Program-made: the position numbers and the translations under genes
Part shown: positions 1 to 64,000 of the stretch, piece by piece
How positions within the stretch are numbered: the stretch's first letter is position 1
Layout of the letters: each line of letters opens with the position of its first letter
From: Candidatus Woesearchaeota archaeon
GTDB lineage: Archaea > Nanobdellota > Nanobdellia > Woesearchaeales > JAFGUC01
NCBI GenBank assembly: GCA_016938695.1
Contig: JAFGUC010000043.1
Location: forward strand, 119,213-183,212
DNA length: 64,000 nucleotides
Direction: 5' to 3'
Notes under the pieces: model-generated
The model's input: only the letters and a program-made list of their open reading frames with translations
Databases searched by the model: none
Told to the model about the DNA's origin: nothing

Positions 1-1705
1 CCGAAGCAATTCCAAAAAGTTTTTTTGAAACAACACTTTGAATACCATTTTTCATTCCTGAAAAAGCAGCTTTTCCAAAAGAAAAAACATCAAATGCAGA
101 ATTAAGAAGACCACCAATCATCATATTTTTTAGAATATTAGTTGATACATCATAACCCCATGCATTTTCTTCACCATCAGGCATTGACTCATAAAAGAAA
201 ACATATTTTGGACTTTTGTATGCTGTTGCAATATCTTTTAAAAAACTTTTAACAGCATCCCCTTTCAAATCTTCATTAACATCATTCTCAGGAAGTTCAA
301 AATTTGATACAAAACAATATCGTCTCATATTTGCATCTAAATATTGAGTACAACCAATTGAATCATAACCAACAACATTTGCATCATACAGATTATAAGG
401 CATTTTTATAAAATTCCAGTCAAAAATAGATGTGTAGCGTGGAATTCTTTCAGAATTAAATAACGCATCAATTTGATCTTGTTGTATCTTTCTACCAATG
501 TAATATGTTCTTCCTTCTTCAATCTTAGAAGGTTGTAAACTTCTTGCATCAGTAAGTGGAAGAAGAATTGTACTACCCGGAGAATCAAAAGAATCAGATA
601 CAGTTCCATCCTGATTACAACCAAACATAGATTTATCAGGAGTAAAATCTTCAGTAAAATAAACATATGCACTCAAGACTTGATCGGATGCATTTACCAT
701 ATATCTACACAAGTAACTCTTAAATTGTTCAGGATGCAAACGAGTTCCAAACAAATTATCAGCACGTATAATATTTCCATTATAAAAAAACATTTTTACG
801 GTGTTTCTTAACCCAGCAATAAAATTAGCAGAACTCGCTTTTTCTCTAATATCAGTTTCTAATTTACTTTGTAGTAAACTCCACTGGTCATCTGTAATAT
901 AACTAAAATGACTTCCAATATCACTCTTAAGATTATCAACAATATACTTTGCATAATATGAACTAGAACCAGGATTACGAGTTAAAGAATACCCTGAACT
1001 AATATAATTTAACAATTCTCCATTACTCAAAGAAGATGCTTTAGTTAAAATTGGAATTAAATTACTAACAACAGACTCTTGCTGAGCTTCAGATAAATAA
1101 TAGGAATCAATATTTTCATAAAACAAATCATGATTCTCCAAATATTCGTTTGCATCATAATAACCATAGATAAATGGTCGACCATTCATCACACAAACAG
1201 AATAATCTAAAATACTTGAACTACACGATGTAAAATCCATAATATGTTTTTTAACATTAATATCTAAAGAATACATATAATCAGACTTTTGAACCATACT
1301 CAAAAAAGCTTCAGTCATTAAATCATTTTTAAAATTATAAGTTCCCTTATACTTAGAAGGGTCAGAATAATATTGAGTATTTACCTCCTCAAACATATTC
1401 CAAATGATTCCATCAATTGATGTTAAAACTGTGTTTTCTAATTCAGAATTCAAAGGGTTTGTTGTCAAAACTTTAACACTATTAATTAGACCCATAATAC
1501 TATATCCTGCACGACCAAAATCGTCTTCTGGATTATACGCCATGAATTCATCTTCACTTGAATTTACATAAGTTTCGACTTGATCTTGAATACCAAAAAT
1601 TGGTCCTAATGCATCCTTTGCAATTGGAGTAATTGCAACATTTAATACTGCAAGAAGTACAAAAAGTCCAACAATAATATCAACAACCTTTGAAAACATA
1701 ACCAT
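1..1705 (-). CDS. Membrane-anchored surface protein, partial (C-terminus lies beyond the left window edge)
   Basis: This ORF is missing from the ORF track because it has no stop codon inside the window. I translated the minus strand by hand from the ATG at 1705 (MVMFSKVVDIIVGLFVLLAVLNVAITPIAKDALGPIFGIQDQ...). The frame stays open for 568 codons down to position 2. It has one N-terminal hydrophobic helix, and the rest is S/N/Y/D-rich like the other surface proteins of the operon. The start lies 1 nt after the stop of the upstream micro-ORF. Confidence 0.7.
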   Translation of the reverse strand, partial: MVMFSKVVDIIVGLFVLLAVLNVAITPIAKDALGPIFGIQDQVETYVNSSEDEFMAYNPEDDFGRAGYSIMGLINSVKVLTTNPLNSELENTVLTSIDGIIWNMFEEVNTQYYSDPSKYKGTYNFKNDLMTEAFLSMVQKSDYMYSLDINVKKHIMDFTSCSSSILDYSVCVMNGRPFIYGYYDANEYLENHDLFYENIDSYYLSEAQQESVVSNLIPILTKASSLSNGELLNYISSGYSLTRNPGSSSYYAKYIVDNLKSDIGSHFSYITDDQWSLLQSKLETDIREKASSANFIAGLRNTVKMFFYNGNIIRADNLFGTRLHPEQFKSYLCRYMVNASDQVLSAYVYFTEDFTPDKSMFGCNQDGTVSDSFDSPGSTILLPLTDARSLQPSKIEEGRTYYIGRKIQQDQIDALFNSERIPRYTSIFDWNFIKMPYNLYDANVVGYDSIGCTQYLDANMRRYCFVSNFELPENDVNEDLKGDAVKSFLKDIATAYKSPKYVFFYESMPDGEENAWGYDVSTNILKNMMIGGLLNSAFDVFSFGKAAFSGMKNGIQSVVSKKLFGIAS

Positions 1706-1706
1706 T

Positions 1707-1835
1707 TTAACTCAAAGCTCCTTTCAAGGTATCAAAAGCGCCAAACATACTTCCACCACCTTTAGCACTAATATAAACACCAATTAAAATTAAAACCAAC
1801 GCAATAATAATTCCAATAATATATTTCATCTCCAT
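1707..1835 (-). CDS. Small membrane protein, 42 aa (below the ORF-track size cutoff)
   Basis: Hand translation gives MEMKYIIGIIIALVLILIGVYISAKGGGSMFGAFDTLKGALS, with one clear TM helix. A TAGGTG Shine-Dalgarno-like motif sits 7 nt upstream of the ATG. The ORF exactly fills the gap between two operon genes. Confidence 0.4.
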   Translation of the reverse strand: MEMKYIIGIIIALVLILIGVYISAKGGGSMFGAFDTLKGALS

Positions 1836-1845
1836 TCTAAAACAC

Positions 1846-2838
1846 CTAATTTGCTAAAACATCACAATAATCTGATAACGCGTCTTGAGTATATGGAATA
1901 ACAACTAATGATGAAACTCCATCTTTATACTCTTCAACTTCGCTCGTAGGAATACCTAATTTATTTGAAATTAATGATCCTATTTGATCAAATCCATGTA
2001 CCTTTGTTCTCGTAAAAACAACAGCAAACGAACCATCTTTGTAATCATAATTACGACTTTCTATTCCAAATATATCTGAGCTATAATCATCTTGTAGATA
2101 TTCATAATAAGACATTGCAGTATTTGAAACAGGAATATGGGTCAACCAATAAATCAAAGAGTTTGGGTCATCTTTATATGGTGTCAAACTACTAGAACTC
2201 ATAACATTATTTGAACTCATATCTAAATATAATTCATGATCAAAATCAATCTTTGAACAAATAACACAGACAGTTGGAGGTTGTAATCTATGAGGAACCC
2301 ATGAATTAATCCAACCTTTTCCTTCCTCAGTCCCTATATATTGAAACCAAGAACTAAATAAATCTAATTTTCCTTCGCCCAATTCAGACCAACAAGATTT
2401 CATCTCACCTGCAACCAATTGATTCAAACGATATTTGTAAACTTGCCATTTAAGATTAGAATCGGTATTAAATCCCAAAATTTCTTTTTCATTTAAACTA
2501 TTACCAGAATCATCTTGAAAAAATTTCCATTTTACTAATTTTTTTGCTTCACCAGATGTAAAAGGCTGATCTACATTATACACAATTAAATCATCATCAG
2601 ATTTTCCTTTTTTTTCTTGGACTTTTATATAGTTAATAGGACAATTTAAGTCAATTGGATTTGAACCCGCTGTTGCAGTATTTGCTAAAGAACTTGCAAT
2701 CGCTGATGCACGGCAAGTTGAATCATCAGCAGTACTAATCATAAAATCAAACATACCAGTGCTAAAACCCAATAAAACTAACGTCGCAACAAGAAACAAA
2801 ATAATTCCAACTAAAAAACCAAATTGTGCCTTTTTCAT
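1846..2838 (-). CDS. Class III signal peptide (type IV pilin-like) protein, 330 aa
   Basis: The N-terminus is MKKAQ-FGFLVGIILFLVATLVLLGF. This is the [KR][KR][AGS]Q motif followed by about 20 hydrophobic residues, shared by nine proteins in this operon. The start overlaps the stop of the upstream micro-ORF (ATGA). Confidence 0.75.
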   Translation of the reverse strand: MKKAQFGFLVGIILFLVATLVLLGFSTGMFDFMISTADDSTCRASAIASSLANTATAGSNPIDLNCPINYIKVQEKKGKSDDDLIVYNVDQPFTSGEAKKLVKWKFFQDDSGNSLNEKEILGFNTDSNLKWQVYKYRLNQLVAGEMKSCWSELGEGKLDLFSSWFQYIGTEEGKGWINSWVPHRLQPPTVCVICSKIDFDHELYLDMSSNNVMSSSSLTPYKDDPNSLIYWLTHIPVSNTAMSYYEYLQDDYSSDIFGIESRNYDYKDGSFAVVFTRTKVHGFDQIGSLISNKLGIPTSEVEEYKDGVSSLVVIPYTQDALSDYCDVLAN

Positions 2839-2960
2839 TGGAAACCTCGATCAACTGCATTCTTCATTATCAACAAAACAACAACCATAAATAAGAAAAG
2901 CAAAACAGCAATAATAGCCATCTTAAGACCACTACTCTCAATCTCCCCTTTTTTTTCCAT
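2835..2960 (-). CDS. Small membrane protein, 41 aa (below the ORF-track size cutoff)
   Basis: Hand translation gives MEKKGEIESSGLKMAIIAVLLFLFMVVVLLIMKNAVDRGFQ, with one TM helix. Its stop overlaps the start of the 330-aa gene (ATGA). No convincing RBS is visible, so confidence is low. Confidence 0.25.
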   Translation of the reverse strand: MEKKGEIESSGLKMAIIAVLLFLFMVVVLLIMKNAVDRGFQ

Positions 2961-3014
2961 AACGACTGTAAAAGAAATATGATTTATAAATATTACTTAA
3001 AAAGAAAACAAAAA

Positions 3015-3293
3015 TTATCTACAACAACCAGAGCCTTTTGGACAATCAATATATCCTTGGCTAGCATCAGCGTCAGATTTTGAACAGCCAGTTTCACCAA
3101 CTGATAAACACTTAGCACCTTCTCTTGTTTGCGAACATAAATTAGTATTAAATTCTTTAACTGCGGTCTCTTGACCTTGAGTTCCTTGTCGCATTTTACT
3201 AGCAAAAACAGACAAAAGAACAACCAAGACAACTAGAGCAATAGCTGCGACAACAACCAAATTCAAACTCATGCCATCTCCTTTTTTATTCAT
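3015..3293 (-). CDS. Small 6-Cys pilin-like protein, tandem paralog 3 (92 aa)
   Basis: I trimmed the track ORF 3015..3335 to the internal ATG at 3293 (MNKKGDGMSLNLVVVAAIALVVLVVLL...). This removes the overlap with the upstream paralog and aligns the N-terminus with the other two copies. The C-terminal half has 6 Cys and ends in GCCR. Confidence 0.75.
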   Translation of the reverse strand: MNKKGDGMSLNLVVVAAIALVVLVVLLSVFASKMRQGTQGQETAVKEFNTNLCSQTREGAKCLSVGETGCSKSDADASQGYIDCPKGSGCCR

Positions 3294-3294
3294 T

Positions 3295-3585
3295 TTAGCT
3301 ATTTGACACAGGACAACAATATTGTGTTGAACCACAATCTACAAAAGATCCTGGTTTAGTCGCTCCTCCTTTTTGAACACAACCGGAATTAGAACTACAT
3401 CTATACTCATTATCTGTTTCACAAGCTTGATTGAGAATATTATTAGTTGATTTCTCCCCCTCTTGTGTAGAAGTACGAATCTTACTTGCAAAAATTGCAG
3501 TAAGAACAACTAAAACAATTAAAGCAATGGCCGCAACAACGACCATATTAAGGCTCATACCTTGTGCTTTTTTTGAAAAATTCAT
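3295..3585 (-). CDS. Small 6-Cys pilin-like protein, tandem paralog 2 (96 aa)
   Basis: The N-terminus is MNFSKKAQG-MSLNMVVVAAIALIVLVVLTAIFASK (class III-type). It has the same 6-Cys pattern ending in a CC pair (QYCCPVSNS). Confidence 0.8.
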   Translation of the reverse strand: MNFSKKAQGMSLNMVVVAAIALIVLVVLTAIFASKIRTSTQEGEKSTNNILNQACETDNEYRCSSNSGCVQKGGATKPGSFVDCGSTQYCCPVSNS

Positions 3586-3590
3586 TTTAA

Positions 3591-3929
3591 TTAATTAGAT
3601 GGTAATCTGCAACAAACCTTAGGGTCTGCTGTGTTTGAACCTGCTTGACAATCCAACCAGTTTCCTGCACCAGTTGCAGTTCCTCCATCAGGTCGTGAAA
3701 CTTCCCACGGAGTGTTACATTGGCTTGCAGCAACACATTTTGATTGTGAATATCCATCCACAGGTTTCATACATATATTGTTAAATGCATTATCATCATT
3801 TTGACCTACTTTTTCCGAAGAAGTATTCATTCTGCTAATAAAAATTGCAGTTAGAACAACTAAAACAATCAGAGCTAAAGCAGCAACGATTACAACATTA
3901 AGACTCATAGATTGTGCTTTTTTTGACAT
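3591..3929 (-). CDS. Small 6-Cys pilin-like protein, tandem paralog 1 (112 aa); candidate major subunit
   Basis: The N-terminus is MSKKAQS-MSLNVVIVAALALIVLVVLTAIFISR. It has 6 Cys ending in CC (KVCCRLPSN). A GAGGTG RBS lies 8 nt upstream. It is the only gene of this operon preceded by a 75-nt AT-rich spacer with TATA-like boxes. Confidence 0.8.
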   Translation of the reverse strand: MSKKAQSMSLNVVIVAALALIVLVVLTAIFISRMNTSSEKVGQNDDNAFNNICMKPVDGYSQSKCVAASQCNTPWEVSRPDGGTATGAGNWLDCQAGSNTADPKVCCRLPSN

Positions 3930-4004
3930 ATCTCAAACACCTCAAATAATATTATTGTATTTAAATAGTATAAAGACATTTAAAAATTTATCTATAATTT
4001 TAAC
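3930..4004 (-). promoter_or_regulatory. Putative internal promoter plus RBS for the tandem mini-pilin genes
   Basis: The minus strand reads ...aaatttttaaatgtctttatactatttaaatacaataatattatttGAGGTGtttgagatATG. Two TATA-like boxes (tttttaaa, tttaaata) and a GAGGTG Shine-Dalgarno motif are present. This is the largest non-coding gap inside the otherwise overlapping operon. Confidence 0.4.
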
Positions 4005-4574
4005 TTAATCACATACAAATAATTCTATCCAAAGAGTTCCAGGATACAAAGGAACTGGGAACATTTTTGACGTTCCACCATATTTTCTTTGACAACCAGG
4101 AGCAGTAGTTCCACGATATGGAATTGTTAAAGGATTAACAAAACTAATAGTATACTCATCAAATTCATTAGTAAATTCTGTTTCATCTTTTGTCAAAGTT
4201 AAAAAATAACGAACACTCCACTTATTCAATGTTTCATTAAGGACATGACCAATGACAATCTCTGAAAATTGACATGCAGACATCATTTCATTAACGCCAT
4301 AATAAGTCAAGTTCGATTGATCACAATAAATATCATTTTCAGTTGCACAATCTTGCAACAATTCAGTTAAAGTAAGATTATAATCCAAAGTACAAACAAC
4401 TTTAGTTGCCAATAATGAATTCAAAACATTTGCAGCAACTTGATGAGCAACATAACTATTTTTTGCATCAGATTTCTTTGTTGCACCTGTTGTCATCATA
4501 AAAAGCATTCCCATAAAAAGCAGCATAACAACAATTATTAAACCAAATATTTCCATCTGTGCACGTCGATTCAT
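4005..4574 (-). CDS. Class III signal peptide (pilin-like) protein, 189 aa
   Basis: The N-terminus is MNRRAQ-MEIFGLIIVVMLLFMGMLFMM. A GGGTGA RBS lies 6 nt upstream. The start overlaps the upstream gene by 4 nt. Confidence 0.75.
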   Translation of the reverse strand: MNRRAQMEIFGLIIVVMLLFMGMLFMMTTGATKKSDAKNSYVAHQVAANVLNSLLATKVVCTLDYNLTLTELLQDCATENDIYCDQSNLTYYGVNEMMSACQFSEIVIGHVLNETLNKWSVRYFLTLTKDETEFTNEFDEYTISFVNPLTIPYRGTTAPGCQRKYGGTSKMFPVPLYPGTLWIELFVCD

Positions 4575-5128
4575 CGTTCAGTCACCCTGAAATAACTTGT
4601 AACAGTCAATAATCCAAAATAATACGCACCAACAGAAGTATCTGACGCATTGTATAAAACAACTGGAATCTGAATGGAACGTTGAGAATATCTAAATAAC
4701 GGTTTATACAAAGAATTTGAAGGAAAAACATCATATACTGCGTTTCCTCCAGTAAAATTAATACCATTTTCTATAGGATATATTTCTTGAACTTCAACTT
4801 TTAAATCCCCAAGCATTTTTCGATAATACAAATAATCCTCAGAGTCAAGCATTTTACGTTTAAAAGAAATTAATTTCAAAATATCTAAACAATCATATTT
4901 CAAAACATTATCATATGAACAACTAAACTCACCTAGCGAATAAACTTGTTGAGCTTTTTCAACCATCTCTTGCTCATTAAGTTCTTGTTGTTTAACTGCT
5001 TGATCAGAAGATTGAAAACGAATAAAAAAAATCAAAGCAAATATAATAAGAATAAAAAAAACTATCAAAATCATCATAGTCTGTCCAGTTTCCAACTGAC
5101 CCTTTTTATTCAATATAACACTGGACAA
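4571..5128 (-). CDS. Class III signal peptide (pilin-like) protein, about 180-185 aa
   Basis: It contains NKKGQ-LETGQTMMILIVFFILIIFALIFFI. The track start at 5128 is a TTG. A second TTG at 5113 overlaps the upstream TGA (TTGA) and would give MNKKGQ..., matching the other N-termini. Either start is possible. Confidence 0.7.
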   Translation of the reverse strand: MSSVILNKKGQLETGQTMMILIVFFILIIFALIFFIRFQSSDQAVKQQELNEQEMVEKAQQVYSLGEFSCSYDNVLKYDCLDILKLISFKRKMLDSEDYLYYRKMLGDLKVEVQEIYPIENGINFTGGNAVYDVFPSNSLYKPLFRYSQRSIQIPVVLYNASDTSVGAYYFGLLTVTSYFRVTER

Positions 5129-6195
5129 CTGTAATCCCTCGCTCGCATATTCATTGCTTCAAGACCTTTAAAAGAATTCTCAATTGTTTTAGCATCATCT
5201 TCAGATATTGATTGTTTACTAACAATCTCAAAAGCCACATTCTTCATAGTCCTTGCTAAATTAGAATCATAAAGAACAGAACCACATGTTAAAAAATCAT
5301 TGCAATACAAATTACATAAATTATTAATTTTCTGTTCATATACACCAGCCAATCTACCAAGTCGATTAAATGCTTTTATCAAATTACAATCATATATTTC
5401 AGAGTCATCTGAAAATATTGCAGCAACCATAGTTGCATTATCTATAAAATAACTTTCACCCGTTTTAACTTTTACGCCAGAAAGATGAGAATAATAACTA
5501 ATTTTCCCAAATCCAATTGAACCAGATTCAAATTCTAAATTTACAGCAGAAACATTTTTAGAATTTTTACCACCAACAGAATCAATTAAATCTGCAGATT
5601 GTAAAGTTGAATCATCATTTAAAAAAATATATCTAACATTATAAAAACCTTCATCTATTAAAGAATCTAAACTAGAAGAATTAACGACATCTAAAGTAAT
5701 ATTGTCTGGAAAATGTTTCATCACTGTTTTATAATCTTCTAAACTATCTCTAACCAAAATATACCTAACATCATCAGATGTGACAAATAAAAAATTTAAT
5801 GTTTTAAATGGAAGATTCCAATCTAAACTATATGTAATCATTTTTTTTCCAGATATCTTTCTAGGTGAAAAAATCGACATCAAATCAGAACTTACATCAA
5901 CAGAAGAACCTTCTACACGATACCCCGAATAACACCCATGCGTAGTACAAGTATCCAACTCACAATAAAACTCCAAAGTTTGCTTTGGCATTGAAATTGC
6001 TTGAGTTGAACGCTCTTTAACTAAACTAGATTGTAAAATTGTTTTAAAACTCATAACAACATTAATTGATATCTTTGTCTCAGCTTGATCCTTTTGCTTA
6101 GAAACTATAGAAATAAAAAAAGTTAAAATTACTGCACCTATTATCAAAATAAAAATCCAATTAAATTGAGATGAAATCTGGGATTTTTTCATCAT
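5110..6195 (-). CDS. Class III signal peptide (pilin-like) protein, 361 aa
   Basis: The N-terminus is MMKKSQ-ISSQFNWIFILIIGAVILTFFISI. The rest is a Cys-containing extracellular domain. Confidence 0.75.
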   Translation of the reverse strand: MMKKSQISSQFNWIFILIIGAVILTFFISIVSKQKDQAETKISINVVMSFKTILQSSLVKERSTQAISMPKQTLEFYCELDTCTTHGCYSGYRVEGSSVDVSSDLMSIFSPRKISGKKMITYSLDWNLPFKTLNFLFVTSDDVRYILVRDSLEDYKTVMKHFPDNITLDVVNSSSLDSLIDEGFYNVRYIFLNDDSTLQSADLIDSVGGKNSKNVSAVNLEFESGSIGFGKISYYSHLSGVKVKTGESYFIDNATMVAAIFSDDSEIYDCNLIKAFNRLGRLAGVYEQKINNLCNLYCNDFLTCGSVLYDSNLARTMKNVAFEIVSKQSISEDDAKTIENSFKGLEAMNMRARDYSCPVLY

Positions 6196-6199
6196 AAAC

Positions 6200-6682
6200 C
6201 TAATCTAAACTAATTTTAGCAGCGTCGCCTAAACCAGTTAGGACAAATTCATATTTATTTGATTTTGATTTAACACACAAAAATCCAGAATCAATCTCTA
6301 TTTTTCCAATATTGAATGCTTCTTCTAAACCTTTATCAGATAACAAAAATGTGTTTTCTTCTGCACCCGATGAAACTGAATCATATATTAAAAAATATTT
6401 TTCATCATCTGGAATTAAATCCGCAGTACCCGATCCACCAATGAAACAAATCTCATTAATACCTGGAACTCCAACAACAGTAACTGGTTCAACTGAATTA
6501 TATTCTGTTGAAATTGTACTTACCGAATCAAGAAGTGTTCCTTTGAACTTAACCATTTGAACACTATCTGCTTGTTTCTTAAAACTTCCAATTGACTTAA
6601 CTCCAAAAATTAAAATAGCAGCTACAATAATCATACCAAGAACATACATAATTGCTTGACTTTGAACCATTCCCTTTTTCAT
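6200..6682 (-). CDS. Class III signal peptide (pilin-like) protein, 160 aa
   Basis: The N-terminus is MKKGMVQ-SQAIMYVLGMIIVAAILIFGV. A GAGGTG RBS lies 6 nt upstream of the ATG and overlaps the stop of the 1185-aa gene. Confidence 0.75.
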   Translation of the reverse strand: MKKGMVQSQAIMYVLGMIIVAAILIFGVKSIGSFKKQADSVQMVKFKGTLLDSVSTISTEYNSVEPVTVVGVPGINEICFIGGSGTADLIPDDEKYFLIYDSVSSGAEENTFLLSDKGLEEAFNIGKIEIDSGFLCVKSKSNKYEFVLTGLGDAAKISLD

Positions 6683-6692
6683 TCAATACACC

Positions 6693-9600
6693 TCACATAT
6701 TCAGGTCATCTTTTAATTTGATATAATCAACATTACTTAATTTCCCTGACGAATATAACTCTAATAATAACTGTTCCAAATCTCTTTTATTAATTTTTCC
6801 ATCTTCTAAAAGCTTTTTAAGAAGAGTTGACATTATTCCAATATTCATTCCTTGGGAAATTCCTTCTGCAAAAGTATTCATCAAATTTGAATTTTGTTTC
6901 CGTTTACCAGATATTAAATTATCTAAATCTGAAACATCATTTTTTTTCTTTTGTGATAATTCATCTAAACGATTTTGCTTCCTATTCAATATTCTATCTA
7001 ATGCATCGCCTTTTATTTTTCTTGATGCCAATCTAGATAAACTATCAGTATTCTTACCAATTGAGTCTAGTTTACTAAAATCAGATTTATCGGACTTTTT
7101 AACTGAAGTCTTTTGCAAAAATTCATCTAATTCAGAACTCTTATTAATAATAGACGATAAATCTTTTTGAGATTCAACATTAACTTGTTTCTCAAATTTT
7201 TCTAGCTCAGATATATCTTGCTTCTTAGCAGGTAAACTTGATGAAACATCTTTTTTTGTACTAGAAATTCCTGATTTTTTTAATTTCTTAAGCTTCAATT
7301 TTTTTGCAAGAACTTTTTTGAATTCTTCGCTAGTCAATGAAGATTTTGGCACAACGCCATCAAAAACATTAAACAATTTACTTCGTTCTTTCTCACGAGA
7401 TAAATCTACTGAATGCTTTGCTTTAAGATTATGTAATTTTGAATTTGGTTTAGGTCCTGCGACAATAGGTTTTGATACTTCTACCTTTGTCTGAACTTTA
7501 TGTTGTGAAACAGTATTAACATTAGTCTCGACATTTACCTTCTCTTGTGGATGTTGCTGTTGTTGTCGTAACTTTTGTTGTTTTTCAAGTAATTCTTTTT
7601 GTCGTAATTTAATTAACTCAACATCCCTTATAGGTTTAAAATAGTCAAAAGTATAACTACTTGCTAAATAAGAGGCAATAATCAAAAATATAAAAACAAG
7701 AAATACTATAACCCAATTAATTGGATGATCTTTTGGATCCAACGGATTATAACTTAAATCTAGTTCAATTTTATCAGTATAACCATCACCATCAGTATCT
7801 TTTCTTGTTGGGTCAGTTCCTTTTTTCAATTCTTCAATGTTAAGAAGTCTATCGCCATCAGGATCATCATTTGGATCAGCACAATCAATACAACCATTTT
7901 CTAGAGGTGTACATTTAAAGTATTTCTCTTCCCACCAATCAAAAAGACCATCACCATCACAATCTTTTTTCTTGTAATCTTCACAAATTCCACCTTTACA
8001 ATAATTACTTGCACAATCAGAATCTAAACTACAAACTGAACCAATTCCACAACCTAAACAAAATGAACCACCACAATCAATATCAGTTTCTTCACCATTT
8101 CTAACAGAATCATCACAAGAGGAAGGTTGACAAGTATAATTATCACAAAAACCACTGATACAATCAGAATGAACACCACAATTTTTTCCTAACTCACATC
8201 TATAACCTTGTTGTGCACAATTTTTTCCACAATCTAAATCAGTTTCAATTGTTCTTTGAAATCTATTATCAGTACAAGTTGGAGCAATGCAAACATTATC
8301 TAAACAAAACTGATCAAAGCAATCAGAATCAACTAAACAGCTTTTACCAACACCACATCCTTGACAAGGACCACCACAATCAACATCAGTCTCAGATTCG
8401 TTTGAATCAAAAATATCATTATTACAAAAAATATCAGCACCAGGTTTAGTATAAAAACTAATGTTAAATGTTCCATTAACTTTATTTCCAGCAGCATCTC
8501 TTGCAGAATAGCATAAACGATAATTCTTATCAACTGTTTGAGGATTCATATACAATTGTGATGGAAAACAAGAACCAAAATCAACCATATTAAAACGTAA
8601 ATCAATACACTGACCAGAATCATCAACACATATTAATGATACAAAAGTCATCCCAAAACTAGTTGACATATTGTAAGAAACAACAGGAGGTTGTGAATCA
8701 CAAGAAATACCTGTTTCATCAAAATTAATACTTTTTGATGCATACATACTTTTTAATCCTGCCTTGTTGTATGCTTCAACAGTAATAAAGAAGATATCCT
8801 TGTCTGTTGTATTAAGATTTTCATCTTTTATAACAATTTTAGAACCTGATTGAGTCCAATTCACTAACTGTTTTCCGCCTTTTTCAACCATATACATATA
8901 ATAATCTATTCCACTCTCATTATCGAAAGATTCAGCTGTTAATTCTAAAGTATTCTTTACACAAGAAACATCAGAACCATTTAGAACTGGTTGACTTGGT
9001 GGAGTTTTATCTACAATAAAATTATAATCCAATTCTCTAAACTGAGTAATTTCAGCAGAATCACTAACACATTCAAAATGTATCACGTGTGGTCCTTCTT
9101 CAGCATATATTTCATTTAAAGATTTATGATGCGATAGTGGAACTGCAGGAGTGCTGTCAGTTTTTAGTAATTCAGAATCATCAAAACTATACTCACAATA
9201 AGATGGTTTATTTGTAAAAAAATCTAAAGTAAAAAGATCCTTAGAAGTATATTCTGCAGGAACCTCAACCAAAATTTGAAGAGCAGCACTTAAATCAACT
9301 TCATATTCCACTAATTGTTCAGTTCGCCATAAAGCTCTGTCCTGACAAATCAAATTAATATCATAAATACCATTTTCCTCTGGCAAAATATTATTCAAAG
9401 AAACAGTATGTTCCTTTACATAAGAGTCAACACTATTTTGACTGTCTTTAGTATCATTTCCAAAATAACGTCTAGTTCCTAGCAAATCAAAAAAACAAAA
9501 AGTATCTTCATTTGTAACAACAGTAAAATTAAATTTATTTTCTAAAGTAATCATCTTTGGAGGATTAAATGTTGTACTAACTATCGTTGGAGGAATAACA

Positions 9601-10250
9601 TCATAGTCTAATTTAAAGAATTTGTAATTCATACGACCATCAAAATCTTGACAAATTACATAGAAATTTTTGTTATACGACAAAGAAAAATCATAATTTT
9701 CCAAAATATGAGTACTCGAATTAGATACATCAAATTCAGAACCAACTTCAAATTTTTTCAATAAAGAATAACCCAATAAATGTGCATATTTACAATACGC
9801 CTTCTTATCAATTAAAGTATCTGGCTCCCTAGTTTTAATAATAATGTCACCAACCGAAGCATTCATTACAAAAAGCTTCGGTTGGAGCATTACAATATCT
9901 GTTATAGGTACATCAACAAGAATTTTTTTCCCATATGTTCCGATATTGTGAACTAAATCTTCAACAAGAACAACAAAATCATATGGACCATTATCTAAAG
10001 GAATATTTGGCGTTAATGTTGCATTTAATCTCTCATAACCATAAATAATATCAAAATCAGATAATCCATATTCAACCTCAAGATTATCCATATTAGTCAT
10101 CGTAATATCAACAACATTAATAGGTTCGTCGAATTCCATAAAAATTTGAGGCTTTGACTTATGAGTCACATAAGTTTCTTCATCTTCAGCATATACAGAA
10201 AAAACTAGAAGAAACAGAAATAAAACTACAAATACCTCTTTTTTTATCAT
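6693..10250 (-). CDS. Type I membrane surface protein, 1185 aa: Ig-like region, 3 Cys-rich repeats, thrombospondin-type-3-like Ca-binding repeats, TM helix, long Lys-rich cytoplasmic tail
   Basis: It has a Sec-type signal (MIKKEVFVVLFLFLLVFSVYA-EDEE). Three repeats of about 50 aa have the form TD.DCGG.C.GCG.G..C...SDC.S.FC....C. D-x-D-x-D-G motifs are present (DCDGDGLFD, DPNDDPDGD, DTDGDGYTD). The TM helix is INWVIVFLVFIFLIIASYLASSY, followed by about 340 aa of K/S/Q-rich sequence. Confidence 0.85.
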   Translation of the reverse strand: MIKKEVFVVLFLFLLVFSVYAEDEETYVTHKSKPQIFMEFDEPINVVDITMTNMDNLEVEYGLSDFDIIYGYERLNATLTPNIPLDNGPYDFVVLVEDLVHNIGTYGKKILVDVPITDIVMLQPKLFVMNASVGDIIIKTREPDTLIDKKAYCKYAHLLGYSLLKKFEVGSEFDVSNSSTHILENYDFSLSYNKNFYVICQDFDGRMNYKFFKLDYDVIPPTIVSTTFNPPKMITLENKFNFTVVTNEDTFCFFDLLGTRRYFGNDTKDSQNSVDSYVKEHTVSLNNILPEENGIYDINLICQDRALWRTEQLVEYEVDLSAALQILVEVPAEYTSKDLFTLDFFTNKPSYCEYSFDDSELLKTDSTPAVPLSHHKSLNEIYAEEGPHVIHFECVSDSAEITQFRELDYNFIVDKTPPSQPVLNGSDVSCVKNTLELTAESFDNESGIDYYMYMVEKGGKQLVNWTQSGSKIVIKDENLNTTDKDIFFITVEAYNKAGLKSMYASKSINFDETGISCDSQPPVVSYNMSTSFGMTFVSLICVDDSGQCIDLRFNMVDFGSCFPSQLYMNPQTVDKNYRLCYSARDAAGNKVNGTFNISFYTKPGADIFCNNDIFDSNESETDVDCGGPCQGCGVGKSCLVDSDCFDQFCLDNVCIAPTCTDNRFQRTIETDLDCGKNCAQQGYRCELGKNCGVHSDCISGFCDNYTCQPSSCDDSVRNGEETDIDCGGSFCLGCGIGSVCSLDSDCASNYCKGGICEDYKKKDCDGDGLFDWWEEKYFKCTPLENGCIDCADPNDDPDGDRLLNIEELKKGTDPTRKDTDGDGYTDKIELDLSYNPLDPKDHPINWVIVFLVFIFLIIASYLASSYTFDYFKPIRDVELIKLRQKELLEKQQKLRQQQQHPQEKVNVETNVNTVSQHKVQTKVEVSKPIVAGPKPNSKLHNLKAKHSVDLSREKERSKLFNVFDGVVPKSSLTSEEFKKVLAKKLKLKKLKKSGISSTKKDVSSSLPAKKQDISELEKFEKQVNVESQKDLSSIINKSSELDEFLQKTSVKKSDKSDFSKLDSIGKNTDSLSRLASRKIKGDALDRILNRKQNRLDELSQKKKNDVSDLDNLISGKRKQNSNLMNTFAEGISQGMNIGIMSTLLKKLLEDGKINKRDLEQLLLELYSSGKLSNVDYIKLKDDLNM

Positions 10251-10290
10251 ACAACGTACCTATTAACAGATAAAAATAAAATTAAAAAAA

Positions 10291-13200
10291 TTATCGATAT
10301 TCAACTTCAATGTTTTCCAATGTTGGAGCAAGTAAATCTCGTTCAACAAATAGACCTGAAACATCACTATATGGTTTTGGTTCAGTACCATCTGAAACAT
10401 TCAATTCAATACTGTTTAACTGTGGCTTTTTATTTAATTCGCCTTTTAGTCGTATATCAACATAAAACAAATTATTTCTTAAATCAACCACACCAGTATA
10501 ATACTCATCCAAAACTTGGTTGTGTGCTTTAACAGTTTTAATATCAGGCGTTAACATTTTTGCAACAATTCTTACTGCTTCATCACTAGTCCAAGATGCA
10601 TTAACTAAATCTGTACCGCCACTGTTATCAAGCTCATCATACACTCTCTTACTTAATGCTCTTGTTTCATTTGTTGAAGGATTAATTAAAGTAACATTGA
10701 CAACTTCATATTGAGGAGGTTGTGTATCAACAACCATATTCAATTCTTTAATCACATAATTTCCAGCAACATCTGAAATATTAACTATCAATGGAAGTAT
10801 TCTATTTTGTAACAATTCTGATGGAAGTTTATACAATCCTAAATAAACCTCGTATCCATCGGAAAGTTTAACTCCTTGAGACCAAGACCAAAACTTAGTT
10901 GCAACCGTTTCATTTGCCGTTGGTGTTTTAACTTTAATTTTAATTGCACCTTGACCTTCATAATCTTTGGATAAGAATAAATCCTCAACCTCAACATCAT
11001 AACCATCAAGTGTATAATTACCTAAACCAACAGTATGTTGTTTTCCATTCAAAACAATCAAAGCCAAATCTTCAGATGATACACCGCTTCCAAATACCTC
11101 ACTATAGGAATATGAAAGTCCTATTTCCTCAAGATTAATCATCTTCGCAAAGACATTATCTATCAATCCTGAGAAGATTGATGACCAATCTGAAACTTGG
11201 CTTAAACTTTCAAGTTTTGCAACATCAAACCCAATAAATTCAAAATTAACAAGACTCTCATTAATTTCAATTTGTCTACGTTCTGCAGATGGAATTATAA
11301 AAGTTCCAGTACTATCGGCAAGTCCGGTTGGCGCATCTATTGTTATTCTCAAACCATAGTTTTCACCACGGACATCCATTCCCACTGGATAAGTCGCATT
11401 AGGACTAAAATGTCTTACTAGACCTTCATCATGCAATCTCACATCTGGAGGCATTAAATCATAGTAAACTCTGAATTCATACCATCCAACTGGAGAAACT
11501 TCTCCATCGACAAAAGTTCTAAATGCTTTAACTCTATAAACAAATTCATATACATAGTCGTTTGAAAGACTATCCAATGAAATATTGAACTTATATCTAT
11601 TACGGCCTGCTTCCCAGAAATCAGAACTTGATGAGAACTGCATATCAAATCCTGTTTGAGGAACAACATCAAGTAAAGTTACATTAAGATCATCATCAAA
11701 GAATACATCTACTTGCAACTCTCTATCTTTAACCCAAATCATTCCTCGTCCAGTATTGTACACTTCTTTATCAATTGTAATCATTGGGAATTCTGGAGCT
11801 CCACTAGCCATTGTAAAATTATAACCATATTCATCTTTATTACCAGATCTATCTCTAACAACAATATAAACCTCATAATCCCCGTCTGCAATTTGCTCAA
11901 CAGGATCATAAATTACATTGTAATTAGGATTTTGACCTTCAACAAAAATTCTTGAGTTATCAACTAAAACATCATTTAGATATAATTCTACATCAGATGA
12001 TTCAATTCCAGATATTGTTTCTGTAACATTAAATTCAATATTTGCTTCCTCTTTGTTAAAAGTACCAATTGGAGGATAAACAGATTCTTCAATAATTACT
12101 GGTGCAACATTATCATTGATAATCTTGTACACAGGCATCATATATGTCTCAGTTTGCAAATCATTTAATGAAACAATATAGAATAAAGTTTCACCATTCT
12201 CTGTAAGATTTAAATCCAATCTAAATAATTGAGATATTGTTTCAAGATTATACAACTTGTATTCATCACCAACTGATAAATCATAATCTAATGGAGGTTC
12301 AATTAAAACCCGTGTTTCACCGTATAATCTTTCACCATCTGTTGAATTTGGATTAATACTGGTAATTTTGTAATATTTACCATAGTTTGGATAATCCCTC
12401 AAGAATAATTTTTCATTATCGTTTCTAATAAACTCAACATAAATATATCCACCGTTAAGATTCTTCAACGAATTTAACATTAATGACCATTCACCACCAA
12501 AATAAAGTTCAGATGAACCTTTCTCTACAGGCCGACTAATATTAAATCTAACATCCTTAACAACAACAGCATCATTACCTATGCTATAATCATGCAAGTC
12601 ATGAATTCCTGCTGCATCATTATATTTAAGATAAGTATCTTTTGGAGCTATTCCTGTAACAATCATTTTTGTTTCATTAGTATATATATACGTAAAATCA
12701 GTATCACGTTCACCATATCTAATTTTATTCACAGGATATCCCGGATAATCATACTGACCATCAATCATGCCAGATTTATATTCTTCAAATGGAGGAACTA
12801 ATCTTGCAAGTGCTGGTTGTGTTGTATCAATATTCAACTTAACAGTCAAACCACCTTGAGTACCTTGGAAATCATAGACTACAACTTCAAAAGGTAATGG
12901 TAGTTGGTCACGCGTATATTTTGTTCCACCAACAACTGCAAAAGTACCACACATCGAATCAGAATCAAAATCAACTAATGCAACATATGGTAAACTTGGG
13001 AAAATCATGAAAGTATCTTTATTCACATCGTCTGCATTAGTAAACAAACAGAAGTCATAAAGACCAGCACCTAATACTGGTGATACCTCGTCATGAGACA
13101 ACTCAACAATATCATACTTTCTAGTGATATTCATCTTAAAACGTGGACCCATTGTATCATTAACATATACAGAATAATAATATTCTTTGTAATTACCCAC

Positions 13201-16200
13201 CATATCACTTACATTAAGCATAACAAATTTAGTTCCTAACGTCTTAGTAAGTTTAGTTAAATCTAAAACAAGCATTCCAGATGTTTCGTTATATTCATGT
13301 GAAATTATTTTTCTATCCCAATATTCAGTTCCATTCTCAGACTGAGTTAAAACTGCAGACACAACAGAATCAGGATTTACTCCCGAACCTGCACATCCTT
13401 CTGGATCAATATAAGCAACTTCTGCATATGTAGTTAAATCATACTCTACATACATATCGTATTCATCAATTCCTTTTTTACCAACTTGATAATATGGTTC
13501 TCCTAAACCTTCTGTACTTGTTTTAGTATACAAAGAATTTACATTCAATTCAGGAACCTTTGAATCTAAAACAACCTGGAAACCCTTCTGATCAAAAACA
13601 CTTTCTTTCCACATAGTCGCTTGATCCATTACCTTAAAATAAACATTATTTACAACATCATTAGTCAATTCATCGCTGGATAAAAGAAGAACTAATTTAC
13701 TATTGTCCTCTTTGATTAATCCCGATTTCAAAACTCCAGATGAACCGATTTTATATCTAGATTTATCAGCATCTAATGGCGCAGCAAAATCCTCAGAAAT
13801 AATTCCAAAACTTTCTGAATCAAGAACATATCCTCCTTCTTGAACAAAAGAGATTGAACCAGAAGTAAATGAACTATCGGTTTCATCAATAATCAACGAC
13901 TCATCAAAATAAATTTGAATTTTTGAATCTTGTACAAAAAGTCTAAAGTTATGCCAGCCATCAGATAAATTTACTACAGTATTTGGTACTACTGCTTTTG
14001 CACTTCCATCAACTAATAATCTAACATCATTACCAATTGAAACAGTATAAGCACCTAAACCATTTTCTCTAAAATTAACTTCTAAATTACTGCCAGGCAA
14101 TCTTTCTAGATAAACTTTTGATTTCAAATCAAAGTTTCCAAAAGAAATATCTGAAGTTAATTCATCTAATGATGAAATCGCAAAATTATTTACATTTACA
14201 CCAACAGCTAAGTAACCCACATCGTTTCCAACTGGAGATCTTAATACAGGCAAATCACAAGTATTCTTGAAAACATTACCACCTAAATTTTCAGCAACTA
14301 AACTAAAAGAATCTATTGTTGGCTGTAAGTTATCAATTTTTATTGTTTGTTCAGTATCAATTAATACATTCTTTGGTCCCAGTTCATAGTAATCAGTACA
14401 TGAGTATGTCATATCAAAAGGTCTTAAACTATAAAATTCTTGAGACATATCAAATTCATTTTTACCGTCAACACAAATTCCATCATAACAAATTGTCATG
14501 TTTTCTCTTGTATTAGAACGACCAAATTCATATCCACTATTTCCTGGATCAGCACAATGGATATTCAACTTATCATAAGAACTTGAACTCATCCATTTAT
14601 CAACATCAACAGACTGACCATAATCATCCTCAAAGAAAACATATGGTTCTTGTGAATCAACATATACAACAAATTTATTCAATTCATTTATTGCACTGTA
14701 AATAGTTTCTCCATTCGTCATGAAATGCTTACACCATATATAATAATTATAAGGAACATTTTCATCTAAATCATCAGTATTAACATCGAAGGAATACAAG
14801 TGTTTCATTGGAAGTAATAAACTTCCTTCTTTGAAGATCATTGGATTCGATGATAAATCACTTACTCTATCAGCTTCCATTCCCCAAGAATTAAATCTGT
14901 CAACATCTAAGAAATCACCATATTTTAATGGAATTACTTCTTCTGAACTTCCAGCTTGTAAAACCCTGCATTCTGAAGGAATTGCAGTATACACACCAAC
15001 TGAACGAAGTCCCACACCATCTTTTACTGTTAAAACTTTTGGATTAAATCTCATATTTCTATCAGAATTAATTACAAGCTCAATTTCAGCATAACCTGAA
15101 GCATCAGCTTGAGTTTGATTACCCGTTTCATCATAATTAACTCTGTAAGAATTTGTAAATAATCCCAAATCATTTTTACATTTAATTCTATAAGTATAAA
15201 CTCCATCTGCAAGTCTTGGAACCAGAACAGTCCAATCACTACCAGACTCACCTAATGGTTCAGGAGTCGGATTAATTGCATCATAACCTGGAACAGAAAC
15301 ACTAGATGAATCAACTAAAGTTGTATAACATTTAAGTTCAGCTCCACCAACTGTATGTGTATGAATTTCTAAATCACTTTGGTACTTCTTAGTGTAAGGA
15401 TCTTTAGTATCAATTTCAGTAGATGTAAAATTCCAATCAACATAAACTCCAGGAGCACCTGAAACAACCTCAACATTATCCTTTTTCAAAATTTCTAAAT
15501 TGTTAGAATTATCTCTCATAAAGAAATAAAGTGAATAATCTCCACTTGGAACATAACCAAAGTCAAGAACCATCTTATTCTTTACTGAAAAATCAGATTG
15601 AACTGATGAAGAACCTTTTCCATACTCCTGAACTTCTCCCCATTCATTCTCTAATGGAGTTTCATTAACAATAAAAGCTCGCAAGACATAATTGCCAATT
15701 AATTCAGAATTATCATTCACAGCGAAAGGCAATTTTAAAGGATCTCCCCTAACCTTTGGAGCAAAAGGAATAAACTCTGTTTCAGCTGCTTCATTATCTA
15801 ACGAACAATTGTGGAAAGATAAATCACTTTCATAAGGATATAACCAATCCCAAACTCTAATCCAATTTCCACAATCAACTGAACCAACTTGTTTATTTGA
15901 ATATATTTCAGAATCTTTAGGTTGATTTGTATAATCTGCATCTTTAATACAGACACCAGAAGAACCATCAAAATAAGGAAGATCAGGTCTTTTTGAACTA
16001 ACCCATCTACAAGTTCCTAATTCAAATTTATCATTACTTGTTGAAAGCTTGCTGTTATCTTGACCAACTGAACTAAATGAACCTAATTCAATACCAGATT
16101 TATCATAAGTTGGCTGGATAACAGTATAACTTCCATCTTCACAATCAAGTTGATTATTATAATCTTCACAAGCAACATCTCTTGCATTTATACATTGATA

Positions 16201-19200
16201 ATTAATCTCTCTAGTTCTTTCCTTTCCTAAATAGTCACCATCAACTTGATTAACATCAGGAGTATATTTGTAATAACAGTTTCCAAATAAATCACATCTG
16301 TCTTCATCACACAAACCAAAAAATCTATTCGTTGGATCATGACATTTTGTACAATCTTGCCATTCTTCTTCAACAGGAGTACATACACCATCTCCAAAAA
16401 CAGAAAAATCAGAAGGATTCCAAGAACAATCTATTCCTCTATTAAAAAGACATTTATTCTCAACACAAGATTCTGCGGATTTGTAATCGTAACAACTATT
16501 AACCATATTACATGATTTATATACATCAACTGCAGAAATAAAATCGTTTTCTCCAACCCTTGAAGAACCTTTTGTACTCAAATAATTTCTATCAGTAAAA
16601 CATACATCTTTGTATCCTGGCTCAGTATTACAATTCACAGGTTCTGTTTTATCTAAATCATAAATTTCTGCATTAAAAGTAAAAACACCCAAAGTACTAG
16701 AACAATTTAAACACATATTTTCATAAACACAAGATGCTTTTCCCATGGAATCTACATAACACTTTTTACCAGGTTCACATTCTGTAAAAGTATAAGTAGA
16801 CATATTCTCTTCACAGACTCCAGTAAAAAATGAATCTGCCATTGAGTAAGAATATTTCTCTCCTGGAGCAACATCATCACTAAAACAAAATTCTGGTTTT
16901 CCTTGAAGACATGGCTTTATACCTGAATAAGTACATACGATGTCAGACAATCTAGGAACTATTGCACCATTATCTGCTTCATAAAAATGAGCAACCATAA
17001 AACAATAATTTTTTTCTTCAACAGCACCAAATTCAAATGTTGAACTTTCATCATATGAATTTGCATTAAAGAATAATTCTGAACGAGTTTCAAAATCAGT
17101 TTTTGAGAATTCTTCAGCTGACTCGAAAATAGAAGGACTACTTAAAGAATTAATTTCTAAATCTTCAGTCAAAACATTTCCATCATCGTCATAAACACAA
17201 TCATTACAATAGTAAACTCGTGATTCCATTAAATTACAATTCTCTGGATTTTCAGCAGAAGTAATTGTTAAATCAAGTTCTGGCGGCATTCCAACATTAT
17301 GACCAACTTCGCTTCCTAAGTCTGGCTTAAATTGACTAGCAGTTCTAATTAAACCTTCAGAACAAGTTATTCTTTCAACACAAATATCAACAACACAATC
17401 TCCGCCAGCACAATTTTCAGAATTTACATTAAATGCATTTGAATACTTAACGTACGAAACTGGTCGAGATTCAGGATTCTTATCAGATGCTTCAATAGTA
17501 AAAGAACCCGCTGGAACATTTGTCACAACATACTCGCCATTCGCTAAAGTAACTGCATTTGCTGCAATTCCTGCATCAGGAAGATATACCAAAAAGTCTT
17601 GCAAAGGAACATCGGAGTCTCCTGAACAATCTTTAACAACGCCAGTAACCCTATAAACTGGTTGACGTAAAAGATATAAAGTTTTATCAGAAGAACTTGA
17701 ACTTCCAATCGTAATTGATCTTAAACCATTGAATGCAATATTTTGTTTAACATTTGAAGTTCCATCTGGACCAAAGTATAATCTCTTTGCTTCAATTTCA
17801 TAGGATTGATCTATTGCAATATTTTCAAAGACAGCTCGTCCTTGAGAATCAGTTTTAACTGGAATATTATATCCAAATCTTACTTTTTCTCCACCTGCTG
17901 TTTGAACTACAACATACAAAAATACATCAGCACCTTCTAATGCATAAGGATCACTACCCTTAGTACATCCAGCCAAATCACAACCTTTAACATAAACCGT
18001 TAAATTACCACGATTATTTGCATCAACAGTTTCTTTCATAGTTTTTACTAATGTAAAATGTAAAGAACTATCTTCATATAAATAAAATACTGGAGAAGTT
18101 TTTGAAACATATCCATCTGCACTAGCATACATATAGTAATTTCCAGAAGGAACATTTGAAATTACATAATCACCAGATGAATCAGTTACTGCTTGCATAC
18201 CATTAACCGGAAGTCCAGTTTCTTTATACAAAAGCATAACATTTGAACCAACAACTGGTTCACCATCACTAGTATTAACGTGACCAGATAATGTAAATTC
18301 ACCCACCGAAACAGATGAACCAACACCAGTACCAATAACAAAATCTTGTTCAATTATTTTTGTATTTTCTGAAAATTCAGGAACAACAAAAGGCGATGGT
18401 TCTGCAGGATACGAATCAGTTCCATTGTAATAAACATAAACGCTATCATACGTACCTGATTCAATATCAGCATACTCAAAATAACCTTTGCTATCAGTCA
18501 CAAAAAAATAACTGTTTCTTGAATTTGCAACCTTTAATGTAACGCCAGGTAAAGCAGCACTACCACTTTTAACATAACCTTGAATAACAACAACATTCTT
18601 AGAATCTAATTCAGCATTAACTGTTAAATCATCAACTACATCCAAATTTTCAGATGCATATTCGTAATATCCTAACTTATTAGCATATACTTTGTATGAA
18701 CCCGAAGGAACATTTGACAAAATAAAATTACCTCTAGCATCAGTAAAATTAGTTATACCACTAGAAACATACACAACTGCGTGATTAATTGGAAGTCCTG
18801 ATTCAGAATCAACAACAGTTCCAGAAATTGAATATCTTGTTGCAAATTTTGGAATTTCACTCACACACTCAAAACCATCTTTAGTATTATCAATTAAACA
18901 CTGATCAAAATTATTTTGTTGAGGGAATCTTACATCTACACAATAATTACTCGTACCATAACAAGGGATTAAGTTGTAACAACCATCATTGGAAAAATAA
19001 TAACATGTTGGGCGACAGTATTCTACTTCATCACAAGAATCAACGGAAGGATCAAAATCTGAAGGGCATTCATAAGCAAATGTTTCTGAACAGGAATCTT
19101 TACAACAACCAATCTGACAACTATTAACTTGAGAACAGTCAGAACTTGACTTAAAAAACTCCGGTAAACATGCCGAAGCTGGATAATTATTTAAACATTT

Positions 19201-19317
19201 ATCACCAGTCTTTGAAACAATACAACATCCTAATTCCTCAGATAACACTGAAGCCGATAGTATAAAAACTAAGCAAACTACCAGAAATAGGCTTAATACG
19301 AGTTTTTCCTTCCCCAC
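10291..19317 (-). CDS. Giant secreted surface protein, 3008 aa (CarboxypepD_reg-like beta-sandwich repeats, Cys-rich modules, LamG/concanavalin-like segment); no C-terminal anchor seen
   Basis: The reading frame is 9 kb and uninterrupted. It has a GTG start with a GGGTGA RBS and the signal MGKEKLVLSLFLVVCLVFILSASVLS-EE. Repeated motifs of the type SISGTVVDSESGLPINHAVVYV...ARGNFILSNVPSGSYKVYANKLGY resemble the carboxypeptidase regulatory-like domain. DGWHNFRLFVQDSKIQIYFDESLI resembles LamG. Confidence 0.85.
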   Translation of the reverse strand: MGKEKLVLSLFLVVCLVFILSASVLSEELGCCIVSKTGDKCLNNYPASACLPEFFKSSSDCSQVNSCQIGCCKDSCSETFAYECPSDFDPSVDSCDEVEYCRPTCYYFSNDGCYNLIPCYGTSNYCVDVRFPQQNNFDQCLIDNTKDGFECVSEIPKFATRYSISGTVVDSESGLPINHAVVYVSSGITNFTDARGNFILSNVPSGSYKVYANKLGYYEYASENLDVVDDLTVNAELDSKNVVVIQGYVKSGSAALPGVTLKVANSRNSYFFVTDSKGYFEYADIESGTYDSVYVYYNGTDSYPAEPSPFVVPEFSENTKIIEQDFVIGTGVGSSVSVGEFTLSGHVNTSDGEPVVGSNVMLLYKETGLPVNGMQAVTDSSGDYVISNVPSGNYYMYASADGYVSKTSPVFYLYEDSSLHFTLVKTMKETVDANNRGNLTVYVKGCDLAGCTKGSDPYALEGADVFLYVVVQTAGGEKVRFGYNIPVKTDSQGRAVFENIAIDQSYEIEAKRLYFGPDGTSNVKQNIAFNGLRSITIGSSSSSDKTLYLLRQPVYRVTGVVKDCSGDSDVPLQDFLVYLPDAGIAANAVTLANGEYVVTNVPAGSFTIEASDKNPESRPVSYVKYSNAFNVNSENCAGGDCVVDICVERITCSEGLIRTASQFKPDLGSEVGHNVGMPPELDLTITSAENPENCNLMESRVYYCNDCVYDDDGNVLTEDLEINSLSSPSIFESAEEFSKTDFETRSELFFNANSYDESSTFEFGAVEEKNYCFMVAHFYEADNGAIVPRLSDIVCTYSGIKPCLQGKPEFCFSDDVAPGEKYSYSMADSFFTGVCEENMSTYTFTECEPGKKCYVDSMGKASCVYENMCLNCSSTLGVFTFNAEIYDLDKTEPVNCNTEPGYKDVCFTDRNYLSTKGSSRVGENDFISAVDVYKSCNMVNSCYDYKSAESCVENKCLFNRGIDCSWNPSDFSVFGDGVCTPVEEEWQDCTKCHDPTNRFFGLCDEDRCDLFGNCYYKYTPDVNQVDGDYLGKERTREINYQCINARDVACEDYNNQLDCEDGSYTVIQPTYDKSGIELGSFSSVGQDNSKLSTSNDKFELGTCRWVSSKRPDLPYFDGSSGVCIKDADYTNQPKDSEIYSNKQVGSVDCGNWIRVWDWLYPYESDLSFHNCSLDNEAAETEFIPFAPKVRGDPLKLPFAVNDNSELIGNYVLRAFIVNETPLENEWGEVQEYGKGSSSVQSDFSVKNKMVLDFGYVPSGDYSLYFFMRDNSNNLEILKKDNVEVVSGAPGVYVDWNFTSTEIDTKDPYTKKYQSDLEIHTHTVGGAELKCYTTLVDSSSVSVPGYDAINPTPEPLGESGSDWTVLVPRLADGVYTYRIKCKNDLGLFTNSYRVNYDETGNQTQADASGYAEIELVINSDRNMRFNPKVLTVKDGVGLRSVGVYTAIPSECRVLQAGSSEEVIPLKYGDFLDVDRFNSWGMEADRVSDLSSNPMIFKEGSLLLPMKHLYSFDVNTDDLDENVPYNYYIWCKHFMTNGETIYSAINELNKFVVYVDSQEPYVFFEDDYGQSVDVDKWMSSSSYDKLNIHCADPGNSGYEFGRSNTRENMTICYDGICVDGKNEFDMSQEFYSLRPFDMTYSCTDYYELGPKNVLIDTEQTIKIDNLQPTIDSFSLVAENLGGNVFKNTCDLPVLRSPVGNDVGYLAVGVNVNNFAISSLDELTSDISFGNFDLKSKVYLERLPGSNLEVNFRENGLGAYTVSIGNDVRLLVDGSAKAVVPNTVVNLSDGWHNFRLFVQDSKIQIYFDESLIIDETDSSFTSGSISFVQEGGYVLDSESFGIISEDFAAPLDADKSRYKIGSSGVLKSGLIKEDNSKLVLLLSSDELTNDVVNNVYFKVMDQATMWKESVFDQKGFQVVLDSKVPELNVNSLYTKTSTEGLGEPYYQVGKKGIDEYDMYVEYDLTTYAEVAYIDPEGCAGSGVNPDSVVSAVLTQSENGTEYWDRKIISHEYNETSGMLVLDLTKLTKTLGTKFVMLNVSDMVGNYKEYYYSVYVNDTMGPRFKMNITRKYDIVELSHDEVSPVLGAGLYDFCLFTNADDVNKDTFMIFPSLPYVALVDFDSDSMCGTFAVVGGTKYTRDQLPLPFEVVVYDFQGTQGGLTVKLNIDTTQPALARLVPPFEEYKSGMIDGQYDYPGYPVNKIRYGERDTDFTYIYTNETKMIVTGIAPKDTYLKYNDAAGIHDLHDYSIGNDAVVVKDVRFNISRPVEKGSSELYFGGEWSLMLNSLKNLNGGYIYVEFIRNDNEKLFLRDYPNYGKYYKITSINPNSTDGERLYGETRVLIEPPLDYDLSVGDEYKLYNLETISQLFRLDLNLTENGETLFYIVSLNDLQTETYMMPVYKIINDNVAPVIIEESVYPPIGTFNKEEANIEFNVTETISGIESSDVELYLNDVLVDNSRIFVEGQNPNYNVIYDPVEQIADGDYEVYIVVRDRSGNKDEYGYNFTMASGAPEFPMITIDKEVYNTGRGMIWVKDRELQVDVFFDDDLNVTLLDVVPQTGFDMQFSSSSDFWEAGRNRYKFNISLDSLSNDYVYEFVYRVKAFRTFVDGEVSPVGWYEFRVYYDLMPPDVRLHDEGLVRHFSPNATYPVGMDVRGENYGLRITIDAPTGLADSTGTFIIPSAERRQIEINESLVNFEFIGFDVAKLESLSQVSDWSSIFSGLIDNVFAKMINLEEIGLSYSYSEVFGSGVSSEDLALIVLNGKQHTVGLGNYTLDGYDVEVEDLFLSKDYEGQGAIKIKVKTPTANETVATKFWSWSQGVKLSDGYEVYLGLYKLPSELLQNRILPLIVNISDVAGNYVIKELNMVVDTQPPQYEVVNVTLINPSTNETRALSKRVYDELDNSGGTDLVNASWTSDEAVRIVAKMLTPDIKTVKAHNQVLDEYYTGVVDLRNNLFYVDIRLKGELNKKPQLNSIELNVSDGTEPKPYSDVSGLFVERDLLAPTLENIEVEYR

Positions 19318-19377
19318 TCAATCACCCTTTTTTTATAAATAAATATAAACTACTTTAAAAAGTTTATGATTTAAAAC
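19318..19377 (-). promoter_or_regulatory. AT-rich spacer with T-run and TATA-like box upstream of the 3008-aa gene (possible internal terminator/promoter)
   Basis: The minus strand reads taagttttaaatcataaactttttaaagtagtttatatttatttataaaaaaaGGGTGAttgaGTG. Confidence 0.25.
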
Positions 19378-22300
19378 TTAATCTTCTGTTAAAACAACCC
19401 ATGACCCATGATTACAAATCATATATTGATTTTCTATTTTTTTACCATATTGTGAATTAAACGAATTTGCATTAATTGTAGCAATTCCATTTGAAAAATC
19501 ATCTGTTGAATCATAACAATATCGAACAATACCACCAGCATCATACGAACAAGAATCTGGATTTTTACAACAAGCATTTCCCCCATTAACGTTTAGATTA
19601 TTAAAAGAACCTTGATCAACGGAATTATATCCTGAAGGAATTCCACTTGTTATTTTTTTCCATCTAAATGGTGTAACATATTCAAAATCATCATCGCCAC
19701 AAACAGGTTTTTGAGATTCTTCTAAATCTTTCCAAGTTACATCCCAAGAATAAGACTGTATTCCTTGAATGGATGCTAAGTTTTTTGCAACAACATCAAA
19801 ACCAGGAGTCTGCTGAAGTTCATAAATTAGTTCAGGATAATTATCTAAATCATACTCACGATCTTTATAACATTTTGATTGTCCAGAATCATCGCCACAA
19901 GAATATGTATAAATAAACCAAGAACCTTTACTTCCCTTTAACTGCAAAGATTTTCCTGCCAAAATAGTATCCTCAGAAAGTAAAGCAGTAATACTAGTAA
20001 TAAATCCATTGTCTACATTAGTAATATCATAACCATTCAATTTAGTACAATCAAAAGAGTTTGAATCACCAGCATACCCACAAACACCATTACTACATCG
20101 TAAATCTACTAAAAATTTTCCAGATGTTTTTAATGATAAAGAAGATAAAGAAGAACCAATCGAATCAACACACCAAGTTCTACTTGAACAAGAACCATCT
20201 GCAGATTTTGTTGAAGGGTTGTATGTTCCAGGAAGAAGTTTATTCAAACCATTACTTTGCTCAAAAGATTTTCCAGAAACATATTTCGAACATTTTGCAA
20301 CTCCTGCAATTTCTTCAGCACCCACACAAGTTTCAACTTGATATGTTTTTTGCCAATCATCATACATATCAATATCACCACAAGCTTCAATTATATCAGC
20401 TTCAACCTTTAAATCTCCCAAACAAACATTTCCTCGATCTCCATCACAATATCGCCTAACTAAAACTCTTGCGACATCATTCTTCAATTTATAATCCGAC
20501 ACATCAACTTCACTCATAGATGATAAAGAGCAATCTGAATCAGAACCACAAAATCTATCTAAGATATCATCACGATCAATTGGATCACCTGCTTTGACGT
20601 TCAATTTTCGCTCATAACAAACAGAATTAATATCTTTGACTCTTCCCCAAAACTCATTAATATTCTTATCATCTAATGAACCATAACAACAAGAATGATT
20701 TGCAAAAAAAGGATTTTCTTCTCCATTATACGGATAAGGTTCAATATCACTTTGATATGGAATACAACTATAAACTTCAAGAGGAACTTTACTAATAGAT
20801 TCAGATGAAATTCCAGTCATTCCTTCGCTTTTAGCAGTCAACGTTAAAAAATGCAAATTATGATTTCCAAATGGTCGCGCAGTATCAGAAAATCTAACAT
20901 CACTCATATTTGTTATATCTAAATCATCGTAATCTGCAGGAAAATACATTGTTAAATTCTCAGTAATCAACAAAATTGATGGCGTTTCATTAGAATCAGA
21001 CCATTCGTAGACAATCCCACCGGCATTAATTTCATCACTTGTTGCAGATGCATCAAGTATAAATGGATCTTCAATAGAAGTAAACCTATCGTCAGGATAA
21101 TAATCATTAAATTCAGTAAAAATTGAACGTGACAAAGATGCATCTGCTTCTAACGCATCATCTACCAAAATTCGAACTGTTTGATAATCAATTAAACTCT
21201 GATTATCGAAAATAAACACAGTAACATTATGAGGACCAATAGATAAACCATTCAAATAATAATTTGCCCAAGATTCAGTTTCCTTATAGAATGAAGAATC
21301 CTCCCAAACATTAACATCGTCAGGAAGTTTTGCAGATTCTGAACTAATTATATTTTGGGAAACCATCAAATCCTCAATTTTTCCTAAATAAATACCATCA
21401 TGATAAACATTTGGATAATCATATTTCCCAGACGGATTAACATAAGTAATATTATAATCAGCCATCCAACCTCGATAATGATATTCTATTTTATCACTAT
21501 CTGGATCATAACCTTTAGCTTTAATTACCAAAGTGTTATTTTCCATGACGACAATATCATATTGCTTTGGAACAGGAAGTTTTCCAGGAATATAATCTAA
21601 CACAGGGTTTCTATTTTCAATTGCAAACTGAAATAATTCGTTTTCTCCTTTCAAGAATCCTTTGGGATTAATTATTCTAAAAACATCATTACCCATATAA
21701 TAATCTTTTAGCAAAACGTATTGATACGGATACAAATCATAATCAAACACAGTATATGCCGCCATAGGCGTAAAAGTAACATTGGTAATCTCTCGACGGA
21801 TAATTTCATAAGCTAAAATATACAACGTCATGAATTTAGATTGCTTATTAGAAGTAAAAGTAACTTTCTTACTAACAGAATCTTTTTGAAAAGTAATATT
21901 CAACGGATAATCCATTCTAATTTCAACAGAACCAGACTTAAATTGAACATGAACATCAGGGCTATCAGCAACAGTAACATTATGACTTAATTTTTTTGCA
22001 AACGACGAAAAATTAACACAATTAGGAATATTAACTTCAATAAAGTGTTCCATCTGTTCTTGAATTGAATTAAAACCAGATTTTGTTCCATACATATACA
22101 AACAATCTGCAGCAGTTCTACAAAGAGGGTTTAAAGTATCTGCTCCAAATCGTATTTTATTGTATCTTATCATATCTTCAGTAAATACTGATAAATTATT
22201 CAAATAACCACAAAATGCAGGAGGTTTCCCACTCTTGCCACAAGGATACTGAGGAGCATCAACAGAAGTATAAGATCTATCAAGTGAAACACCATAAGTA

Positions 22301-22617
22301 ACATTTGCAGAATAATTGTGTCCTATATTAAATGGAAGAAAACGAGGATTACTCTGGTATATACTTGCACCTTGATGAGGAAATATTACTCCACCTTGTT
22401 GTTCTAACAAATACAAAGCATCACTAGAAATAGTATCAAGACAAAGTCCAACATAATTTTCAATTGTTGTAGTTTGCAATAAATCTTGAACAATACTGTC
22501 TGCAGCACTATCTAGTTGTCTTTGAATTGCTTGCTCTCTAATATTTTGAATAAAAGAAAAAGAAGCAAAAATCAAAATTCCTAAAACTATAAAAATAGTT
22601 ACTTGAGCACGTTTCAT
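19378..22617 (-). CDS. Giant class III signal peptide (pilin-like) protein, 1079 aa; candidate tip or adhesin subunit
   Basis: The N-terminus is MKRAQ-VTIFIVLGILIFASFSFIQNI, the same motif as the small pilins. The C-terminal half is Cys-rich with CGDD and C..GSW motifs. The start overlaps the upstream gene (ATGA). Confidence 0.8.
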   Translation of the reverse strand: MKRAQVTIFIVLGILIFASFSFIQNIREQAIQRQLDSAADSIVQDLLQTTTIENYVGLCLDTISSDALYLLEQQGGVIFPHQGASIYQSNPRFLPFNIGHNYSANVTYGVSLDRSYTSVDAPQYPCGKSGKPPAFCGYLNNLSVFTEDMIRYNKIRFGADTLNPLCRTAADCLYMYGTKSGFNSIQEQMEHFIEVNIPNCVNFSSFAKKLSHNVTVADSPDVHVQFKSGSVEIRMDYPLNITFQKDSVSKKVTFTSNKQSKFMTLYILAYEIIRREITNVTFTPMAAYTVFDYDLYPYQYVLLKDYYMGNDVFRIINPKGFLKGENELFQFAIENRNPVLDYIPGKLPVPKQYDIVVMENNTLVIKAKGYDPDSDKIEYHYRGWMADYNITYVNPSGKYDYPNVYHDGIYLGKIEDLMVSQNIISSESAKLPDDVNVWEDSSFYKETESWANYYLNGLSIGPHNVTVFIFDNQSLIDYQTVRILVDDALEADASLSRSIFTEFNDYYPDDRFTSIEDPFILDASATSDEINAGGIVYEWSDSNETPSILLITENLTMYFPADYDDLDITNMSDVRFSDTARPFGNHNLHFLTLTAKSEGMTGISSESISKVPLEVYSCIPYQSDIEPYPYNGEENPFFANHSCCYGSLDDKNINEFWGRVKDINSVCYERKLNVKAGDPIDRDDILDRFCGSDSDCSLSSMSEVDVSDYKLKNDVARVLVRRYCDGDRGNVCLGDLKVEADIIEACGDIDMYDDWQKTYQVETCVGAEEIAGVAKCSKYVSGKSFEQSNGLNKLLPGTYNPSTKSADGSCSSRTWCVDSIGSSLSSLSLKTSGKFLVDLRCSNGVCGYAGDSNSFDCTKLNGYDITNVDNGFITSITALLSEDTILAGKSLQLKGSKGSWFIYTYSCGDDSGQSKCYKDREYDLDNYPELIYELQQTPGFDVVAKNLASIQGIQSYSWDVTWKDLEESQKPVCGDDDFEYVTPFRWKKITSGIPSGYNSVDQGSFNNLNVNGGNACCKNPDSCSYDAGGIVRYCYDSTDDFSNGIATINANSFNSQYGKKIENQYMICNHGSWVVLTED

Positions 22618-25600
22618 CGTATTAAACGAGTTTGTAATGCAAAGTCATCTACTAAAGTCTCCCACAAAACCTTGTCGAAACTCGAATCGGAATTAACAAA
22701 ATCATCGTAAAATTTACTTTGAGACGGATCAAATGCATCGTTCACAGTATAATAAATTGTAAAACTAGAGTCATCATGACTACTAAAATCATTCCACGAA
22801 CCTTGATTTGATCTAAACAATTTTATTGAATAATCACTGACTCTATCTTCCTCATATTGTTTAAATTGATCAAATTTAGATGAAATATTTGAAATAACAT
22901 TATCACTAAACTCATCATAAACAACTTTAGTTATTATCTGTTGACCTGAATTAAATCCTGAAACAGCAAAAATGTTTCCAGAATCTGATTTTGATAAATA
23001 CAATTTGTCATAAACACTAAATTCTGCCAAATTCTCATCAACATCAAATGAATTAGAACTAAATACGGATTTGAAAAAATCCAACAATCTAGTCAATACT
23101 CCTCTAGATGATTGAACAAGAGGCATACTAGGTAAACTTCCAGATTTACTGAAAAATAAAATACCTTTTCCAGAATCATAATATGAATATGGTTGCATTT
23201 TATAATCGCCACTTGAAAATAAATCTGACCTACCAATACGGTTAATATCTGTTGAATCAATTACGCCATTACTAAAAGGATCATTATTAAATTCAAGTGC
23301 CATAATAGTCCTATTACCATTTGGATTTTCAGTAGTAACTTCATCAGATGAAACATATCTTAAAACACAACCTTTCCAATTGTATTCTTCAGGATGTTGA
23401 ACAGAAGGAATTGAACCCTTTGTATTAAATACAAAATCAAATCGTCCACAATGCAGAGTATATTCATTGATATCTAAAACATCTGTGAAATTTAATAACT
23501 GTTCAGACATTAAAGCAACTCTTGATTTCCATGAACCAGAATCACAATAATAATCACCTACGTAATAACCATTTGGAATACATTGAACTTCATTGAATCT
23601 ATAAAAATTATACAAAGTAGGAAGATTAGACATAAATCCAGAAACGTATCCATTCAAGAAATTTTGCTGTTCCAAATTATCAAAAGAACTATTATAATTT
23701 GCAGTTGGATTAACTAAACAATCATTTACACGTGGACAATAACCATGAGTTAATCCAGCACCAGTATTAAAATTTCTAATCAAACTTTCTGCCCCAGTTC
23801 CAGAAGGATCTGAATTAGAAGCAGTTTCTTGCCAAGTTTCAACTTTTTCTGATAAAGTCCAAGTTCCATCAATACAACGATAAGAATTATCACCGCTTAC
23901 TAATCGCAACCAATTAGTTGGTTCATCACGTTGATTCTCTACACAAGAATAACCATTCCAACACCAATCATCAGGACAACAACCATCTAAATAAGGTTTA
24001 ACATGATTTTCAATTCCACGTTCGCCAATAGTACTATCTTTTGAATTTAAAGTTCCATCATATAAATATACAGAATTTAAATTATCTACATCTAAGTCTT
24101 CTGCAATAGAAGATAATGTAGTTCTTTTAGAAGAATAAACCTTATCCATTAAATCAACAGCATAATCATTCTTCCAACCTTCGTGTGATGAACAATAATA
24201 AGTTCCTGCAATATCACAACTTGATTTTTGATTTGAACTTGAAATTAAATTGAGTATATTTCCCACTTGAACAGAATTTTCAATTGTAAGACTTAAATCA
24301 CTTGGTAAATCATTAGAACCTAAATTGCAGGAATAAAACTCTCCATTAAGAGCAAGAAGTTTCGAATAACCAACATTAGAACTATCATCATGAACATCAA
24401 CATCAGACATTCTATATGAATCTAAAACTCTCTTACCATTATAAACGAAATTTGAGCTATAACACGCACCAACACCATTAGAAAATTCCCAAGTTTCTTT
24501 AGAATCATCACCACAACATTGCGTATTATTATCTTTTATTAAATCAGAATCTTCAGTAGATTCTAAACCGCCAGCCCAAAATAAACCAGCAGTATTCTCA
24601 CAAGCCCAACCATCATAATCAAAATCTTTATGCCAGGTTCTATCTGAACCACAGAAATAAGACTCTTGAGAATTTCTACCTAAAAATACTCTATCAAATG
24701 CAAAAACATTATAAAAATATGAACCATCAGGTGCTAAAACAACTGGACCCGTCGTATCAACAGTGACATAAATGTTATTTATAGTATAGTCATTATTACA
24801 ACCCTCAAAGGATTCTTTTGATAACTTAAAATTTTGAAATACTCTTGAAAATATATCAGATTGAGGAACATTTGCACAACAAGCATCATCTCTAATACAA
24901 ACTTTTAAATCAGTATTTGGAGAATTCCATGTGAAAAAATCCAAAGCCAAATAATCAAAATCTCCAAAAGTTCGCTTAAACAAAAATTTGTTAGCTAAAG
25001 AATTAGCTATTAACTTTTTGTTATTCAATGAACTACTTGAAGTTCTATACAACAAAGTATTATCAAAACTAGTTTCAGAAAATTTCTCATAATCTGGATC
25101 ATAAACCAAATCTACAACTTGACTTGTTCTTCTAAGTCTACTAAAATAATAATCAGTATCAGACCATTTCTTAGAAGTATCTAAAAAAGTAGGATTCATA
25201 GAATAATAAGTTGGACCAGTACATTCGTATATTTTTGAATCACTACAAAAATACGATTCAATTAAATTAGTATCTCTCCATTCAGCCACTTGTGAAACAG
25301 ATAAAACATTTTTGAATTGATAATAATCGCAACTTGAAACTGAAGAGAAATCATCAGTCGGACAAGCATAAACAACAACATCATAATTTGAACCAACATT
25401 TTGAGGCTTTGAAAATTCAGCATAACCAACATAAATTGGTTTAATCAATCCTGATTCATCAACAGGCGTTGAATAATCATCCAACTGAACTTTAAAAACA
25501 TCATTAACAAAACTTAAATCAGTTTGAACAGTAGAACTACCTGGTTTTCTGAAAACAAAACCAGCATTAGAATTATCAAAAAATGCAATAGAACTTTCAC

Positions 25601-27035
25601 CATTCTTTCTAATACCTATTCTCAAATATCTTTTTGCAGTATCAAATTTAATACCAGATAACAAAAATTCAGATTGCTCATCTATATTAAATAAAACACC
25701 ATCCAAGTAAAGTTCTCCAGACAAACTCTCAGAATCGGAAGGTATATAATTGTCACCATCATCAAATAAAACTAAAACATCATCAGGATTTAAATAATTC
25801 TCATCCATATAATAGCCTACAGAACTTTCACTTGAAACAACATCACCAGATGCGGAACCAATTCTAACAGAATCAATCAAATTAGTCAAATCAGCCAAAG
25901 AAATAGTACTAAAATCAGATACAGAAGAACCTGGCGAATCAGAATCATAAATATCATAAAAATCACTATATGTAGATTGACCATTCAAAGAAGAACTTAC
26001 AACAGAATCAACAACAGTATCACTAATAACATTAACTCCAACATTAGTTGTAAAATCAGAAGCCATAAAATTTTCGCCGTTACAGACTAACCAACCATAA
26101 GAACTAGCCCCCACATAATTAGTTGCAAGTACATCACGATTACCAGTTCCTGAAAACACAGAAGCTAAACCCGATATTTTATCTATCTTAAAAGGATAAT
26201 CTATATTTCTTCTATAAAACACATTTCCAACAGTAGAAGGAATTGATTCTCCTGTAAAAGTTGAAAAAGGAAATCTAGAATCTGCACATAGATATGCATA
26301 GTTAGAATCCTGAGCGATATCATTAACATTAATTGAAATAGTAGTTGAAGATTTACAACAAGAACCTAAACCGGCCGGACAATCAAAATAACCCAAATTT
26401 TGTGTAGCAGGACTTGCTCCATGAAAAGAAACTAAATCACAATTCGAATTAAAATTCAATGGTAAAAATTTTATTTCAGAAAATCTTGAATCAGATACCA
26501 AAGACAAAGTATTTCCTGAAGTATACTCTTGAGAATAAGACGTTCCACGTGAAAACACCCCTTGCGCCAAACCAGTTCCTAGAAGACTAGTAGTTAAGGT
26601 TTGATCAATACAATTTGAGCGATAAACAGAATTTGGATTAACTGTTGCAAATAAATAACGACTAGTTATTATAAAAACCGAAGGTGCAGAACAATCCTTA
26701 CTTCTAACATTTGAAGTAAAAGTTTCACCATTCATGCAAGTACCTAACGTACAAGCTCCAAAATTACAACTAGTAACAGCACTAGAACATGCACTAGTTC
26801 CACAATATTCATAAATACAATCTGAATGACCAGAAATACTTCCAAATGAGCCATAATCAGTACCAGTCTCATCAGCAATACCACAAGATGAATAACTTAC
26901 AGCAGCACAATTAACATCACAAGCTTTACCATACATCCTTGCAGTAGGATCATAAGCAATAACTGAAGAAAGTAAAGAAATAGAAAGTACGACAAAAGCT
27001 AAAAATAGCATATTCCTCTTTTTTGTATTTAGCAA
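22614..27035 (-). CDS. Giant secreted surface protein, 1473 aa; first gene of the operon
   Basis: The track start is a TTG at 27035 with GAGGGG 9 nt upstream, giving MLNTKKRNMLFLAFVVLSISLLSSVIA-YDP, a Sec-type signal. An ATG at 27011 is the alternative start. The protein is S/N/D/Y/C-rich with CCGDD and C.DG.W motifs. Confidence 0.8.
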   Translation of the reverse strand: MLNTKKRNMLFLAFVVLSISLLSSVIAYDPTARMYGKACDVNCAAVSYSSCGIADETGTDYGSFGSISGHSDCIYEYCGTSACSSAVTSCNFGACTLGTCMNGETFTSNVRSKDCSAPSVFIITSRYLFATVNPNSVYRSNCIDQTLTTSLLGTGLAQGVFSRGTSYSQEYTSGNTLSLVSDSRFSEIKFLPLNFNSNCDLVSFHGASPATQNLGYFDCPAGLGSCCKSSTTISINVNDIAQDSNYAYLCADSRFPFSTFTGESIPSTVGNVFYRRNIDYPFKIDKISGLASVFSGTGNRDVLATNYVGASSYGWLVCNGENFMASDFTTNVGVNVISDTVVDSVVSSSLNGQSTYSDFYDIYDSDSPGSSVSDFSTISLADLTNLIDSVRIGSASGDVVSSESSVGYYMDENYLNPDDVLVLFDDGDNYIPSDSESLSGELYLDGVLFNIDEQSEFLLSGIKFDTAKRYLRIGIRKNGESSIAFFDNSNAGFVFRKPGSSTVQTDLSFVNDVFKVQLDDYSTPVDESGLIKPIYVGYAEFSKPQNVGSNYDVVVYACPTDDFSSVSSCDYYQFKNVLSVSQVAEWRDTNLIESYFCSDSKIYECTGPTYYSMNPTFLDTSKKWSDTDYYFSRLRRTSQVVDLVYDPDYEKFSETSFDNTLLYRTSSSSLNNKKLIANSLANKFLFKRTFGDFDYLALDFFTWNSPNTDLKVCIRDDACCANVPQSDIFSRVFQNFKLSKESFEGCNNDYTINNIYVTVDTTGPVVLAPDGSYFYNVFAFDRVFLGRNSQESYFCGSDRTWHKDFDYDGWACENTAGLFWAGGLESTEDSDLIKDNNTQCCGDDSKETWEFSNGVGACYSSNFVYNGKRVLDSYRMSDVDVHDDSSNVGYSKLLALNGEFYSCNLGSNDLPSDLSLTIENSVQVGNILNLISSSNQKSSCDIAGTYYCSSHEGWKNDYAVDLMDKVYSSKRTTLSSIAEDLDVDNLNSVYLYDGTLNSKDSTIGERGIENHVKPYLDGCCPDDWCWNGYSCVENQRDEPTNWLRLVSGDNSYRCIDGTWTLSEKVETWQETASNSDPSGTGAESLIRNFNTGAGLTHGYCPRVNDCLVNPTANYNSSFDNLEQQNFLNGYVSGFMSNLPTLYNFYRFNEVQCIPNGYYVGDYYCDSGSWKSRVALMSEQLLNFTDVLDINEYTLHCGRFDFVFNTKGSIPSVQHPEEYNWKGCVLRYVSSDEVTTENPNGNRTIMALEFNNDPFSNGVIDSTDINRIGRSDLFSSGDYKMQPYSYYDSGKGILFFSKSGSLPSMPLVQSSRGVLTRLLDFFKSVFSSNSFDVDENLAEFSVYDKLYLSKSDSGNIFAVSGFNSGQQIITKVVYDEFSDNVISNISSKFDQFKQYEEDRVSDYSIKLFRSNQGSWNDFSSHDDSSFTIYYTVNDAFDPSQSKFYDDFVNSDSSFDKVLWETLVDDFALQTRLIR

Positions 27036-27171
27036 ATTCCCAATCCCCTCACAAAATAAATATAAACAAAATGAATATTTCTTAATATAGTAAAATATTG
27101 TCCTTTTTAAATATTTCCTTTAAATACCCTTTAAAAAAGTTTAAAAAGTTAAAAATGAAAACTTAAATCGG
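27036..27171. promoter_or_regulatory. Divergent promoter region between the pilin/giant-protein operon and the membrane-protein/peptidase pair
   Basis: The spacer is 136 nt and AT-rich. On the plus strand, tttaaaaag (27140-27148) lies about 28 nt before the ATG at 27172, which has no RBS and is probably leaderless. TATA-like boxes on the minus strand (tttatattta, tatattaag) lie upstream of the GAGGGG RBS. Confidence 0.35.
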
Positions 27172-28953
27172 ATGCACGCAACAACAATTTTATTCAGTTT
27201 TCTACTTGCAATAATTCCTGGATACTTAATTAGTTCTAAAAAAAACATAAGTATTTTTGAAAGACTAATAATAGGAATAAGCATAAATATCATATTTGGC
27301 ATTATTATTACAATAATATACAAACTTAACAAAATTAGTATAATTACATATATAATAACAATTACTATCATTGTTTTAATCAAAAATTTTAATCTAATAA
27401 AAAAATTCAACATTAAAAAAATATTAAAACAAAAAACATACACACTAGCGATATTACTAATTATAGTAATAAGCTCACTGCCAGTAATTCTAATTCACAC
27501 CAATTACACTAAAGAAATCAATAGTTTATATCCTAGTCCACACATTATCAACTCAACAGAATATCGTTTACCCTTCCATGGAGATGAATGGACTCATATT
27601 GCCCAAACACAATACATCAAAGACAATGGAAAAATAGCACTACAGAATCCATACTTTAATACAAACAACACAAGAAAAAAATTAACAGGCATTTTCCAAT
27701 CAGGATTTCATATAATGCTTGCAGAATTTTTTATATTATCAAATTCAAAGATATTAGAAAACTACTGGATCCTTCCATTCCTAGCAAACATTATTTTTGG
27801 AATTATCGCACATTTAATAATAATAAACATATTAAAAAACAAAGAAAAAAAATTCAAAAAATCTATTCTATTAGCAACAGCCATTTGTACATTAACATAC
27901 TCAATACAAGCAAATTCAATTAATTTAATCGCAAATTGGTTCTTGACACCAGTTAATATAGGCATTCTCATTGCTCTTGCAAACATCTTGTTCTACTTAA
28001 AAAACAACAAAACACCAGTTATAATCACTTTAATAGCATTATTAACTATATACGCTCCAATTGCAATAGTAATAACAACAGGATATATAATCAACTGGTT
28101 GATAACAACAAAATTAACAAAACGAAATATAATAATCATAGCAACATCAACAATAATCATTGCAAGTATAGTTTTTTCTAAACTATACCCGGAAATATTT
28201 CAAACAATAATTAAATATCTAATATATCGATCTGAAGAATACATCAACACAGAAATAAAATACAACATCATAAAATTAATTGGATTAAATATAATTGCAA
28301 TTATTTTTGGAATAAAATTAATAACAGATTGTAAAAATAAAAAATACAAAATTTTTTTAATAATACCAATTATTACAATAATAAACATATTACTATTTCA
28401 ATTTACAAACACAACAATTCTACTAAGATATCAAAGAAATATATTTTTATTAAATTCAATATGTTCAATATTGATTGGATTAGGAATATTCAAAATAATA
28501 ACCAAAATAAATAATAATCACAATATTCGAAAAATAATCTCAATAACACTAGGAATAATAATATTAATCAACATCACATATTCAACAATAAATTATCAAA
28601 AAATAAAAACTAAAGACATATTATACCACATCATAGAAATAGAAGATTATAGTTTTTTATTAAATACAAAAAAAGTAATTGGAGAAAAAAACACAATATT
28701 AACAGGAACAATCCCCGCAATGACCATATATCCTACAATTAATAATTATGTTTTAACAATTGCAGGGGGCAATCTTGATCACGGGGACAAAACAATCCCA
28801 AATACATTTATCAAATTAAACTGTACTGAAAAAATGAAATTCATAACAAAACGAAAAATTGATTACATCTGGACATCATTTACATTTGACTGCCCACAAG
28901 CAAAGATAATATACAACGAAAATAATAATTATATCTATAAATTTACAAAATGA
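27172..28953 (+). CDS. Polytopic membrane protein, 593 aa; possible GT-C-fold glycosyltransferase
   Basis: It has more than 10 predicted TM helices, an early extracytoplasmic loop with an acidic motif (FHGDEWTHIAQTQYIKD) and a soluble C-terminal domain of about 110 aa. This architecture resembles ArnT/PMT/AglB-type enzymes. No WWDYG motif is present, so it is not a canonical AglB. The gene is translationally coupled (ATGA) to the prepilin peptidase gene. Confidence 0.6.
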   Translation: MHATTILFSFLLAIIPGYLISSKKNISIFERLIIGISINIIFGIIITIIYKLNKISIITYIITITIIVLIKNFNLIKKFNIKKILKQKTYTLAILLIIVISSLPVILIHTNYTKEINSLYPSPHIINSTEYRLPFHGDEWTHIAQTQYIKDNGKIALQNPYFNTNNTRKKLTGIFQSGFHIMLAEFFILSNSKILENYWILPFLANIIFGIIAHLIIINILKNKEKKFKKSILLATAICTLTYSIQANSINLIANWFLTPVNIGILIALANILFYLKNNKTPVIITLIALLTIYAPIAIVITTGYIINWLITTKLTKRNIIIIATSTIIIASIVFSKLYPEIFQTIIKYLIYRSEEYINTEIKYNIIKLIGLNIIAIIFGIKLITDCKNKKYKIFLIIPIITIINILLFQFTNTTILLRYQRNIFLLNSICSILIGLGIFKIITKINNNHNIRKIISITLGIIILINITYSTINYQKIKTKDILYHIIEIEDYSFLLNTKKVIGEKNTILTGTIPAMTIYPTINNYVLTIAGGNLDHGDKTIPNTFIKLNCTEKMKFITKRKIDYIWTSFTFDCPQAKIIYNENNNYIYKFTK

Positions 28954-30068
28954 ACATCGATTTTTTTTACATAGGATGCTTGGTAATATTTGGAATAATA
29001 TCATCATTTACAGATATAAGATCAAAAAAAATAAGAAATTCAACAATTGTTCTTGCATTAATAAGTAAAATAATTCTAGATACAATCGCAATACTCGCAA
29101 ATCAGTACTCGAGTGAAAACATATTATCAAGTTACAAAAATATGCTCTTTTTTTTTGGAATTACAATAGTACTATATATTTTCAATTTAATGAATGCTGG
29201 CGATGTTAAATACACAACAATAATTACAGGCCTAATACCTATTAGATTTCACATACAATCAATGTTTGGTGAAAGAGTTTTAACGTTCATATTTTTTTCA
29301 ATGGGAATTATTTTTATAGGAGACATCATAACTCAAATAAGAAAAAAACAATTTTTGAAAAGTATCAAAAAAACACTAAATCTTAAAAAAATAATTTTAC
29401 AAATCATAACAATATTTCCAGCATATTTAATTTTAATTTTCATTGCACAAAAATTCGGAACAAACATAAACACAGTTCTCAGAATAATGATAACTTATAT
29501 TGCAATGGATTTCATAAGAAAATTAAAACCTAATTATCAAAAAATTGTTCTTGTAATCACAACTATTATTGGAATACTATTAAATTTTAATATAATATCT
29601 GATATTACATTCTGGAAAGATTACATAATATTCACAACAATATATATGACGTTCAGAATACTAATGAGTAATTTAGTCGAAAATAGCAATTATAAAATAA
29701 AAAATATAATCCATCTAAAACCAACCGATACACCTTATGAGAATATAAAATATGAAATAGAATTAATACATTCTAAAAAAATAAAACTTGAAAAAATAAA
29801 TTACAAAATATTTACAAATCCAACATACACTTTTGAAAATCATATATATCACTTCTTCAGAATCAAATCATTCAAAAAAGTAAGAGAATTTCCAATATCA
29901 ACAAATCATGAATTTGTTTTTGATAATAAAAAAATAATCGACTCTAACACAAGATTTAAATTAGAAAAACTAGAAATACATAAATTAAAAATACATAAAA
30001 AAATTGCAATCTGCCCATTTATCAATTTAGGAATAATATTATTTATTATAAAAAATCTATTTTTTTAA
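28950..30068 (+). CDS. A24-family prepilin/preflagellin peptidase (PibD/FlaK/EppA-like) with a C-terminal extension of about 130 aa
   Basis: The two catalytic Asp motifs have the expected spacing: SSFTD(22)IRSKKIRN and NAGD(85)VKYT (the GxGD-like motif). The core has multiple TM helices. The C-terminal part is K-rich and soluble. Confidence 0.75.
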   Translation: MNIDFFYIGCLVIFGIISSFTDIRSKKIRNSTIVLALISKIILDTIAILANQYSSENILSSYKNMLFFFGITIVLYIFNLMNAGDVKYTTIITGLIPIRFHIQSMFGERVLTFIFFSMGIIFIGDIITQIRKKQFLKSIKKTLNLKKIILQIITIFPAYLILIFIAQKFGTNINTVLRIMITYIAMDFIRKLKPNYQKIVLVITTIIGILLNFNIISDITFWKDYIIFTTIYMTFRILMSNLVENSNYKIKNIIHLKPTDTPYENIKYEIELIHSKKIKLEKINYKIFTNPTYTFENHIYHFFRIKSFKKVREFPISTNHEFVFDNKKIIDSNTRFKLEKLEIHKLKIHKKIAICPFINLGIILFIIKNLFF

Positions 30069-30989
30069 AATTGGACTAAACTCAGAATAACCATATAAAT
30101 CAACATATTCTTCCCAAGGACCTTCACATGCTTGATTCATAATGCAAGAATTACAAAAATCAAATTTCTTTTTTATTTGAATCCTAACACTATTCCAATC
30201 AAATTCTGATGATTCAACATTCTTGACATAATACTTTTCACCTTGAGAAAAAACTTGATTAAACATATAGTCTTGTTCTCGTAAAAAGCAAAAAGGAAAC
30301 GTTTCAATAGATAAAGAAACACCATTAAGTTTAGCATAATCAAAAACAGAATATAAAACATCTTTCAAATCAGAATAACGTGGAATAACAACATCACGAT
30401 ATTTCCAGGCATTTCCTAAACCATGTGGAAACGATAGTACTGTTCTTGAAACCCCAATATCAGATAGAATTTTAATAATATCTAGTAAATCAGACATATT
30501 TTTCTTAGATATTACAACCTTCCCAACAACATATTTATTTAATGATACAAGATTTTGTATTCCTTTAATAGTTTGATTAAATGAACCATTTTTTTGAGTT
30601 ATTGAATCATGAATTTGAGAATTAGAACCATGTACCGCAATTACAAAACCAGAAACATTCAAATCCTTAAATTTATCACTAAACTCAGGATAATAAAATG
30701 CTCGCCCATTAGTCTGAATAAAAACAGTCATACCTAGAGAATTTATTAATTTAATCAAATCAACTATATCTCGTCTAAAAGTTGGCTCTCCACCAGTTAA
30801 AGTAACTGCGTCAAATCCTTGAGAAGGCAAACCTATTATTTGATTTTTTAATTCATCATAAGTTAAATCAACAGGGATATTTTTATTTTTACATTCTAAA
30901 TAATGATCTTTAATAACACAATGAACACAATTATTATTACAACTATAACCAACCTTTAAATCATAACAATTCATCTTTGACGCATCCAA
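30057..30989 (-). CDS. hxsC: Radical SAM enzyme, HxsC-like
   Basis: It carries a CX3CX2C motif (GYSCNNNCVHC) and GGEPT. It is the last gene of an operon with an HxsB-like rSAM/SPASM enzyme, HxsD-like proteins and a His-x-Ser-containing protein. The track start at 30989 is a TTG. The ATG at 30974 forms an ATGA overlap with the hxsB-like stop and is the likelier start. Confidence 0.65.
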   Translation of the reverse strand: MDASKMNCYDLKVGYSCNNNCVHCVIKDHYLECKNKNIPVDLTYDELKNQIIGLPSQGFDAVTLTGGEPTFRRDIVDLIKLINSLGMTVFIQTNGRAFYYPEFSDKFKDLNVSGFVIAVHGSNSQIHDSITQKNGSFNQTIKGIQNLVSLNKYVVGKVVISKKNMSDLLDIIKILSDIGVSRTVLSFPHGLGNAWKYRDVVIPRYSDLKDVLYSVFDYAKLNGVSLSIETFPFCFLREQDYMFNQVFSQGEKYYVKNVESSEFDWNSVRIQIKKKFDFCNSCIMNQACEGPWEEYVDLYGYSEFSPILKK

Positions 30990-32446
30990 TTCATAAAAAT
31001 ATTAGAAATTTCAGTATCGTTTAACAATTTATCAAAAACATAATCAAAAACATACTTAAAAAATTTACATTTTGAATTCTTAGATAGTTTTGGAATAATA
31101 TTACCATCCTCTGCATAATTAATAACTGGACAAGTTCCACAATAAGGTTTATACACACAAGCACTACAAGCATAATTGTCAAGTATTGATGAATTAGACA
31201 AATTTATTGCTTTCTCAGAAGTTACAATATCATTATACGTATGCGTCTTAACATTACCTAACTTGAATTCTTCAAAAGCCCTACCTTCGTCACAAGAATA
31301 GATATCACCATTATAATTATAAGCTAACTGACCAAAAACAATGCCACAAGGACTTCTAAAATCCAAAAATCCAGGATCTCTACCACTCAAAATTTTAAAC
31401 AAAACCAATTTAATATAACGTTCTTCAAAATAAATTCCACTTTTATTTAATTCAATGATATAATCAACAGATTTTTTCCAGAATTCTAAAAACTCATCAA
31501 TAGTATAACCAATTTCACCCCAAGTTTTCTCTGCAAATCCAAGTTTATTTATATATTTTAATTGAATTGAATTTTGACCCATTCTAAGATATTCATCAAT
31601 AATTTCTCTTGGTTTAGATAAACTTTTACGTGTTGTAACCATCAAATAATTTGCTGTAAGACCATACTCTTTTTTCAAAATTTCAGACGTTGCTAAAACA
31701 GAATCATATGTAGAATCATATTTAACATTATTTAACATATTCAATCCATTGAAATGCCCATCAAAACATCTATTATTATCATGTAATTCTTTAAATCCAT
31801 CCAAAGAAGAATTAATTGAAATTTTATGCTCATCAATAAACTCAACAATATCTCTATCTAATAAAGTTAAATTTGTAACCAAACAAAAACGTATTTCTTT
31901 TTTTATTTCTCTATTTTTTGCTTCAGAATACAAAACAATATTTTTGAATAATTTCTTATTCAACATAGAATCTCCACCTTGAAATTCAATTGTCAATGTT
32001 TTTGAAGGAGATTGAAAAATGAAATCAACTGTTGATTTATAGACTTCATCATTCATATCGAAATCAGAAGAGTCATCTACACGCCTAACAGAACTATGAC
32101 AATAAACACATTTGAAATTACATCGTAACGTTGGAACAATAATATGTAAAGAAGTAGGGTTAAACAGACTTTGAAATTTATTCAAATACAAATTTTTAAC
32201 AGAATTAAAATTGCGATTAAGTAAAATAAATCCATATTTTTCCAAATCACTAAATAATGAGGATGATTGGTCTATTGTTCCACTACGTAATTGTGTAAAT
32301 TCCGAATCATCTAAAAAAATCCATGAACCAGAATCATTAGTTAATAGATATTTCTCACCAAATTTTTTAAACAAAAAGTAGTTAAGAATATAATCCATTT
32401 TCTCAAAATTTAAAAAAAAACTTTTTACCATTTTTCTATAAAACAT
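30971..32446 (-). CDS. hxsB: Radical SAM/SPASM-domain maturase, HxsB-like
   Basis: It carries CX3CX2C (LRCNFKCVYCHSS) and a C-terminal Cys cluster (CSACVYKPYCGTCPV...CKFF) typical of SPASM domains. The size is 475-491 aa. The internal ATG at 32398 (MDYILNYFLFKKFGEKYLL) is an alternative start. Confidence 0.7.
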   Translation of the reverse strand: MFYRKMVKSFFLNFEKMDYILNYFLFKKFGEKYLLTNDSGSWIFLDDSEFTQLRSGTIDQSSSLFSDLEKYGFILLNRNFNSVKNLYLNKFQSLFNPTSLHIIVPTLRCNFKCVYCHSSVRRVDDSSDFDMNDEVYKSTVDFIFQSPSKTLTIEFQGGDSMLNKKLFKNIVLYSEAKNREIKKEIRFCLVTNLTLLDRDIVEFIDEHKISINSSLDGFKELHDNNRCFDGHFNGLNMLNNVKYDSTYDSVLATSEILKKEYGLTANYLMVTTRKSLSKPREIIDEYLRMGQNSIQLKYINKLGFAEKTWGEIGYTIDEFLEFWKKSVDYIIELNKSGIYFEERYIKLVLFKILSGRDPGFLDFRSPCGIVFGQLAYNYNGDIYSCDEGRAFEEFKLGNVKTHTYNDIVTSEKAINLSNSSILDNYACSACVYKPYCGTCPVINYAEDGNIIPKLSKNSKCKFFKYVFDYVFDKLLNDTEISNIFMNWMRQR

Positions 32447-32652
32447 TCATTTAATGCAAGATTACAAAAATTGAGTACATCTATTTTGAAATCCAAATCA
32501 GAACCATTAAATCTAACAATAACAGATTCTAAATCCTCATCAACAGTAATAAAATCAAACTGAGCAGCAAGATTAATCAATTTTAAAGACGAATAATAAT
32601 ACTTAGAAAATCTAACTAATGCACCATCACCTTGAAAATTAACTAAAGACAT
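32425..32652 (-). CDS. Small protein (75 aa), possible second HxsD-like protein
   Basis: I trimmed the track ORF 32425..32766 to the ATG at 32652 to remove the overlap with the upstream gene. The sequence is MSLVNFQGDGALVRFSKYYY...DFKIDVLNFCNLALNECFIEKW. It shows weak resemblance to the HxsD motif region. Confidence 0.4.
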   Translation of the reverse strand: MSLVNFQGDGALVRFSKYYYSSLKLINLAAQFDFITVDEDLESVIVRFNGSDLDFKIDVLNFCNLALNECFIEKW

Positions 32653-32665
32653 CGTATTTAAGATT

Positions 32666-33085
32666 CTAAGAATCGTCCTCCCATTCTTCAAAAATTTTTT
32701 CAACATCATCAATATCTGAGTGTGAATCATTATTTGGAGAAGGAATTTTTGATTCTGAAGTTGCATTCGCTAATAGATTAGTCATCAAAAAATCTCGAAA
32801 CTTCTTAGAATCCTCTGAAAAAACAAAATAACTCGCATAAGTTAAAAGTTCATCGTTAAACAATCTTATCAACTCACCAAGCCCTACTGAATCATCTAAA
32901 GGTCTTATTTCAACCTTAATAACTTCATCAGGATTACCACCCAAGATAACCGATGCTTTATCCATAAGAATATATGCTGCTTGATAAACTACCTTCAAAG
33001 GATATATCTTTGGATTAATATCGAATAAAACATAATCGTTGCTAGAATCATAAAAGATATTTCTAAGACCGTTATAACTTTCCAT
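32666..33085 (-). CDS. hxsD: HxsD-like protein, 139 aa
   Basis: The segment IRLFNDELLTYASY resembles the LLNDYxLRE signature after which the HxsD family (TIGR03976) was originally named. The gene sits between the HxS-containing gene and the paired rSAM genes. Confidence 0.5.
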   Translation of the reverse strand: MESYNGLRNIFYDSSNDYVLFDINPKIYPLKVVYQAAYILMDKASVILGGNPDEVIKVEIRPLDDSVGLGELIRLFNDELLTYASYFVFSEDSKKFRDFLMTNLLANATSESKIPSPNNDSHSDIDDVEKIFEEWEDDS

Positions 33086-33138
33086 AACAGAAAAAATAAA
33101 ACAGCAATTTATATATTTTTCTTAAGAAAAAGAAAACT

Positions 33139-33642
33139 TTACCAACCTAGACCTGAATCTCCACCAGTACTAACTGAACCACTATTACGCACCCTATTAA
33201 GGCCTTCAGAATAAGAATGACTGTGTGATACAGATAAAGAGTTACTAGCTTCAGAATAAGCATAAGAATCATTATGAGTATAACAAGCCACATTAAAGTC
33301 AACTGTAATAGACTGAGACTCAGAACAACTCGCATGACCAAACCATCCACCAGAACCATGACAACTCGCATGAGTATCCCCACTATAAGGATAATAAGTT
33401 CCATCTTTACAAAACGCCAAGTTTGAAGAAGTACTCATTTTTGCTTTAATAGCCTCAGTTGAAACAGTAATAGCATCTACAGAATTACTACCGTGACCAG
33501 CATAAACAGAATTATCAGAAAATATAAATTTCATAAAACCTACAGACAAAAGAAATCCTTTCAAAACATCTTCTTTCTTAAGAAAACCATCCTCATTTCT
33601 CAAAAAATCAACAACTTTTTTTTTAACTGAAGGAATTCTCAT
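33139..33642 (-). CDS. hxsA: His/Ser/Cys-rich protein with His-Xaa-Ser motifs, HxsA-like putative substrate (167 aa)
   Basis: The central and C-terminal parts contain HGS, HAS, HGS and HAS triplets (AGHGSNS; THASCHGSGGWFGHASCSES) plus SVSHSHSYS. An N-terminal hydrophobic stretch is present. The start overlaps the upstream Cys-rich protein gene (ATGA). Confidence 0.6.
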   Translation of the reverse strand: MRIPSVKKKVVDFLRNEDGFLKKEDVLKGFLLSVGFMKFIFSDNSVYAGHGSNSVDAITVSTEAIKAKMSTSSNLAFCKDGTYYPYSGDTHASCHGSGGWFGHASCSESQSITVDFNVACYTHNDSYAYSEASNSLSVSHSHSYSEGLNRVRNSGSVSTGGDSGLGW

Positions 33643-34670
33643 TTTTGAAACATCTCCACCAAAGTAAGACAGTCTGTTGAAGTCATGACACCATTATCTT
33701 CAAAATCAGCACAAATATCATTCAACGTACCTTGATTTAAATATTTTGCGTTACACAAATAATCATAAGTTTTAGTAGATGAAACATCAAACGAAGAATC
33801 GTCACAAGGATCCTTTACATATTGAGTAGCATAACAAATTTCTTTTGCGGAACTTTCGAGCATACTAGCACATACAGCATTCTTATTAAAAACAGATGCA
33901 ACACTAAGAAACATAACAAATTTAGAAGAATCATCCAAACCATAAGAATCTTTAGCAACAGTATCTTTAATGAAGGACTCACATTTATCGGAATCTACTG
34001 AATCTTCACAAGTTAAATTGTTATCTTTAAAGCAATTAAGAACTCTTAAAGAATCATCAATCAACATACAATCATCACCAGACGATATCAAACCATCAAT
34101 ACAATTAAACCTCACTTCAGAATCCGCAATATCAGAACAATAACTTATACCGCCAACGGTTTGAGCATAAACCAAAAGACAGTAATCATTTGTACAAAAT
34201 GAAGAATCCTTTGATGCATTAGCAAGTGTCATCTCACAAAAAAAGTCACCAGAACAACTAAAAGAATCCATTTCATTGTACAAAACTTTAATACAATACG
34301 AATTACTTAAACCGATACACAAACTAGAATCTTTTCTCGACATAGAATAATTAACAAGACACTGAGAAAAAACAGCATCAGAATATCCACCAAGAGATAA
34401 AAGTTCACAAGGATTTACTTCAAGCAAATTACCAGTACATAAACCTCTTAAATCTTCATCGGAAATCTGCGAACATACAGATTTGTCTTTCAAAAAATAA
34501 AGACTCCTAAACGCACAAGCAGTAGAGTCAACTCCAGTACAATCAACATTTACAGTTATATCAACAACTGGTTGATTTCTAAACAGAAAAAAAACTGCAA
34601 CTATAATTACAACAAAAGCCAAAAGGTAAAATTTATATTCAAAAACCTTCTTTTGTTTAGTACGCCGCAT
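33639..34670 (-). CDS. Membrane-anchored Cys-rich protein, 343 aa; first gene of the Hxs-like operon
   Basis: The N-terminal TM helix is FYLLAFVVIIVAVFFLF. It is followed by many Cys residues in loosely repeating D/S-x-x-x-C contexts. Confidence 0.7.
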   Translation of the reverse strand: MRRTKQKKVFEYKFYLLAFVVIIVAVFFLFRNQPVVDITVNVDCTGVDSTACAFRSLYFLKDKSVCSQISDEDLRGLCTGNLLEVNPCELLSLGGYSDAVFSQCLVNYSMSRKDSSLCIGLSNSYCIKVLYNEMDSFSCSGDFFCEMTLANASKDSSFCTNDYCLLVYAQTVGGISYCSDIADSEVRFNCIDGLISSGDDCMLIDDSLRVLNCFKDNNLTCEDSVDSDKCESFIKDTVAKDSYGLDDSSKFVMFLSVASVFNKNAVCASMLESSAKEICYATQYVKDPCDDSSFDVSSTKTYDYLCNAKYLNQGTLNDICADFEDNGVMTSTDCLTLVEMFQK

Positions 34671-34724
34671 AGAATGATAAAAGAATAATTTATTTATAAA
34701 ACTTAGTTACTATTTATAAGGGAC

Positions 34725-35696
34725 ATGGGACTTAACCAAATATTTCTAACCAGAGAATGTAAACGAAATTGTAATTTTTGCTTTGCTAAAGAAGTTAATA
34801 AATTCAAAGACTACACCAGTTATGAAGACTACACAAAATATCTTGAGATTCTGAAAAAACACACAAAATACAAAAGAATTCATCTTCTAGGGGGAGAACC
34901 ACTTCTTAATCCAAATTTTGACAAAATATTAAAAACAACATTAGAAAACGAATTTAAAATTACAATATCGACAAGCGGAATTGAAAACTTTGGAAAAATC
35001 AAACACATTCTAAATGAAAAAACAGAATTTTCATTTACATATCCTTTAAACTCAGAAAAAAAAGAAAAAATTATGAACAACATAAAAGAATTATCCAATC
35101 AAGGAATTAAAATAACACCAAGCATAGTAATAGAAAATTATCAATTCAATAAAGAATTAATTGAAGAATTAAAAAATTTAAAAGTAGACACAGTAATAAT
35201 AACACCACCACTACCAAATTTTGAACATTCAAATACATACAAAAAAGAATTTGATAAAGAATATTCTCAAAACCTGCTAAAAATTATAAACGAAATATTA
35301 AATAATAATATTAAGATAAGGCAAGATTGTTCAATGCCAATATGCGTCTTTAACAAACAAGATGCATTAAAATTAATCAAAAAAGGTTTTAATTTTGGGA
35401 AATGCACAATCAAAATTGGAAACGAAAATGGAATTTTTGTTGGACCTAACCTAGACATATTCTTATGTCCTATATTTTCAAACCCTATTGGAAATCTTAA
35501 AAAAAATTCAATCGAAACAATTCTAAAAAGAAAAAAAGAATTAGAAAAAATACTCTGCTTTGGATTCAATGAAAAATGCAAATCATGCATTTTATTCAAA
35601 AACCAAATTTGTATTCCTTGTGCATCCTATACATCATATAAAAATAAAACAAAAATAAATGAATATCTAAAAATCATAAAAAATGAACAAAATTAA
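34725..35696 (+). CDS. Radical SAM enzyme with C-terminal Cys cluster (SPASM/twitch-like), 323 aa
   Basis: It carries CX3CX2C (ECKRNCNFCFA), GGEPLL, and the C-terminal cluster CPIF...CFGFNEKCKSCILFKNQICIPC. Confidence 0.75.
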   Translation: MGLNQIFLTRECKRNCNFCFAKEVNKFKDYTSYEDYTKYLEILKKHTKYKRIHLLGGEPLLNPNFDKILKTTLENEFKITISTSGIENFGKIKHILNEKTEFSFTYPLNSEKKEKIMNNIKELSNQGIKITPSIVIENYQFNKELIEELKNLKVDTVIITPPLPNFEHSNTYKKEFDKEYSQNLLKIINEILNNNIKIRQDCSMPICVFNKQDALKLIKKGFNFGKCTIKIGNENGIFVGPNLDIFLCPIFSNPIGNLKKNSIETILKRKKELEKILCFGFNEKCKSCILFKNQICIPCASYTSYKNKTKINEYLKIIKNEQN

Positions 35697-36534
35697 AGAA
35701 GAATTACAAAAAGCATTGAATGCTAATACCATTTTGATAAAGCAAAAACTTATTGGTAGTTGTAAAAACTACATCATACAAACAGATCAAAAAAACTTAT
35801 TTCTAAAAGCATATTACAATAGTCACAATAGAAAATTCACAGAAATAATAAAAACCAAGGCCCATGAAGAAATAAGAGAGAAATGGATTAAAAATAAAGT
35901 AAACATTCCAACACCTCTAAAAAGCATAATAATCAACAAAGTACTCTTTGAAGTATATGAGATTACAAATAACAAAAGAATAGAACTAACTGAAATCAAT
36001 ATCAAAAAAATAATTGAAAACATAAAAAAAATTCAAACAACAAGAACAGAATACATAAACGACAAATTCAAAAACGATATTTTAACATTCCCAAAAGTCC
36101 AAAACATAAAAAATGAATCGAAAATCAATACCATAATTAATGAACTTAAAAAAAATATCGACAATATAGAATTTTGCGTATGCCACGGCGATCTAACATT
36201 AAAAAATATTTACTCTGAAAGAAATAAAATATTATTTCGAGATTTTGAAAATATTGATTATCTACCAAAAATATACGATTTATCAAAATTGATAATTTCT
36301 GCTAAATTAGCGAATTATTCTGAAGAAATAATCCAGAAAATAATAGATGAGTATACAACAGAAATTAATCCTAACAACATAGAAATAGAAAATATTGAAA
36401 ACTTGAACATATTTATTTTAATAACACAAATATTGGCATATCAACAACAGCAAAAAAATAAAGAAGCAGATGAATTAATCAGAAATTTAAATAAAATAAT
36501 TGAAAAAATCAATTGCAAGAGTAATCAACACTAA
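35683..36534 (+). CDS. APH/choline-kinase-fold small-molecule or peptide kinase, 283 aa
   Basis: The catalytic loop is CHGDLTLKNIY, followed by FRDFENIDY (the D-[FW]-E metal-binding motif). It overlaps the upstream rSAM gene by 14 nt. Confidence 0.65.
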   Translation: MNKIKEELQKALNANTILIKQKLIGSCKNYIIQTDQKNLFLKAYYNSHNRKFTEIIKTKAHEEIREKWIKNKVNIPTPLKSIIINKVLFEVYEITNNKRIELTEINIKKIIENIKKIQTTRTEYINDKFKNDILTFPKVQNIKNESKINTIINELKKNIDNIEFCVCHGDLTLKNIYSERNKILFRDFENIDYLPKIYDLSKLIISAKLANYSEEIIQKIIDEYTTEINPNNIEIENIENLNIFILITQILAYQQQQKNKEADELIRNLNKIIEKINCKSNQH

Positions 36535-36796
36535 AAGAAGATAAACCATCACTTAGATTAATACTAAAAAAGACATTATTAAAACCCCGTATCAAATCTA
36601 CTGAATACGATAAACCATAATCAGCAATATAAAAAACACAAGCTTGATTTTTTGGAGAATAAACATTCAAACCAATAGTATCATTCGTAGAATTAATTGC
36701 GGGAGTTAAAGTTAAATTTTTAATATCTAAAAGAGGTTCAACAGTACATGCAACAATAAAAATCAACAATCCAATCAACAAAAACAACAATTTCAT
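36509..36796 (-). CDS. Small secreted protein or lipoprotein, 95 aa
   Basis: The signal peptide MKLLFLLIGLLIFIVAC has a lipobox-like VAC. Confidence 0.5.
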   Translation of the reverse strand: MKLLFLLIGLLIFIVACTVEPLLDIKNLTLTPAINSTNDTIGLNVYSPKNQACVFYIADYGLSYSVDLIRGFNNVFFSINLSDGLSSFSVDYSCN

Positions 36797-36801
36797 ATAG
36801 T

Positions 36802-37620
36802 TTACCTCTTATAACGTATTAAAACAAAAAAATATTTCAAAAGTTCAATAAATACTCTTCTAATCTTCATCAGTATTTTAAATTTACTACAATAAAGATT
36901 ATAAAATTTAAACCAATACTTCAAATTTTTTAATCGATTATCTGAAAAATTGTTATTATGAACTCTAAATTTAGATATAAACTTAGAAAAATGCAGGATA
37001 ACAAAATTAGAATTTAGAAATCTAAAAAAAAGTTCAATATCAACCAATCGTAAAAAATCAACATTATATCCCCCTAATTTTCGAAATGCATCTACACTAT
37101 ATACAAAAGCTGAATGTTTAAAAGGTATAAAAAAAGAAGAAAATATTTTTTTCTTAAAAACATCTCTAGAAAAATATTTATATCTTCTAAAACCAATTTT
37201 TTCAGAATTATAATTAATTAACAAAATATTACCAAAAATAAAATCAGGGTAATTCTTCTTAACTAGAAAATCAAAAACCAACTCTAAAGAATTTTCTACT
37301 AACTCATCATCAGAATCTAAAACATATATATATCGACCTGTAGATTTTAAAACACCAAAATTTCTTGTCGAACTAATACCATCATGATTCCTAAAAAAAA
37401 CCTTAATATTAAAGCCCACTGAAGTAAATTTAGAACACAAACTAACTAAATAATTTTTAAAATTTAAACTAGAACCATCATCAACAACAATAATCTCAAA
37501 ATTCTTGAAACTTTGTAATATCGCACTTTGAAGAGATTTCTCGATGAAATCAAAACTATTATAAGTTGCAATTACTATCGAAAAAAAAGGACTATGACTA
37601 ACACCAATACTAGTATTCAT
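36802..37620 (-). CDS. Family 2 glycosyltransferase
   Basis: FSIVIATYNSFDFIEKSLQSAILQSFKNFEIIVVDDGSS and YVLDSDDE (DxD) are GT2 hallmarks. Confidence 0.85.
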   Translation of the reverse strand: MNTSIGVSHSPFFSIVIATYNSFDFIEKSLQSAILQSFKNFEIIVVDDGSSLNFKNYLVSLCSKFTSVGFNIKVFFRNHDGISSTRNFGVLKSTGRYIYVLDSDDELVENSLELVFDFLVKKNYPDFIFGNILLINYNSEKIGFRRYKYFSRDVFKKKIFSSFFIPFKHSAFVYSVDAFRKLGGYNVDFLRLVDIELFFRFLNSNFVILHFSKFISKFRVHNNNFSDNRLKNLKYWFKFYNLYCSKFKILMKIRRVFIELLKYFFVLIRYKR

Positions 37621-38391
37621 ACATATCTAAATAAAATCGGAGAATATAAAGATTTCACTAAATTTCTAATAATATCTAAAATAAAAGAATATAAAGCAGG
37701 TTTTTTTTTGGGAAACTTCTGGTTTCTCTTTGAAACAATAATATGGATTACAATATACGTATTTTTAATTCAAATAATTCTTAGAAAAAATGAAAGTAAT
37801 TTCATATTCTACATAACCCCAGGAGTATTATCTTGGATTTGGTTCAGAAGAACAGTATCTTCAACAACAACAATATTTAAAAGAAATAAAGAAATGATTA
37901 GAAACTGTTACTTTCCCAAATACATCTTAATTCTATCCGAAAACATCTTACAGCTCATAAATTTTATAGTTACATTAATTATTGCAACCATTGTATTAAA
38001 CATCTTTGGGAAAATATCGACACAATATACCCTAATGATAATTCCAATAATTGTAATTCAATTTTTATTTACATTAGGAATAACTGGAATTATTTCAAAT
38101 ATAACTGTATTTTTCAAAGATTTTGAAAAAATAGTCAATTACGCATTACAAATATTATTTTATATCTCGCCCGGACTTTATTCTGTACATGACGTTCCAG
38201 AAAAACTAAGAACTATATTTTCATTAAATCCATTTACAACCATCTTCTCATCATATAGAGATGTACTTATTTTTGCTCAAATGCCAGGATTAACAAGACT
38301 TACAATAATTCTAACAATATCAATAACGATAATTATAATTTCGATAAAATTAATTGCAAAATTTGAGGGGAACTATGCAAAAGAAATCTAG
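37594..38391 (+). CDS. ABC-2 type polysaccharide/teichoic-acid exporter permease (Wzm/TagG-like)
   Basis: The N-terminal region is YKDFTKFLIISKIKEYKAGFFLGNFWFLFETIIW, followed by 6 TM helices. I trimmed the track ORF (37528) to the ATG at 37594. That start still overlaps the divergent GT2 start by 27 nt. Confidence 0.75.
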   Translation: MTNTNTSIHTYLNKIGEYKDFTKFLIISKIKEYKAGFFLGNFWFLFETIIWITIYVFLIQIILRKNESNFIFYITPGVLSWIWFRRTVSSTTTIFKRNKEMIRNCYFPKYILILSENILQLINFIVTLIIATIVLNIFGKISTQYTLMIIPIIVIQFLFTLGITGIISNITVFFKDFEKIVNYALQILFYISPGLYSVHDVPEKLRTIFSLNPFTTIFSSYRDVLIFAQMPGLTRLTIILTISITIIIISIKLIAKFEGNYAKEI

Positions 38392-39007
38392 CAAAGTAGA
38401 AATAAAAAATCTAGGAATAAAATTCAAATTCCATAATAAAACTTCTACAAAAAAATCCACATTTTTTGCATTAAGAAATATAAATATTACTGCAAACTCT
38501 GGAGACGTTATAGGAATTATTGGAAAAAATGGTGCAGGAAAAACAACACTCTTACGAGCTATTGCAGGAATATACATTCCAGATGAAGGAAGTATTAACG
38601 TAGAAGGACATCCTTTTTTAATGGACCTAAAAAGCGGATTCAATAGAGAAATTGACGGAATTTCAAACATATTTCTTGTTTGTGCTATGAATAAACAAAC
38701 AACAAATCAAACCAAAAAAAAACTGACTAGTATAGTAAATTTTTCAGGAATTAAAAAATTCATTCACGAACCAATAAATAACTATTCATCTGGAATGATT
38801 GCAAGATTAGCATTTGCAATAGGAATAAACATAGATTATGATATTTTATTAATCGATGAAACACTATCTGTAGGCGATAATGAGTTCAAAAATAAGTGTT
38901 TAGAAGAAATTAAAAAAATTACAAAAAATAAAGAGAAGATAGTATTTATCGCAAGTCATGATGAAAAAATAATCAACACATTCTGCACTAAAAAGATAGA
39001 AATATGA
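38354..39007 (+). CDS. ABC transporter ATP-binding protein (Wzt/TagH-like, short form)
   Basis: It has Walker A (GKNGAGKTTL), the signature motif (SSGM) and Walker B (ILLIDE). The ATG at 38375 is the alternative start. Confidence 0.85.
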   Translation: MQNLRGTMQKKSSKVEIKNLGIKFKFHNKTSTKKSTFFALRNINITANSGDVIGIIGKNGAGKTTLLRAIAGIYIPDEGSINVEGHPFLMDLKSGFNREIDGISNIFLVCAMNKQTTNQTKKKLTSIVNFSGIKKFIHEPINNYSSGMIARLAFAIGINIDYDILLIDETLSVGDNEFKNKCLEEIKKITKNKEKIVFIASHDEKIINTFCTKKIEI

Positions 39008-40164
39008 TACAAAAAATTGCATTCATCAGGGACGGACAATTTCCTAAAATCAGTGAATCATTCATCGTTAATAAATTAATATTTCTAAAAAAACTAGGAA
39101 AAACGATTGAACCAATTATTATTTGCAAAAAAATAAACAAAAGTAAAGATGTAAAATTTTACTTACACAAATTAAAAGAAAATAAAATAAAAATATATGA
39201 ATTCAAAAATTCCAAATCAAATTTAAAAATTACACCTAAAGAAATCATCAAAAAAATAATTAACAAAATATATCATACAAATCTAAATAAAATCAGAAAT
39301 ATAATTAAAAAAGAAAAAATTAATACTATTAATTTTGTATATGGAAAAGATATTAAAAAATACTATAAACTTAGAAAATTAAATCTAAAGATAATAACAT
39401 CATTTCATGGTTTTGATGTAATAGAACTAGAAAATGATTCTAAACTCCGAAAAATTTGTAATCAAAATTCAGACCTATTCTTAGTCAGATCAAAATATAT
39501 GAAAGCAAGATTAATTAAAAATAAACTTCCAAAGGCAAAAATAAAAATACAACATGCTGGATATGAACTTGAAAAAAAATATAACAATAAAAACATCAAA
39601 AATAAAATTCCCAAAATAATTAGTGTTGGACGATTGGTTGAAAAAAAAGGATTTGACATCCTAATTAAAAGTGCAAAAAAACTAAAAGAAAAGAAAATAA
39701 AATTCACACTTGAAATATATGGCGAAGGTCCTCTAAAACAAAAATTAAGTAAACTAATTGAAGAATATAAATTAACAGAAGAAATAAAATTAAAAGGAAA
39801 CATCGAAAACAATCTAATAAAAAATAAAATTGTTAATTCAGACATATTTGTTCTTGCATCAAAAACAGCACACAATGGAGATGAAGAAGGTATTCCGGTA
39901 GTATTAATGGAAGCCATGGCATTAGGAACAATATGCGTATCAACACATCATGCAGGAATACCTGAATTAATAAAAAATAATATAACTGGATTTTTAGTTC
40001 CACAAAATAATTCACAAAAACTCACCAATAAAATTATAACAGTATTAAACACAGATAAAAAAGAACTCAAAAAAATAAGTCAAAACGCTCAAAAAGAAAT
40101 TAAAAAAGAGTTTAGTTACAAGAGCATTATAAATAAATATAAAGAAAACATCAAAACAATATGA
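39004..40164 (+). CDS. GT4 (GT1-fold) glycosyltransferase, WcaL-like
   Basis: It has the N-terminal motif DGQFPKISESFI and the E-x7-E region (EEGIPVVLMEAMALG). It is a paralog of 41246..42502. Confidence 0.8.
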   Translation: MIQKIAFIRDGQFPKISESFIVNKLIFLKKLGKTIEPIIICKKINKSKDVKFYLHKLKENKIKIYEFKNSKSNLKITPKEIIKKIINKIYHTNLNKIRNIIKKEKINTINFVYGKDIKKYYKLRKLNLKIITSFHGFDVIELENDSKLRKICNQNSDLFLVRSKYMKARLIKNKLPKAKIKIQHAGYELEKKYNNKNIKNKIPKIISVGRLVEKKGFDILIKSAKKLKEKKIKFTLEIYGEGPLKQKLSKLIEEYKLTEEIKLKGNIENNLIKNKIVNSDIFVLASKTAHNGDEEGIPVVLMEAMALGTICVSTHHAGIPELIKNNITGFLVPQNNSQKLTNKIITVLNTDKKELKKISQNAQKEIKKEFSYKSIINKYKENIKTI

Positions 40165-41249
40165 TAAAAATAATTTTCTGGTACCAAGGAATCGCTGACC
40201 TAGTACTTAATAAGAAAAGTCACGGAGGAGCAGAAGTTCAATTACTAGAACTATCTAAGAAACTAGCCGAAGATAAAAAGTATAAAATAATTGTACTTTG
40301 TAATGAAAACTTCAAAAAATTTAATATTGAATTCGTATCTGAAAATAAAATAATTAATAAAATTAAATTTAAACCAATTAGTATAATAATTAAAAAAATT
40401 AAATTGCTAAAATACATATATATATTTAAAAAAATCAAACCAGAAATAGTAATCACAAGAACCGCATCACAAAAAGTATGGTATTCTGCAATAATATCAA
40501 AAATATTAAAATTTAAATCAATATTTATGTGTGCTCATGAAAATGATACCAACACAATTTTCCAAAAAGAACAAAAACTAGGAATAAAATACAAAATAGG
40601 ACTAAAACTTAGTTCTATTGTAATAACACAAACAAAAGAACAAAGAAAATTATTATTGAAGTATTATCATAAAAATTCAACAATAATCGACAGTGCTCAA
40701 AAAATTCCAAAAGAATTTATTAAAAAAAAAGGCGAGTACATACTTTGGGTCGGACGATCAATTGAATGGAAAAGACCAGAAATATTTTTAGATATTGCAA
40801 AAACAATGCCAAATCAAAATTTTAAAATGGTATGTAATCCTGCAAAAGGAAAAGAAAAATATCACCAAGAATTAAAAATTAAAAGTCTTAAAATAAAAAA
40901 TCTAGAATTTATAGAATTCATACCACACGAAAAAATTAACAAAATATTCAAAAAAGCAGCAATTTTCATAAATACTTCAACCAAAGAAGGATTTCCAAAT
41001 ACGTTCATAGAAGCTGGCAAAAACAAAACACCAATAATATCATTAAATGTTAATCCAAACAACATCTTTAAAACACAAAACATTGGATTATACTGTAACA
41101 ATAATCAAAATATAATTCCACAACACATTAAGACAATTTTAAAAAATTGGCAAAAATATGCAACAAGTATCTTTATATATACTTCAAAAAATCACAACAT
41201 AGAAAATACATCTAAAATATATAAAAATCTAATAGAAACCAGAAAATGA
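40161..41249 (+). CDS. GT4 glycosyltransferase
   Basis: It has GGAEVQLLELSKKLAED at the N-terminus and STKEGFPNTFIEAG (E-x7-E). Confidence 0.75.
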   Translation: MIKIIFWYQGIADLVLNKKSHGGAEVQLLELSKKLAEDKKYKIIVLCNENFKKFNIEFVSENKIINKIKFKPISIIIKKIKLLKYIYIFKKIKPEIVITRTASQKVWYSAIISKILKFKSIFMCAHENDTNTIFQKEQKLGIKYKIGLKLSSIVITQTKEQRKLLLKYYHKNSTIIDSAQKIPKEFIKKKGEYILWVGRSIEWKRPEIFLDIAKTMPNQNFKMVCNPAKGKEKYHQELKIKSLKIKNLEFIEFIPHEKINKIFKKAAIFINTSTKEGFPNTFIEAGKNKTPIISLNVNPNNIFKTQNIGLYCNNNQNIIPQHIKTILKNWQKYATSIFIYTSKNHNIENTSKIYKNLIETRK

Positions 41250-42502
41250 CTAAAAAAAATATTATCTTTTTCAAGGATGGACAATTTCCAAACATATCTG
41301 AATCACACATAACAAACAAAATAAAAAATATAAAAAAATTTGAAAAAACAATAGTCTGTAAAAGAATAAATCCACAAAATACAGAATATCTTGATAAATT
41401 AAAGGATGCCAAAATATACTATTTTAAAGGAATTCTTAGAGAAGATCAATTAAAAACATTTAGTCCTAGAAATATAATTAAAAAGATATTAGTCTCGATT
41501 TTTAATTATAAAGAATCAAAACCAAATAATACCACGCTTAAAATATATTATAATATTGAAAAAATTATATTTCTCATCTCTAAAATATTTAAACTAAATT
41601 CAAGATTAAGATTTTACCAAAATAAAATAAAAGAATTAAATCCAACAGTAATAAACGGATGTTATGGTTGGGAAATAGTTCCACTCTCAATAATAAAAGA
41701 TAAAAACCAGAAAATAATATTAGACATAAGAGGAAAAGATCTAACAGTATTAAAAAAATATAAATTCATACGACAATTAACAAAAAAAAATGCAACCCTC
41801 CTACTAACCAGATCAGAATCTATGAAAAAAGAACTCATTAATTTAGGATTCAAACAAAATAAAATAAATGTCAATCATTCCGGTTGCGATCTAACACTAT
41901 TTGAATATCAAGAAATCAAAAATTTAGACACATTAAAAATAGTTACAATTGGACGATTAGTCGAAAAAAAAGGACATTTAACCATAATAAAAGCATGTAA
42001 AAAACTTAAAAAAAAAGGAATAAAATTCAACGCAATATTCATTGGAACAGGACCAATGGAAGAAAAGATAATAAAAGAAATAAAAAAATTAAATCTTAAA
42101 AAAGAAATAAAATTAGTCGGAAATGTACAAAACAATCAAATAAAAAAATTTATTAAAAAATCAAATATTTTTATTTTACCCTCAGAAATAAGTAAACTTG
42201 GTGATCAAGAAGGAATTCCTGTTGCATTAATGGAAGCCATGGCATCTGGACTAATTTGTATATCAACCAAACACAGCGGAATACCTGAACTTATTGAAAA
42301 TAATATAAATGGGATATTAATCTCAGAAAAAGATCATAACGAACTATTTAAAAAATTAGAAGAAATAAAACAATTATCTAAAAGAAAACTTAACAATATA
42401 ACAAAAAATGCAAGACAAAAAATTGAAACCCAATTTAATGATAAAAAACAAACACAAGAATTTGAAAATATAATCAATAAATTAAATCATCAAAAAAAGT
42501 AA
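41246..42502 (+). CDS. GT4 glycosyltransferase, WcaL-like paralog
   Basis: It has DGQFPNISESHI and QEGIPVALMEAMASG. Confidence 0.8.
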   Translation: MTKKNIIFFKDGQFPNISESHITNKIKNIKKFEKTIVCKRINPQNTEYLDKLKDAKIYYFKGILREDQLKTFSPRNIIKKILVSIFNYKESKPNNTTLKIYYNIEKIIFLISKIFKLNSRLRFYQNKIKELNPTVINGCYGWEIVPLSIIKDKNQKIILDIRGKDLTVLKKYKFIRQLTKKNATLLLTRSESMKKELINLGFKQNKINVNHSGCDLTLFEYQEIKNLDTLKIVTIGRLVEKKGHLTIIKACKKLKKKGIKFNAIFIGTGPMEEKIIKEIKKLNLKKEIKLVGNVQNNQIKKFIKKSNIFILPSEISKLGDQEGIPVALMEAMASGLICISTKHSGIPELIENNINGILISEKDHNELFKKLEEIKQLSKRKLNNITKNARQKIETQFNDKKQTQEFENIINKLNHQKK

Positions 42503-44021
42503 TCGAATTAGCCACTAATTTTTTTAAATGTTCAATCAGTTTAAAACAATAAGTTTTATTTTTTAAATGAACACTACGAATATTTTTTATTAGAAATGAA
42601 ATGAAACAAAACGTGAAATATTTCTTTGATAAAAACAAAGGTTCATTATTTAACTTATACGAATTCAAATAAGAATCAAAATTAAAAGTGTTTTTCTCTG
42701 AACTTAACATTAAATTAAAAAAAGTAAATCCCATTACTGAAAATCGTATCGAATTTTCATCAATAAGATAACAAGTATTATCATGAACTAAAAAATTACT
42801 TAAGGAAGAATCAACCAAAGTAACACAAGAAACATTTTTTGATAAATAATAATTCTCTGAATACATTTTTATTATCTTATCATACATTCTAAAAGAAATT
42901 AATTTTTTATTCAAAAGATAACGTAAATCATCAAAAAACTTTATATATAAAGAATTTTTTGAATATTTTAAAGAATCAAATTTACCCGTTACTAATCCCA
43001 TTGCAGCCACAAAATCAGTATCAGAATTATCTGAAGATAACCAATCTGAACAAACAGAATAAGAATTTTTTGATACATAATGAGGAAACACATTATCAAA
43101 CTTAGAAGATAAATATACAAAATTATCGTAATAAGACCTATTTTTAAAAAATCGTATTTTGTATTTTTTTCCTAATTTACTCAAAAAAAAACAATCTCTA
43201 GATAATTTTATTTTTCCCATTTTTTTCTTTATCGAAACAGTATGATTAAAAATAGATATAATGAAATACTTTACAAAAAATGATAGTTTCCTAAACCAAA
43301 ACAAGAATTCACCAAAAAAAGAAACTCGAAAACATTTTTTCAATAAAAGCCACATAAATTCAAGCAAAATAGCAAAATCCAAAAAGAAACTAATATTTTT
43401 ATTATAATTCAAATCTAAATCAACCCAAGAATCAAAAGATAAATTATGTCCTCCTTTAACAACCCACAAAGAAATAATTCCGGGCGTTCCTAAAAATCTC
43501 GTTTTTTGCACAGAATTATAATGCAAGACTTCATCCTCAGTAGGAGGTCTAAAACCTATAAAAGACATATCTCCTTTTAAAATATTGAATAACTGCGGCA
43601 ATTCGTCAAAACCAGAACGACTCAACTTATATCCAAAATTAGTCAATCTAGGATCATTCTTTATCTTAAAAGTTGGAAATGAAGCCTCATTAAAAGGTGC
43701 TAAATCTAACTTAGTTAATACAGAATCAACATACATCGTTCGAAATTTAATTATATAAAAAATTCTCCCATTTTTACCGACTCTTCGTTGAGTAAAAAAA
43801 ATAGGACCCTTTGAATCGAAAAAAACAAACAAAGATATTAAAATAAAAATAGGAAATAAAAATACAATCAGAAGAAAAGAAACAACAATGTCCAGAAATC
43901 TTTTAAAATATAAATAAATCATAACTGGAAAAAAATGAGCATATTTAAAAAGTTTACCACAATTTAGAGATAATAAAGAATATAAAAAGAGACCCAACAA
44001 ATGAATAAATACGAATTTCAT
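42474..44021 (-). CDS. Phosphoglycosyl transferase (bacterial sugar transferase family, PglC/WbaP-type) fused to a C-terminal domain of about 300 aa with unknown, possibly kinase-like, function
   Basis: KRFLDIVVSFLLIVFLFPIFIL...GPIFFTQRRVGKNGRIFYIIKFRTM...DELPQLFNILKGDMSFIGFRPP are Bac_transf hallmarks. The C-terminal part contains SLSNFLVHDNTCYLIDENS. The ATG at 43922 is the alternative start. Confidence 0.8.
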   Translation of the reverse strand: MKFVFIHLLGLFLYSLLSLNCGKLFKYAHFFPVMIYLYFKRFLDIVVSFLLIVFLFPIFILISLFVFFDSKGPIFFTQRRVGKNGRIFYIIKFRTMYVDSVLTKLDLAPFNEASFPTFKIKNDPRLTNFGYKLSRSGFDELPQLFNILKGDMSFIGFRPPTEDEVLHYNSVQKTRFLGTPGIISLWVVKGGHNLSFDSWVDLDLNYNKNISFFLDFAILLEFMWLLLKKCFRVSFFGEFLFWFRKLSFFVKYFIISIFNHTVSIKKKMGKIKLSRDCFFLSKLGKKYKIRFFKNRSYYDNFVYLSSKFDNVFPHYVSKNSYSVCSDWLSSDNSDTDFVAAMGLVTGKFDSLKYSKNSLYIKFFDDLRYLLNKKLISFRMYDKIIKMYSENYYLSKNVSCVTLVDSSLSNFLVHDNTCYLIDENSIRFSVMGFTFFNLMLSSEKNTFNFDSYLNSYKLNNEPLFLSKKYFTFCFISFLIKNIRSVHLKNKTYCFKLIEHLKKLVANSITFFDDLIY

Positions 44022-44792
44022 GAAACCAAATTTAATATTAAAAATAGTTCGGAAACTGAAATTTTAAAAAAATATATTGAAAAATATAATCCTGAAGTAA
44101 TAGAATGTTCAGTAAAAATTAATGAAAAAACAACAGAATATTCACGAACAAATTTCTGGTTTAATACTTCCGAAAATTCAATTAGAAAAATAATAGGTTT
44201 CTTTAAAGAATTTCAAACAATCTTTAACATTGATAAAAATAACATTAAAAAAATATTTATTGAAACTAACAAAGATTGCAAAATAGAACAAATTTGTGTG
44301 GGAATTGATTCAAGAAATAACGAAAAAAGCAGATTAAAACTATGGTTCACATGCAAAAATTACGCTGAAATTCTTAAAAAAATACTTGACAAATATCCTT
44401 CTGAAAATTTCAAAAGCATAATAATTAGCAACAAACTTCTATTTGGATACGACTTCTATAAAAATGAAAAAACAGAATATAAAATATATCCTAAATATTT
44501 CCCTGAAGATATAGAATTTCTTGAAAACAACAACATCATAACAAAAAAAACTAAAATATTTCTTCAAAATGCTCAAAGATTTTATACAACACACAGAACA
44601 GATACAAATAAAAAAATTTTACATATAAGACCAATTGATGAAGAAAGTTTAATTAAGAAAATTAATAATAATAAACTAAAAGAAATATATACTTCCATAA
44701 AAGAATACCCTGGGAAAAAAAGAATTTTGATATCAATAAATCAACAAGAAATAGAAGAAAATAAATTTAGCAATATCAATATATATTATTAA
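44001..44792 (+). CDS. Hypothetical cytoplasmic protein, 263 aa
   Basis: This is a long K/I/N-rich ORF with no recognisable catalytic motif. Its 5' end overlaps the divergent PGT ORF by 21 nt if the longest PGT start is used. Confidence 0.5.
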   Translation: MNKYEFHETKFNIKNSSETEILKKYIEKYNPEVIECSVKINEKTTEYSRTNFWFNTSENSIRKIIGFFKEFQTIFNIDKNNIKKIFIETNKDCKIEQICVGIDSRNNEKSRLKLWFTCKNYAEILKKILDKYPSENFKSIIISNKLLFGYDFYKNEKTEYKIYPKYFPEDIEFLENNNIITKKTKIFLQNAQRFYTTHRTDTNKKILHIRPIDEESLIKKINNNKLKEIYTSIKEYPGKKRILISINQQEIEENKFSNINIYY

Positions 44793-45034
44793 TTAAAATT
44801 TATAATTCCATAATATAAAAATACAATCAAAGCGGCACAGACAAAAATCCAAATTAAGACAATCTTAACTTGAGAAGACTTAATAACCGGATAGTCCATT
44901 TCTAAAGCATCATCAATTATATCTTGAGGAAAACCTTTAGCTAACAATTTGTCACGAATATGAGAATTATTATTACCTCTCTTTTTCTCACGCTCCAACT
45001 GTTTAATAAATTTTTTCATATTCATTTCAAACAC
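44789..45034 (-). CDS. Tail-anchored mini-protein, 81 aa; last gene of the giant-ATPase operon
   Basis: The N-terminus is basic, followed by the short helical motif IRDKLLAKGFPQDIIDDALEM and the C-terminal TM helix IVLIWIFVCAALIVFLYYGII. Confidence 0.6.
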   Translation of the reverse strand: MFEMNMKKFIKQLEREKKRGNNNSHIRDKLLAKGFPQDIIDDALEMDYPVIKSSQVKIVLIWIFVCAALIVFLYYGIINFN

Positions 45035-45862
45035 CTATTTAACAACCCTTGAAACAACCATTTTAACCAAATCGGTTTGAACACCATACTTAGACAAGTA
45101 AGAAATTATGTACTCAGAATCAAAACCCAATTCATACATTCTTGAAACATAATTATGAAGAGATTGACCAATAAATAAAAAATTAGGATCTTCTAATCTA
45201 GCAATATCAACCAATTTTTTAGATAACTGTTCAATTTTTGAATTCAATGCTAAAAATCTTGAAAAAATATCTTTTTTTCTTTCAGAAAGTTCTTTCATTG
45301 TAACCATCAAACTACTTTGTGACTCCAACGTCGCAGCACCTTTACTAATAGTCATAAAACTATTATTCAAATAATCAATCTTATCTTTTATCTTGTCAAC
45401 AGAACCCAACAAATTAAAAAAATCATTCCACAATTTTGGAAAATCATTTTTCCTAAAAGTTTTGACTTGTAAAGTGATTTTCAAATATAATCCTTGAGCT
45501 TCATCTAACATTGATTTAGTATCGCCAAACATATCAAGAAATCGCATTTCTTTCATGAAATTTTGCAACACAGGCATCAATGATTGAGCTAAAGGTTCTC
45601 TATCATCCAAAGAATCATATAATCGTTCAATTCGAGAATGTAACCCATTAATACTTCCAAAAAAACCATGCTTATCAAAATTTATTTTGGAAATATTATC
45701 AAAAACCAAATCAGAATATTCTAATTTGCTATGACCTTCTTCATACATTCCACCTAGTTCACCTAAAGATTCTAATAAAGCCTCAGCTCGCTCATAGTCC
45801 GCTGCAATAATTTCATCAAATGAATTTATTCTAGCCTTAATAACCTCTAGTTTTGCATCCAT
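45035..45862 (-). CDS. Alpha-helical cytoplasmic protein, 275 aa
   Basis: The sequence is helix-rich, and the gene overlaps the upstream gene by 1 nt. The C-terminus ELGFDSEYIISYLSKYGVQTDLVKMVV resembles the motif found in the 81-aa protein and at the C-terminus of the giant. Confidence 0.7.
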   Translation of the reverse strand: MDAKLEVIKARINSFDEIIAADYERAEALLESLGELGGMYEEGHSKLEYSDLVFDNISKINFDKHGFFGSINGLHSRIERLYDSLDDREPLAQSLMPVLQNFMKEMRFLDMFGDTKSMLDEAQGLYLKITLQVKTFRKNDFPKLWNDFFNLLGSVDKIKDKIDYLNNSFMTISKGAATLESQSSLMVTMKELSERKKDIFSRFLALNSKIEQLSKKLVDIARLEDPNFLFIGQSLHNYVSRMYELGFDSEYIISYLSKYGVQTDLVKMVVSRVVK

Positions 45863-46800
45863 TAATAAGACCTCATGAATATTAAATCATCATCAACTGG
45901 TTTTTTACTAACTTCTTCCTTCTTAATTTCTGGTTTTTCAACCTTTTTTATTGTTGTATCGACTTCTTCAGTAACTGAAATATTTTTTATCGTATCTTTA
46001 ATAGAGATATCACTTGATAAAGAACTTTCTCGAATTCCAGATTGCTCTAAAACTAATTTAGATTTTTTATCAATCATCTCAGTAAATTTAGTCAATTCTT
46101 CCATACGCCGATTAAGTAATTCTCGTGGAACATAATTCTTCATCTGAAAACCAATCATCTGCTGTTGGGTCGACAATTTCTTAAGAGACGAATCAATCAT
46201 AGATAAACTATTAAAATACTTCAAAGATTGAGTATAATTCTTTTGCATCTCTGTAAAAAAACTTTGCGAACGTTCCAACTCTAAAGATAATTTTGATTCG
46301 ACCTGTAAAACATTTTTCAAAAGATTTTGAACATTTTTATTCAAATCTTGAAGATCATTTACTGAACCAAGACCTAATACTTTTTCGCGAACATCAGAAA
46401 TCTCAGATTTAACTGAATCAACTAAAGAAATAAAAGAATCTATCTTTGCTTCTACAGCATCAATGTGCATGCTTTCTTCTTCAAATTTTTTACTTAAGCC
46501 CATTGGATCAAGAATATTTACTAATTCTTCTGATTTTAATGCACGTGACTCCAATTTCTCAATATATTTTTCCTGTTGCATCAGTTTTCCACGAAGCTCA
46601 CCAATCAAAATATTCATCTTTGAGAACATTTGATTTACTTCATTTCGTTTTTGCTGTTGCGATTCAAACTTCTGTTGCAAGTCAGATATAGCATCAGAGA
46701 TACCTAATGCTTTTGCTTCAAGTTCGGCCCGTATTTGAGACGTCTGCGAAGAAGAATTCTCTTCTGTTGAATTATTATTTTCCTCATCCACCATTCTCAT
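45862..46800 (-). CDS. Coiled-coil protein, 312 aa, with acidic N-terminus and K/E-rich C-terminus
   Basis: Long heptad-like stretches are present (ELEAKALGISDAISDLQQKFESQQQKRNEVNQMF...). The start overlaps the 726-aa gene by 17 nt. Confidence 0.7.
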   Translation of the reverse strand: MRMVDEENNNSTEENSSSQTSQIRAELEAKALGISDAISDLQQKFESQQQKRNEVNQMFSKMNILIGELRGKLMQQEKYIEKLESRALKSEELVNILDPMGLSKKFEEESMHIDAVEAKIDSFISLVDSVKSEISDVREKVLGLGSVNDLQDLNKNVQNLLKNVLQVESKLSLELERSQSFFTEMQKNYTQSLKYFNSLSMIDSSLKKLSTQQQMIGFQMKNYVPRELLNRRMEELTKFTEMIDKKSKLVLEQSGIRESSLSSDISIKDTIKNISVTEEVDTTIKKVEKPEIKKEEVSKKPVDDDLIFMRSY

Positions 46801-48964
46801 GTACCTCTCTTGCCCGCTCTATATCATCACGTAATTCATCCATATCAATTTTTTCAATTGGAACTTTTGAACGTGACATTCCATTTGAAGATAAAACATC
46901 ATCAAGCCTTGTGTTTAATCCTTCAAAATACATATCAACCATTGTAAATGAACCTGAGCATAATTTTTCTTTTGCTAATTTTATTTCAAGATTAAAATCA
47001 AAAACATCCACTCCTTTTTCTTCTAATAGCTCAACATTGTAAATTATTTCTTCTAGTCTATCACTATAACCAATATATTTTTCCAAATCTGCTTCTTTTA
47101 ATCTTCTTGGACTATGAAGTAAAGGTCTAAAATTAACCATAAAAGGCTTACCTTTATTGTACGATGGATTGTTCATCATACCGTTTCCAGTTTCTGCCTT
47201 AACAACACTACGAAGTACTTCTTCACCATATTTTGTTCTAAGACGTTCTAAATCTCCTTCATCTTTAGTTCTCATCTGAACTTCTGTGTTGATGTTTGCC
47301 TTAATCTCTCCTACGAAATCTGACAAAACCTGCGAAATTAATACTAATCCAATTCCCCACTTCCTAAATTCCCTACATGCACGTTCAATTTGAACAAAAC
47401 CTGCACCACTTCCTCCAAACTTAGGAAGAAGCCTGTGAACCTCATCGTAAACCATCAAACTCTTTAAATGAGGATTTTCATCTAGTCCTTGACTGAAAAC
47501 TTGTTTAACCGTACTTGCTACAAAAATATCAATCTCACGAGGTTCTAATTTATGCAATGAAAATACAGTTATTTCTCCTGGATTCATGTGTTTTTTCAAA
47601 TCAATTTTTTGTAAAGCATCTTTAATAACAATAATAGTTCCAGGATAAGATTTTGCATCCTTCTTGTGTAAACCAAACTTAGGATAATAATTATACATTC
47701 CGTTATCATCATTCTTTCTAAAAAATCCAGTCCACTGAGCAGTTGGATCAAAAACAACAACACCTATTTTTTTATCTAATGCGTGTTCAACAACTCCTTG
47801 TGCAGCAACAGTTTTACCACCACCAGTACTTCCTGCAATAATTGTGTGAGTCATCAAATTATCAACATCAAAATAAATATTCTTATCAGTCTCACTAAGA
47901 AGACCTAAATGTACTCGTGAATCTTTTTTCTCTAAAGGTAAAGATTTCAAATATAATGGAAGATGATAACGTTTCTTTCTTTCCTTAGACCAACGATATA
48001 CAAAAATTCCTCCTGCAACTAATCCAAAAGATAACAAAATATAAACATAGTACCAAAGTTTCAATCCAAATAATCGTCTATTCAAAACAAAGATATTCAA
48101 TTTTAATGGAACAACTGAAAAAGTAGATATTGTAGAACCTTGATAAGGATATACTAATTCTCCTGATAAAATATATGTTCCCATATCAAAAGATTCTGGT
48201 ATTTCAAAAACAACAACATCAGAAAAAAATTCTTCAACATGTAAAGAATACTCTTGTGATAATAAATTTTCTCTTGTTTGAGTATCCAATAAAGATATAA
48301 TTAATCGCGAATCAACTGAAACAGGCAAGGGATTATTAACTTGCAATTGAATCTTTAAATCCTCAGTAATAGAACCTTCATTAATTGGATCTAAAATTAA
48401 CTCAATTTGATTAGCCCGACTATGTAACACATCAATTATAACAGGCATTTTATACTTTTTCTCTTGAAAGAAAAAATCAATAAAACCAATATATAAGTTA
48501 GGTATTACAGAATAGTTAGCTTTTATGCTTATTGGAAGGATAACTGTTTCTTGTGGCTTTATAGTGAACATTCCTATCTTTGTTTCTATATTGTTTAAAT
48601 CAAAAGAAATAAATTTTGAAACATTTTTAGATACATTAAAACTAACTTCAATTGATGTATCTAAGGTATTAGTTAACTGTAAATTTTCTGCAAAATATTC
48701 TCCTGGAAATATAACTTTCTTAATTTTACCTGGATAAAATTTAACATGACTATAAGTATCATTAATTTCATCTAAACTGTCTTCTAGAGGTTTTAATAAT
48801 TCACTAGTCTCTTTTCTTAAAATTTCTTGAGACTTAGAAAATTCTTCATCCAGTATCCTTCTAACTAAAGCTTCATTTGCTAAAACAGCTGAAGCTAAAC
48901 TAAGTATTAGTATCAAGAATAATACTAAATTCACCTCTTTTTTATAACAATTTAAAGATTTCAT
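46784..48964 (-). CDS. Bitopic membrane protein, 726 aa: ectodomain of about 290 aa (two Ig/CARDB-like modules), TM helix, cytoplasmic HerA/FtsK-like (DUF87) P-loop ATPase
   Basis: The signal/anchor is LVLFLILILSLASAVLA and the TM helix is LWYYVYILLSFGLVAGGIFVY. Walker A is IIAGSTGGGKTV, followed by VVVFDPTAQW, Walker B (LMVYDEVHRLLP) and FRKWGIGLVLISQVLSDF...NTEVQMRT, matching the HerA/DUF87 pattern. Confidence 0.85.
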   Translation of the reverse strand: MKSLNCYKKEVNLVLFLILILSLASAVLANEALVRRILDEEFSKSQEILRKETSELLKPLEDSLDEINDTYSHVKFYPGKIKKVIFPGEYFAENLQLTNTLDTSIEVSFNVSKNVSKFISFDLNNIETKIGMFTIKPQETVILPISIKANYSVIPNLYIGFIDFFFQEKKYKMPVIIDVLHSRANQIELILDPINEGSITEDLKIQLQVNNPLPVSVDSRLIISLLDTQTRENLLSQEYSLHVEEFFSDVVVFEIPESFDMGTYILSGELVYPYQGSTISTFSVVPLKLNIFVLNRRLFGLKLWYYVYILLSFGLVAGGIFVYRWSKERKKRYHLPLYLKSLPLEKKDSRVHLGLLSETDKNIYFDVDNLMTHTIIAGSTGGGKTVAAQGVVEHALDKKIGVVVFDPTAQWTGFFRKNDDNGMYNYYPKFGLHKKDAKSYPGTIIVIKDALQKIDLKKHMNPGEITVFSLHKLEPREIDIFVASTVKQVFSQGLDENPHLKSLMVYDEVHRLLPKFGGSGAGFVQIERACREFRKWGIGLVLISQVLSDFVGEIKANINTEVQMRTKDEGDLERLRTKYGEEVLRSVVKAETGNGMMNNPSYNKGKPFMVNFRPLLHSPRRLKEADLEKYIGYSDRLEEIIYNVELLEEKGVDVFDFNLEIKLAKEKLCSGSFTMVDMYFEGLNTRLDDVLSSNGMSRSKVPIEKIDMDELRDDIERAREVHENGG
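46810..47971 (-). repeat. Copy A of a duplicated ATPase-domain coding segment of about 1.16 kb (partner at 49515..50683)
   Basis: Long runs are identical at the nucleotide level, e.g. ctatatcatcacgtaattcatccatatcaattttttcaattggaac in both copies. The encoded proteins differ at about 35 of about 370 aligned residues by hand count. Confidence 0.85.
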
Positions 48965-51900
48965 CTATTGAATCCTCAGGCCATTTCTGGCTTTTAAGCT
49001 TTTGTCGTATTTGAGATTCACTTATTCCTTTTTTAATATAACCTTTAACAGTATCACGCATATTTAAAATGTGTTCTGCTGCAATAATATCTGTTTCAAT
49101 ATTCTTTAATTTCTCTTGTGCGTTAGTATAATACCTATCTATATAATTTTTTTGCAAGGCATTAATATCAGAACTGATGTATTTCATATTCAATTCCAAC
49201 ATTTTAGTATTTACACCCGAACGTTTTAGATTATCTACTCGTGATTGAAAATTAGAGTATTGAGTATTAACATCATCCTCTTTAGTTTTTGAAGGAGTTT
49301 CTTTAATTACAGGAATATCAATACTTGATTTTCTAGAGCTAGACTTTGGTTTAGAAACTTCAATATCTGAAAATTCAGAAATCTTAGATAAATTCACAGA
49401 AGACGTTTCCTTAGTACCCTCCAATTTATCTAAAAATTTATTATAGTAATTAGAGCTTCCAGAAGATTCTACCTTCTCAACTTTCTTAACGCCAATAGAA
49501 CCGCCGTGTGCTTTTCTCGCTCGCTCTATATCATCACGTAATTCATCCATATCAATTTTTTCAATTGGAACTTTTTCTCTAGTCAATCCATGTGCTTGAA
49601 GTGATTCATCTAAACGAGATGTCAATCCTTCTAAATACATATCAACCATTGTAAATGAACCTGAAGCTAATTTCTCTTTTGCTAATTTTATTTCAAGATT
49701 AAAATCAAAAACATCAACCTCGTGTTTTTCTAGCAAACCAACATTGTGAATTATTTCTTCTAACTTATTACTATAACCAATATATTTTTCTAAATCTGCT
49801 TCTTTTAATCTTCTTGGACTATGAAGTAAAGGTCTAAAATTAACCATAAATGGTTTACCTTTGTTATATGCTGGATTGTTCATCATACCGTTTCCAGTTT
49901 CTGCCTTAACAACACTACGTAAAACATCTTCACCATACTTCGTTTTCAAACGCTGTAAGTCAGCTTCATCCTTAGTTCTCATTTGAACTTCGGTGTTAAT
50001 GTTTGCCTTAATTTCCCCAACGAAATCTGACAAAACCTGTGAAATTAATACTAATCCAATTCCCCACTTCCTAAATTCCCTACATGCACGTTCAATCTGA
50101 ACAAAACCTGCACCACTTCCACCAAACTTAGGAAGAAGCCTATGAACCTCATCATAAACCATCAGATTCTTTAAATGAGAATCCTCATCCAAACCCTGAC
50201 TGAAAACTTGTTTAACAGTACTTGCTACAAAAATATCAATTTCCCGAGGTTCTAATTTATGCAACGAAAATACAGTTATTTCGCCAGGATTCATGTGTTT
50301 TTTTAAATCAATTTTTTGCAAAGCATCTTCAATAACAACAATAGTTCCAGGATACGACCGAGCATCTTTTCTCCGTAGACCAAATTTAGAATAATAATTA
50401 AACATTCCATTATCATCATTCTTTCTAAAAAATCCAGTCCACTGTGCAGTTGGATCAAAAACAACAACACCAATATTTTTATCTAATGCGTGTTCTACAA
50501 CTCCTTGTGCCGCAACAGTTTTACCACCACCAGTACTTCCTGCAATAATTGTGTGAGTCATTAAATTATCAACATCAAAGAAAACTTCTTTTTCATACTC
50601 ACTAAGTTTTCCTAATGGAACTCTACTTTCTGTTTTAACCAAAGGAAGTTCTTTAAAAAACACAGGTAAATGATATCTTCGAGATTTCTCAACAACAACT
50701 TGTTGAACTTTTACTCCACCTAAAACAACAGTAATCAACAAAATAAATGATAAAATCACCCAAATTGGAACACCATAAATTTCTCTATATAGCAAAGGAT
50801 TTACAATTTCAAATCTATTAACACGTGAAAATTCTTTCACAAATCCATTTAATGCATAAGAAATTTTAGTCTTGACATAATATTCTCCTTCTGAAAGATT
50901 TTGGGGAATTGACAACAAAGAAACATTATTATAATAAGTATTCAAATCAATTAAATTTGAGATCTCATATAATAAATTATTATTCATATCATATACTTCA
51001 AAACCTAAACTAACATTCTTCATCTCATCAGACGGATTATAAAGTTCAATATCTAGACCTAAATTCTTTCCAAGAACAACATAATCTCCAAGAAGTTTAA
51101 CAAACATTTGCAACTGCAAAGAATCTTGTTCAATTACTCTTAGACTAACAGGTAATCGTATTGCATCTGAACCAACAACAATCTCAAAATTACCATTATA
51201 TACGCCCGTTGGATAATCTTTTGGAATATGTAATTTCAATAATAACTGAGATTCTCTCATTGCTTTCAATGTAAACTCAGAAGTATTTATTGTAAAAAAA
51301 TCACTTAAACTATCACTATAACCTAATTTTACTTGTAAATCAACTCCTTGAGAATTTTTCAAAAATAAGGGAATAGAAAGATTCTCACCTTGATATAACA
51401 TCCTAGTAATATCTTCAAAATTTAATCCATATTTTTTATTAAATTCTTCAAATGTCGATAAACTATCCAAATAAGGATCAATTATAGAATGAGTCTCATT
51501 TAAAATTTCCTGCCGACTCTCATTTAATTTTTCTTCTAAAACTTTCTTAAGTACTGACGGATTAATTTGACCACTACTTGTTTGAGTATTCATAGAAATA
51601 AAATTATTTTGATCTATTGGTGGAACATCATGAACTAAAGCAATTGCACTCTGACTAGTAAAATTAAATGGAGAATAAAAATAAGTATTTCCATCAATAT
51701 TGACATATGATCGTTGATCAATTTTTGTCCAAGTTCCCAAACAAGATTCATTATTAAAATCCCACAAATTACATTGATATAAAAACATTTTATTTATATC
51801 ATCAACTACAACATCAGAATAATCAATATAGATTCCTGCTAATGAATTAAAAGGAGAATCAAACCCATAAACTTTGTAAACTTTCCTATCATCAATAGTA

Positions 51901-54900
51901 TAACCATTTACGTCATCTTTCATATCAACATCAATAAAATCAAATACATTACTAACATTATATAAATCAACATTTCTAAGCATCAAATAAATCTTCAAAT
52001 CAATACTTGAGTTTAACGTCAATGAATAATTTCTTCTATGAACTATTTCATCATAAGAACCAAAATCATCCATAGGTACTTCAAACAATGTTTCATCAAC
52101 ATGATAAGGATTTGATAAAATCATATTTCCTTTATATCCATGACCAACTCTATCATTTACCTTACCAAAAATTCTTGTTTTATTATAGACTCCAAACCAC
52201 CAATTATATGTACCCATATGTCTAATATCAGAACCATTTAATACAGACTCATTTGTCGAATAATTATCATATGCAATAAATTTAACACGGTAGTCACCAC
52301 TCACCATATTAAATAACTGAACGGAATAAGTATCATCACCCTGATATGTCAAATTATATCTTTCAGTTACATTAGCACCGGACGCATTTAAATGTGTCAA
52401 ATTAATATATGTTTCATTTACTTGAACGTTATCAAATATTTTAACCCGTAAATTCATATTCTCTCCTGGCTCAATAAAATCAGCATATGGATCTTCAAAC
52501 CAAGGAGGAATTACATCTACATAAATTAAAGAATTATTTTCAAAAGCAAACGCTTCAACATTATTATAAATTGCAGTAAATTTCAAATAATTACTTATTG
52601 GGTTATGCTCTATTTCTGGTGCGGCAAATTGGAAATACCAAATTTCATCAGATGCATTATATGAACTTAAAATAATTTCAGAAGGTTCACCTGAAACATT
52701 TAATACAAAATAAACATTATCACTCAAAGGAAGTCCGTTATAATAAACTCTAGCTTTTGCATTCAAGAGATCTCCCGCATATAAATCTCTATAAGGAGAG
52801 ATTTCAGTTGGATAATCCAAAAATACTCCAAACGGTACAACTTCTAAATCGACAGAAATATTCAATTGATTAGGAGTTATTGTATCGGATACTGCATCAA
52901 AAACAATATATCCTGTAAAATTACCCACTGTTTCATTAGTTGCATAATAAACAGGAATTCTAGTTTCTGACGATTTTAATGCTATTGCAGAAGTATTTTG
53001 GAAAAACAAAAAGTCACTAGTATTAATCGTTGAATTAGTGTTTGGCAAATTTAATATAGTAAAAGGAATGTTTCCGGTTGATTGTGTTTGATAGTTGTAA
53101 ACCGGAATATAACCTAAAAATGCCGTTTGGTTATATGCTATCTTCCTACTTATATGTTCTTCAGTAACAATTCCACCATCAACAATAGACCATTTTGATG
53201 CTCCAACAACAACAGTGATTGGAATTTCAATTGAACAAGCAGAAGAATATCTACAATAGTTTGAATTATTTGAAACATTAACTAACAAAGTAAATTCATA
53301 ATCCCAACTAGTTGCAGGATAATGATAATTTAAAAATTCATATGTGTAATTTGATGAAGGAATATTCATTGTTAAATTAACAATCATATCAGATAATTTT
53401 CCTAAATGAGACAAATTACCAAATGCAGTAATATTAAACCAATCTAAACTCATCAAAGTTGGCGGTGATGTTTGAGGAATAATTGTTAAAGTTATATTTT
53501 CTAAAGGTGTTGTACCAAATGCTTCAATCGTAAAATTTGATATAACCTCATCATGACCTGGAGTTATCAAAGCGTTAATCTCATCAGTATCCGAATGAAC
53601 AACGGTATTATTCAATACATCAATTAAAAATTCTTGTGAAACAACAACATATTCATTACTTGGATTCATCCATCTAAAATAAATTTTTATAGTGTTGTTG
53701 CCAATTGTTGCATTAGGATAAATTTTATAGTTTGATAATCCAAAACAATTACCAGATGCCAAAATATCTCCACAAGAAATACTATAATTTGTATAAGTAA
53801 TGTTAAAAGTTTCAAAATCTGCAGGAACAGTTGTAGATATTGCATTCAAAAATTCTGCCTTACTATTTGTTACATTTATTTGAACTCCTTTCGGTATTGA
53901 AAAAATAAAACTAGTGTTGAACATTGGCGTTAAACCAATATTTGTTGCATTGAATGCAATTGGGAATTCATAGCGATTAGAACGTGTTAAATTATTCAAA
54001 GTCATATTTTGAAATGGATCTATTGTCAAATTTACATATGTAGAATTCAAGATATTAACTATTCCCACTAATTGATGTCCAGTATTTCCAGAACTATCAT
54101 TCGAATAAACATACACATCAAAGACTCCACCAAAAGATGGAACAAATAGTGCAGAAAAATCATAAGTCGTTGCATTGACTGTAACCCTAGTTACTAAAGT
54201 CACATTCTGATCATGATAAGAATTATTAAACCTAAACCAAACTTGTGAAACATTAGATAAATCAGATACTCTTGCATCTAAATCAAACGTAAAATAATTC
54301 ACATATCCTTGAAGCGGCGTAACATTTGCTGAAATAATTACTGGAGGATCTATATCTGTTACATTTGCCACTTTTAATACTGAAGCCAAAGATGGAGTAT
54401 ATGGCTTTGATGTTGAAATTTCACAAAATAAACTTCTAAGACCAGGTACTGATGGTGTCCAAATAAACCGTGCAACTCCAGAACCATTTGTAAGAGATGA
54501 ACCAACAACTGCTGCTTCTTCTTTCAAAGTCACAAGATAATTAGAAATCACTTGATTAGTATCAGAAGTATTCACACCACATAATATTTCAACAGGATAA
54601 CCTAATCCAAAATTATTCGTTGCAGGTCCCACAAAATAAACCTTTGAATAAGTCCAAATTGAATAGTTAATTGTATCATTATAACTTACATAATTTGGAC
54701 CTGAAACTTGTAAAGTCAAATTATGATCACCTAGTGGTTCAGCAGATGAATCAAAATAAAAATTATTTCCTACATTCAACAAAACATAATCATCATACCA
54801 AGTAAACGTAGAACCAATAACAGGACCACAACTATCAACAGCAGTCGCATTCATTAAAATATTTCCAGTACGATAATTAATTGAATCATCCAAAGGACTC

Positions 54901-57900
54901 AAAAAAGTTATAGTAATATTGCTATCCTTTACAGTTATATTCTGCGTTACATTATAATATGATGAATTCCAATAAGGACTACTACCAGTAATAAAAGTTT
55001 TTAATTCTAATTCACCTAAATTAAAAGAACAATTTCCACGAACATCATTAGATATCAAACAATCGCCTGTTGCATTAGTTATATTCCAACCTAAATATTT
55101 ATCATCTAAATAAAAAGTACAATTATAACCTGCAAAATCTAAACTATTATTTTTCCAATCAATTAAATTTGCAACAATTGGTGAAATTTCATTTCGTAAA
55201 ATATAAGAGGTATTAGCTTCTAATTTTACCAAACCCATCAAATCAATTGTTCTATTTTCTGAAAGAACACCTACCTTACCAAATGCTTCAGCATATACTG
55301 ACCAATTATAAGTTCCTGGCACAAGAACCAAACTTGGTTGATATAAACAACTATATGTTCCATTAGAGTGATTAATTTCTGTCAAACATGAGCCTGCTGG
55401 AATATTCCAAGTTATATCAGCATTTAGTATTGGATTTAAGCCATCAAAAACATCAGCAGTTAAATTAATAACAGTCGGATAATAATATGAATCATTATAT
55501 GTTGAAACCATAGTATTATTTTCAGGACTAGTTAAATTGACGTCCATAGGATCAAGCATATCAACATAAACAATAACACTAGAGTTCTGTTCTGATAAAA
55601 CATTTGATCTATTGTAAAATAAACCTGAATTAAAATTCAAACCACAAGTTAAATTATAATTCGCATCTGCAGAAATATTTCCAGAAGTATTCCAATTATA
55701 ATACGCTACGCCATTTTGTGAGACATTAGTAAACATATGTATTCCATCTACATAGAAATTAACATTATATCCTGTTAAATTATAACCTAATTCAGAAATT
55801 GAAACATTTGCATCAGTAACATTACATCGTAAAGTAACAATATCTCCTTCCATATAAGTTCCTAATGCAGGAATATCTGTCGCACCAAATATTTTTCCCC
55901 AACCCCATACTGAAACTGAAACATTATCAACAATTGATGTAATAGAAGGAACAGTTACATTTGCATAAATCATTGATGGTCCTAGCAAAATACTATCATT
56001 TATATTCCAAAAATAAGAATCTTGATTTGACAATGAAACAATAGAATGATTCATCATATCAGAAGAACTATAATAATACCAATCTACATCAAATACAACT
56101 ATATCGTTAAAACAACTATCTTGAACACTAACATTTAACCAAACATCGTCTGTCCTATATTTTCTAACATTTTGCAATGGCGAAACAATATTAAGATTAA
56201 ATGAACTATCTTCTAAAGTAATGTTACCAGTATCATTATTTTTTAAAACATAAAAATCGGAATCTGCCCAAGCCAAAAAAACAGTTACATTATAATCACC
56301 TGATGGAAGTTCTGAATAACAACTAGTATCAGTCATCCAAGTATAATTACAATATCCTGTTGAATTCATACCAGTTGTACCATTATATATTCCATCAATA
56401 TACCAATCACAACCAAAACTAGATAAAATCGGTTGTGAAGAATAATCTAGTAATCTTGCAAAAAGATCAGCATTTGCACTTCGTGCAAAAACTAAATCTT
56501 TAGATACAAAATCTAAACTACCGAATGCTTTAATATTCAATGTATGATTTTCTGACCAAGATGAATTTAATTTGAATTCTTTTACTGCTTTTGCAGACCA
56601 ATTATAAACTCCAGGAACTAAATCATCTTTAGGATCATATAAACAATAGTAAGTTCCATTTCCTACTTCAACAACACCAGTTATACAATCGTCATCACTA
56701 TCACCAAATACATCAAAATAAATTGTTGCATTAGTAATATTACTTCCATCTGAATCTGTAACATGAACTGATAAATTTGCAAATTCAGGATATCCTGAAA
56801 CATTAACTCTACCAACAGATGTTCCATTAGGTAAAAGACTTTCAATAAAAAGTTGTTCAAATAAATCAACACGAACTTCGTGTGTTATTGACGAAATTCC
56901 ACCAAAAACAGTATTAAATTTTAAAGGTTCAGTAGTAGTATTACAAGTGATATTAATTAGTTGATCTGCAGTTATTGATGATATATCCCAAATAATATGC
57001 GCAATACCTGATGCATTAGTATTAGAAGAACCAATCAAATCCGTATCATTATAAAAATAAACAGTTTTATTATATATTGGTGATTGTGCTGAAATTTTTG
57101 GAAGATCATAATCAGTAACATTACAATATAAATCTGCAGAAAGACCATATACTGAACCACTATCTTCTGGATCCATTTCTGAAATATTAACAATACTATG
57201 AATTAAAAAAGTTCCATTAATTTGAGCACGTTCAATATTTCCCCCACCATTATCAATTTCTGCCCACCAACTATAATTACCAGGAATTGAAGTATCTGCA
57301 GGATTATATGTACAATTATAAATTCCACCCGTATAATTTATTACTGGAGTACACTGACCTAAATCTGTTTGAATCAATAAATTCTGCCCTTCAACATCTC
57401 CAGAATCCATCGTTAAATGAACTGAAAATGTAATTTGATTTGGAAGTAAAGATGCTGTTCTATAAACAATAGTATTGTTTGGGGGATAATCATACGTAAA
57501 ATTAATACTATCATGAACAATATAATCTGCAGACGTATAATGATAAGAATTATACCAAGTTCTATTAATCCAAAATGAAAGATAATCATCATCCATAAAC
57601 ATTGGAGTTGCCGGAGGAATAGTAAATCCTCCTATAAAATCATTACAATTAGGAGTATCATTTACAATAACGTCTCTCCAATAAACTGTAAAATTTACAG
57701 AACCACCTAAATTAAAACCATAATCATCTATTACTTGTAAAAAAGTCCAATTTATTTCATTAGGATATTCTGAACTGATTTGTCGACCAACATCTCCACC
57801 AGAAACTGGACTTAGAGTCGGATTTGATGGTATTGTAAAAATTGTACCCCACACATTAACATTAAAAAGACTACTTTGATTTGCAAAATAAGAAGAATCT

Positions 57901-60900
57901 TGCAATGCAAAATACCAACTTGTCGGACCTGGAGTAAAACTAAATCCTGGATCAAAATCTAAAGATAAATAACCAGTCAAATTAGTTGCAGTTAAAGAAA
58001 AGGAACTTGCTCCAACATAAGGTCGTCCTAAAACACCTTCAGAAACATAACTAGATGTATCTAAATCAAAAATTCTAACACTCAATTTTGTTTTTGCTGT
58101 TCCAGATCTATTAACATTAGAATTATTTCCATAAAAATATTCAACACTTGCATAATGTTTTCTAACAATAAAATCATTATAATTTGAACTAATTATTCGT
58201 GGATGATATCCATCAGTATAATTAAAATAATACTCAACCATTCCTATCCAAGATGATTGAACAATTACATCAAATGAAGCATTAGCTCCCGCAGCAATTT
58301 GTTTCCAATCATATCTTGAAAAAGTTGAACTTCCAGGAGTACGTAAATATAAACTAACATTTATCAAATCACTCTCAGCGTCAGCAATTGTAACATTAAA
58401 AGTAATATTTTCTCCCCAAGGTGGATTATAATCCTCTAAATAAACATTTGTTAAATATGGAAAATAATTATTAAACCTATGAACATAATATTGTATACTT
58501 GATGCAGCTGCTAAAGAATTTAATCTAATTTTTACAAAATCAACAATAGTATTATCATCAGTATCTTCAAAACAAGTTCCAAATGTCCTACCATCATGAT
58601 TGAATACATCAAAATCAGGAGAAGGAGAATTACAACTTTCACGATCAATTATCAAAGGAGTAATATCATAAAGTGTCAAACCAGATTTATAATACAAAGT
58701 ATCATTATTAATATTTCCAAGATTAGTTAAATTAAATTCTAAAATAGTATTTGTTAATGCAGATGAAACATTGCTTGTCAAAGTGTAAGTAATATTTGTT
58801 TCAGATGCACTTGAACTACTGCTAGTAGTATAATAAGATTGATAACAACTCTTATAATCACTAGTCCAATAATATGCATTTGGAGGAGTTGTTCCATTTC
58901 CAAGTACAACATAGGGATTTGTTGTAATATCACACATATTCAAAGTATCAGTATAATTTGAATAAAATCTTCCATTAAAAAAACAACTTGACGCCGTCCA
59001 ATCCATAGCCAAATAATTGAATAAAAGATTATCATAAATTTGATCATTATAAAATATCCGTGCATGTTCATAAGGGTAACTCACATTTGCAGTTATATTA
59101 TCAAAACTATAAAACGAACTTTCAATTGCATAATCTAAAACTCCAGTTAAATTATAAACATAGTCTACTGAAAACCCAACAGATATCTGACCATAATTAC
59201 TTGCAGTAACACGAATAGGCACAGAACATAAATTTGAACAAGTTGACAAATATTCAGATAAATTACCTGAAAAGAAAAAACTTTCATTACTGGAAAAAAT
59301 ACCTGGATTTTCAAAAATTAAATCTGCACCAACATAAACACTAACATCTTGAGGATAATTATTTCCATTTTGAATATACCATGCTTTTGCATCGTCTGCA
59401 ACAATTAGTTCATTTCCAGATTGACTATTTACATCATAACTAAGCATATCCATTACTGCTCCAGCACCAGTGTCATAATCCCAAAGTATACCTAGACCAG
59501 TAGAATATATAACAAAATGACCTGCTAAACCACCACCTCCAGAAAAACCAGCAACTAATTCATTTCCTGCAGATGTAGACATAACATCTGAAATTAAAAG
59601 TTTTGATGCACGACTAGTTATATCGTAACTTACAGAATTTAACTTAATAAGATTATTACTCATTATTGAAATTGAAGAACCATTAACAACAGCAATTTCA
59701 TTTAAACTTGAACCGCCATTTAATTCTCCAACTGCTACAGAGTAAGGATTAGTTACAGGCACAGAACGCAAAAACCCAGCTTGATAATCATAGACTCTAG
59801 TAACATCATCACCAGTACTGACAACAATAATTTCATCATTTGCACTAGCATCAACATTTCCACAAGCAACATCTTTAATACCATTTGCAAAACCTAATGC
59901 AGAATTTAATAATGTTCCATCATCATCATAAATAAACAAAGAATTGTCAGTTACAACAGCCAATTCATTCAAAGCATCACCATCTGTTTGCATTAATTCA
60001 ACATCTATAATATCATTCATGGAAGGAGTATCATTCCATTCCGCATAAATTCCCGCATTTGTTGCACGCACAACATAAATAGAATTTTGTGATGTGTAAA
60101 CTACTTCATCTAAAGGAAAACTGGTATTAAATTCTCCAACCAAAACATTTGAAAAAATATCTGCTGATTCAATAGTGTGATTAATATACCACTCAGATGT
60201 TGAATCATTATAACCATAAATTTCTAAAACTCCATCTAAACCAGTAACAATGCTTGTTTGATTCGTGACATTTCCTGCAGAAATACTATAGATATTAGTA
60301 TTCTCTCCTTGTATTGATGTTGAAACAGTACCAGCAATATTAAATCCAGCAACAACACTATCAGATTCTTCAGGCATGTAAAAATTTACAGTTTGATCAA
60401 GTGTACCAGAAACTACAAAGATTTTCTGTGTTTCTGAATCTGTAAAATGATCCTGAATAAATGGAACAGTAAGATTATACAAATTTAATAGATCGCCATC
60501 TTGATTTGCCTCTGCTGCAGCATTGCTTGCAATGACGTAATCAGTACCGTATTGAATTCTTATATGATGCTTTCCGCTTGTTAATTCTTTAACAACCAAA
60601 AAAGTTGTTACATCACAATCCCAAGACGAAATAACATAATTTGAATTTACAAGATTCAATAAATCACTTCTCTCTTCAAGACCACAATACAAAGCATCAA
60701 CACGCAAATCCAAATCAAAAACAGTATCTATCCCTGAAAAAGTAAGATTGTCAATTCCAAGAGTATCAAATGCAATAATCCAATTATGACCTTTAACTGG
60801 ATATGACTGAGTATTATGTAAATAAATAGACGAACCATTAAAATCAACGTCAGAAGTGTAGAAACTAGTCTGCAAACTAGTTAAAAGCAGCAAGATAATT

Positions 60901-60929
60901 CCTGCAACAAGTCCCACCTCTTTTTTCAT
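48942..60929 (-). CDS. Giant fusion protein, 3995 aa: signal/anchor, FG-GAP/VCBS-like repeats, ectodomain of about 3300 aa with Ig-like modules, single TM helix, HerA/FtsK-like (DUF87) ATPase, tail of about 190 aa
   Basis: The frame is 11,988 nt and uninterrupted, with an ATG preceded by an AAGGTGAG RBS. The N-terminus is MKKEVGLVAGIILLLLTSLQTSF. Repeats of the type NE[IL].VV...G are present. The TM helix is IWVILSFILLITVVLGGV (about 50712-50775). After it come SRRYHLP...IIAGSTGGGKTVAAQGVVEHALDKNIGVVVFDPTAQW...MVYDEVHRLLP...GIGLVLISQ. The C-terminus ends KKGISESQIRQKLKSQKWPEDSIDEIFKLL. Confidence 0.9.
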   Translation of the reverse strand: MKKEVGLVAGIILLLLTSLQTSFYTSDVDFNGSSIYLHNTQSYPVKGHNWIIAFDTLGIDNLTFSGIDTVFDLDLRVDALYCGLEERSDLLNLVNSNYVISSWDCDVTTFLVVKELTSGKHHIRIQYGTDYVIASNAAAEANQDGDLLNLYNLTVPFIQDHFTDSETQKIFVVSGTLDQTVNFYMPEESDSVVAGFNIAGTVSTSIQGENTNIYSISAGNVTNQTSIVTGLDGVLEIYGYNDSTSEWYINHTIESADIFSNVLVGEFNTSFPLDEVVYTSQNSIYVVRATNAGIYAEWNDTPSMNDIIDVELMQTDGDALNELAVVTDNSLFIYDDDGTLLNSALGFANGIKDVACGNVDASANDEIIVVSTGDDVTRVYDYQAGFLRSVPVTNPYSVAVGELNGGSSLNEIAVVNGSSISIMSNNLIKLNSVSYDITSRASKLLISDVMSTSAGNELVAGFSGGGGLAGHFVIYSTGLGILWDYDTGAGAVMDMLSYDVNSQSGNELIVADDAKAWYIQNGNNYPQDVSVYVGADLIFENPGIFSSNESFFFSGNLSEYLSTCSNLCSVPIRVTASNYGQISVGFSVDYVYNLTGVLDYAIESSFYSFDNITANVSYPYEHARIFYNDQIYDNLLFNYLAMDWTASSCFFNGRFYSNYTDTLNMCDITTNPYVVLGNGTTPPNAYYWTSDYKSCYQSYYTTSSSSSASETNITYTLTSNVSSALTNTILEFNLTNLGNINNDTLYYKSGLTLYDITPLIIDRESCNSPSPDFDVFNHDGRTFGTCFEDTDDNTIVDFVKIRLNSLAAASSIQYYVHRFNNYFPYLTNVYLEDYNPPWGENITFNVTIADAESDLINVSLYLRTPGSSTFSRYDWKQIAAGANASFDVIVQSSWIGMVEYYFNYTDGYHPRIISSNYNDFIVRKHYASVEYFYGNNSNVNRSGTAKTKLSVRIFDLDTSSYVSEGVLGRPYVGASSFSLTATNLTGYLSLDFDPGFSFTPGPTSWYFALQDSSYFANQSSLFNVNVWGTIFTIPSNPTLSPVSGGDVGRQISSEYPNEINWTFLQVIDDYGFNLGGSVNFTVYWRDVIVNDTPNCNDFIGGFTIPPATPMFMDDDYLSFWINRTWYNSYHYTSADYIVHDSINFTYDYPPNNTIVYRTASLLPNQITFSVHLTMDSGDVEGQNLLIQTDLGQCTPVINYTGGIYNCTYNPADTSIPGNYSWWAEIDNGGGNIERAQINGTFLIHSIVNISEMDPEDSGSVYGLSADLYCNVTDYDLPKISAQSPIYNKTVYFYNDTDLIGSSNTNASGIAHIIWDISSITADQLINITCNTTTEPLKFNTVFGGISSITHEVRVDLFEQLFIESLLPNGTSVGRVNVSGYPEFANLSVHVTDSDGSNITNATIYFDVFGDSDDDCITGVVEVGNGTYYCLYDPKDDLVPGVYNWSAKAVKEFKLNSSWSENHTLNIKAFGSLDFVSKDLVFARSANADLFARLLDYSSQPILSSFGCDWYIDGIYNGTTGMNSTGYCNYTWMTDTSCYSELPSGDYNVTVFLAWADSDFYVLKNNDTGNITLEDSSFNLNIVSPLQNVRKYRTDDVWLNVSVQDSCFNDIVVFDVDWYYYSSSDMMNHSIVSLSNQDSYFWNINDSILLGPSMIYANVTVPSITSIVDNVSVSVWGWGKIFGATDIPALGTYMEGDIVTLRCNVTDANVSISELGYNLTGYNVNFYVDGIHMFTNVSQNGVAYYNWNTSGNISADANYNLTCGLNFNSGLFYNRSNVLSEQNSSVIVYVDMLDPMDVNLTSPENNTMVSTYNDSYYYPTVINLTADVFDGLNPILNADITWNIPAGSCLTEINHSNGTYSCLYQPSLVLVPGTYNWSVYAEAFGKVGVLSENRTIDLMGLVKLEANTSYILRNEISPIVANLIDWKNNSLDFAGYNCTFYLDDKYLGWNITNATGDCLISNDVRGNCSFNLGELELKTFITGSSPYWNSSYYNVTQNITVKDSNITITFLSPLDDSINYRTGNILMNATAVDSCGPVIGSTFTWYDDYVLLNVGNNFYFDSSAEPLGDHNLTLQVSGPNYVSYNDTINYSIWTYSKVYFVGPATNNFGLGYPVEILCGVNTSDTNQVISNYLVTLKEEAAVVGSSLTNGSGVARFIWTPSVPGLRSLFCEISTSKPYTPSLASVLKVANVTDIDPPVIISANVTPLQGYVNYFTFDLDARVSDLSNVSQVWFRFNNSYHDQNVTLVTRVTVNATTYDFSALFVPSFGGVFDVYVYSNDSSGNTGHQLVGIVNILNSTYVNLTIDPFQNMTLNNLTRSNRYEFPIAFNATNIGLTPMFNTSFIFSIPKGVQINVTNSKAEFLNAISTTVPADFETFNITYTNYSISCGDILASGNCFGLSNYKIYPNATIGNNTIKIYFRWMNPSNEYVVVSQEFLIDVLNNTVVHSDTDEINALITPGHDEVISNFTIEAFGTTPLENITLTIIPQTSPPTLMSLDWFNITAFGNLSHLGKLSDMIVNLTMNIPSSNYTYEFLNYHYPATSWDYEFTLLVNVSNNSNYCRYSSACSIEIPITVVVGASKWSIVDGGIVTEEHISRKIAYNQTAFLGYIPVYNYQTQSTGNIPFTILNLPNTNSTINTSDFLFFQNTSAIALKSSETRIPVYYATNETVGNFTGYIVFDAVSDTITPNQLNISVDLEVVPFGVFLDYPTEISPYRDLYAGDLLNAKARVYYNGLPLSDNVYFVLNVSGEPSEIILSSYNASDEIWYFQFAAPEIEHNPISNYLKFTAIYNNVEAFAFENNSLIYVDVIPPWFEDPYADFIEPGENMNLRVKIFDNVQVNETYINLTHLNASGANVTERYNLTYQGDDTYSVQLFNMVSGDYRVKFIAYDNYSTNESVLNGSDIRHMGTYNWWFGVYNKTRIFGKVNDRVGHGYKGNMILSNPYHVDETLFEVPMDDFGSYDEIVHRRNYSLTLNSSIDLKIYLMLRNVDLYNVSNVFDFIDVDMKDDVNGYTIDDRKVYKVYGFDSPFNSLAGIYIDYSDVVVDDINKMFLYQCNLWDFNNESCLGTWTKIDQRSYVNIDGNTYFYSPFNFTSQSAIALVHDVPPIDQNNFISMNTQTSSGQINPSVLKKVLEEKLNESRQEILNETHSIIDPYLDSLSTFEEFNKKYGLNFEDITRMLYQGENLSIPLFLKNSQGVDLQVKLGYSDSLSDFFTINTSEFTLKAMRESQLLLKLHIPKDYPTGVYNGNFEIVVGSDAIRLPVSLRVIEQDSLQLQMFVKLLGDYVVLGKNLGLDIELYNPSDEMKNVSLGFEVYDMNNNLLYEISNLIDLNTYYNNVSLLSIPQNLSEGEYYVKTKISYALNGFVKEFSRVNRFEIVNPLLYREIYGVPIWVILSFILLITVVLGGVKVQQVVVEKSRRYHLPVFFKELPLVKTESRVPLGKLSEYEKEVFFDVDNLMTHTIIAGSTGGGKTVAAQGVVEHALDKNIGVVVFDPTAQWTGFFRKNDDNGMFNYYSKFGLRRKDARSYPGTIVVIEDALQKIDLKKHMNPGEITVFSLHKLEPREIDIFVASTVKQVFSQGLDEDSHLKNLMVYDEVHRLLPKFGGSGAGFVQIERACREFRKWGIGLVLISQVLSDFVGEIKANINTEVQMRTKDEADLQRLKTKYGEDVLRSVVKAETGNGMMNNPAYNKGKPFMVNFRPLLHSPRRLKEADLEKYIGYSNKLEEIIHNVGLLEKHEVDVFDFNLEIKLAKEKLASGSFTMVDMYLEGLTSRLDESLQAHGLTREKVPIEKIDMDELRDDIERARKAHGGSIGVKKVEKVESSGSSNYYNKFLDKLEGTKETSSVNLSKISEFSDIEVSKPKSSSRKSSIDIPVIKETPSKTKEDDVNTQYSNFQSRVDNLKRSGVNTKMLELNMKYISSDINALQKNYIDRYYTNAQEKLKNIETDIIAAEHILNMRDTVKGYIKKGISESQIRQKLKSQKWPEDSIDEIFKLL
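49515..50683 (-). repeat. Copy B of the duplicated ATPase-domain coding segment (partner at 46810..47971)
   Basis: See copy A. Both copies are in frame and sit in the same position relative to the TM helix. Confidence 0.85.
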
Positions 60930-61507
60930 CTACTTCTCACCTTATTGTATGTCGTCCAAATAGTACTAAGACTTTTATCCAACAATACCGATACATCCTT
61001 TATTTTCATTCCTTGAGTATCGACCAAGAACATTACAACATTTTCCAAAACACTGTTTTTTAAAACATAACTAGAAAGGGGCATAACACAAGAAAAATCT
61101 AACTTTAAAGAAAGATTTCGTTTTTGAGAATTTCTATATGTAGTCCAAACACTACTTTCACTTTTTCCCAAATATTGAGAAATTTCCTTATGACGCAAAT
61201 TCAGATTTTCTTTTAAATATTTGACAATTGATTCATATGGACTAAATCCAGAAGCAAAAATAGAAATAGGAATTATTAATTCATTTTTTGAAACCAAAGA
61301 ATTGAACTGAGCGATTAAATCTTTGACATCACCACTCTTTTTTATACGCTCAACAAGAACCTCAAAAAGAAACTTGCCTTCTTCTTCAGAAAGCAAACTA
61401 CAAAACCTTTCAAATTCATGTAACAAGCGTTCATCATTAAACTTCTTAAAACTATCAAGAATTGAAACAGATTCTGTAAAATGACCTAACCCTTTCCCCA
61501 CTTCCAT
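60926..61507 (-). CDS. Double helix-turn-helix (sigma-70 region 4 / LuxR-like) putative transcription regulator, 193 aa
   Basis: Two similar segments are present: SPYESIVKYLKENLNLRHKEISQYLGKSESSVWTTYRNSQKR and VLENVVMFLVDTQGMKIKDVSVLLDKSLSTIWTTYNKVRSR. The stop overlaps the start of the giant gene by 4 nt. Confidence 0.6.
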   Translation of the reverse strand: MEVGKGLGHFTESVSILDSFKKFNDERLLHEFERFCSLLSEEEGKFLFEVLVERIKKSGDVKDLIAQFNSLVSKNELIIPISIFASGFSPYESIVKYLKENLNLRHKEISQYLGKSESSVWTTYRNSQKRNLSLKLDFSCVMPLSSYVLKNSVLENVVMFLVDTQGMKIKDVSVLLDKSLSTIWTTYNKVRSR

Positions 61508-61801
61508 AATATAGTAGTAAATAATATATAAATCATTTAAAAATATTTCGATTTAATAAAAATAAAATACAAAATAATGGTAAAAAAACATAAAAAAATA
61601 AAAAAATACAGCAAAAAATCAAAAAAAAACTATTTTTTAAACAAAAAATAATAAAATATACAAAATAATAACAAAAAAAATCAAAAAAACTAAAAGAAAA
61701 GAAAAAAATAATAGTAAAAATCAAAAATAAATTAAAATAAATTAAAATAATAACAAATTTAATAAAAAATAATAAAATAAATCAAAAATAACAATAATTA
61801 T
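61508..61801 (-). promoter_or_regulatory. Low-complexity spacer of about 290 nt, A-tract on the plus strand and T-tract on the minus strand; terminator/promoter zone upstream of the regulator-giant operon
   Basis: The spacer is almost entirely A and T, with repeated A5-A9 runs (e.g. caaaaaaaaac, acaaaaaaaatc) and a short direct repeat aaataaatta x2 around 61727-61746. It is the longest non-coding stretch in the window. It lies between the rnp3-like stop and the regulator start, both on the minus strand. Confidence 0.4.
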
Positions 61802-62392
61802 TTAAAAATAATCAAAAGAAACATTGTGAATATATTTGTTTTTAACAATTCCAAATAAACTAACCAAAGAACAAACATCTGCCGAAAAAGACATTTCTAA
61901 AGGAGATTTTGCAAAAGAAAAAACAGACATTCTAAAATCATATTTTTTAGATAAAGTAAAATTTTGATTTAGTCTACCAAGAAAATCTGAAAATAAATCA
62001 ACTACATCAAATTTAAGGCATTCTGCAACCAAAATGTTATTGTCATGCAAAGATTTAGCAACCACCTGATTCATTCCCGAATTTCTAATGTGAGTATATT
62101 TTTTCCTACCAGTACTTGTTAAATTCAACAAAATATCAATCTCTGAAAAATTAGACAAAGACTCAAAAGAAGAATTTAAAAGATCAAGTACAGATAAATA
62201 ACCCTTGGATTTAACAGACATTATTTTATTAGATTCACACAAGACTCCAATTCTAACAGGAAAATTAAATTTAATAGAAGGTACTTCACTTATAGAATCA
62301 TACACAAAAATAATAGAATCATAACCTAATTCTTGTGCTTTAACAATGAAATCAGACTCATTACTTGAAGGAAAAACAATATCAAAGACCAT
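61802..62392 (-). CDS. rnp3: RNase P protein component 3 (Rpp30-like), 196 aa
   Basis: The size and pattern fit archaeal Rpp30: N-terminal FDIVFP....F...A.ELGYDSIIF, central GMNQVVAKSLHDNNILVAECL, and C-terminal KKYDFRMSVFSFAKSPLEMSFSADVCSLVSLFGI, compared with the Rpp30 motif ..iSSgA......R.P.d...l...lG. Confidence 0.5.
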   Translation of the reverse strand: MVFDIVFPSSNESDFIVKAQELGYDSIIFVYDSISEVPSIKFNFPVRIGVLCESNKIMSVKSKGYLSVLDLLNSSFESLSNFSEIDILLNLTSTGRKKYTHIRNSGMNQVVAKSLHDNNILVAECLKFDVVDLFSDFLGRLNQNFTLSKKYDFRMSVFSFAKSPLEMSFSADVCSLVSLFGIVKNKYIHNVSFDYF

Positions 62393-62447
62393 CTTTAATC
62401 AAAACCTTAGCAAATTATATAAAGATTTTCCAACAATATAAAAAGAT
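62393..62447. promoter_or_regulatory. Bidirectional promoter with a single palindromic TATA box (TTATATAA, 62415-62422)
   Basis: The palindrome centre is about 26.5 nt from the rnp3-like ATG (62392) and about 29.5 nt from the cdd ATG (62448). Neither gene has an RBS-like motif, which is consistent with leaderless transcripts. Confidence 0.35.
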
Positions 62448-62906
62448 ATGCATACGGCACCAAAATACAAAATAACTAAAGAACAAATTGACAAGCTAAT
62501 TAAAAATGCAATTACTGTTCAAAAAAATGCATATGTTCCAGTAACAGAATATGGAGTTGGAGCATGCGTTCTAACAGAAGATGACAAATTTTTCAAAGGA
62601 TGTAATGTTCAAAGTGTAATCTCGGGACTTGGAACATGTGCAGAAAGAAATGCAATAGACAACGCAATAACCAACAAACAATACAAATTTAAGGCGATTG
62701 CAATTGCATCAAAAGACGGTGTTGCACCATGTGGAATGTGTCTGCAATATCTAAATGAATTTTCAGAAGTGTCAAAAAAAGACATAATTATAATCTGTAC
62801 GACATTAGATAAAAAAATAGTCAAAAAAACAACACTATTAAAAACAGTACAGGACCTATATGGACCAGAAGAAGGAAAAAAAGACCTAACGAAGTACAAA
62901 AAATGA
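62448..62906 (+). CDS. cdd: Cytidine deaminase (homotetrameric type)
   Basis: The zinc-binding motifs CAERNAI and PCGMCLQYL are present. The length is 152 aa. Confidence 0.85.
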   Translation: MHTAPKYKITKEQIDKLIKNAITVQKNAYVPVTEYGVGACVLTEDDKFFKGCNVQSVISGLGTCAERNAIDNAITNKQYKFKAIAIASKDGVAPCGMCLQYLNEFSEVSKKDIIIICTTLDKKIVKKTTLLKTVQDLYGPEEGKKDLTKYKK

Positions 62907-63598
62907 TGAAAAGAGTACAAAAAATAATTAGTGAATGTGGAATTACATCTAGAAGAAAAGCAGAAGAATTAATTGAAAAAGGAAAAGTAAAAGTTAACGA
63001 TAAAGTAATTACTATAGGTGACAAAGCAGACATTACAACAGACAAGATAGTTGTTGAAGGTAAATTGCTAAAACCACAAAAAAGAGTTTATCTTGCATTA
63101 AACAAACCAAAAGGATTAGTCACAAGTACAAAAGATCCACACGAAAAAACAATAATGGATTTAGTTCCTCAAAAATATAGAAAATTAAATGTTTTTCCTG
63201 TTGGAAGATTAGATAAACATACCGAAGGATTATTATTCTTAACTAATGACGGAGATTTTGCAAATCAAATAATGCATCCAAGTAACAAAACTGAAAAAAA
63301 ATATGAAGGAATTGTTGCAGGAAATCTTTCCAAAGAAAATGTTGACAAAATTAGAAGTGGAATTGTAATGGAAGAAGGAATTGCAAGATGCAAAATATTT
63401 ACAAAACCAATGGAAGGAAATACATTTTTCATCATTACAATAAAAACAGGATGGAACAGACAAGTTAGACGAATGTTTGAAGCAGTAGGACACAAAGTAA
63501 TAAACCTGAAAAGAACAGCAGTCGGAAATTTTACACTCGACCATCTTGGAAAAAAAAGAATTCAAGAATTAAGTTCATACGAAATGAAGAAAATTTAA
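62903..63598 (+). CDS. Pseudouridine synthase, RsuA/RluB family, with N-terminal S4 domain
   Basis: It has an S4-like N-terminus (RVQKIISECGITSRRKAEELIEKGKVKVND), the catalytic motif GRLDKHTEGLLFLTNDG, and GWNRQVRRMF. Confidence 0.85.
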   Translation: MMKRVQKIISECGITSRRKAEELIEKGKVKVNDKVITIGDKADITTDKIVVEGKLLKPQKRVYLALNKPKGLVTSTKDPHEKTIMDLVPQKYRKLNVFPVGRLDKHTEGLLFLTNDGDFANQIMHPSNKTEKKYEGIVAGNLSKENVDKIRSGIVMEEGIARCKIFTKPMEGNTFFIITIKTGWNRQVRRMFEAVGHKVINLKRTAVGNFTLDHLGKKRIQELSSYEMKKI

Positions 63599-64000
63599 TT
63601 TTTTTTATTCAATCTTTCTAATATCAAACATTTACTACATAATTCATTTGGAGAAGGGTCTCCACAACTTTTGCAATATCCTGCAGGAGCAGAAACTTTT
63701 TGTTTTAATTCTAGTAAAATTTTCAAAAAAGAATCTATTATTTTTCTCTTTGTTCCACGCTTTTTAGATTCTATTAAATTCAAATTTGTTCTAACTTGTG
63801 CTCGAAAAGATTCATTAGCATAAGGACATTCAATAAATCCAACCCTAAAACCCATAAGTACAGTATACAACATAACTTCCTTTTCTGTCACAAAATATAG
63901 TGGCTTATACCTCTTTGAAAATAAAGAATCTGTTGTAATTCCAGTCACAGGACCTAAACGTGACAATAAATCCAGTCTATTGGTTAAATAATTCATGATC
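63595..64000 (-). CDS. PP-loop tRNA 2-thiolation protein (TtuA/NcsA-like), C-terminal part only (N-terminus beyond the right edge)
   Basis: It has IECPYANESFRAQVRTNLNLIESKKRGTKRKII and a C-terminal zinc finger (CKSCGDPSPNELCSKC). The frame is open to the window end. Confidence 0.55.
   Translation of the reverse strand, partial: IMNYLTNRLDLLSRLGPVTGITTDSLFSKRYKPLYFVTEKEVMLYTVLMGFRVGFIECPYANESFRAQVRTNLNLIESKKRGTKRKIIDSFLKILLELKQKVSAPAGYCKSCGDPSPNELCSKCLILERLNKKN

Follow-up and report, generated by a model that had tools for sequence, protein, structure and literature searches.

The window analysed here is a stretch of 64 kb (64,000 nucleotides) from a Candidatus Woesearchaeota archaeon. On its minus strand, nine co-directional genes at 1846-22617 encode proteins with class III-type N-termini, and genes for Sec-signal proteins of 1473, 3008 and 1185 aa are interleaved with them. 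The features of the locus are as follows, with slashes marking predicted cleavage sites.

1..1705, minus strand: probable last gene of the operon, partial at the window edge (>568 aa); N-terminal hydrophobic anchor, no domain match
1707..1835, minus strand: micro-protein of 42 aa, single helix, conserved
1846-2838, minus strand: p330, class III-type MKKA/QFGF; sub-threshold DUF7287 match over the N-terminus
3015-3293, minus strand: p92, MNKKG/DGMSLN; small Cys-rich paralogue, 6 Cys
3295-3585, minus strand: p96, MNFSKKA/QGMSLN; small Cys-rich paralogue, 6 Cys
3591-3929, minus strand: p112, MSKKA/QSMSLN; small Cys-rich paralogue, 6 Cys, C-terminus ...CC
4005-4574, minus strand: p189, class III-type MNRRA/QMEIFG; 6 Cys, minor pilin-like
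4571-5128 (probable start 5113), minus strand: p185, class III-type NKKG/QLETGQ; minor pilin-like
5110-6195, minus strand: p361, class III-type MMKKS/QISSQFNWIF with an invariant FNW motif; minor pilin-like
6200-6682, minus strand: p160, class III-type MKKG/MVQSQ; minor pilin-like
6693..10250, minus strand: 1185-aa protein, Sec-type signal ...VYA/ED; type I membrane protein
10291..19317, minus strand: 3008-aa giant, Sec-type signal ...SAS/VL; Cys-rich N-terminal region, four CarboxypepD_reg domains and one Big_13 domain
19378-22617, minus strand: p1079, class III-type MKRA/QVTIF followed by a Cys-rich ectodomain of about 1050 aa
22614..27035, minus strand: 1473-aa secreted protein, first gene of the operon; 44 Cys, Sec-type N-terminus ...SSVIA/YD
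27036..27171: divergent intergenic region, A/T-rich, with TATA-like elements (by inspection)
27172..28953, plus strand: 593-aa polytopic membrane protein, its stop overlapping the start of the peptidase gene
28950-30068, plus strand: Peptidase_A24 protein of 372 aa, divergent from the operon and 2 kb upstream

All nine pilin-like N-termini quoted in the initial annotation were present in the translated ORFs, and the three giants have n-h-c type N-termini on inspection, in agreement with the Sec-type signals assigned to them. The genes had been described as overlapping mostly by 1-20 nt; overlaps occur at just three junctions, the rest being gaps of 1-176 nt. The operon does run past the left edge of the window, as had been noted, with the ORF starting at 1705 leaving it on that side. 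This gene is probably the last of the operon, since a convergent gene comes next in the related locus L008. Its orthologues measure 982-1219 aa (1219 aa in L005, 982 aa in L008); a homology search with the 1..1705 fragment gave no matches. At the other end, inspection of the presumed promoter region at 27036..27171 shows a TATA-like element, TTTATATTTATTTT, some 25 nt 5' of the start, with GAGGGG after it. The 1473-aa protein may start at the ATG at 27011.

The N-terminal motif of the nine proteins consists of [KR][KRH][AGS], mostly followed by Gln and then by about 20 uncharged hydrophobic residues; the basic leader, the small residue at -1 and the hydrophobic stretch are found in 9/9. In a six-frame scan of the 64 kb for [KR][KRH][AGS] plus an uncharged hydrophobic stretch in ORFs of at least 60 aa, the motif occurred in these nine proteins only, out of 946 candidate starts, and the ORFs without it include many membrane proteins. 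The strict FlaFind pattern would admit no more than about two of these proteins. In orthologue alignments, the likely cleavage site falls immediately behind [KR][KR][AGS], so that the predicted +1 residue is Met for p160, Asp for p92 and Gln for the other seven proteins. The class III signal with Gln at +1, previously proposed for these proteins, is supported by its conservation: of 65 orthologues in other genomes, at 22-64% identity, 59 have kept the strict motif, and Gln +1 is invariant in the p189 family (36 sequences, alignment A5) and the p185 family (38 sequences, alignment A6), the members of which share only about 30% identity. In p189, Glu +3 and Gly +6 do not vary either. Among 142 representatives of the 1079-aa family, 105 carry the strict motif, 94 of them with Gln +1. 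The similarity between p189 and p185 is confined to the N-terminal 42 columns (hhalign 91.5%), which is the usual pilin pattern and points to pilin-like divergence.

Membership of the DUF361/EppA substrates had been suggested, but Pfam Class_IIIsignal (PF04021) matched none of the nine at E<=1 and the best NCBIfam pilin models reached E 0.07-0.11. No curated pilin model of Pfam or NCBIfam scored above its cutoff for any of the nine, the best being DUF7287 for p330 (E 3.8e-5, 24.7 bits, cutoff 27). Pfam and NCBIfam gave no match to FimU/PilVWX-type minor pilins or to the PilY1/PilC adhesin, with PilV and ComGE appearing only at E ~0.1. Sequence and profile searches of the PDB returned nothing matching, and Pfam found no substrate-binding protein domain in any of the nine. 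The motifs at the N-termini are QxTxF, QxExxG, QFNWIF and Q[GS]MSLN, not QxSxExxxL. The AF2 models of p330 (pLDDT 46.7, unusable) and p1079 (pLDDT 53.4) were of too low a quality for a pilin fold to be demonstrated; an N-terminal helix was predicted in both, long in p1079, and the rest is unreliable. With the weak p1079 model, Foldseek returned generic Ig/cadherin-like arrays only, S-layer proteins among them.

The small paralogues p112, p96 and p92 lie in tandem, p96 being 43% identical to each of the other two. An A/T-rich TATA-like stretch and GAGGTG are located 5' of p112, which is a candidate major pilin. The 42-aa micro-protein may be a helix-only pilin; a KK[AG] leader is present in some of its orthologues and absent from the window copy. 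All these locus proteins have even Cys counts which, together with CarboxypepD_reg and Big_13 in the giants and TSP3 in the 1185-aa protein, indicates an extracellular character.

The cluster is conserved, and unannotated, in 24 species genomes, most of them labelled Woesearchaeota, and its gene families, equally unannotated, are common in environmental data. The recurring order is 1185-like, p160, p361, p185, p189, small pilins, p330, micro-ORF and last gene, with the order of p160, p361, p185, p189 and p330 fixed across genomes. The QFNWIF pattern led to 363 relatives of p361 in JGI metagenomes, and 35 of the 80 metagenome loci contain p160. The p1079 family, the signature of the locus, comprises 839 clusters at E<=1e-30. 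Relatives of p1079 share a constant N-terminal part and vary in length between 400 and 1440 aa; p1079 itself is a candidate modular pilin/adhesin.

Across related loci the pilin block stays constant; in many of them the giants differ or are missing. Relatives of the 1473-aa protein, which has no Pfam domain, lie upstream of the 1079-aa family in L011, L014 and L016-L019. The 3008-aa giant, probably an adhesin, has a syntenic orthologue of 3040 aa in L003/L005. Its CarboxypepD_reg and Big_13 domains are beta-sandwiches. DUF2341 (PilY-like) is absent from the giants, in which CarboxypepD_reg, Big_13 and TSP3_bac are the only domains seen. The conserved large partner is the 1185-aa protein, encoded directly upstream of the minor-pilin block, with relatives in 48 of 80 metagenome loci. 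Its ectodomain comprises three Cys-rich repeats and TSP3 calcium-binding repeats, followed by a TM helix near residue 860 and a K/E/Q-rich cytoplasmic tail; conservation covers residues ~100-960 but not the tail.

The initial annotation had reported neither an ATPase nor a platform gene in the 64 kb, which holds, and had overlooked the Peptidase_A24 gene at 28950-30068. Its Pfam match (E 7.2e-7, 30.1 bits) is above the cutoff of 26.5, and both catalytic Asp motifs are present, FTD(22)IRSKKIRN and NAGD(85)VKY. From its sequence it is a putative prepilin/class III signal peptidase, which would cleave the nine. Only generic Peptidase_A24 domain matches were obtained for it, with no match in NCBIfam and no relative in the PDB, where the structure of methanococcal FlaK should be present. 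In L011, a homologue is likewise divergent and upstream of the giants; such linkage was seen in only two of about 100 loci. The 593-aa polytopic protein next to the peptidase gave no T2SSF (platform) match.

No T2SSE or T2SSF match was obtained with Pfam among the window ORFs of at least 100 aa, which leaves the 64 kb without a gene for a PilB/ArlI-type ATPase or a PilC/ArlJ-type platform. Within 10 kb of 24 genome loci and 80 metagenome loci, ATPase and platform genes and the secretion-ATPase signature were equally absent; the P-loop proteins in these neighbourhoods are GTPases, MCM and similar proteins. Co-localisation of ATPase and platform genes with pilins, the TFF criterion (Makarova 2016, MacSyFinder models), is not found at the locus. 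Judged from the locus neighbourhoods, a motor would be encoded elsewhere in the genome. FlaI, FlaJ and pilin-like genes have been stated for Woesearchaeota (Hamm et al. 2019, PMC6642349); type IV pilus components have been said to be missing from DPANN genomes (He et al. 2020, bioRxiv 10.1101/2020.05.14.094862).

The N-terminal signatures and their conservation, the Asp motifs of the peptidase and the order and spread of the genes suggest, with reasonable probability, that the operon of this Woesearchaeota-type DPANN archaeon encodes the pilin, minor-pilin and adhesin set of a type IV filament whose motor is located elsewhere. Points against it are the absence of a linked motor here and at the related loci, the lack of matches to curated pilin models and to the PDB, the poor AF2 models, the rarity of peptidase linkage, the small number of proteins that the strict FlaFind pattern would admit and the statement of He et al. 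2020 on DPANN genomes. From the sequence features we infer precursor cleavage, polymerisation, shaft and tip roles and adhesion to host cells; the pilin fold and filament formation are putative as well. The nine class III-type precursors would insert into the membrane, and the A24 peptidase encoded 2 kb upstream would cleave them after [KR][KR][AGS] and expose Gln +1. The shaft would be built by the three small Cys-rich paralogues (92-112 aa), perhaps together with the 42-aa helix-only protein. Jointly, p160, p361, p185, p189 and p330 would make up a priming or tip complex on which the adhesins are displayed: p1079 as a modular pilin, and the 1473-aa and 3008-aa giants exported by Sec. The 1185-aa type I membrane protein would anchor or scaffold the base. 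For extrusion, an ATPase of the PilB/ArlI type and a platform of the PilC/ArlJ type would be required, both encoded at another place in the genome.

A non-filamentous surface complex appears unlikely. In such a complex, a short membrane-proximal stalk or an S-layer-like envelope structure would hold the giants and the 1185-aa protein, and the nine would be cleaved, or anchored by their N-terminal helices, as in the Sulfolobus bindosome or a pseudopilus and not in a long pilus. This would agree with the absence of linked motor genes in about 100 loci, with the membrane-anchored type I nature of the most conserved large partner, comparable to S-layer-like proteins with a C-terminal TM (PMC4858521), and with the S-layer proteins amid the generic Ig arrays matched by the weak p1079 model; according to a 2026 preprint (10.64898/2026.04.22.720090), moreover, the role of class III proteins is often to functionalise machineries and not to form pili. 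However, three tandem, very small pilin-like paralogues are typical of shaft subunits, the absence of substrate-binding domains speaks against a bindosome-like role, and the missing motor does not favour a surface complex over a pilus, since the known bindosome and pseudopilus systems also need an ATPase and a platform.

The tight interleaving of pilin-like genes and Sec-signal giants in one operon would also suit a type II-like secretion pseudopilus, which pushes the Sec-exported giants through or onto the envelope and is no adhesive fibre, and the four to five mid-sized pilin-like proteins recall the four or five pseudopilins of the bacterial T2SS. Such a function is very unlikely: such archaea lack an outer membrane that would have to be crossed, the locus has no linked gene for a T2SS-like ATPase, platform or secretin, and the giants are variable beside a constant pilin block. 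Equally improbable is a mimicry of class III signals by N-termini that in fact serve as plain anchors or Sec signals, in a cluster of unrelated membrane and secreted surface proteins. The lack of curated matches, the frequency of Lys-rich N-termini in AT-rich genomes and the rare peptidase linkage would fit, but a mere anchor would not explain the invariant Gln after basic-basic-small residues across families at ~30% identity, nor Glu +3 and Gly +6 in p189; in addition, the motif is in no other window ORF and the genome encodes an A24 peptidase.

As a pilin, minor-pilin and adhesin set of a type IV filament, the locus may be the means by which tiny DPANN symbionts attach to other cells. A more far-reaching proposal, which we regard as tentative, is a Woesearchaeota-wide host-attachment organelle: a type IV filament of protein families that have so far escaped recognition as pilins, in which five fixed minor pilins display multi-thousand-residue adhesins and a modular pilin of 400-1440 aa, driven by an unlinked or non-canonical motor. 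If true, this would overturn the view of DPANN archaea as devoid of type IV pili and offer a genetic handle on host recognition.

The earlier statement that the operon is unlike described loci was too strong. A comparable layout was modelled by Makarova et al. 2016 (PMC4858521) for the clade 1 (Epd) system found in Methanococcales and Thermococcales: small major pilins and two large adhesins are accompanied by no fewer than five minor pilin-like proteins and by a peptidase dedicated to the system. Pilin loci apart from ATPase/TadC loci were described in the same study, and System 1 has been reported in some DPANN (clade 1/System 1: PMC4858521; Sivabalasarma & Albers 2026 preprint). Shared with Epd are Gln +1 in class III precursors, a nearby A24 peptidase, five or more minor pilin-like proteins, secreted proteins of large size that resemble adhesins, and several paralogues of very small major-pilin candidates. 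In contrast, the present locus has neither an ATPase gene nor a pair of TadC-like platform genes, QxSxExxxL and PF04021 gave no match, DUF2341 is absent from the large proteins, and its families have no curated models; the partners are far larger (1185-3008 aa) and one pilin-like protein itself measures 1079 aa. Novel features of the locus are the protein families and their conservation across Woesearchaeota, the giant partners, and the absence of a linked motor throughout.

The bacterial minor-pilin/PilY1 operon likewise has no linked motor. As in the type IVa fimU-pilVWXY1E operon of Pseudomonas, several minor pilins and a large non-pilin adhesin are encoded in a separate operon without an ATPase or platform gene. 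The likeness is in organisation only, with no sequence relationship detected: the signals here are of the archaeal type, not G/FTLxE, there are several giants instead of one PilY1, and the operon also contains the candidate major pilins. The bacterial operon, with its PilC/PilY1 tip adhesin (bioRxiv 10.64898/2026.09.18.752573), offers a working model in which a priming or tip complex presents an adhesin exported by Sec. The Sulfolobus bindosome locus differs in having its own ATPase and platform, and in the substrate-binding domains that are absent here; shared are class III signals on non-pilin functional proteins that rely on type IV filament machinery. For p1079, whose module gave an AF2 model of low confidence, no homology with the modular PilB of Streptococcus sanguinis (PMC8179133) was detected, but the proposed architecture is the same, a pilin N-terminus joined to a large adhesive module.

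All operon genes occupy the minus strand; reading runs from 27035 to 1.

Genes of the operon in order of reading (position, strand, product; the slash marks the inferred cleavage point, after which +1 is the first residue)
22614-27035, minus, 1473-aa giant, Sec-type N-terminus
19378-22617, minus, 1079-aa class III-type protein, N-terminus MKRA/QVTIF
10291-19317, minus, 3008-aa giant, Sec-type N-terminus
6693-10250, minus, 1185-aa giant, Sec-type N-terminus
6200-6682, minus, 160-aa class III-type protein
5110-6195, minus, 361-aa class III-type protein
4571-5128, minus, 185-aa class III-type protein
4005-4574, minus, 189-aa class III-type protein
3591-3929, minus, 112-aa small pilin
3295-3585, minus, 96-aa small pilin
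3015-3293, minus, 92-aa small pilin
1846-2838, minus, 330-aa class III-type protein
1707-1835, minus, 42-aa protein, one hydrophobic helix
1-1705, minus, protein of >568 aa extending past the left edge

The initial annotation described the genes as mostly overlapping. Short overlaps were found at three junctions, and the others are gaps of 1-176 nt. Since the spacing is tight and all genes share one strand, the layout fits a single long transcription unit, with internal promoters possible. TATA-like stretches and GGTGA/GAGG-like sites were seen on inspection in the A/T-rich DNA ahead of the first gene, and also in the gaps preceding the 3008-aa gene and the small-pilin genes. The 176-nt gap before the 330-aa gene (2839-3014, minus strand) holds a micro-ORF of 28 aa, MAIIAVLLFLFMVVVLLIMKNAVDRGFQ, the stop of which overlaps the start codon that follows; 43-aa single-helix ORFs occupy this position in the related loci L005 and L006.

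The gene truncated at 1-1705 is probably the final one of the operon, because its counterpart in the related locus L008, a last gene of 982 aa, precedes a convergent gene. A homology search with the truncated product gave no match, not even itself, and a search for contigs extending the source sequence beyond the window returned only a 1.4-kb duplicate contig. A small pilin lies beyond the convergent gene of L008 (7230-8471), and two class III-type paralogues resembling the 160-aa protein are present in L010 (3076-5132), in both cases outside the core block. As extra class III-type genes flank the core in these loci, further pilin-like genes may lie past the left edge of the window.

The nine class III-type N-termini reported for the operon are real. 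Out of 946 candidate starts (ORFs of at least 60 aa, six frames, whole 64 kb), a scan for [KR][KRH][AGS] and, no more than a few residues further on, a run of 18 uncharged and mostly hydrophobic residues matched only those nine, all between 1846 and 22617. By eye, the three giants have classic n-h-c N-termini, in agreement with the Sec-type signals assigned to them. Of 65 orthologues in other genomes, 59 keep the strict motif, and most of the other six show relaxed forms (SKAQ, KQGQ, HKGQ, NKAQ). An alignment of the 189-aa family (36 members sharing 26-64% identity with the window protein) keeps just three residues unchanged throughout, Gln +1, Glu +3 and Gly +6, and Gln +1 is among the eight invariant residues of the 185-aa family (38 members). 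For the 1079-aa family, the strict motif was found in 105 of 142 representatives, 94 of which have Gln +1, usually as QxTxF. The 189-aa and 185-aa families are related over their first 42 columns only (hhalign probability 91.5%); pilins typically share their N-termini in this way while the globular parts are unrelated.

The proposed likeness to DUF361-type pilins did not extend to curated profiles. None of the nine proteins matches Pfam Class_IIIsignal at E≤1, DUF361/PF04021 membership was not supported, and no other curated pilin model (Pfam, NCBIfam) matched the nine above cutoff, the best Pfam match being a sub-threshold DUF7287 for the 330-aa protein. Sequence and profile searches of the PDB with the small-pilin, 189-aa and 185-aa profiles gave chance transmembrane-helix matches only. 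AlphaFold2 on shallow alignments reached a pLDDT of 46.7 for the 330-aa family (7 sequences) and 53.4 for the 1079-aa family (11 sequences). Foldseek on the weak 1079-aa model returned generic cadherin/Ig arrays (TM≤0.11) and was set aside as evidence.

A Peptidase_A24 gene, overlooked in the initial annotation, was found at 28950-30068 on the plus strand (Pfam 30.1 bits against a cutoff of 26.5, E 7e-7). Its product has two aspartate motifs, FTD22IRSKKIRN and NAGD85VKY, which we take to be the aspartic-protease Asp motifs expected from FlaK, PibD and PilD. Upstream of it, and overlapping it, is the gene for a 593-aa polytopic membrane protein (27172-28953); 136 nt of intergenic sequence separate the two genes from the divergently oriented operon. 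The enzyme needed by the original pilin hypothesis thus lies 2 kb away. Queried against the PDB, by sequence and by profile, the peptidase and the 593-aa protein gave chance transmembrane matches only; the latter was ruled out as a platform, showing no T2SSF signal.

The 1079-aa and 330-aa proteins have syntenic relatives in metagenome contigs, those of the former at 38-46% identity and with the same neighbours. Related locus L005 repeats the full order (3040, 1173, 155, 361, 181 and 187 aa, three small genes, 343, 43 and 1219 aa). Relatives from 24 species-representative genomes came up in a profile search with the 1079-aa family; most of these genomes are titled Candidatus Woesearchaeota or Nanoarchaeota archaeon. 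Some records with the locus (related record P0014 and loci L014, L018-L020 and L024) are titled Thermoplasmatota or Methanosarcinales archaeon, which probably reflects binning or naming problems, not a wider host range. Archaeal MCM genes with an archaeal winged-helix domain in the flanks of related loci are consistent with an archaeal origin. An exhaustive search with the 1079-aa family yielded 839 50%-identity clusters at E≤1e-30, rising to 2723 at E≤1e-10, and the QFNWIF pattern of the 361-aa family gave 363 confirmed relatives in JGI metagenomes. Co-occurrence with the 361-aa family was counted in 80 metagenome loci kept; as short contigs are common among them, the figures are lower bounds. 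The 185-aa family was present in at least 68 of the 80 loci, the 189-aa family in at least 55, the 1185-aa family in at least 48, the 160-aa family in at least 35, small pilins in at least 28 + 15 (best match the 96-aa or the 112-aa protein), the 330-aa family in at least 12 and the 1079-aa family in at least 11. The constant core is an 1185-like protein with a block of pilin-like genes, and the other giants are more variable.

The reported lack of a motor gene in the window was borne out: Pfam finds neither T2SSE (PilB/ArlI-type ATPase) nor T2SSF (PilC/ArlJ-type platform) in any ORF of at least 100 aa over the 64 kb. A secretion-ATPase signature (Walker A GxxGxGK[ST] plus [IVLM]G[ED]xR) was present in no ORF of the window, the 24 genome loci or the 80 metagenome loci, the loci, flanks of at most 10 kb included, adding up to over 1 Mb. 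Separation from motor genes is therefore a stable property of the locus and not an accident of the window. P-loop proteins near related loci are GTPases, MCM, P-type ATPases and similar, and the recurrent neighbours are housekeeping genes (NuoE/F/G-like, N-termini inspected). The HerA/DUF87 ATPases at 46784-60929 were rejected as motor; they fall in the FtsK/HerA/VirB4 class, and in other genomes they are not found alongside the locus. According to Hamm et al. 2019 (PMC6642349), Woesearchaeota possess FlaI/FlaJ/pilin-like genes. A groundwater study (He et al. 2020, bioRxiv 10.1101/2020.05.14.094862) states that DPANN genomes lack type IV pilus components, and for this reason used pili to separate CPR bacteria from DPANN.

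Elsewhere in the window, a second giant-protein cluster (45035-61507, minus strand) begins with a 193-aa HTH protein and ends with two coiled-coil proteins (312 and 275 aa). Its 3995-aa protein has a Sec-type signal, a sequon-rich ectodomain of ~3380 aa, a TM helix near residue 3390 and a cytoplasmic HerA/DUF87/TrwB-like P-loop ATPase domain; the 726-aa paralogue after it combines a short ectodomain with a nearly identical ATPase domain. Such a fusion of a membrane-anchored FtsK/HerA-class ATPase to a giant surface domain is unusual. The sequon-rich giants could be glycosylated by a surface-glycan cluster at 36802-44792 (23-25% GC), which contains a GT2, three GT1/GT4 glycosyltransferases, an ABC-2 exporter pair, a Bac_transf initiating sugar transferase and a DUF5838 protein. 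The stretch 30057-36534 may be a peptide-modification cluster. In it, small unannotated ORFs, among them one of 167 aa (Ser/His/Cys-rich, 33139-33642) and one of 343 aa (Cys-rich with an N-terminal anchor, 33639-34670), are flanked by three radical SAM genes, one of which has a SPASM domain. In related locus L011, too, the A24 peptidase has a relative of 32666-33085 beside it.

In at least eight other genomes (loci L019, L021, L024, L026, L028 and L030-L032) relatives of 61802-62392 lie directly upstream of the pilin locus, and most of these genomes have relatives of 63595-63996 there as well. These relatives were rejected as parts of the system, as they look housekeeping (a weak RNase P p30 match and a Zn-ribbon protein, the latter at 63595-63996). 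In the window ~34 kb (27172-61507) separate the operon from the two genes. This stretch, which carries the A24 peptidase, radical SAM genes, glycosyltransferases and HerA giants, may be an inserted variable region; GC in the 28-46 kb part is 22-27% versus about 30-32%.

The initial interpretation as a whole was supported in part. Judged from its sequence, the operon most likely encodes the pilins, minor pilins and adhesins of a type IV filament. For the shaft, the best candidates are the three 92-112-aa paralogues (36-43% mutual identity, six Cys each, each ending in CC), and the conserved 42-aa helix-only protein is an additional one; its orthologues in related loci L006, L007, L041 and L060 have a KK[AG] leader, which the window copy lacks. 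Five mid-sized proteins in fixed order may form a priming or tip complex, and the 1079-aa protein could be a modular pilin. CarboxypepD_reg and Big_13 domains were found on the Sec-exported giants and TSP3 repeats on the membrane-anchored 1185-aa protein, which together would provide displayed adhesins and an anchor.

In place of a filament, the same genes might specify a short non-filamentous stalk or envelope complex, which we consider unlikely, and there is a slim chance that they form a secretion pseudopilus serving the giants. The least probable reading is that the nine N-termini are plain signal anchors: an anchor would not keep one polar residue at the boundary of the basic leader, and the invariant Gln is hard to square with it.

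The protein families of the locus are widespread but unannotated. Annotation has missed a large number of class III signal proteins here, together with a prepilin peptidase; thousands of 50%-identity clusters make up the 1079-aa family alone. No description of the locus was found in the literature searched. Woesearchaeota and related DPANN archaea are abundant, uncultivated and ultra-small, and are thought to be host-attached. Diversity and modularity are familiar features of archaeal pilin loci; the present locus is lineage-wide. Its marker families (QxTxF, QFNWIF, QxExxG and the small CC-terminal pilins) could serve for genome surveys, imaging and host-range studies, the last because the giants vary while the pilin core is constant.

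The layout of the operon mirrors the bacterial fimU-pilVWXY1 arrangement, an operon without ATPase whose minor pilins show a large non-pilin adhesin at the pilus tip (see also bioRxiv 10.64898/2026.09.18.752573). The giants do not qualify as DUF2341-type adhesins, and a co-localised ATPase and platform were not found at the locus. From the core-system definition in a 2026 preprint (10.64898/2026.04.22.720090), we infer that locus models requiring both would miss the system. A second parallel to the operon is the clade 1/Epd model of Makarova et al. 2016 (PMC4858521, section 9). The system would work like the pilin set of a type IV filament.

What the first reader, a model, noticed from the sequence alone, without database searches (positions are those of the whole stretch)
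30057..33642. A His-Xaa-Ser (Hxs) radical-SAM maturation system in an archaeal surface-gene island
The gene order on the minus strand is as follows:
- a 167-aa His/Ser/Cys-rich protein with HGS, HAS, HGS and HAS triplets and SHSHSYS;
- a 139-aa protein with an LFNDELLTY segment resembling the HxsD signature LLNDYxLRE;
- a 75-aa possible second HxsD-like protein;
- a rSAM/SPASM enzyme of about 480 aa;
- a second rSAM enzyme of about 305 aa.

This matches the four-component HxsA/D/B/C system defined only by comparative genomics (TIGR03979/03976/03978/03977). The chemistry and biological role of that system remain unknown. As far as I know, Hxs systems are described mainly from bacteria. A copy inside a DPANN-like archaeal surface island, with few and degenerate HxS repeats and many Cys in the putative substrate, would be an unusual variant.
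Basis: partly seen in the sequence, partly recalled or inferred. Interest (0 to 1): 0.65.

Follow-up and report, generated by a model that had tools for sequence, protein, structure and literature searches.

The report
Archaeal variant of Hxs maturation system
A small archaeon from freshwater sediment carries a divergent, enlarged version of the bacterial "Hxs" gene set, in which radical-SAM enzymes modify a secreted His/Ser-rich protein; the bacterial version was shown in 2026 to block phage DNA entry, and the archaeal version has never been studied.

Summary
Five co-oriented minus-strand genes lie at 30057-33642, and all described motifs are present.

How each gene scores:
- The ~480-aa rSAM/SPASM enzyme passes the curated HxsB model (443 bits, cutoff 370).
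- The 139-aa protein is HxsD-like but below cutoff (33 vs 50 bits, E 6e-8). It also has a precomputed Pfam HxsD hit.
- The 75-aa protein is a divergent "HxsD-like" (NF038315-type) protein (hhalign probability 91%).
- The ~305-aa rSAM hits HxsC4/HxsC best, but far below their cutoffs.
- The 167-aa protein carries the conserved HxsA3/A4-type leader (27 bits, E 6e-8 with a profile built without it). Its core is long, acidic and Cys-containing, with four scattered HxS triplets rather than a repeat array.

- The role of the canonical system is no longer unknown; it is an antiphage defence (Li et al. 2026).
- Archaeal copies are not rare. The closest relatives form a large DPANN clade already labelled HxsB in public records.
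- The system has more than four parts. It also includes a conserved A24-type aspartyl peptidase, a Cys-rich membrane protein paired with the precursor, and a third rSAM plus a kinase.

Verdict: a new variant of a known kind, of moderate interest.

The parts
33139..33642 (-). Precursor/substrate protein 'A' (167 aa), in three segments. Residues 1-28: basic conserved leader (IPSVKKKVVDFLRNEDGFLKKEDVLKG). Residues 29-48: short hydrophobic signal-like stretch ending VYA|G. Residues 49-167: acidic His/Ser/Cys-rich core (pI 5.7).
   Evidence: A leader profile built from 37 other loci, without this protein, scores it 27.2 bits (E 5.6e-8). It is the only hit among 345 window ORFs. NF038309 HxsA3 scores 18 bits against a cutoff of 65, over leader residues 4-59 only. 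An exhaustive HMMER search finds only two full-length homologues, P0242 and P0243 (31-32% identity). Invariant residues in that three-way alignment: C78, H91-x-S93, W100, H103, C120-Y121-x-H123-x-D125, H140-x-H142-S143-Y144, W167.
32666..33085 (-). HxsD-like protein (139 aa): an HxsD domain (residues about 24-109, motif LFNDELLTY) plus an acidic C-terminal tail (..KIFEEWEDDS).
   Evidence: TIGR03976 HxsD scores 33 bits, E 5.8e-8, covering model positions 2-88 of 90; the cutoff is 50. A precomputed Pfam PF27806 HxsD hit lies on the identical gene in L059/L060. Homologues sit immediately upstream of X-HxsB in 40+ loci.
32425..32652 (-). Small HxsD-related protein 'X' (75 aa). The start is uncertain: a 94-aa version has been called elsewhere.
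   Evidence: A 60-85-aa gene fills the D-B gap in almost every related locus. Two of these genes pass NF038315 'HxsD-like protein' (66 and 59 bits, cutoff 41). Window X itself is not significant against a plain HMM. hhalign of window X plus L053 X against 23 family members gives probability 90.8%, E 1.2e-6, over 63 columns.
30971..32446 (-). HxsB: radical SAM/SPASM maturase (491-aa ORF; the likely start is at 32398, giving 475 aa).
   Evidence: TIGR03978 scores 443 bits against a cutoff of 370; the runner-up family scores 129 bits. Pfam Radical_SAM and SPASM are both above threshold. CX3CX2C lies at 109-116, with seven SPASM Cys. It shares 44-59% identity with DPANN proteins named HxsB and about 33% with proteobacterial plasmid HxsB.
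30057..30989 (-). HxsC-like radical SAM enzyme (310-aa ORF; the likely start is at 30974, giving 305 aa). It lacks the ~100-aa N-terminal domain of canonical HxsC.
   Evidence: Its best NCBIfam hits are NF038332 HxsC4 (129 bits, full length, cutoff 500) and TIGR03977 HxsC (89 bits, cutoff 268). It shares 26% identity over 200 aa with Aeromonas HxsC (E 1e-10). It directly abuts the HxsB stop. Homologues follow HxsB in the closest loci. Public records name them only 'radical SAM protein'.
28950..30068 (+). A24-family (prepilin-peptidase-like) polytopic aspartyl protease (372 aa), convergent with C. It is the proposed leader peptidase.
   Evidence: Pfam PF01478 Peptidase_A24 scores 30.1 bits against a cutoff of 26.5. 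Family members lie beside the Hxs genes in 18 of 23 archaeal and 10 of 33 bacterial loci. D22, N30, G84-D85-x-K87 and P97 are invariant in 26 of 26 sequences.
33639..34670 (-). Cys-rich (24 Cys) single-pass membrane protein (343 aa). Its stop overlaps the A start codon (ATGA).
   Evidence: It has no Pfam or NCBIfam family. Homologous genes lie immediately upstream of both A homologues (L062: E 5e-8 over about 250 aa; L063: E 2e-9). The N-terminal TM segment is at about residues 8-40.
34725..35696 (+). Third radical SAM enzyme with a SPASM-like Cys-rich C-terminus (323 aa), divergent from the A operon.
   Evidence: Pfam Radical_SAM scores 61 bits; SPASM scores 19 bits, just below its 21.5 cutoff. 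It is collinear with the N-terminal half of a 705-aa rSAM-SPASM-APH fusion encoded in the Hxs cluster of L054 (E 8e-7).
35683..36534 (+). APH/CotS-like protein kinase (283 aa), overlapping the end of the third rSAM gene.
   Evidence: Weak hits to CotS, APH(3'), EcKL and APH, all below cutoffs. The catalytic loop HGDLTLKN and DFE187 are present. It is collinear with the C-terminal half of the L054 fusion (E 4e-6). Related kinase domains are fused to HxsB, to an rSAM/SPASM enzyme or to a glycosyltransferase in 7 DPANN Hxs loci.
33086..33138 (-). A-D intergenic spacer: a T-rich run (33124-33138) followed by AAAAATATATAAA (33108-33120), which ends 23 nt upstream of the D start codon.
   Evidence: Read directly from the sequence. 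Reading it as an archaeal oligo-T terminator plus a TATA box is an inference and was not tested.

Best explanation
This is a DPANN-archaeal variant of the His-Xaa-Ser (Hxs) radical-SAM protein-maturation system. It matures a secreted or cell-surface protein.

Proposed mechanism:
1. Protein A is made with a conserved basic leader (shown).
2. In the cytoplasm the leader directs A to HxsB (an rSAM/SPASM enzyme) and to the HxsC-like rSAM, which works with the two small HxsD-type proteins (D and X). This is inferred from the HxsC-HxsD complex of the E. coli system.
3. The enzymes install one or more covalent modifications on conserved His/Ser positions of the core. The candidate sites are H91-A-S93 and the invariant H140-S-H142-S-Y144 (inferred).
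4. The third rSAM and the kinase add further modifications, plausibly Ser phosphorylation (inferred).
5. The dedicated A24-type aspartyl protease removes the leader at the conserved K-(x)-G|hydrophobic junction (residue 28/29), or signal peptidase cuts at VYA|G (residue 48/49) (inferred).
6. The mature product is displayed at the cell envelope, together with the co-transcribed Cys-rich membrane protein.

By analogy with the only characterised Hxs system, the most likely role is an envelope-level barrier against invading (viral) DNA or particles. That role is the least secure step.
For: Identity of the parts:
- HxsB is above the curated cutoff.
- D is HxsD-like.
- X is HxsD-related.
- C's best matches are HxsC4 and HxsC, and it abuts HxsB.
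- A carries the HxsA3/A4-type leader.
- In Elusimicrobia and Patescibacteria the same leader precedes textbook (HGS)n arrays with 7-41 HxS triplets next to HxsD-X-HxsB. This ties the leader to Hxs chemistry.

Conserved synteny:
- The order D-X-B-C with an adjacent A24 peptidase recurs in the closest relatives (L053, L054, L056).
- The A24 peptidase is present in 28 of 56 loci, with catalytic Asp residues invariant.
- The Cys-rich gene plus A pair is conserved in both A homologues, and one of them lies in an Hxs cluster.
- The rSAM plus kinase pair matches a fused gene inside the L054 Hxs cluster.

Basis for the mechanism:
[quoted passage not shown] HxsC binds HxsD. The system blocks phage DNA entry (PMC13128918).

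Expression:
- Two small metatranscriptome contigs match HxsB and the third rSAM. Depth is low, and DNA carry-over is not excluded.
Against: - Only HxsB meets a curated cutoff. C, D, A and X all fall below theirs.
- A has no tandem HxS array and no peptidoglycan-binding domain.
- A's core is net acidic (pI 5.7), whereas the canonical repeat region has pI 10.9. The proposed electrostatic DNA-binding mode of canonical HxsA therefore does not transfer directly.
- DPANN archaea have no peptidoglycan periplasm.
- The gene order is A-D-X-B-C, not D-B-C-A.
- PADLOC (2023) has no model for the system, and the locus has no recognisable defence-island neighbours. The neighbours are giant surface proteins and glycosyltransferases.
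- The cleavage site, the modified residues and the kinase substrate are all untested.
Confidence: 0.65

Rival explanations
1. The same enzymology serves a different purpose. The matured A protein is a structural or adhesive surface component, for example a type-IV-pilin-like subunit or an anchor used by the episymbiotic archaeon to attach to its host. It would not be an antiviral effector.
For: - A dedicated prepilin-type (A24) peptidase is present, and the leader ends in K-G followed by a hydrophobic stretch, like class III signal peptides.
- The locus is embedded among giant surface proteins, glycosyltransferases and an ABC-2 exporter.
- L054 has an archaeosortase-like gene and a 2798-aa protein next to its cassette.
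- A's acidic core argues against DNA binding.
Against: - The hydrophobic stretch after K-G is only about 12-13 residues, shorter than pilin N-terminal helices, and gives no 19-residue TM call.
- Most leaders end in an AxA-like signal-peptidase site.
- The leader is about 28 residues long, which is longer than usual for class III signals (my own knowledge).
- The only experimental datum for any Hxs system is defence (PMC13128918).
Confidence: 0.2
2. A is a RiPP-like secreted product, such as an antimicrobial or signalling peptide or a His/Cys-rich metal-binding protein. The rSAM enzymes form cross-links (for example His-to-Cbeta cyclophanes or thioethers), as in triceptides and sactipeptides.
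For: - HxsB's next-best families are all SPASM peptide maturases: PapB, anSME, nif11, DynA and SCIFF.
- rSAM/SPASM cyclophane synthases are known to act on His-x-x motifs, for example HtkB, which forms a His C2 to Lys Cbeta link (PMC11499958 abstract).
- The core is rich in His and Cys, with invariant Cys and His positions.
- Relatives carry B12-rSAM methyltransferases and other tailoring genes typical of RiPP clusters.
Against: - The core is about 120 residues, and no transporter/protease module typical of bacteriocins is present.
- The precursor is single-copy.
- The canonical HxsA acts as a protein effector rather than a small peptide (PMC13128918).
Confidence: 0.12
3. The resemblance is incidental: a generic SPASM enzyme sits next to unrelated small ORFs, and there is no Hxs-type system.
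For: - C, D, A and X all fall below curated cutoffs.
- The HxS count is only marginally non-random (p about 0.02).
Against: - HxsB is 73 bits above its equivalog cutoff.
- Four independent Hxs-specific profiles (HxsD, HxsD_rel, the HxsA3 leader, HxsC4/HxsC) are the top or only hits for the four neighbouring genes.
- The arrangement is conserved in dozens of loci.
Confidence: 0.03

Closest known systems
Canonical HXS antiphage system of Pseudomonadota (hxsD-hxsB-hxsC-hxsA; Haft & Basu 2011; Li et al. 2026, PMC13128918). Example: Aeromonas salmonicida pAsa4, locus L061.
   Same: - An HxsB rSAM/SPASM enzyme is followed directly by a second rSAM.
- A small HxsD-family partner protein is present.
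- The substrate has an N-terminal export or processing signal and His/Ser-rich sequence.
- The window's HxsB shares about 33% identity with plasmid HxsB over 96-98% of its length.
   Different: - Gene order is A-D-X-B-C rather than D-B-C-A (99.6% of canonical systems).
- D is 139 aa with an acidic tail, against 96 aa, and gives no pairwise BLAST hit to canonical HxsD.
- There is an extra HxsD-related gene (X).
- C is 305 aa and lacks the ~100-aa N-terminal domain of the 401-aa HxsC.
- The substrate has no HRS-type basic repeat array and no peptidoglycan-binding domain. It is acidic and contains Cys.
- There are additional parts: an A24 peptidase, a Cys-rich membrane protein, a third rSAM and a kinase.
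- The host is an archaeon without peptidoglycan.
NCBIfam 'variant' Hxs families: HxsA3 (NF038309), HxsA4 (NF038313), HxsD-like protein (NF038315) and HxsC4 (NF038332). They are catalogued but, as far as I could find, not described in a paper.
   Same: - The leader of A is of the HxsA3/A4 type.
- X-family genes of relatives pass NF038315.
- C aligns end to end with HxsC4.
- Precursors of relatives pass or approach the A3/A4 cutoffs (L011 scores 59 bits against the HxsA4 cutoff of 55).
   Different: - The window's own A, X and C all score below these cutoffs (18 vs 65; no hit; 129 vs 500).
- Its core is about 120 residues with conserved Cys and H-x-H-S-Y, not an (HGS)n array.
- No NCBIfam model matches the associated A24 peptidase or the Cys-rich protein.
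Type IV prepilin / archaeal class III signal peptidases (Peptidase A24: PilD, FlaK, PibD)
   Same: - Pfam A24 is above threshold.
- Both catalytic Asp residues are invariant, the second in a G-D-x-K motif.
- Relatives also show weak Arc_PepC hits.
- The putative substrate has K-(x)-G followed by hydrophobic residues.
   Different: - The gene is linked to rSAM maturases rather than to pilus or archaellum genes.
- The substrate leader is unusually long (about 28 residues) and conserved in sequence.
- The hydrophobic segment is short.
- Cleavage has not been shown.
rSAM/SPASM three-residue cyclophane synthases (triceptide maturases, e.g. HtkB, HaaB, XyeB)
   Same: They are SPASM-type rSAM enzymes that act on leader-bearing precursors at aromatic-x-x motifs, including His (PMC11499958).
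   Different: - They belong to a different enzyme family. GrrM/OscB and YhhB score only 44-45 bits against the window's HxsB.
- The Hxs modification reported so far is +8 Da, not the -2 Da expected for a cross-link (PMC13128918).

Membership tests
Hxs system (NCBIfam TIGR03976-03979) | HxsB equivalog: TIGR03978 score at or above 370 bits | tested here: met
   443 bits, E 1.2e-132, covering model positions 2-466 of 466. The next family (PapB) scores 129 bits.
Hxs system (NCBIfam TIGR03976-03979) | HxsC equivalog: TIGR03977 at or above 267.9 bits (or the HxsC4 exception model NF038332 at or above 500) | tested here: not met
   89.4 bits and 129.1 bits. These are the two best hits, but heme b synthase AhbD follows at 85 bits. 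Identity to Aeromonas HxsC is 26%, and the N-terminal domain is absent.
Hxs system (NCBIfam TIGR03976-03979) | HxsD: TIGR03976 at or above 50 bits; LLNDYxLRE-type motif | tested here: inconclusive
   33 bits (E 5.8e-8). It is the only NCBIfam hit and covers nearly the full model, but is below cutoff. A precomputed Pfam PF27806 HxsD hit is listed unmarked, i.e. E at most 1e-5. The motif LFNDELLTY keeps L, N, D and L of LLNDYxLRE.
Hxs system (NCBIfam TIGR03976-03979) | HxsA: TIGR03979 at or above 121.65 bits, or variant models A2, A3 or A4 above their cutoffs | tested here: not met
   There is no TIGR03979 hit. HxsA3 scores 18.2 bits against a cutoff of 65, over the leader only.
Hxs system (NCBIfam TIGR03976-03979) | Tandem His-Xaa-Ser repeats in the substrate | tested here: not met
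   There are four scattered HxS triplets (residues 50, 91, 95, 103), with shuffle p about 0.02. Only H91-x-S93 is invariant among the three homologues.
Hxs system (Li et al. 2026 description) | HxsB and HxsC adjacent; gene order D-B-C-A | tested here: inconclusive
   B-C adjacency is met (the genes abut). The order is A-D-X-B-C, not D-B-C-A (PMC13128918).
Hxs system (Li et al. 2026 description) | Substrate has a signal peptide and a peptidoglycan-binding domain | tested here: not met
   A short signal-like hydrophobic stretch is present (residues 29-41). No Pfam domain of any kind is found in A.
Hxs system (Li et al. 2026 description) | Confers antiviral defence by blocking genome entry; rSAM-dependent modification and processing of HxsA | not testable with these tools
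   Needs expression, mass spectrometry and infection assays.
HxsD-like protein (NF038315) | Model score at or above 41 bits; position between hxsD and hxsB | tested here: inconclusive
   Window X gives no NCBIfam hit and only about 2 bits against my own family HMM. hhalign gives 90.8% probability, E 1.2e-6, over the full length. Its position and size are as in 30+ loci.
Peptidase A24 (PF01478) | Pfam gathering score; two catalytic Asp residues, the second in a GxGD-type motif | tested here: met
   30.1 bits against 26.5. D22 and G84-D85-V-K87 are invariant in 26 of 26 family members. Proteolytic activity was not tested.
Radical SAM / SPASM (PF04055, PF13186) | CX3CX2C motif and the Cys-rich auxiliary-cluster domain | tested here: met
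   B: both Pfam domains are above threshold. C and the third rSAM: Radical_SAM is above threshold, with C-terminal Cys motifs present but SPASM absent or just below threshold.

The most novel reading that the evidence does not exclude
DPANN archaea, and in simpler form Elusimicrobia and Patescibacteria, would carry a distinct and undescribed branch of Hxs systems.

In this branch:
- A prepilin-like, sequence-conserved leader is recognised by the rSAM machinery and then removed by a dedicated A24 aspartyl protease.
- The substrate has evolved from an (HGS)n array into a folded, disulfide- or metal-bearing acidic domain with an invariant H-x-H-S-Y site.
- Extra rSAM and kinase modules decorate the substrate.

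Such a system would be the first envelope-level, rSAM-matured antiviral (or host-attachment) effector known in archaea. It would also identify the missing protease step of Hxs maturation.
Probability: 0.25. Interest if true: 0.75.

Novelty: new variant of a known kind. Interest (0 to 1): 0.5.

Why it matters
The Hxs system went from 'defined only by comparative genomics' to a demonstrated antiphage barrier only in 2026, and that study reported 99.7% of systems in Pseudomonadota.

This locus and its relatives add three things:
- The HxsB family has a large second home in ultra-small archaea and bacteria (DPANN, Patescibacteria, Elusimicrobia), with a different substrate class.
- A dedicated A24-type peptidase is associated with it. 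This is a concrete candidate for the unexplained N-terminal processing step.
- In DPANN there are also kinase and extra rSAM modules.

If the function carries over, this would be a rare example of an envelope-level antiviral mechanism in archaea that depend on cell-surface contact for life. If it does not, the contrast between an acidic Cys-rich core and basic HRS repeats would help to define what the rSAM modification is for. The conserved H-x-H-S-Y and H-x-S positions give specific residues to test.

Tried and rejected
- **Word-index homologue search with A:** it found only A itself. The exhaustive HMMER search was needed to find two homologues.
- **AlphaFold2 of A with the 3-sequence alignment:** mean pLDDT 37.7, pTM 0.21, so unusable. 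No fold search was attempted.
- **Core-motif profile from DPANN precursors:** the profile (H-x-N-..-hydrophobic-x-A-T-H-x-H) was built from 10 DPANN precursors. It ranks A first among window ORFs but is not significant (3.3 bits, E 1.8). The link holds only transitively, through P0242 (14 bits, E 8e-4), so I do not claim the motif for A on that profile alone.
- **Plain HMM of the X family against window X:** not significant. Profile-profile comparison was needed.
- **Pairwise BLAST of D against canonical HxsD:** no hit.
- **PADLOC-DB 2023:** no Hxs model. There are only weak viperin-type rSAM hits, which I regard as generic rSAM similarity and not as evidence for a pVip system.
- **Cys-rich protein against the 411-aa gene upstream of A in L054, and the 593-aa membrane protein against the L054 archaeosortase-like gene:** no significant similarity.
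- **tRNA and Rfam scans of the window:** nothing found.
- **Literature searches for archaeal or DPANN Hxs systems:** nothing beyond Li et al. 2026 and mentions of Haft & Basu.
- **Metatranscriptome read-laying:** only two short low-depth contigs matched. This is suggestive of expression, not proof.

Full report
**1. Observation**

The five minus-strand ORFs are present as described:
- A: 33139-33642, 167 aa.
- D: 32666-33085, 139 aa.
- X: a small ORF. Taken from its internal ATG it is 75 aa (32425-32652) and fits between D and B without overlap.
- B: 30971-32446. The mechanical ORF is 491 aa; public gene calls give 475-486 aa.
- C: 30057-30989, 310 aa, or 305 aa from the ATG at 30974.

A contains HGS(50), HAS(91), HGS(95), HAS(103) and SHSHSYS(138-144). 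Four of seven His residues in HxS triplets is only marginally more than shuffling gives (p about 0.02). The triplets alone would therefore not carry the claim. The sequence itself is shown.

**2. Family tests**

Scores against NCBIfam with curated cutoffs:
- B scores 443 bits on TIGR03978 HxsB (cutoff 370). The next family, PapB, scores 129.
- C hits HxsC4 best (129 bits, cutoff 500) and then HxsC (89 bits, cutoff 268). AhbD follows closely at 85.
- D has a single hit, HxsD (33 bits, E 5.8e-8, model positions 2-88 of 90, cutoff 50).
- A has a single weak hit, HxsA3 (18 bits, cutoff 65), confined to residues 4-59.
- X has none.

Other evidence:
- Pfam confirms Radical_SAM plus SPASM in B and Radical_SAM in C.
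- The collection's precomputed Pfam hits list PF27806 HxsD for the identical D gene.
- Motifs are intact: CX3CX2C in B, C and the third rSAM; seven SPASM Cys in B; CX2CX5C in C.

**3. Relatives and context**

The closest HxsB relatives (44-59% identity) are overwhelmingly Woesearchaeota/Nanoarchaeota MAGs, and many are already named HxsB by NCBI or JGI. Elusimicrobia, Patescibacteria and a few Firmicutes follow at 35-42%. Proteobacterial plasmid HxsB is about 33% identical.

I extracted ORFs from 56 distinct loci and searched them with the window's proteins and with profiles built from them.

*The D-X-B(-C) block.*
- It is conserved across these loci.
- A 60-85-aa gene fills the D-B gap almost everywhere.
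- Two of these small genes pass NF038315 'HxsD-like protein'.
- The window's X and that of its nearest relative, L053, are divergent. A plain HMM does not score them significantly. hhalign gives 90.8% probability, E 1.2e-6, over 63 columns.

*A leader-bearing precursor family.*
- Its consensus is ..P.IKK.I..FL.SEEGKISK..I.K.G, then about 12-18 hydrophobic residues, then an AxA-like site.
- It is encoded in 37 of the 56 loci.
- In the bacterial loci the core is a textbook (HGS)n array with 7-41 HxS triplets.
- In archaeal loci the core ranges from short arrays to 150-240-aa proteins rich in Cys, His, Ser and Asp, with 0-9 HxS triplets.
- A profile of 37 leaders built without the window protein scores A at 27.2 bits (E 5.6e-8). 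It is the only hit among 345 window ORFs.

*An A24-type peptidase family.*
- The window gene is at 28950-30068 (Pfam PF01478, 30.1 bits, cutoff 26.5).
- Family members lie beside the cassette in 18 of 23 archaeal and 10 of 33 bacterial loci.
- D22, N30, G84-D85-x-K87 and P97 are invariant in 26 of 26 sequences.

*APH-like kinase domains.*
- They occur in 7 DPANN loci, fused to HxsB, to an rSAM/SPASM enzyme or to a glycosyltransferase.
- The window's divergent gene pair, the third rSAM (34725-35696) and the kinase (35683-36534), is collinear with the two halves of the 705-aa fusion in L054 (E 8e-7 and 4e-6).

**4. The substrate**

- The word-index search found no homologue of A.
- The exhaustive HMMER search found two: P0242 and P0243, 31-32% identity over the full length, with E 1.8e-10 and 6.9e-8 against 1.8 billion proteins.
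- Invariant residues in the three-way alignment are C78, H91-x-S93, W100, H103, C120-Y121-x-H123-x-D125, H140-x-H142-S143-Y144 and the C-terminal Trp.
- Both homologues are preceded by a homologue of the window's Cys-rich membrane protein (33639-34670; E 5e-8 and 2e-9). In the window that gene overlaps A's start codon.
- P0243 lies in a cluster that continues through five tailoring-type genes into HxsD, X and HxsB. Those genes are a B12-rSAM, DUF5838, a methyltransferase, a 303-aa protein and an rSAM.
- Other DPANN precursors share a C-terminal module, H-x-N-[SD]-hydrophobic...hydrophobic-x-[AV]-[TSE]-H-x-H. P0242 matches it (14 bits, E 8e-4). A itself does not match significantly, so the link for A is transitive.
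- A's core is acidic (pI 5.7; K+R 5, D+E 10). The canonical repeat region has pI 10.9.
- AlphaFold2 gave no usable model.

**5. What is known**

Haft & Basu (2011) defined the system by comparative genomics; I cite this through. Li et al. 2026 (PMC13128918) reported the following:
- The E. coli HXS system is a broad antiphage defence that blocks DNA entry.
- HxsA has a signal peptide, five basic HxS repeats and a peptidoglycan-binding domain.
- HxsB, HxsC and HxsD are all required for a non-canonical N-terminal cleavage, for export and for activity.
- A +8 Da modification maps to SHRSS.
- HxsC binds HxsD.
- 99.7% of systems found through HxsA are in Pseudomonadota, and 99.6% have the order D-B-C-A.

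A canonical operon for comparison is Aeromonas pAsa4, with D 96 aa, B 484 aa, C 401 aa and A 192 aa. NCBIfam also holds variant models (HxsA2, A3, A4, HxsD-like, HxsC4). I found no paper on these variant models or on archaeal Hxs.

**6. Interpretation**

The locus is a bona fide member of the HxsB-centred family of maturation systems. It belongs to the A3/A4-leader branch, which is shared by DPANN archaea, Elusimicrobia and Patescibacteria.

Within that branch it belongs to a DPANN sub-type with these features:
- a long, acidic, Cys-containing substrate;
- a paired Cys-rich membrane protein;
- an HxsC-like enzyme without the canonical N-terminal domain;
- a separate rSAM plus kinase pair.

Shown here: family membership of B; homology of D, X, C and the leader of A; conserved synteny; intact catalytic motifs.

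Inferred: which residues are modified; that the A24 protein removes the leader at K-G|F; that the kinase acts on A; that the product is displayed at the envelope.

The defence role is an analogy to a distant system whose substrate properties differ, so I give it about 0.3. An adhesion or surface-structure role fits the genomic neighbourhood of giant surface proteins and glycosylation genes about as well.

Expression evidence is limited to two small, low-depth metatranscriptome contigs in B and the third rSAM. The sequence comes from freshwater and sediment metagenomes.

**7. Verdict**

- Novelty: a new variant of a known kind. Parts of the variant are catalogued in NCBIfam. As far as I could find, the A24 peptidase link, the long-core substrates with the H-x-H-S-Y site, the Cys-rich partner and the kinase modules are undescribed.
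- Interest: 0.5.

Noticed in passing
window 27172-28953 (+): A 593-aa polytopic membrane protein (about 12 or more hydrophobic segments) with no Pfam or NCBIfam family. Its stop overlaps the start of the A24-like peptidase gene, so the two are probably co-translated. It is not similar to the archaeosortase-like gene that occupies the equivalent place in L054.
   Followed up: partly
window 48942-60929 (-) and 46784-48964 (-): A 3995-aa ORF carries a HerA/DUF87-type ATPase domain near its C-terminus (residues about 3438-3535). A 726-aa HerA/FtsK-like ATPase gene follows directly. A giant protein with an embedded HerA-type NTPase is unusual.
   Followed up: no
window 44001-44792 (+): A DUF5838 (PF19156) gene. 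The same family sits between the A homologue and HxsD in the related cluster L063 (2517-3374). It may be a displaced accessory gene of the system.
   Followed up: no
window 10291-19317 (-), 19378-27035 (-), 6693-10250 (-): A run of giant ORFs (3008, 1079, 1473 and 1185 aa). The 3008-aa protein has CarboxypepD_reg and Big_13 repeats. The others have no family. Giant proteins also flank the Hxs cassettes of L054 and L056.
   Followed up: partly
window 32666-32760 (-), and D homologues in L004, L008, L009, L012, L017, L053: HxsD-like proteins of this branch end in an acidic tail with a recurring motif: (I/L)x(P/E)(W/E)EE(K/W), e.g. PWEEKYG or IFEEWEDDS. Canonical 96-aa HxsD has no such tail. It may be a docking peptide.
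   Followed up: no
P0005, P0018, P0019, P0022, P0044, P0045; L054 13325-15442; L056 12344-14938: APH-type kinase domains are fused to HxsB (~790 aa), to an rSAM/SPASM enzyme (705 aa) or to a GT1 glycosyltransferase (864 aa). This occurs only in DPANN Hxs loci and points to phosphorylation as part of this branch's chemistry.
   Followed up: partly
L054 8624-9979 and 16540-18006; L063 1206-2510: Related DPANN cassettes contain a B12-binding rSAM (PhpK-like methyltransferase type). L054 also has an exosortase/archaeosortase-family gene next to the A24 peptidase gene.
   Followed up: no
window 33639-34670 (-): The Cys-rich protein shows a recurring (K)D(K/S)S(V/L/F)C spacing (residues 61, 113, 154) and has 24 Cys in all. 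This suggests short internal repeats stabilised by disulfides or metal.
   Followed up: no
window 1-64000: GC skew is negative in every 2-kb bin (-0.02 to -0.33). It is weakest where genes run on the + strand (38-44 kb), so it probably reflects coding-strand composition. GC drops to 0.22-0.27 across 28-46 kb, against about 0.30 elsewhere.
   Followed up: no
window 62903-63598 (+): An RluA-type pseudouridine synthase. Its best relatives mix Woesearchaeota with Firmicutes (Paenibacillus, Clostridia) at 44-57% identity, which looks like a gene of bacterial type in a DPANN genome.
   Followed up: partly

Follow-up and report, generated by a model that had tools for sequence, protein, structure and literature searches.

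How can two adjacent genes encode ATPase domains that are highly similar and, at the same time, extracellular domains that can barely be aligned? This question is raised by a tandem gene pair from a Candidatus Woesearchaeota archaeon, located in a stretch of 64,000 nt from contig JAFGUC010000043.1 (hereafter called the window). An earlier, sequence-only reading of the pair described a mosaic pattern of conservation and suggested either gene conversion or strong constraint on the motor, with diversification of the exposed part. The analysis presented here indicates that the two genes (Table 1) are very probably SPEARE-like paralogs derived from an old duplication, whose motor segments were later homogenized by interlocus gene conversion of ~1.1 kb and have since diverged under purifying selection.

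Table 1. Features of the tandem locus, in window coordinates
Feature	Position	Strand	Description	Basis
Giant gene	48942..60929	-	SPEARE-like, 3995 aa	ORF; Pfam DUF87
Giant, unconverted membrane-proximal part	50580..51560	-	aa ~3124-3450, homologous to short ectodomain	AF2 model of aa 3100-3995
Giant, putative converted tract	49507..50579	-	codons ~3451-3808	coordinates derived from ungapped alignment
Giant-only C-terminal tail	48945..49502	-	aa 3810-3995	AF2; profile match E 5e-8
Short paralog	46784..48964	-	726 aa, same order of parts as the ~690 giant residues that precede the tail	ORF; AF2 model
Short gene, unconverted 5' part	47873..48964	-		20-24% aa identity to giant; third-position identity ~0.4
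Short gene, putative converted tract	46800..47872	-	codons ~365-722, ATPase core and C-terminal helical bundle	BLASTN 87.8%; change point
Coiled-coil gene p312, candidate partner	45862..46800	-	312 aa, start overlaps end of short gene	homologs in 56 loci
Second coiled-coil gene	45035..45862	-	275 aa, abuts p312, weakly conserved	4 loci
Helix-turn-helix protein gene	60926..61507	-	193 aa, stop overlaps start of giant gene	Pfam Sigma70_r4_2 / HTH_23

Architecture of the two proteins

From its N to its C terminus, the giant protein comprises a signal or anchor helix, an ectodomain of ~3360 aa, a transmembrane (TM) helix, a HerA/VirB4-like ATPase, a helical bundle, a disordered linker, and a helical tail. 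Hydrophobic segments are present at aa 5-23 and 3386-3404, and a K/R-rich stretch follows the TM helix, which is placed at 3389-3416 by AlphaFold2 (AF2). There are 158 NxS/T sequons in the ectodomain versus 58 expected, and only one in the cytoplasmic part. Pfam yields only a weak Filamin match in the giant, whose ectodomain contains beta-sandwich modules of the adhesion type according to AF2 and Foldseek. No kinship was found between this ectodomain and the other giant genes of the window.

The short protein was modeled by AF2 with a pLDDT of 84.4 as a helix (aa 2-69), two beta-sandwiches (74-179 and 188-289), a TM helix (303-330), the ATPase (350-612), and a helical bundle (624-725). In the model of giant aa 3100-3995 (pLDDT 80.2) these parts follow in the same order, with the linker and the helical tail added, and the membrane-proximal part again consists of a helix, two beta-sandwiches, the TM helix, and a juxtamembrane segment. 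In BLASTP, short aa 30-722 match giant aa 3123-3808 at 58% identity overall, a result that together with Pfam and AF2 bears out the proposal that the short protein repeats the C-terminal architecture of the giant.

Both are type-I membrane proteins in which a single TM helix connects a glycosylated ectodomain rich in beta-sandwiches to a P-loop ATPase of the FtsK-HerA superfamily in the cytoplasm. Each has Pfam DUF87/HerA matches and carries both a Walker A (GSTGGGKT) and a Walker B (LMVYDE) motif, and the intact motifs suggest that both proteins are likely to be active. The short gene begins 23 nt before the giant stop codon and thus overlaps the 3' end of the giant gene by 23 nt. Because the genes overlap, co-expression is likely, and the pair is probably co-transcribed.

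DNA similarity is confined to the motor

A single DNA match connects the two genes in BLASTN, with 87.8% identity over 1104 nt (short nt 1066-2165 versus giant nt 10324-11423; window positions 46800-47899 versus 49507-50606), and it is the largest repeat of the window. The ectodomains and TM helices are only 20-24% identical. At short codon ~365 (47872 / 50579) the identity steps up to ~89% for protein and 88% for DNA, and it remains high to the end of the short gene. The maximum-likelihood change point lies at short nt 1093, with a support interval of 1088-1096. The part of the short protein before this break includes the signal or anchor and helix (aa 1-69), the beta-sandwiches (74-289), the TM helix, and the juxtamembrane RYHLP segment (332-364).

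The mosaic pattern noted earlier is therefore real, since identity rises in a sharp step and is not spread evenly, but several of its details require adjustment. The region from RYHLP to DIERAR is indeed highly similar, although it differs at 49 of 388 residues and not at about 35 of about 370; 36 of the differences fall within the tract. Its coordinates (46810-47971 and 49515-50683) hold for the coding region, whereas the similarity of the DNA starts ~100 nt further in. A central stretch of ~115 residues was correctly described as carrying few changes (three in the best 115 aa, short 449-563). To call the ATPase halves "near-identical" was an overstatement, as was the mention of "long identical runs": the longest run of 59 nt is no longer than codon permutation gives (P = 0.15). 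Runs that do not exceed the chance length are in keeping with a single, fairly old event and not with conversion that is still going on.

The same comparison bears on the concern that the duplicated segment might be an artefact of assembly. Between the tracts, 132 of 1086 aligned bases are different, most of them at synonymous positions, and neither reading frame is disrupted. Because copies that differ at 12% of their bases cannot be explained by a collapsed or duplicated assembly, this explanation is ruled out for the window and its probability is practically nil.

Synonymous sites were compared as well. On the 5' side of the break, ~0.39-0.43 of third positions agree, and the codon is the same at 0.51 of identical residues, versus 0.53 by chance. 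Inside the tract, third-position identity is 0.78 and the same codon is used at 0.80 of identical residues, versus 0.57 by chance. The difference in codon sharing between the tract and the part 5' of the break is significant (Fisher p = 7e-7). Even the juxtamembrane segment, where protein identity reaches 58%, has a third-position identity of just 0.385. Within the tract, dS is ~0.46 and dN/dS is 0.15.

These values can be weighed against a history in which no recombination took place, such that divergence has proceeded evenly since one old duplication and the motors look similar due to very strong purifying selection combined with codon bias. In line with this explanation, no other part is as well conserved throughout the family as the motor, and the ATPase core has a very low dN/dS (0.06-0.09). 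However, the synonymous sites are unsaturated in the tract and saturated beside it. They are also saturated between orthologous ATPase domains, whose third positions agree at only 0.35-0.47 despite 73% protein identity, compared with 0.79 for the ATPases of the two window copies. Constraint alone is rejected on this basis, and with the switch in tree topology at the break described below, we regard a history free of recombination as extremely unlikely. Of the two options that had been offered, gene conversion is thus supported by the synonymous discontinuity and the topology switch, whereas constraint by itself does not hold.

Orthologs and the switch in tree topology

Comparison with orthologous loci, which had been recommended as a check, proved informative. 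A metagenome contig (L105) carries a giant-type gene with a tail followed by a short-type gene, in the same order as in the window. Orthology is judged from two short contigs, L105 (2.9 kb) and L106 (2.6 kb), from organisms that are only ~73% identical to this one in the motor. No genome closer than these was found. Searches for closer relatives reached no more than 57% among metagenome contigs and ~50% among genome contigs, and the protein database yielded none besides two proteins, P0002 and P0003. For P0001, no encoding contig is on record.

Outside the tract, each window copy is closest to its own ortholog. The unconverted part of the short protein is most similar to the short-type P0002 (32%, E 1e-49) and, at 40%, to the second gene of the L105 tandem. 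The membrane-proximal part of the giant is closest to the giant-type L105/P0003 (37% over 138 aa, 52% over 104 aa) and is 25-31% identical to the short protein. Across the segment corresponding to short aa 252-331, giant and P0003 share 51% identity and short and P0002 share 35%, versus 21-25% for the cross pairs. Inside the tract the relationship switches: short and giant are 90% identical and the cross pairs 72-74%, and in neighbor-joining bootstraps the grouping (short, giant) receives 100% support, whereas (giant, P0003) receives 0%.

A recent duplication of the entire 3' part of the giant gene, with subsequent divergence of the exposed domains under diversifying selection, would account for the shared domain layout and for the tandem arrangement in the same orientation. 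Nevertheless, identical residues in the ectodomain and juxtamembrane segment share codons only at chance level, the short ectodomain has orthologs of its own (P0002 and the downstream gene of L105), and the tandem pair is already present in L105. We therefore consider this scenario very unlikely. Diversification of the ectodomains is plausible nonetheless, because orthologs are also only 32-51% identical there, but dN/dS for the ectodomain is not measurable because dS is saturated.

Another possibility is that one copy received its motor from a third source, such as an unseen paralog or a related strain, and not from its neighbor. DPANN genomes often hold several family copies, including two in one metagenome-assembled genome (L044 and L064) and four in Nanopetramus SG9 (PMC6642349), whose SPEARE 2 and 3 are adjacent. 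Yet the window copies are each other's closest relatives, at 90% identity, whereas nothing else among 5.8 billion proteins exceeds 75%, and the window contains no third copy. The chance of such an outside donor is slim. Which of the two window copies served as donor cannot be distinguished, since both are equidistant from the orthologs.

Proposed history of the pair

Gene conversion between the neighbors, the reading we favor, rests on a localized synonymous discontinuity and on phylogenetic incongruence with the orthologs. The giant and the short gene go back to an old duplication. Its age is judged from the ectodomain, TM, and juxtamembrane regions, which are synonymously saturated, and from the separate ortholog that each copy has on a related contig, where the giant type again precedes the short type. 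Once the L105 lineage had split off, ~1.1 kb was very probably copied from one paralog to the other by non-reciprocal homologous recombination, and both copies have since drifted apart under purifying selection to the dS and dN/dS values given above. Conversion was presumably confined to the motor because only this segment is similar enough in DNA to recombine, and because selection probably keeps the ectodomain variants apart.

A homogenized segment between divergent flanks, with sharp breakpoints and segment-specific phylogenies, is likewise seen in interlocus gene conversion elsewhere (PMC3966223, PMC3728101). The mechanism is an ordinary one, and novelty lies only in the gene family concerned and in the recurrence across several DPANN loci. 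We found no literature on gene conversion or concerted evolution of the motor in the SPEARE-like family, nor on DUF87 or FtsK/HerA proteins in DPANN.

Relation of the motor to other ATPase systems

HerA is the top match of the ATPase core both by PDB sequence and by fold, with a PDB profile match to HerA 4d2i (E 5.5e-12) and Foldseek matches to HerA structures (E ~1e-11). The Foldseek matches of the short model include HerA 4d2i, HerA-NurA, and the TcpA coupling protein. In the models, the Walker motifs lie in a predicted RecA-like fold resembling those of HerA, FtsK, and VirB4, as is characteristic of the FtsK-HerA superfamily. The window ATPases share the DUF87/HerA central domain with Sulfolobus HerA (PDB 4d2i) and with anti-phage HerA. 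Unlike these proteins, they lack the N-terminal HAS barrel and have a TM helix ~20 residues before the ATPase, and the locus encodes no NurA, Sir2, or DUF4297 partner.

Assignment to HerA proper (HerA-NurA) was rejected on the basis of an NCBIfam helicase_HerA score of 30 bits (cut-off 970) and the lack of a NurA neighbor. The anti-phage HerA systems (Sir2-HerA, DUF4297-HerA, MADS) were likewise rejected, as PADLOC reports only generic HerA/mad8 homology of at most 60 bits and no effector is nearby. A VirB4 or type IV secretion system (T4SS) ATPase is not indicated either: PF03135 is absent, TraC and TrbC score at most 21 bits (cut-offs 567-800), and the neighboring genes encode coiled-coil proteins, a helix-turn-helix protein, and glycosyltransferases.

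The crenarchaeal Ced DNA-import system resembles the window pair in having two paralogous, TM-anchored ATPases of the HerA clade, CedB and CedD, which act together at the membrane (PMC11868833). CedD is the top NCBIfam match of the window motor; still, it scores only 36-39 bits against a cut-off of 600, and no multi-TM CedA-like gene is adjacent, so an identity with CedB/CedD was rejected. The window pair differs as well in its huge ectodomain and in lacking a VirB4-like N-domain and a nearby CedA/VirB6-like channel gene. Type IV coupling proteins (TrwB/VirD4/TraG, TcpA) and FtsK/SpoIIIE also combine an N-terminal anchor with a motor of this superfamily, and matches to coupling proteins were obtained with Foldseek (TcpA 6o1w) and, near threshold, with Pfam (TrwB_AAD_bind). 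However, these matches cover little beyond the P-loop region, there are no relaxase or T4SS genes at the window locus, and the window ectodomain has no counterpart in those proteins.

Membership in the SPEARE-like family

As judged by sequence comparison, giant and short belong to a known and published family, the SPEARE-like giant proteins, known from Nanohaloarchaeota as giant extracellular proteins anchored in the membrane (Hamm et al. 2019, PMC6642349; La Cono et al. 2023, PMC10266531). A single-protein scan for a link to named nanohaloarchaeal genomes returned only the locus of the query protein itself, and the cultured species were not among the best 80 matches of an alignment scan. The link was made instead through RLG14629.1 (the protein of locus L024), which has been named as a SPEARE match (PMC6642349). 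Its alignment with the giant spans 1295 columns at 31% identity (E 1e-170), and that with the short protein covers short aa 55-723 at 39% (E 3e-149). This family identity had escaped the sequence-only reading.

The giant has the topology of SPEARE proteins, being mostly extracytoplasmic with one TM helix near the C terminus and a cytoplasmic C-terminal region, in which a conserved ATPase is followed by a coiled-coil tip. Indeed, its architecture agrees with the published description (PMC10266531). Further shared features are the N-terminal signal, a huge ectodomain of the adhesion type, the coexistence of several size versions per genome, including ones of ~650-720 aa, and a cytoplasmic part that is most conserved next to a variable ectodomain. 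The SPEARE ATPase was labeled ResIII-like in 2019 (PMC6642349) and VirB4/TraG-like in 2023 (PMC10266531); the Pfam matches of the window ATPase are DUF87, HerA_C, TrwB_AAD_bind, and ResIII.

Several differences are also apparent. Hamm et al. (2019) described SPEARE ectodomains with one or more laminin-G domains in addition to other adhesion domains, whereas Pfam detects no Laminin_G in the giant at E <= 0.01, nor any protease or toxin-like domain. Laminin-G was not treated as defining by La Cono et al. 2023 (PMC10266531). The host of the window genes belongs to a low-GC, non-halophilic DPANN lineage, and the best matches are from Woesearchaeota and Nanoarchaeota. Nanohaloarchaeal giants are followed by a second ATPase gene of the VirB4 family (PMC10266531), whereas the downstream ATPase in the window is a paralog of the same architecture and not a VirB4 with a CagE/TrbE N-domain.

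Neighboring genes

The tail found only in the giant consists of a disordered linker and a helical or coiled-coil module (helical part aa 3881-3994 in the AF2 model). It gives a profile match (E 5e-8), as do the homologous tails of nanohaloarchaeal giants, and is 29% identical to the tail of P0003. This tail is the fused version of a helical protein that is encoded by a separate downstream gene in 41 other loci. In 56 loci a p312 homolog follows downstream in the same orientation, and one of these homologs is encoded beside RLG14629.1; the p312 family has no match among Pfam, NCBIfam, or PDB families. The 193-aa helix-turn-helix protein, a possible regulator, has a homolog upstream of a giant in another locus (L050). 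The surroundings of the giant and short genes revealed neither a substrate nor a channel partner nor any T4SS component, and the 64-kb window contains no tRNA genes.

If the motors resemble the HerA, VirB4, and coupling-protein ATPases in this respect, they probably assemble into rings beneath the membrane. Such rings would power an apparatus for contact-dependent transfer or attachment, with ectodomains that would reach the host cell and downstream coiled-coil proteins that would serve as partners.

Other DPANN loci and the possibility of a mixed ring

Members of the family occupy at least 550 loci in species-level genomes of Woese-, Pace-, Nano-, Aenigm-, Micr-, and Altiarchaeota. High motor identity between neighboring copies recurs in three other DPANN loci. 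The tandem pair of L077 (JAVZCZ010000001, 754.8-760.9 kb) shares 1156 nt at 100% identity between flanks that are saturated on both sides, although this perfect tract could be inflated by assembler collapse of near-identical copies. The tandem pair in L052 is patchy, with ~180 nt at 100% within a region of ~80%, and the two copies of L028, ~10 kb apart, are 85.5% identical in motor DNA. Significant clustering of identical runs, a sign of recent or repeated events, is seen in L052 and L077.

It had been suggested that the two window proteins form one hetero-oligomeric ring. If giant and short co-assemble in this manner, selection might maintain the homogenization of their motors, which would be an addition to gene conversion and not an alternative to it. 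The overlapping genes with their likely co-expression, the catalytic motifs kept in both proteins, and the three loci just described are consistent with this idea. There is also precedent for paired membrane-anchored ATPases of the HerA clade in CedB/CedD (PMC11868833) and in the nanohaloarchaeal giants, which have a second ATPase gene of the VirB4 family downstream (PMC10266531). Conversely, CedB and CedD without their TM segments formed no hetero-oligomers in vitro (PMC11868833), and conversion limited to the most similar segment is expected in the absence of any selection. As a family-wide rule, the proposal is weakened because most loci have a single copy, with a second copy within 10 kb in only 4 of 152 family places, and because the tandem pair of L043 persists unconverted at 68% aa identity. 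We thus regard selection for a mixed ring as a tentative and rather unlikely contributor.

Implications

SPEARE-like giants are prime candidates for the machinery with which DPANN archaea attach to their hosts and exploit them, and the family reaches far beyond the nanohaloarchaea. Two further elements accompany it: a conserved coiled-coil protein, the presumed partner, and a helical module that is encoded separately in some loci and fused as a tail in others. Phylogenies based on the conserved cytoplasmic domain, like those published in 2019 (PMC6642349), do not reflect gene orthology.

The mixed-ring hypothesis offers a concrete proposal on SPEARE-like machinery. If true, a single membrane machine would bear ectodomains of two lengths, and conversion would be retained across DPANN tandem SPEARE-like pairs for the sake of compatible ring interfaces. 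Repeated homogenization of the motor, while the ectodomains are kept apart, suggests that the motor is an interchangeable chassis and that the ectodomain is the part that confers specificity.

Organization of the tandem genes

The gene for the giant, a SPEARE-like protein, and that for its short paralog lie in a minus-strand run whose members overlap or abut one another, in a window with a G+C content of ~30%. AlphaFold2 models (pLDDT 84.4 for the short protein and 80.2 for giant aa 3100-3995) give both proteins a common layout of a helix, two beta-sandwiches, a TM helix, a RecA-like ATPase and a helical bundle. This agrees with the architecture that the sequence-only reading had assigned to the short protein and the C-terminal part of the giant. 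Only the giant continues past the bundle, into a disordered linker and then a helical tail. Membrane topology is type I. In the giant, 158 N-x-S/T sequons fall in the ectodomain versus 58 expected (2.7 times the composition expectation), and one falls in the 580-aa cytoplasmic part. This excess implies that the giant's exposed part would be heavily N-glycosylated; the short protein's ectodomain has four sequons.

Features of the window, with positions and strands
Feature	Position	Strand	Remarks
HTH protein	60926-61507	-	HTH hit sigma-70 region 4-like; overlaps giant's start codon
Giant, 3995 aa	48942-60929	-	
Giant, ectodomain	50766-60860	-	
Giant, tail	48945-49502	-	
Giant, last ~25 residues	48945-49030	-	Small helical motif, ..KWPEDSIDEIFKLL
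Short protein, 726 aa	46784-48964	-	Starts 23 nt before giant's stop
Coiled-coil protein, 312 aa	45862-46800	-	
Coiled-coil protein, 275 aa	45035-45862	-	Similar motif at C-terminus, ..LGFDSEYIISYLSKYG..
81-aa protein	44789-45034	-	Similar motif in N-terminal part, ..KGFPQDIIDDALEM
Short/giant DNA match	46800-47899 vs 49507-50606		Single match, 87.8% over 1104 nt (BLASTN); window's largest repeat
Glycosyltransferase cluster	39004-44021		Three GT1 genes and a Bac_transf sugar transferase; adjoins the operon
Repeat in two GT1 genes	39613-40105 vs 41936-42428		505 nt at 70% identity
Region between surface-protein blocks	28950-32446		Prepilin-peptidase-like gene (Peptidase_A24); two adjoining radical-SAM genes, one with SPASM domain
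Second block of very large putative surface proteins	6693-27035	-	1185, 3008, 1079 and 1473 aa; CarboxypepD_reg, Big_13, TSP3 or no domains
Direct repeat, 87 nt	3490-3576 vs 3840-3926		83% identity; in or near two small ORFs

A 33%-identical homologue of the HTH protein occupies the same position upstream of a giant at another family locus (L050:1672-2223), so this protein may be a dedicated regulator. No protein of the second surface-protein block contains an ATPase or detectably resembles the ectodomain of the giant. The giant is missing among protein-database matches although the short product is present, itself with no encoding contig on record; this looks like a coverage quirk rather than biology.

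A sharp step in identity between the paralogs

Short aa 30-722 align with giant aa 3123-3808 by BLASTP. In a MAFFT alignment with codon statistics, the helix, two Ig-like modules and TM segment (short aa 30-329) are 20-24% identical in amino acids and 44-49% in nucleotides, with third-position identity of ~0.43. The juxtamembrane segment (aa 330-355) gives 58%, 55% and 0.385, and the motor, meaning the HerA-like ATPase with its C-terminal bundle (aa 356-722), reaches 88.6%, 87.6% and 0.78. By maximum likelihood, the change point is placed at short nt 1093 (support interval 1088-1096), equivalent to codon 365 and to window 47872 in the short gene and 50579 in the giant. Mosaic conservation between tandem paralogs, as originally proposed, is thus borne out by a sharp step from 20-24% to 88.6%.

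The description of the ATPase halves as near-identical was overstated. From RYHLP to DIERAR, 49 of 388 residues differ rather than ~35 of ~370, although the observation of few changes in a central stretch of ~115 residues holds (three in the best 115-residue window). The DNA runs described as long and identical do not exceed 59 nt, a length matched by codon permutation in 15% of cases.

Gene conversion or constraint

Two causes had been offered for this pattern, gene conversion and strong constraint on the motor. Selection on the protein is evident, because dN/dS is 0.15 across the high-identity tract (short codons ~365-722; dS ~0.46), 0.06-0.09 in the ATPase core and 0.26 in the C-terminal bundle. 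Purifying selection has therefore acted on both copies since the conversion event, and each retains its Walker motifs (A, GSTGGGKT; B, LMVYDE). However, protein-level constraint alone cannot explain the similarity of the tract. Upstream of the break, identical residues use the same codon in 39 of 76 cases (0.51; 0.53 expected by chance from codon usage), versus 251 of 312 in the tract (0.80; chance 0.57). This contrast (Fisher p = 7e-7) shows that the two parts have different ages. Third-position identity in the motor is likewise 0.79 between the window copies versus 0.46 for giant-P0003 and 0.35 for short-P0002, the orthologous pairs introduced below. Constraint as the sole cause is contradicted by this synonymous discontinuity, and gene conversion is upheld by codon identity, orthologue comparisons and a neighbor-joining tree.

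Orthologues and the age of the duplication

Only two close relatives were found in 5.8 billion proteins, P0002 (770 aa) and P0003 (a 684-aa fragment). The contig that encodes P0003, L105, carries a giant-type ectodomain end broken by a run of N, then a TM helix, an ATPase and a tail ending ..ETIDEIFESL (..DSIDEIFKLL in the giant). A short-type gene begins 56 nt past this tail and has the motif EEFNKSQEIL, common to the short protein, in its N-terminal helical segment. Outside the tract, each window gene best matches its own type. The upstream ORF of L105 is 37% identical to the giant (E 4e-31) versus 25% to the short protein (E 2e-5), the first 104 aa of P0003 give 52% versus 31%, and the downstream gene gives 26% versus 40%, with 59% identity to P0002. 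The giant-type tail is common to the giant and P0003 only (29%).

Among these four proteins, the relationships change across the break. Over short aa 252-331, giant-P0003 (51%) and short-P0002 (35%) exceed short-giant and P0003-P0002 (both 21%) and the other cross pairs (22-25%). Over aa 365-722, short-giant reaches 90% and P0003-P0002 79%, versus 73% for both giant-P0003 and short-P0002 and 72-74% for the other cross pairs. In the motor tree, bootstrap supports short with giant at 100% and P0002 with P0003 at 99.7%, and the orthologous groupings receive 0%. Own-type matches outside the tract and sister copies within it therefore indicate, with good confidence, that the duplication and tandem order are older than the divergence from the L105 lineage and that the motor was homogenised afterwards by interlocus gene conversion. 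Although their source organisms differ in G+C (46% for P0002, 33% for P0003), these two proteins resemble each other more than the window pair, which suggests that homogenisation occurred on their side too.

Recurrence in other loci

Of 152 distinct places of the family retrieved from metagenomes and species-level genomes, four (L077, L052, L028 and L043) have a second copy within 10 kb. In L077, a Woesearchaeota MAG (910-kb scaffold JAVZCZ010000001; L077:10310-16364), a tandem pair of 660 and 1180 aa has 1156 nt in common at 100%; this stretch extends from just past the TM helix to a point before the C-terminal bundle, and both flanks are saturated. This tract reflects either very recent conversion or, in part, assembler collapse. 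A signal peptide and one Ig module are apparently missing from the 660-aa copy. Over 1075 nt the tandem copies at L052 are 82% identical, and they contain a ~180-nt stretch at 100%, a patchwork typical of repeated events; they are sisters at 86% bootstrap. At L028, two copies ~10 kb apart have motor DNA that is 85.5% identical. The L043 copies are 71% identical and not sisters, so this pair is unconverted. Breakpoints vary between loci, as expected for independent events.

Identity of the motor and its partners

The best Pfam match of the motor is the DUF87/HerA central domain, together with HerA_C and marginal TrwB_AAD_bind, FtsK and ResIII; its best NCBIfam match, CedD, is far below cut-off. 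Among PDB sequences Sulfolobus HerA (4d2i) comes first, then anti-phage HerAs, YjgR and, weakly, IcmO/DotL, and Foldseek matches are HerA structures and the TcpA coupling protein. The motor proteins lack a HAS barrel, and neither NurA nor Sir2 nor another effector partner was found among the neighbours. The motor is thus a membrane-anchored FtsK-HerA superfamily member nearest the HerA/VirB4 clades. Ectodomain modules match tandem Ig-like proteins (RbmA, transglutaminase barrels and ASH domains; Foldseek). At least 550 family loci occur in GTDB species genomes, all in DPANN lineages or Altiarchaeota, in size classes of roughly 770 aa, roughly 1250-1400 aa and 3000 to more than 4100 aa.

Relatives of the 312-aa coiled-coil protein, with a conserved motif around G67/R70 (..GELRG..), follow SPEARE-like ATPase genes in 56 DPANN loci, one of them that of RLG14629.1. 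In 41 loci, the gene immediately after that for the ATPase encodes a helical protein of 165-280 aa marked by the motif ARKxGKD[PT]. No match to a known family was obtained for either one; for the 312-aa protein this covers Pfam, NCBIfam and PDB. A profile of the ARKxGKD[PT] protein matches the tail of the giant and those of nanohaloarchaeal giants, and no free-standing copy was seen in the window. By this profile match, the partner is fused in giants and absent from the short protein, which amounts to a fusion/fission polymorphism of a conserved partner. Tails at L024, L025 and L063 are likewise homologous to it. The mutual likeness of the three small helical motifs in the table was judged by eye only, with a weak RecX_HTH1 match (E 0.005) among them.

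Relation to known systems

Nanohaloarchaeal SPEARE proteins reach 8553 aa and are mostly extracytoplasmic, with a TM helix near the C-terminus and a most conserved intracellular part then read as ResIII (Hamm et al. 2019, PMC6642349). One genome encodes several versions, among them one of 655 aa, and the locus tags of two versions are adjacent; relatives are present in Woese-, Aenigm-, Micr- and Altiarchaeota (PMC6642349). La Cono et al. (2023; PMC10266531) described a signal peptide, propellers, ~75 Ig-like domains, a TM helix, a VirB4/TraG-like ATPase and a coiled-coil tip, with a further VirB4-family ATPase gene directly downstream, and proposed a secretion "straw". RLG14629.1, the L024 protein and a SPEARE match given by Hamm et al. 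(PMC6642349), aligns with the giant over 1295 columns (E 1e-170) and with the short protein at E 3e-149, which places the window pair, as judged from these alignments, in the published family.

The SPEARE family is already known and gene conversion is an ordinary process. No published report of motor gene conversion between tandem copies of this family was found, and segmental conversion of the motor, with its recurrence, appears to be new. The closest parallel in function to such a motor pair is CedB and CedD, two paralogous ATPases of the HerA clade with TM anchors, both of which Sulfolobales require to import DNA (PMC11868833); by CedB/CedD membership criteria, the window pair falls outside the Ced system.

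The analysis thus shows an old tandem duplication, a conversion tract of ~1.1 kb, later purifying selection on both copies, and a HerA-like motor with intact catalytic motifs in each. By analogy, the motors would form rings under the membrane, with the coiled-coil proteins as probable partners. Rings mixing giant and short subunits are unlikely, and the data do not require them. Most family loci have one copy, and the L043 tandem pair is unconverted. The system may serve contact-dependent transfer or attachment to a host. Conversion would be confined to the motor because only this part keeps enough DNA similarity to recombine, and ectodomain variants would be selected to stay distinct.
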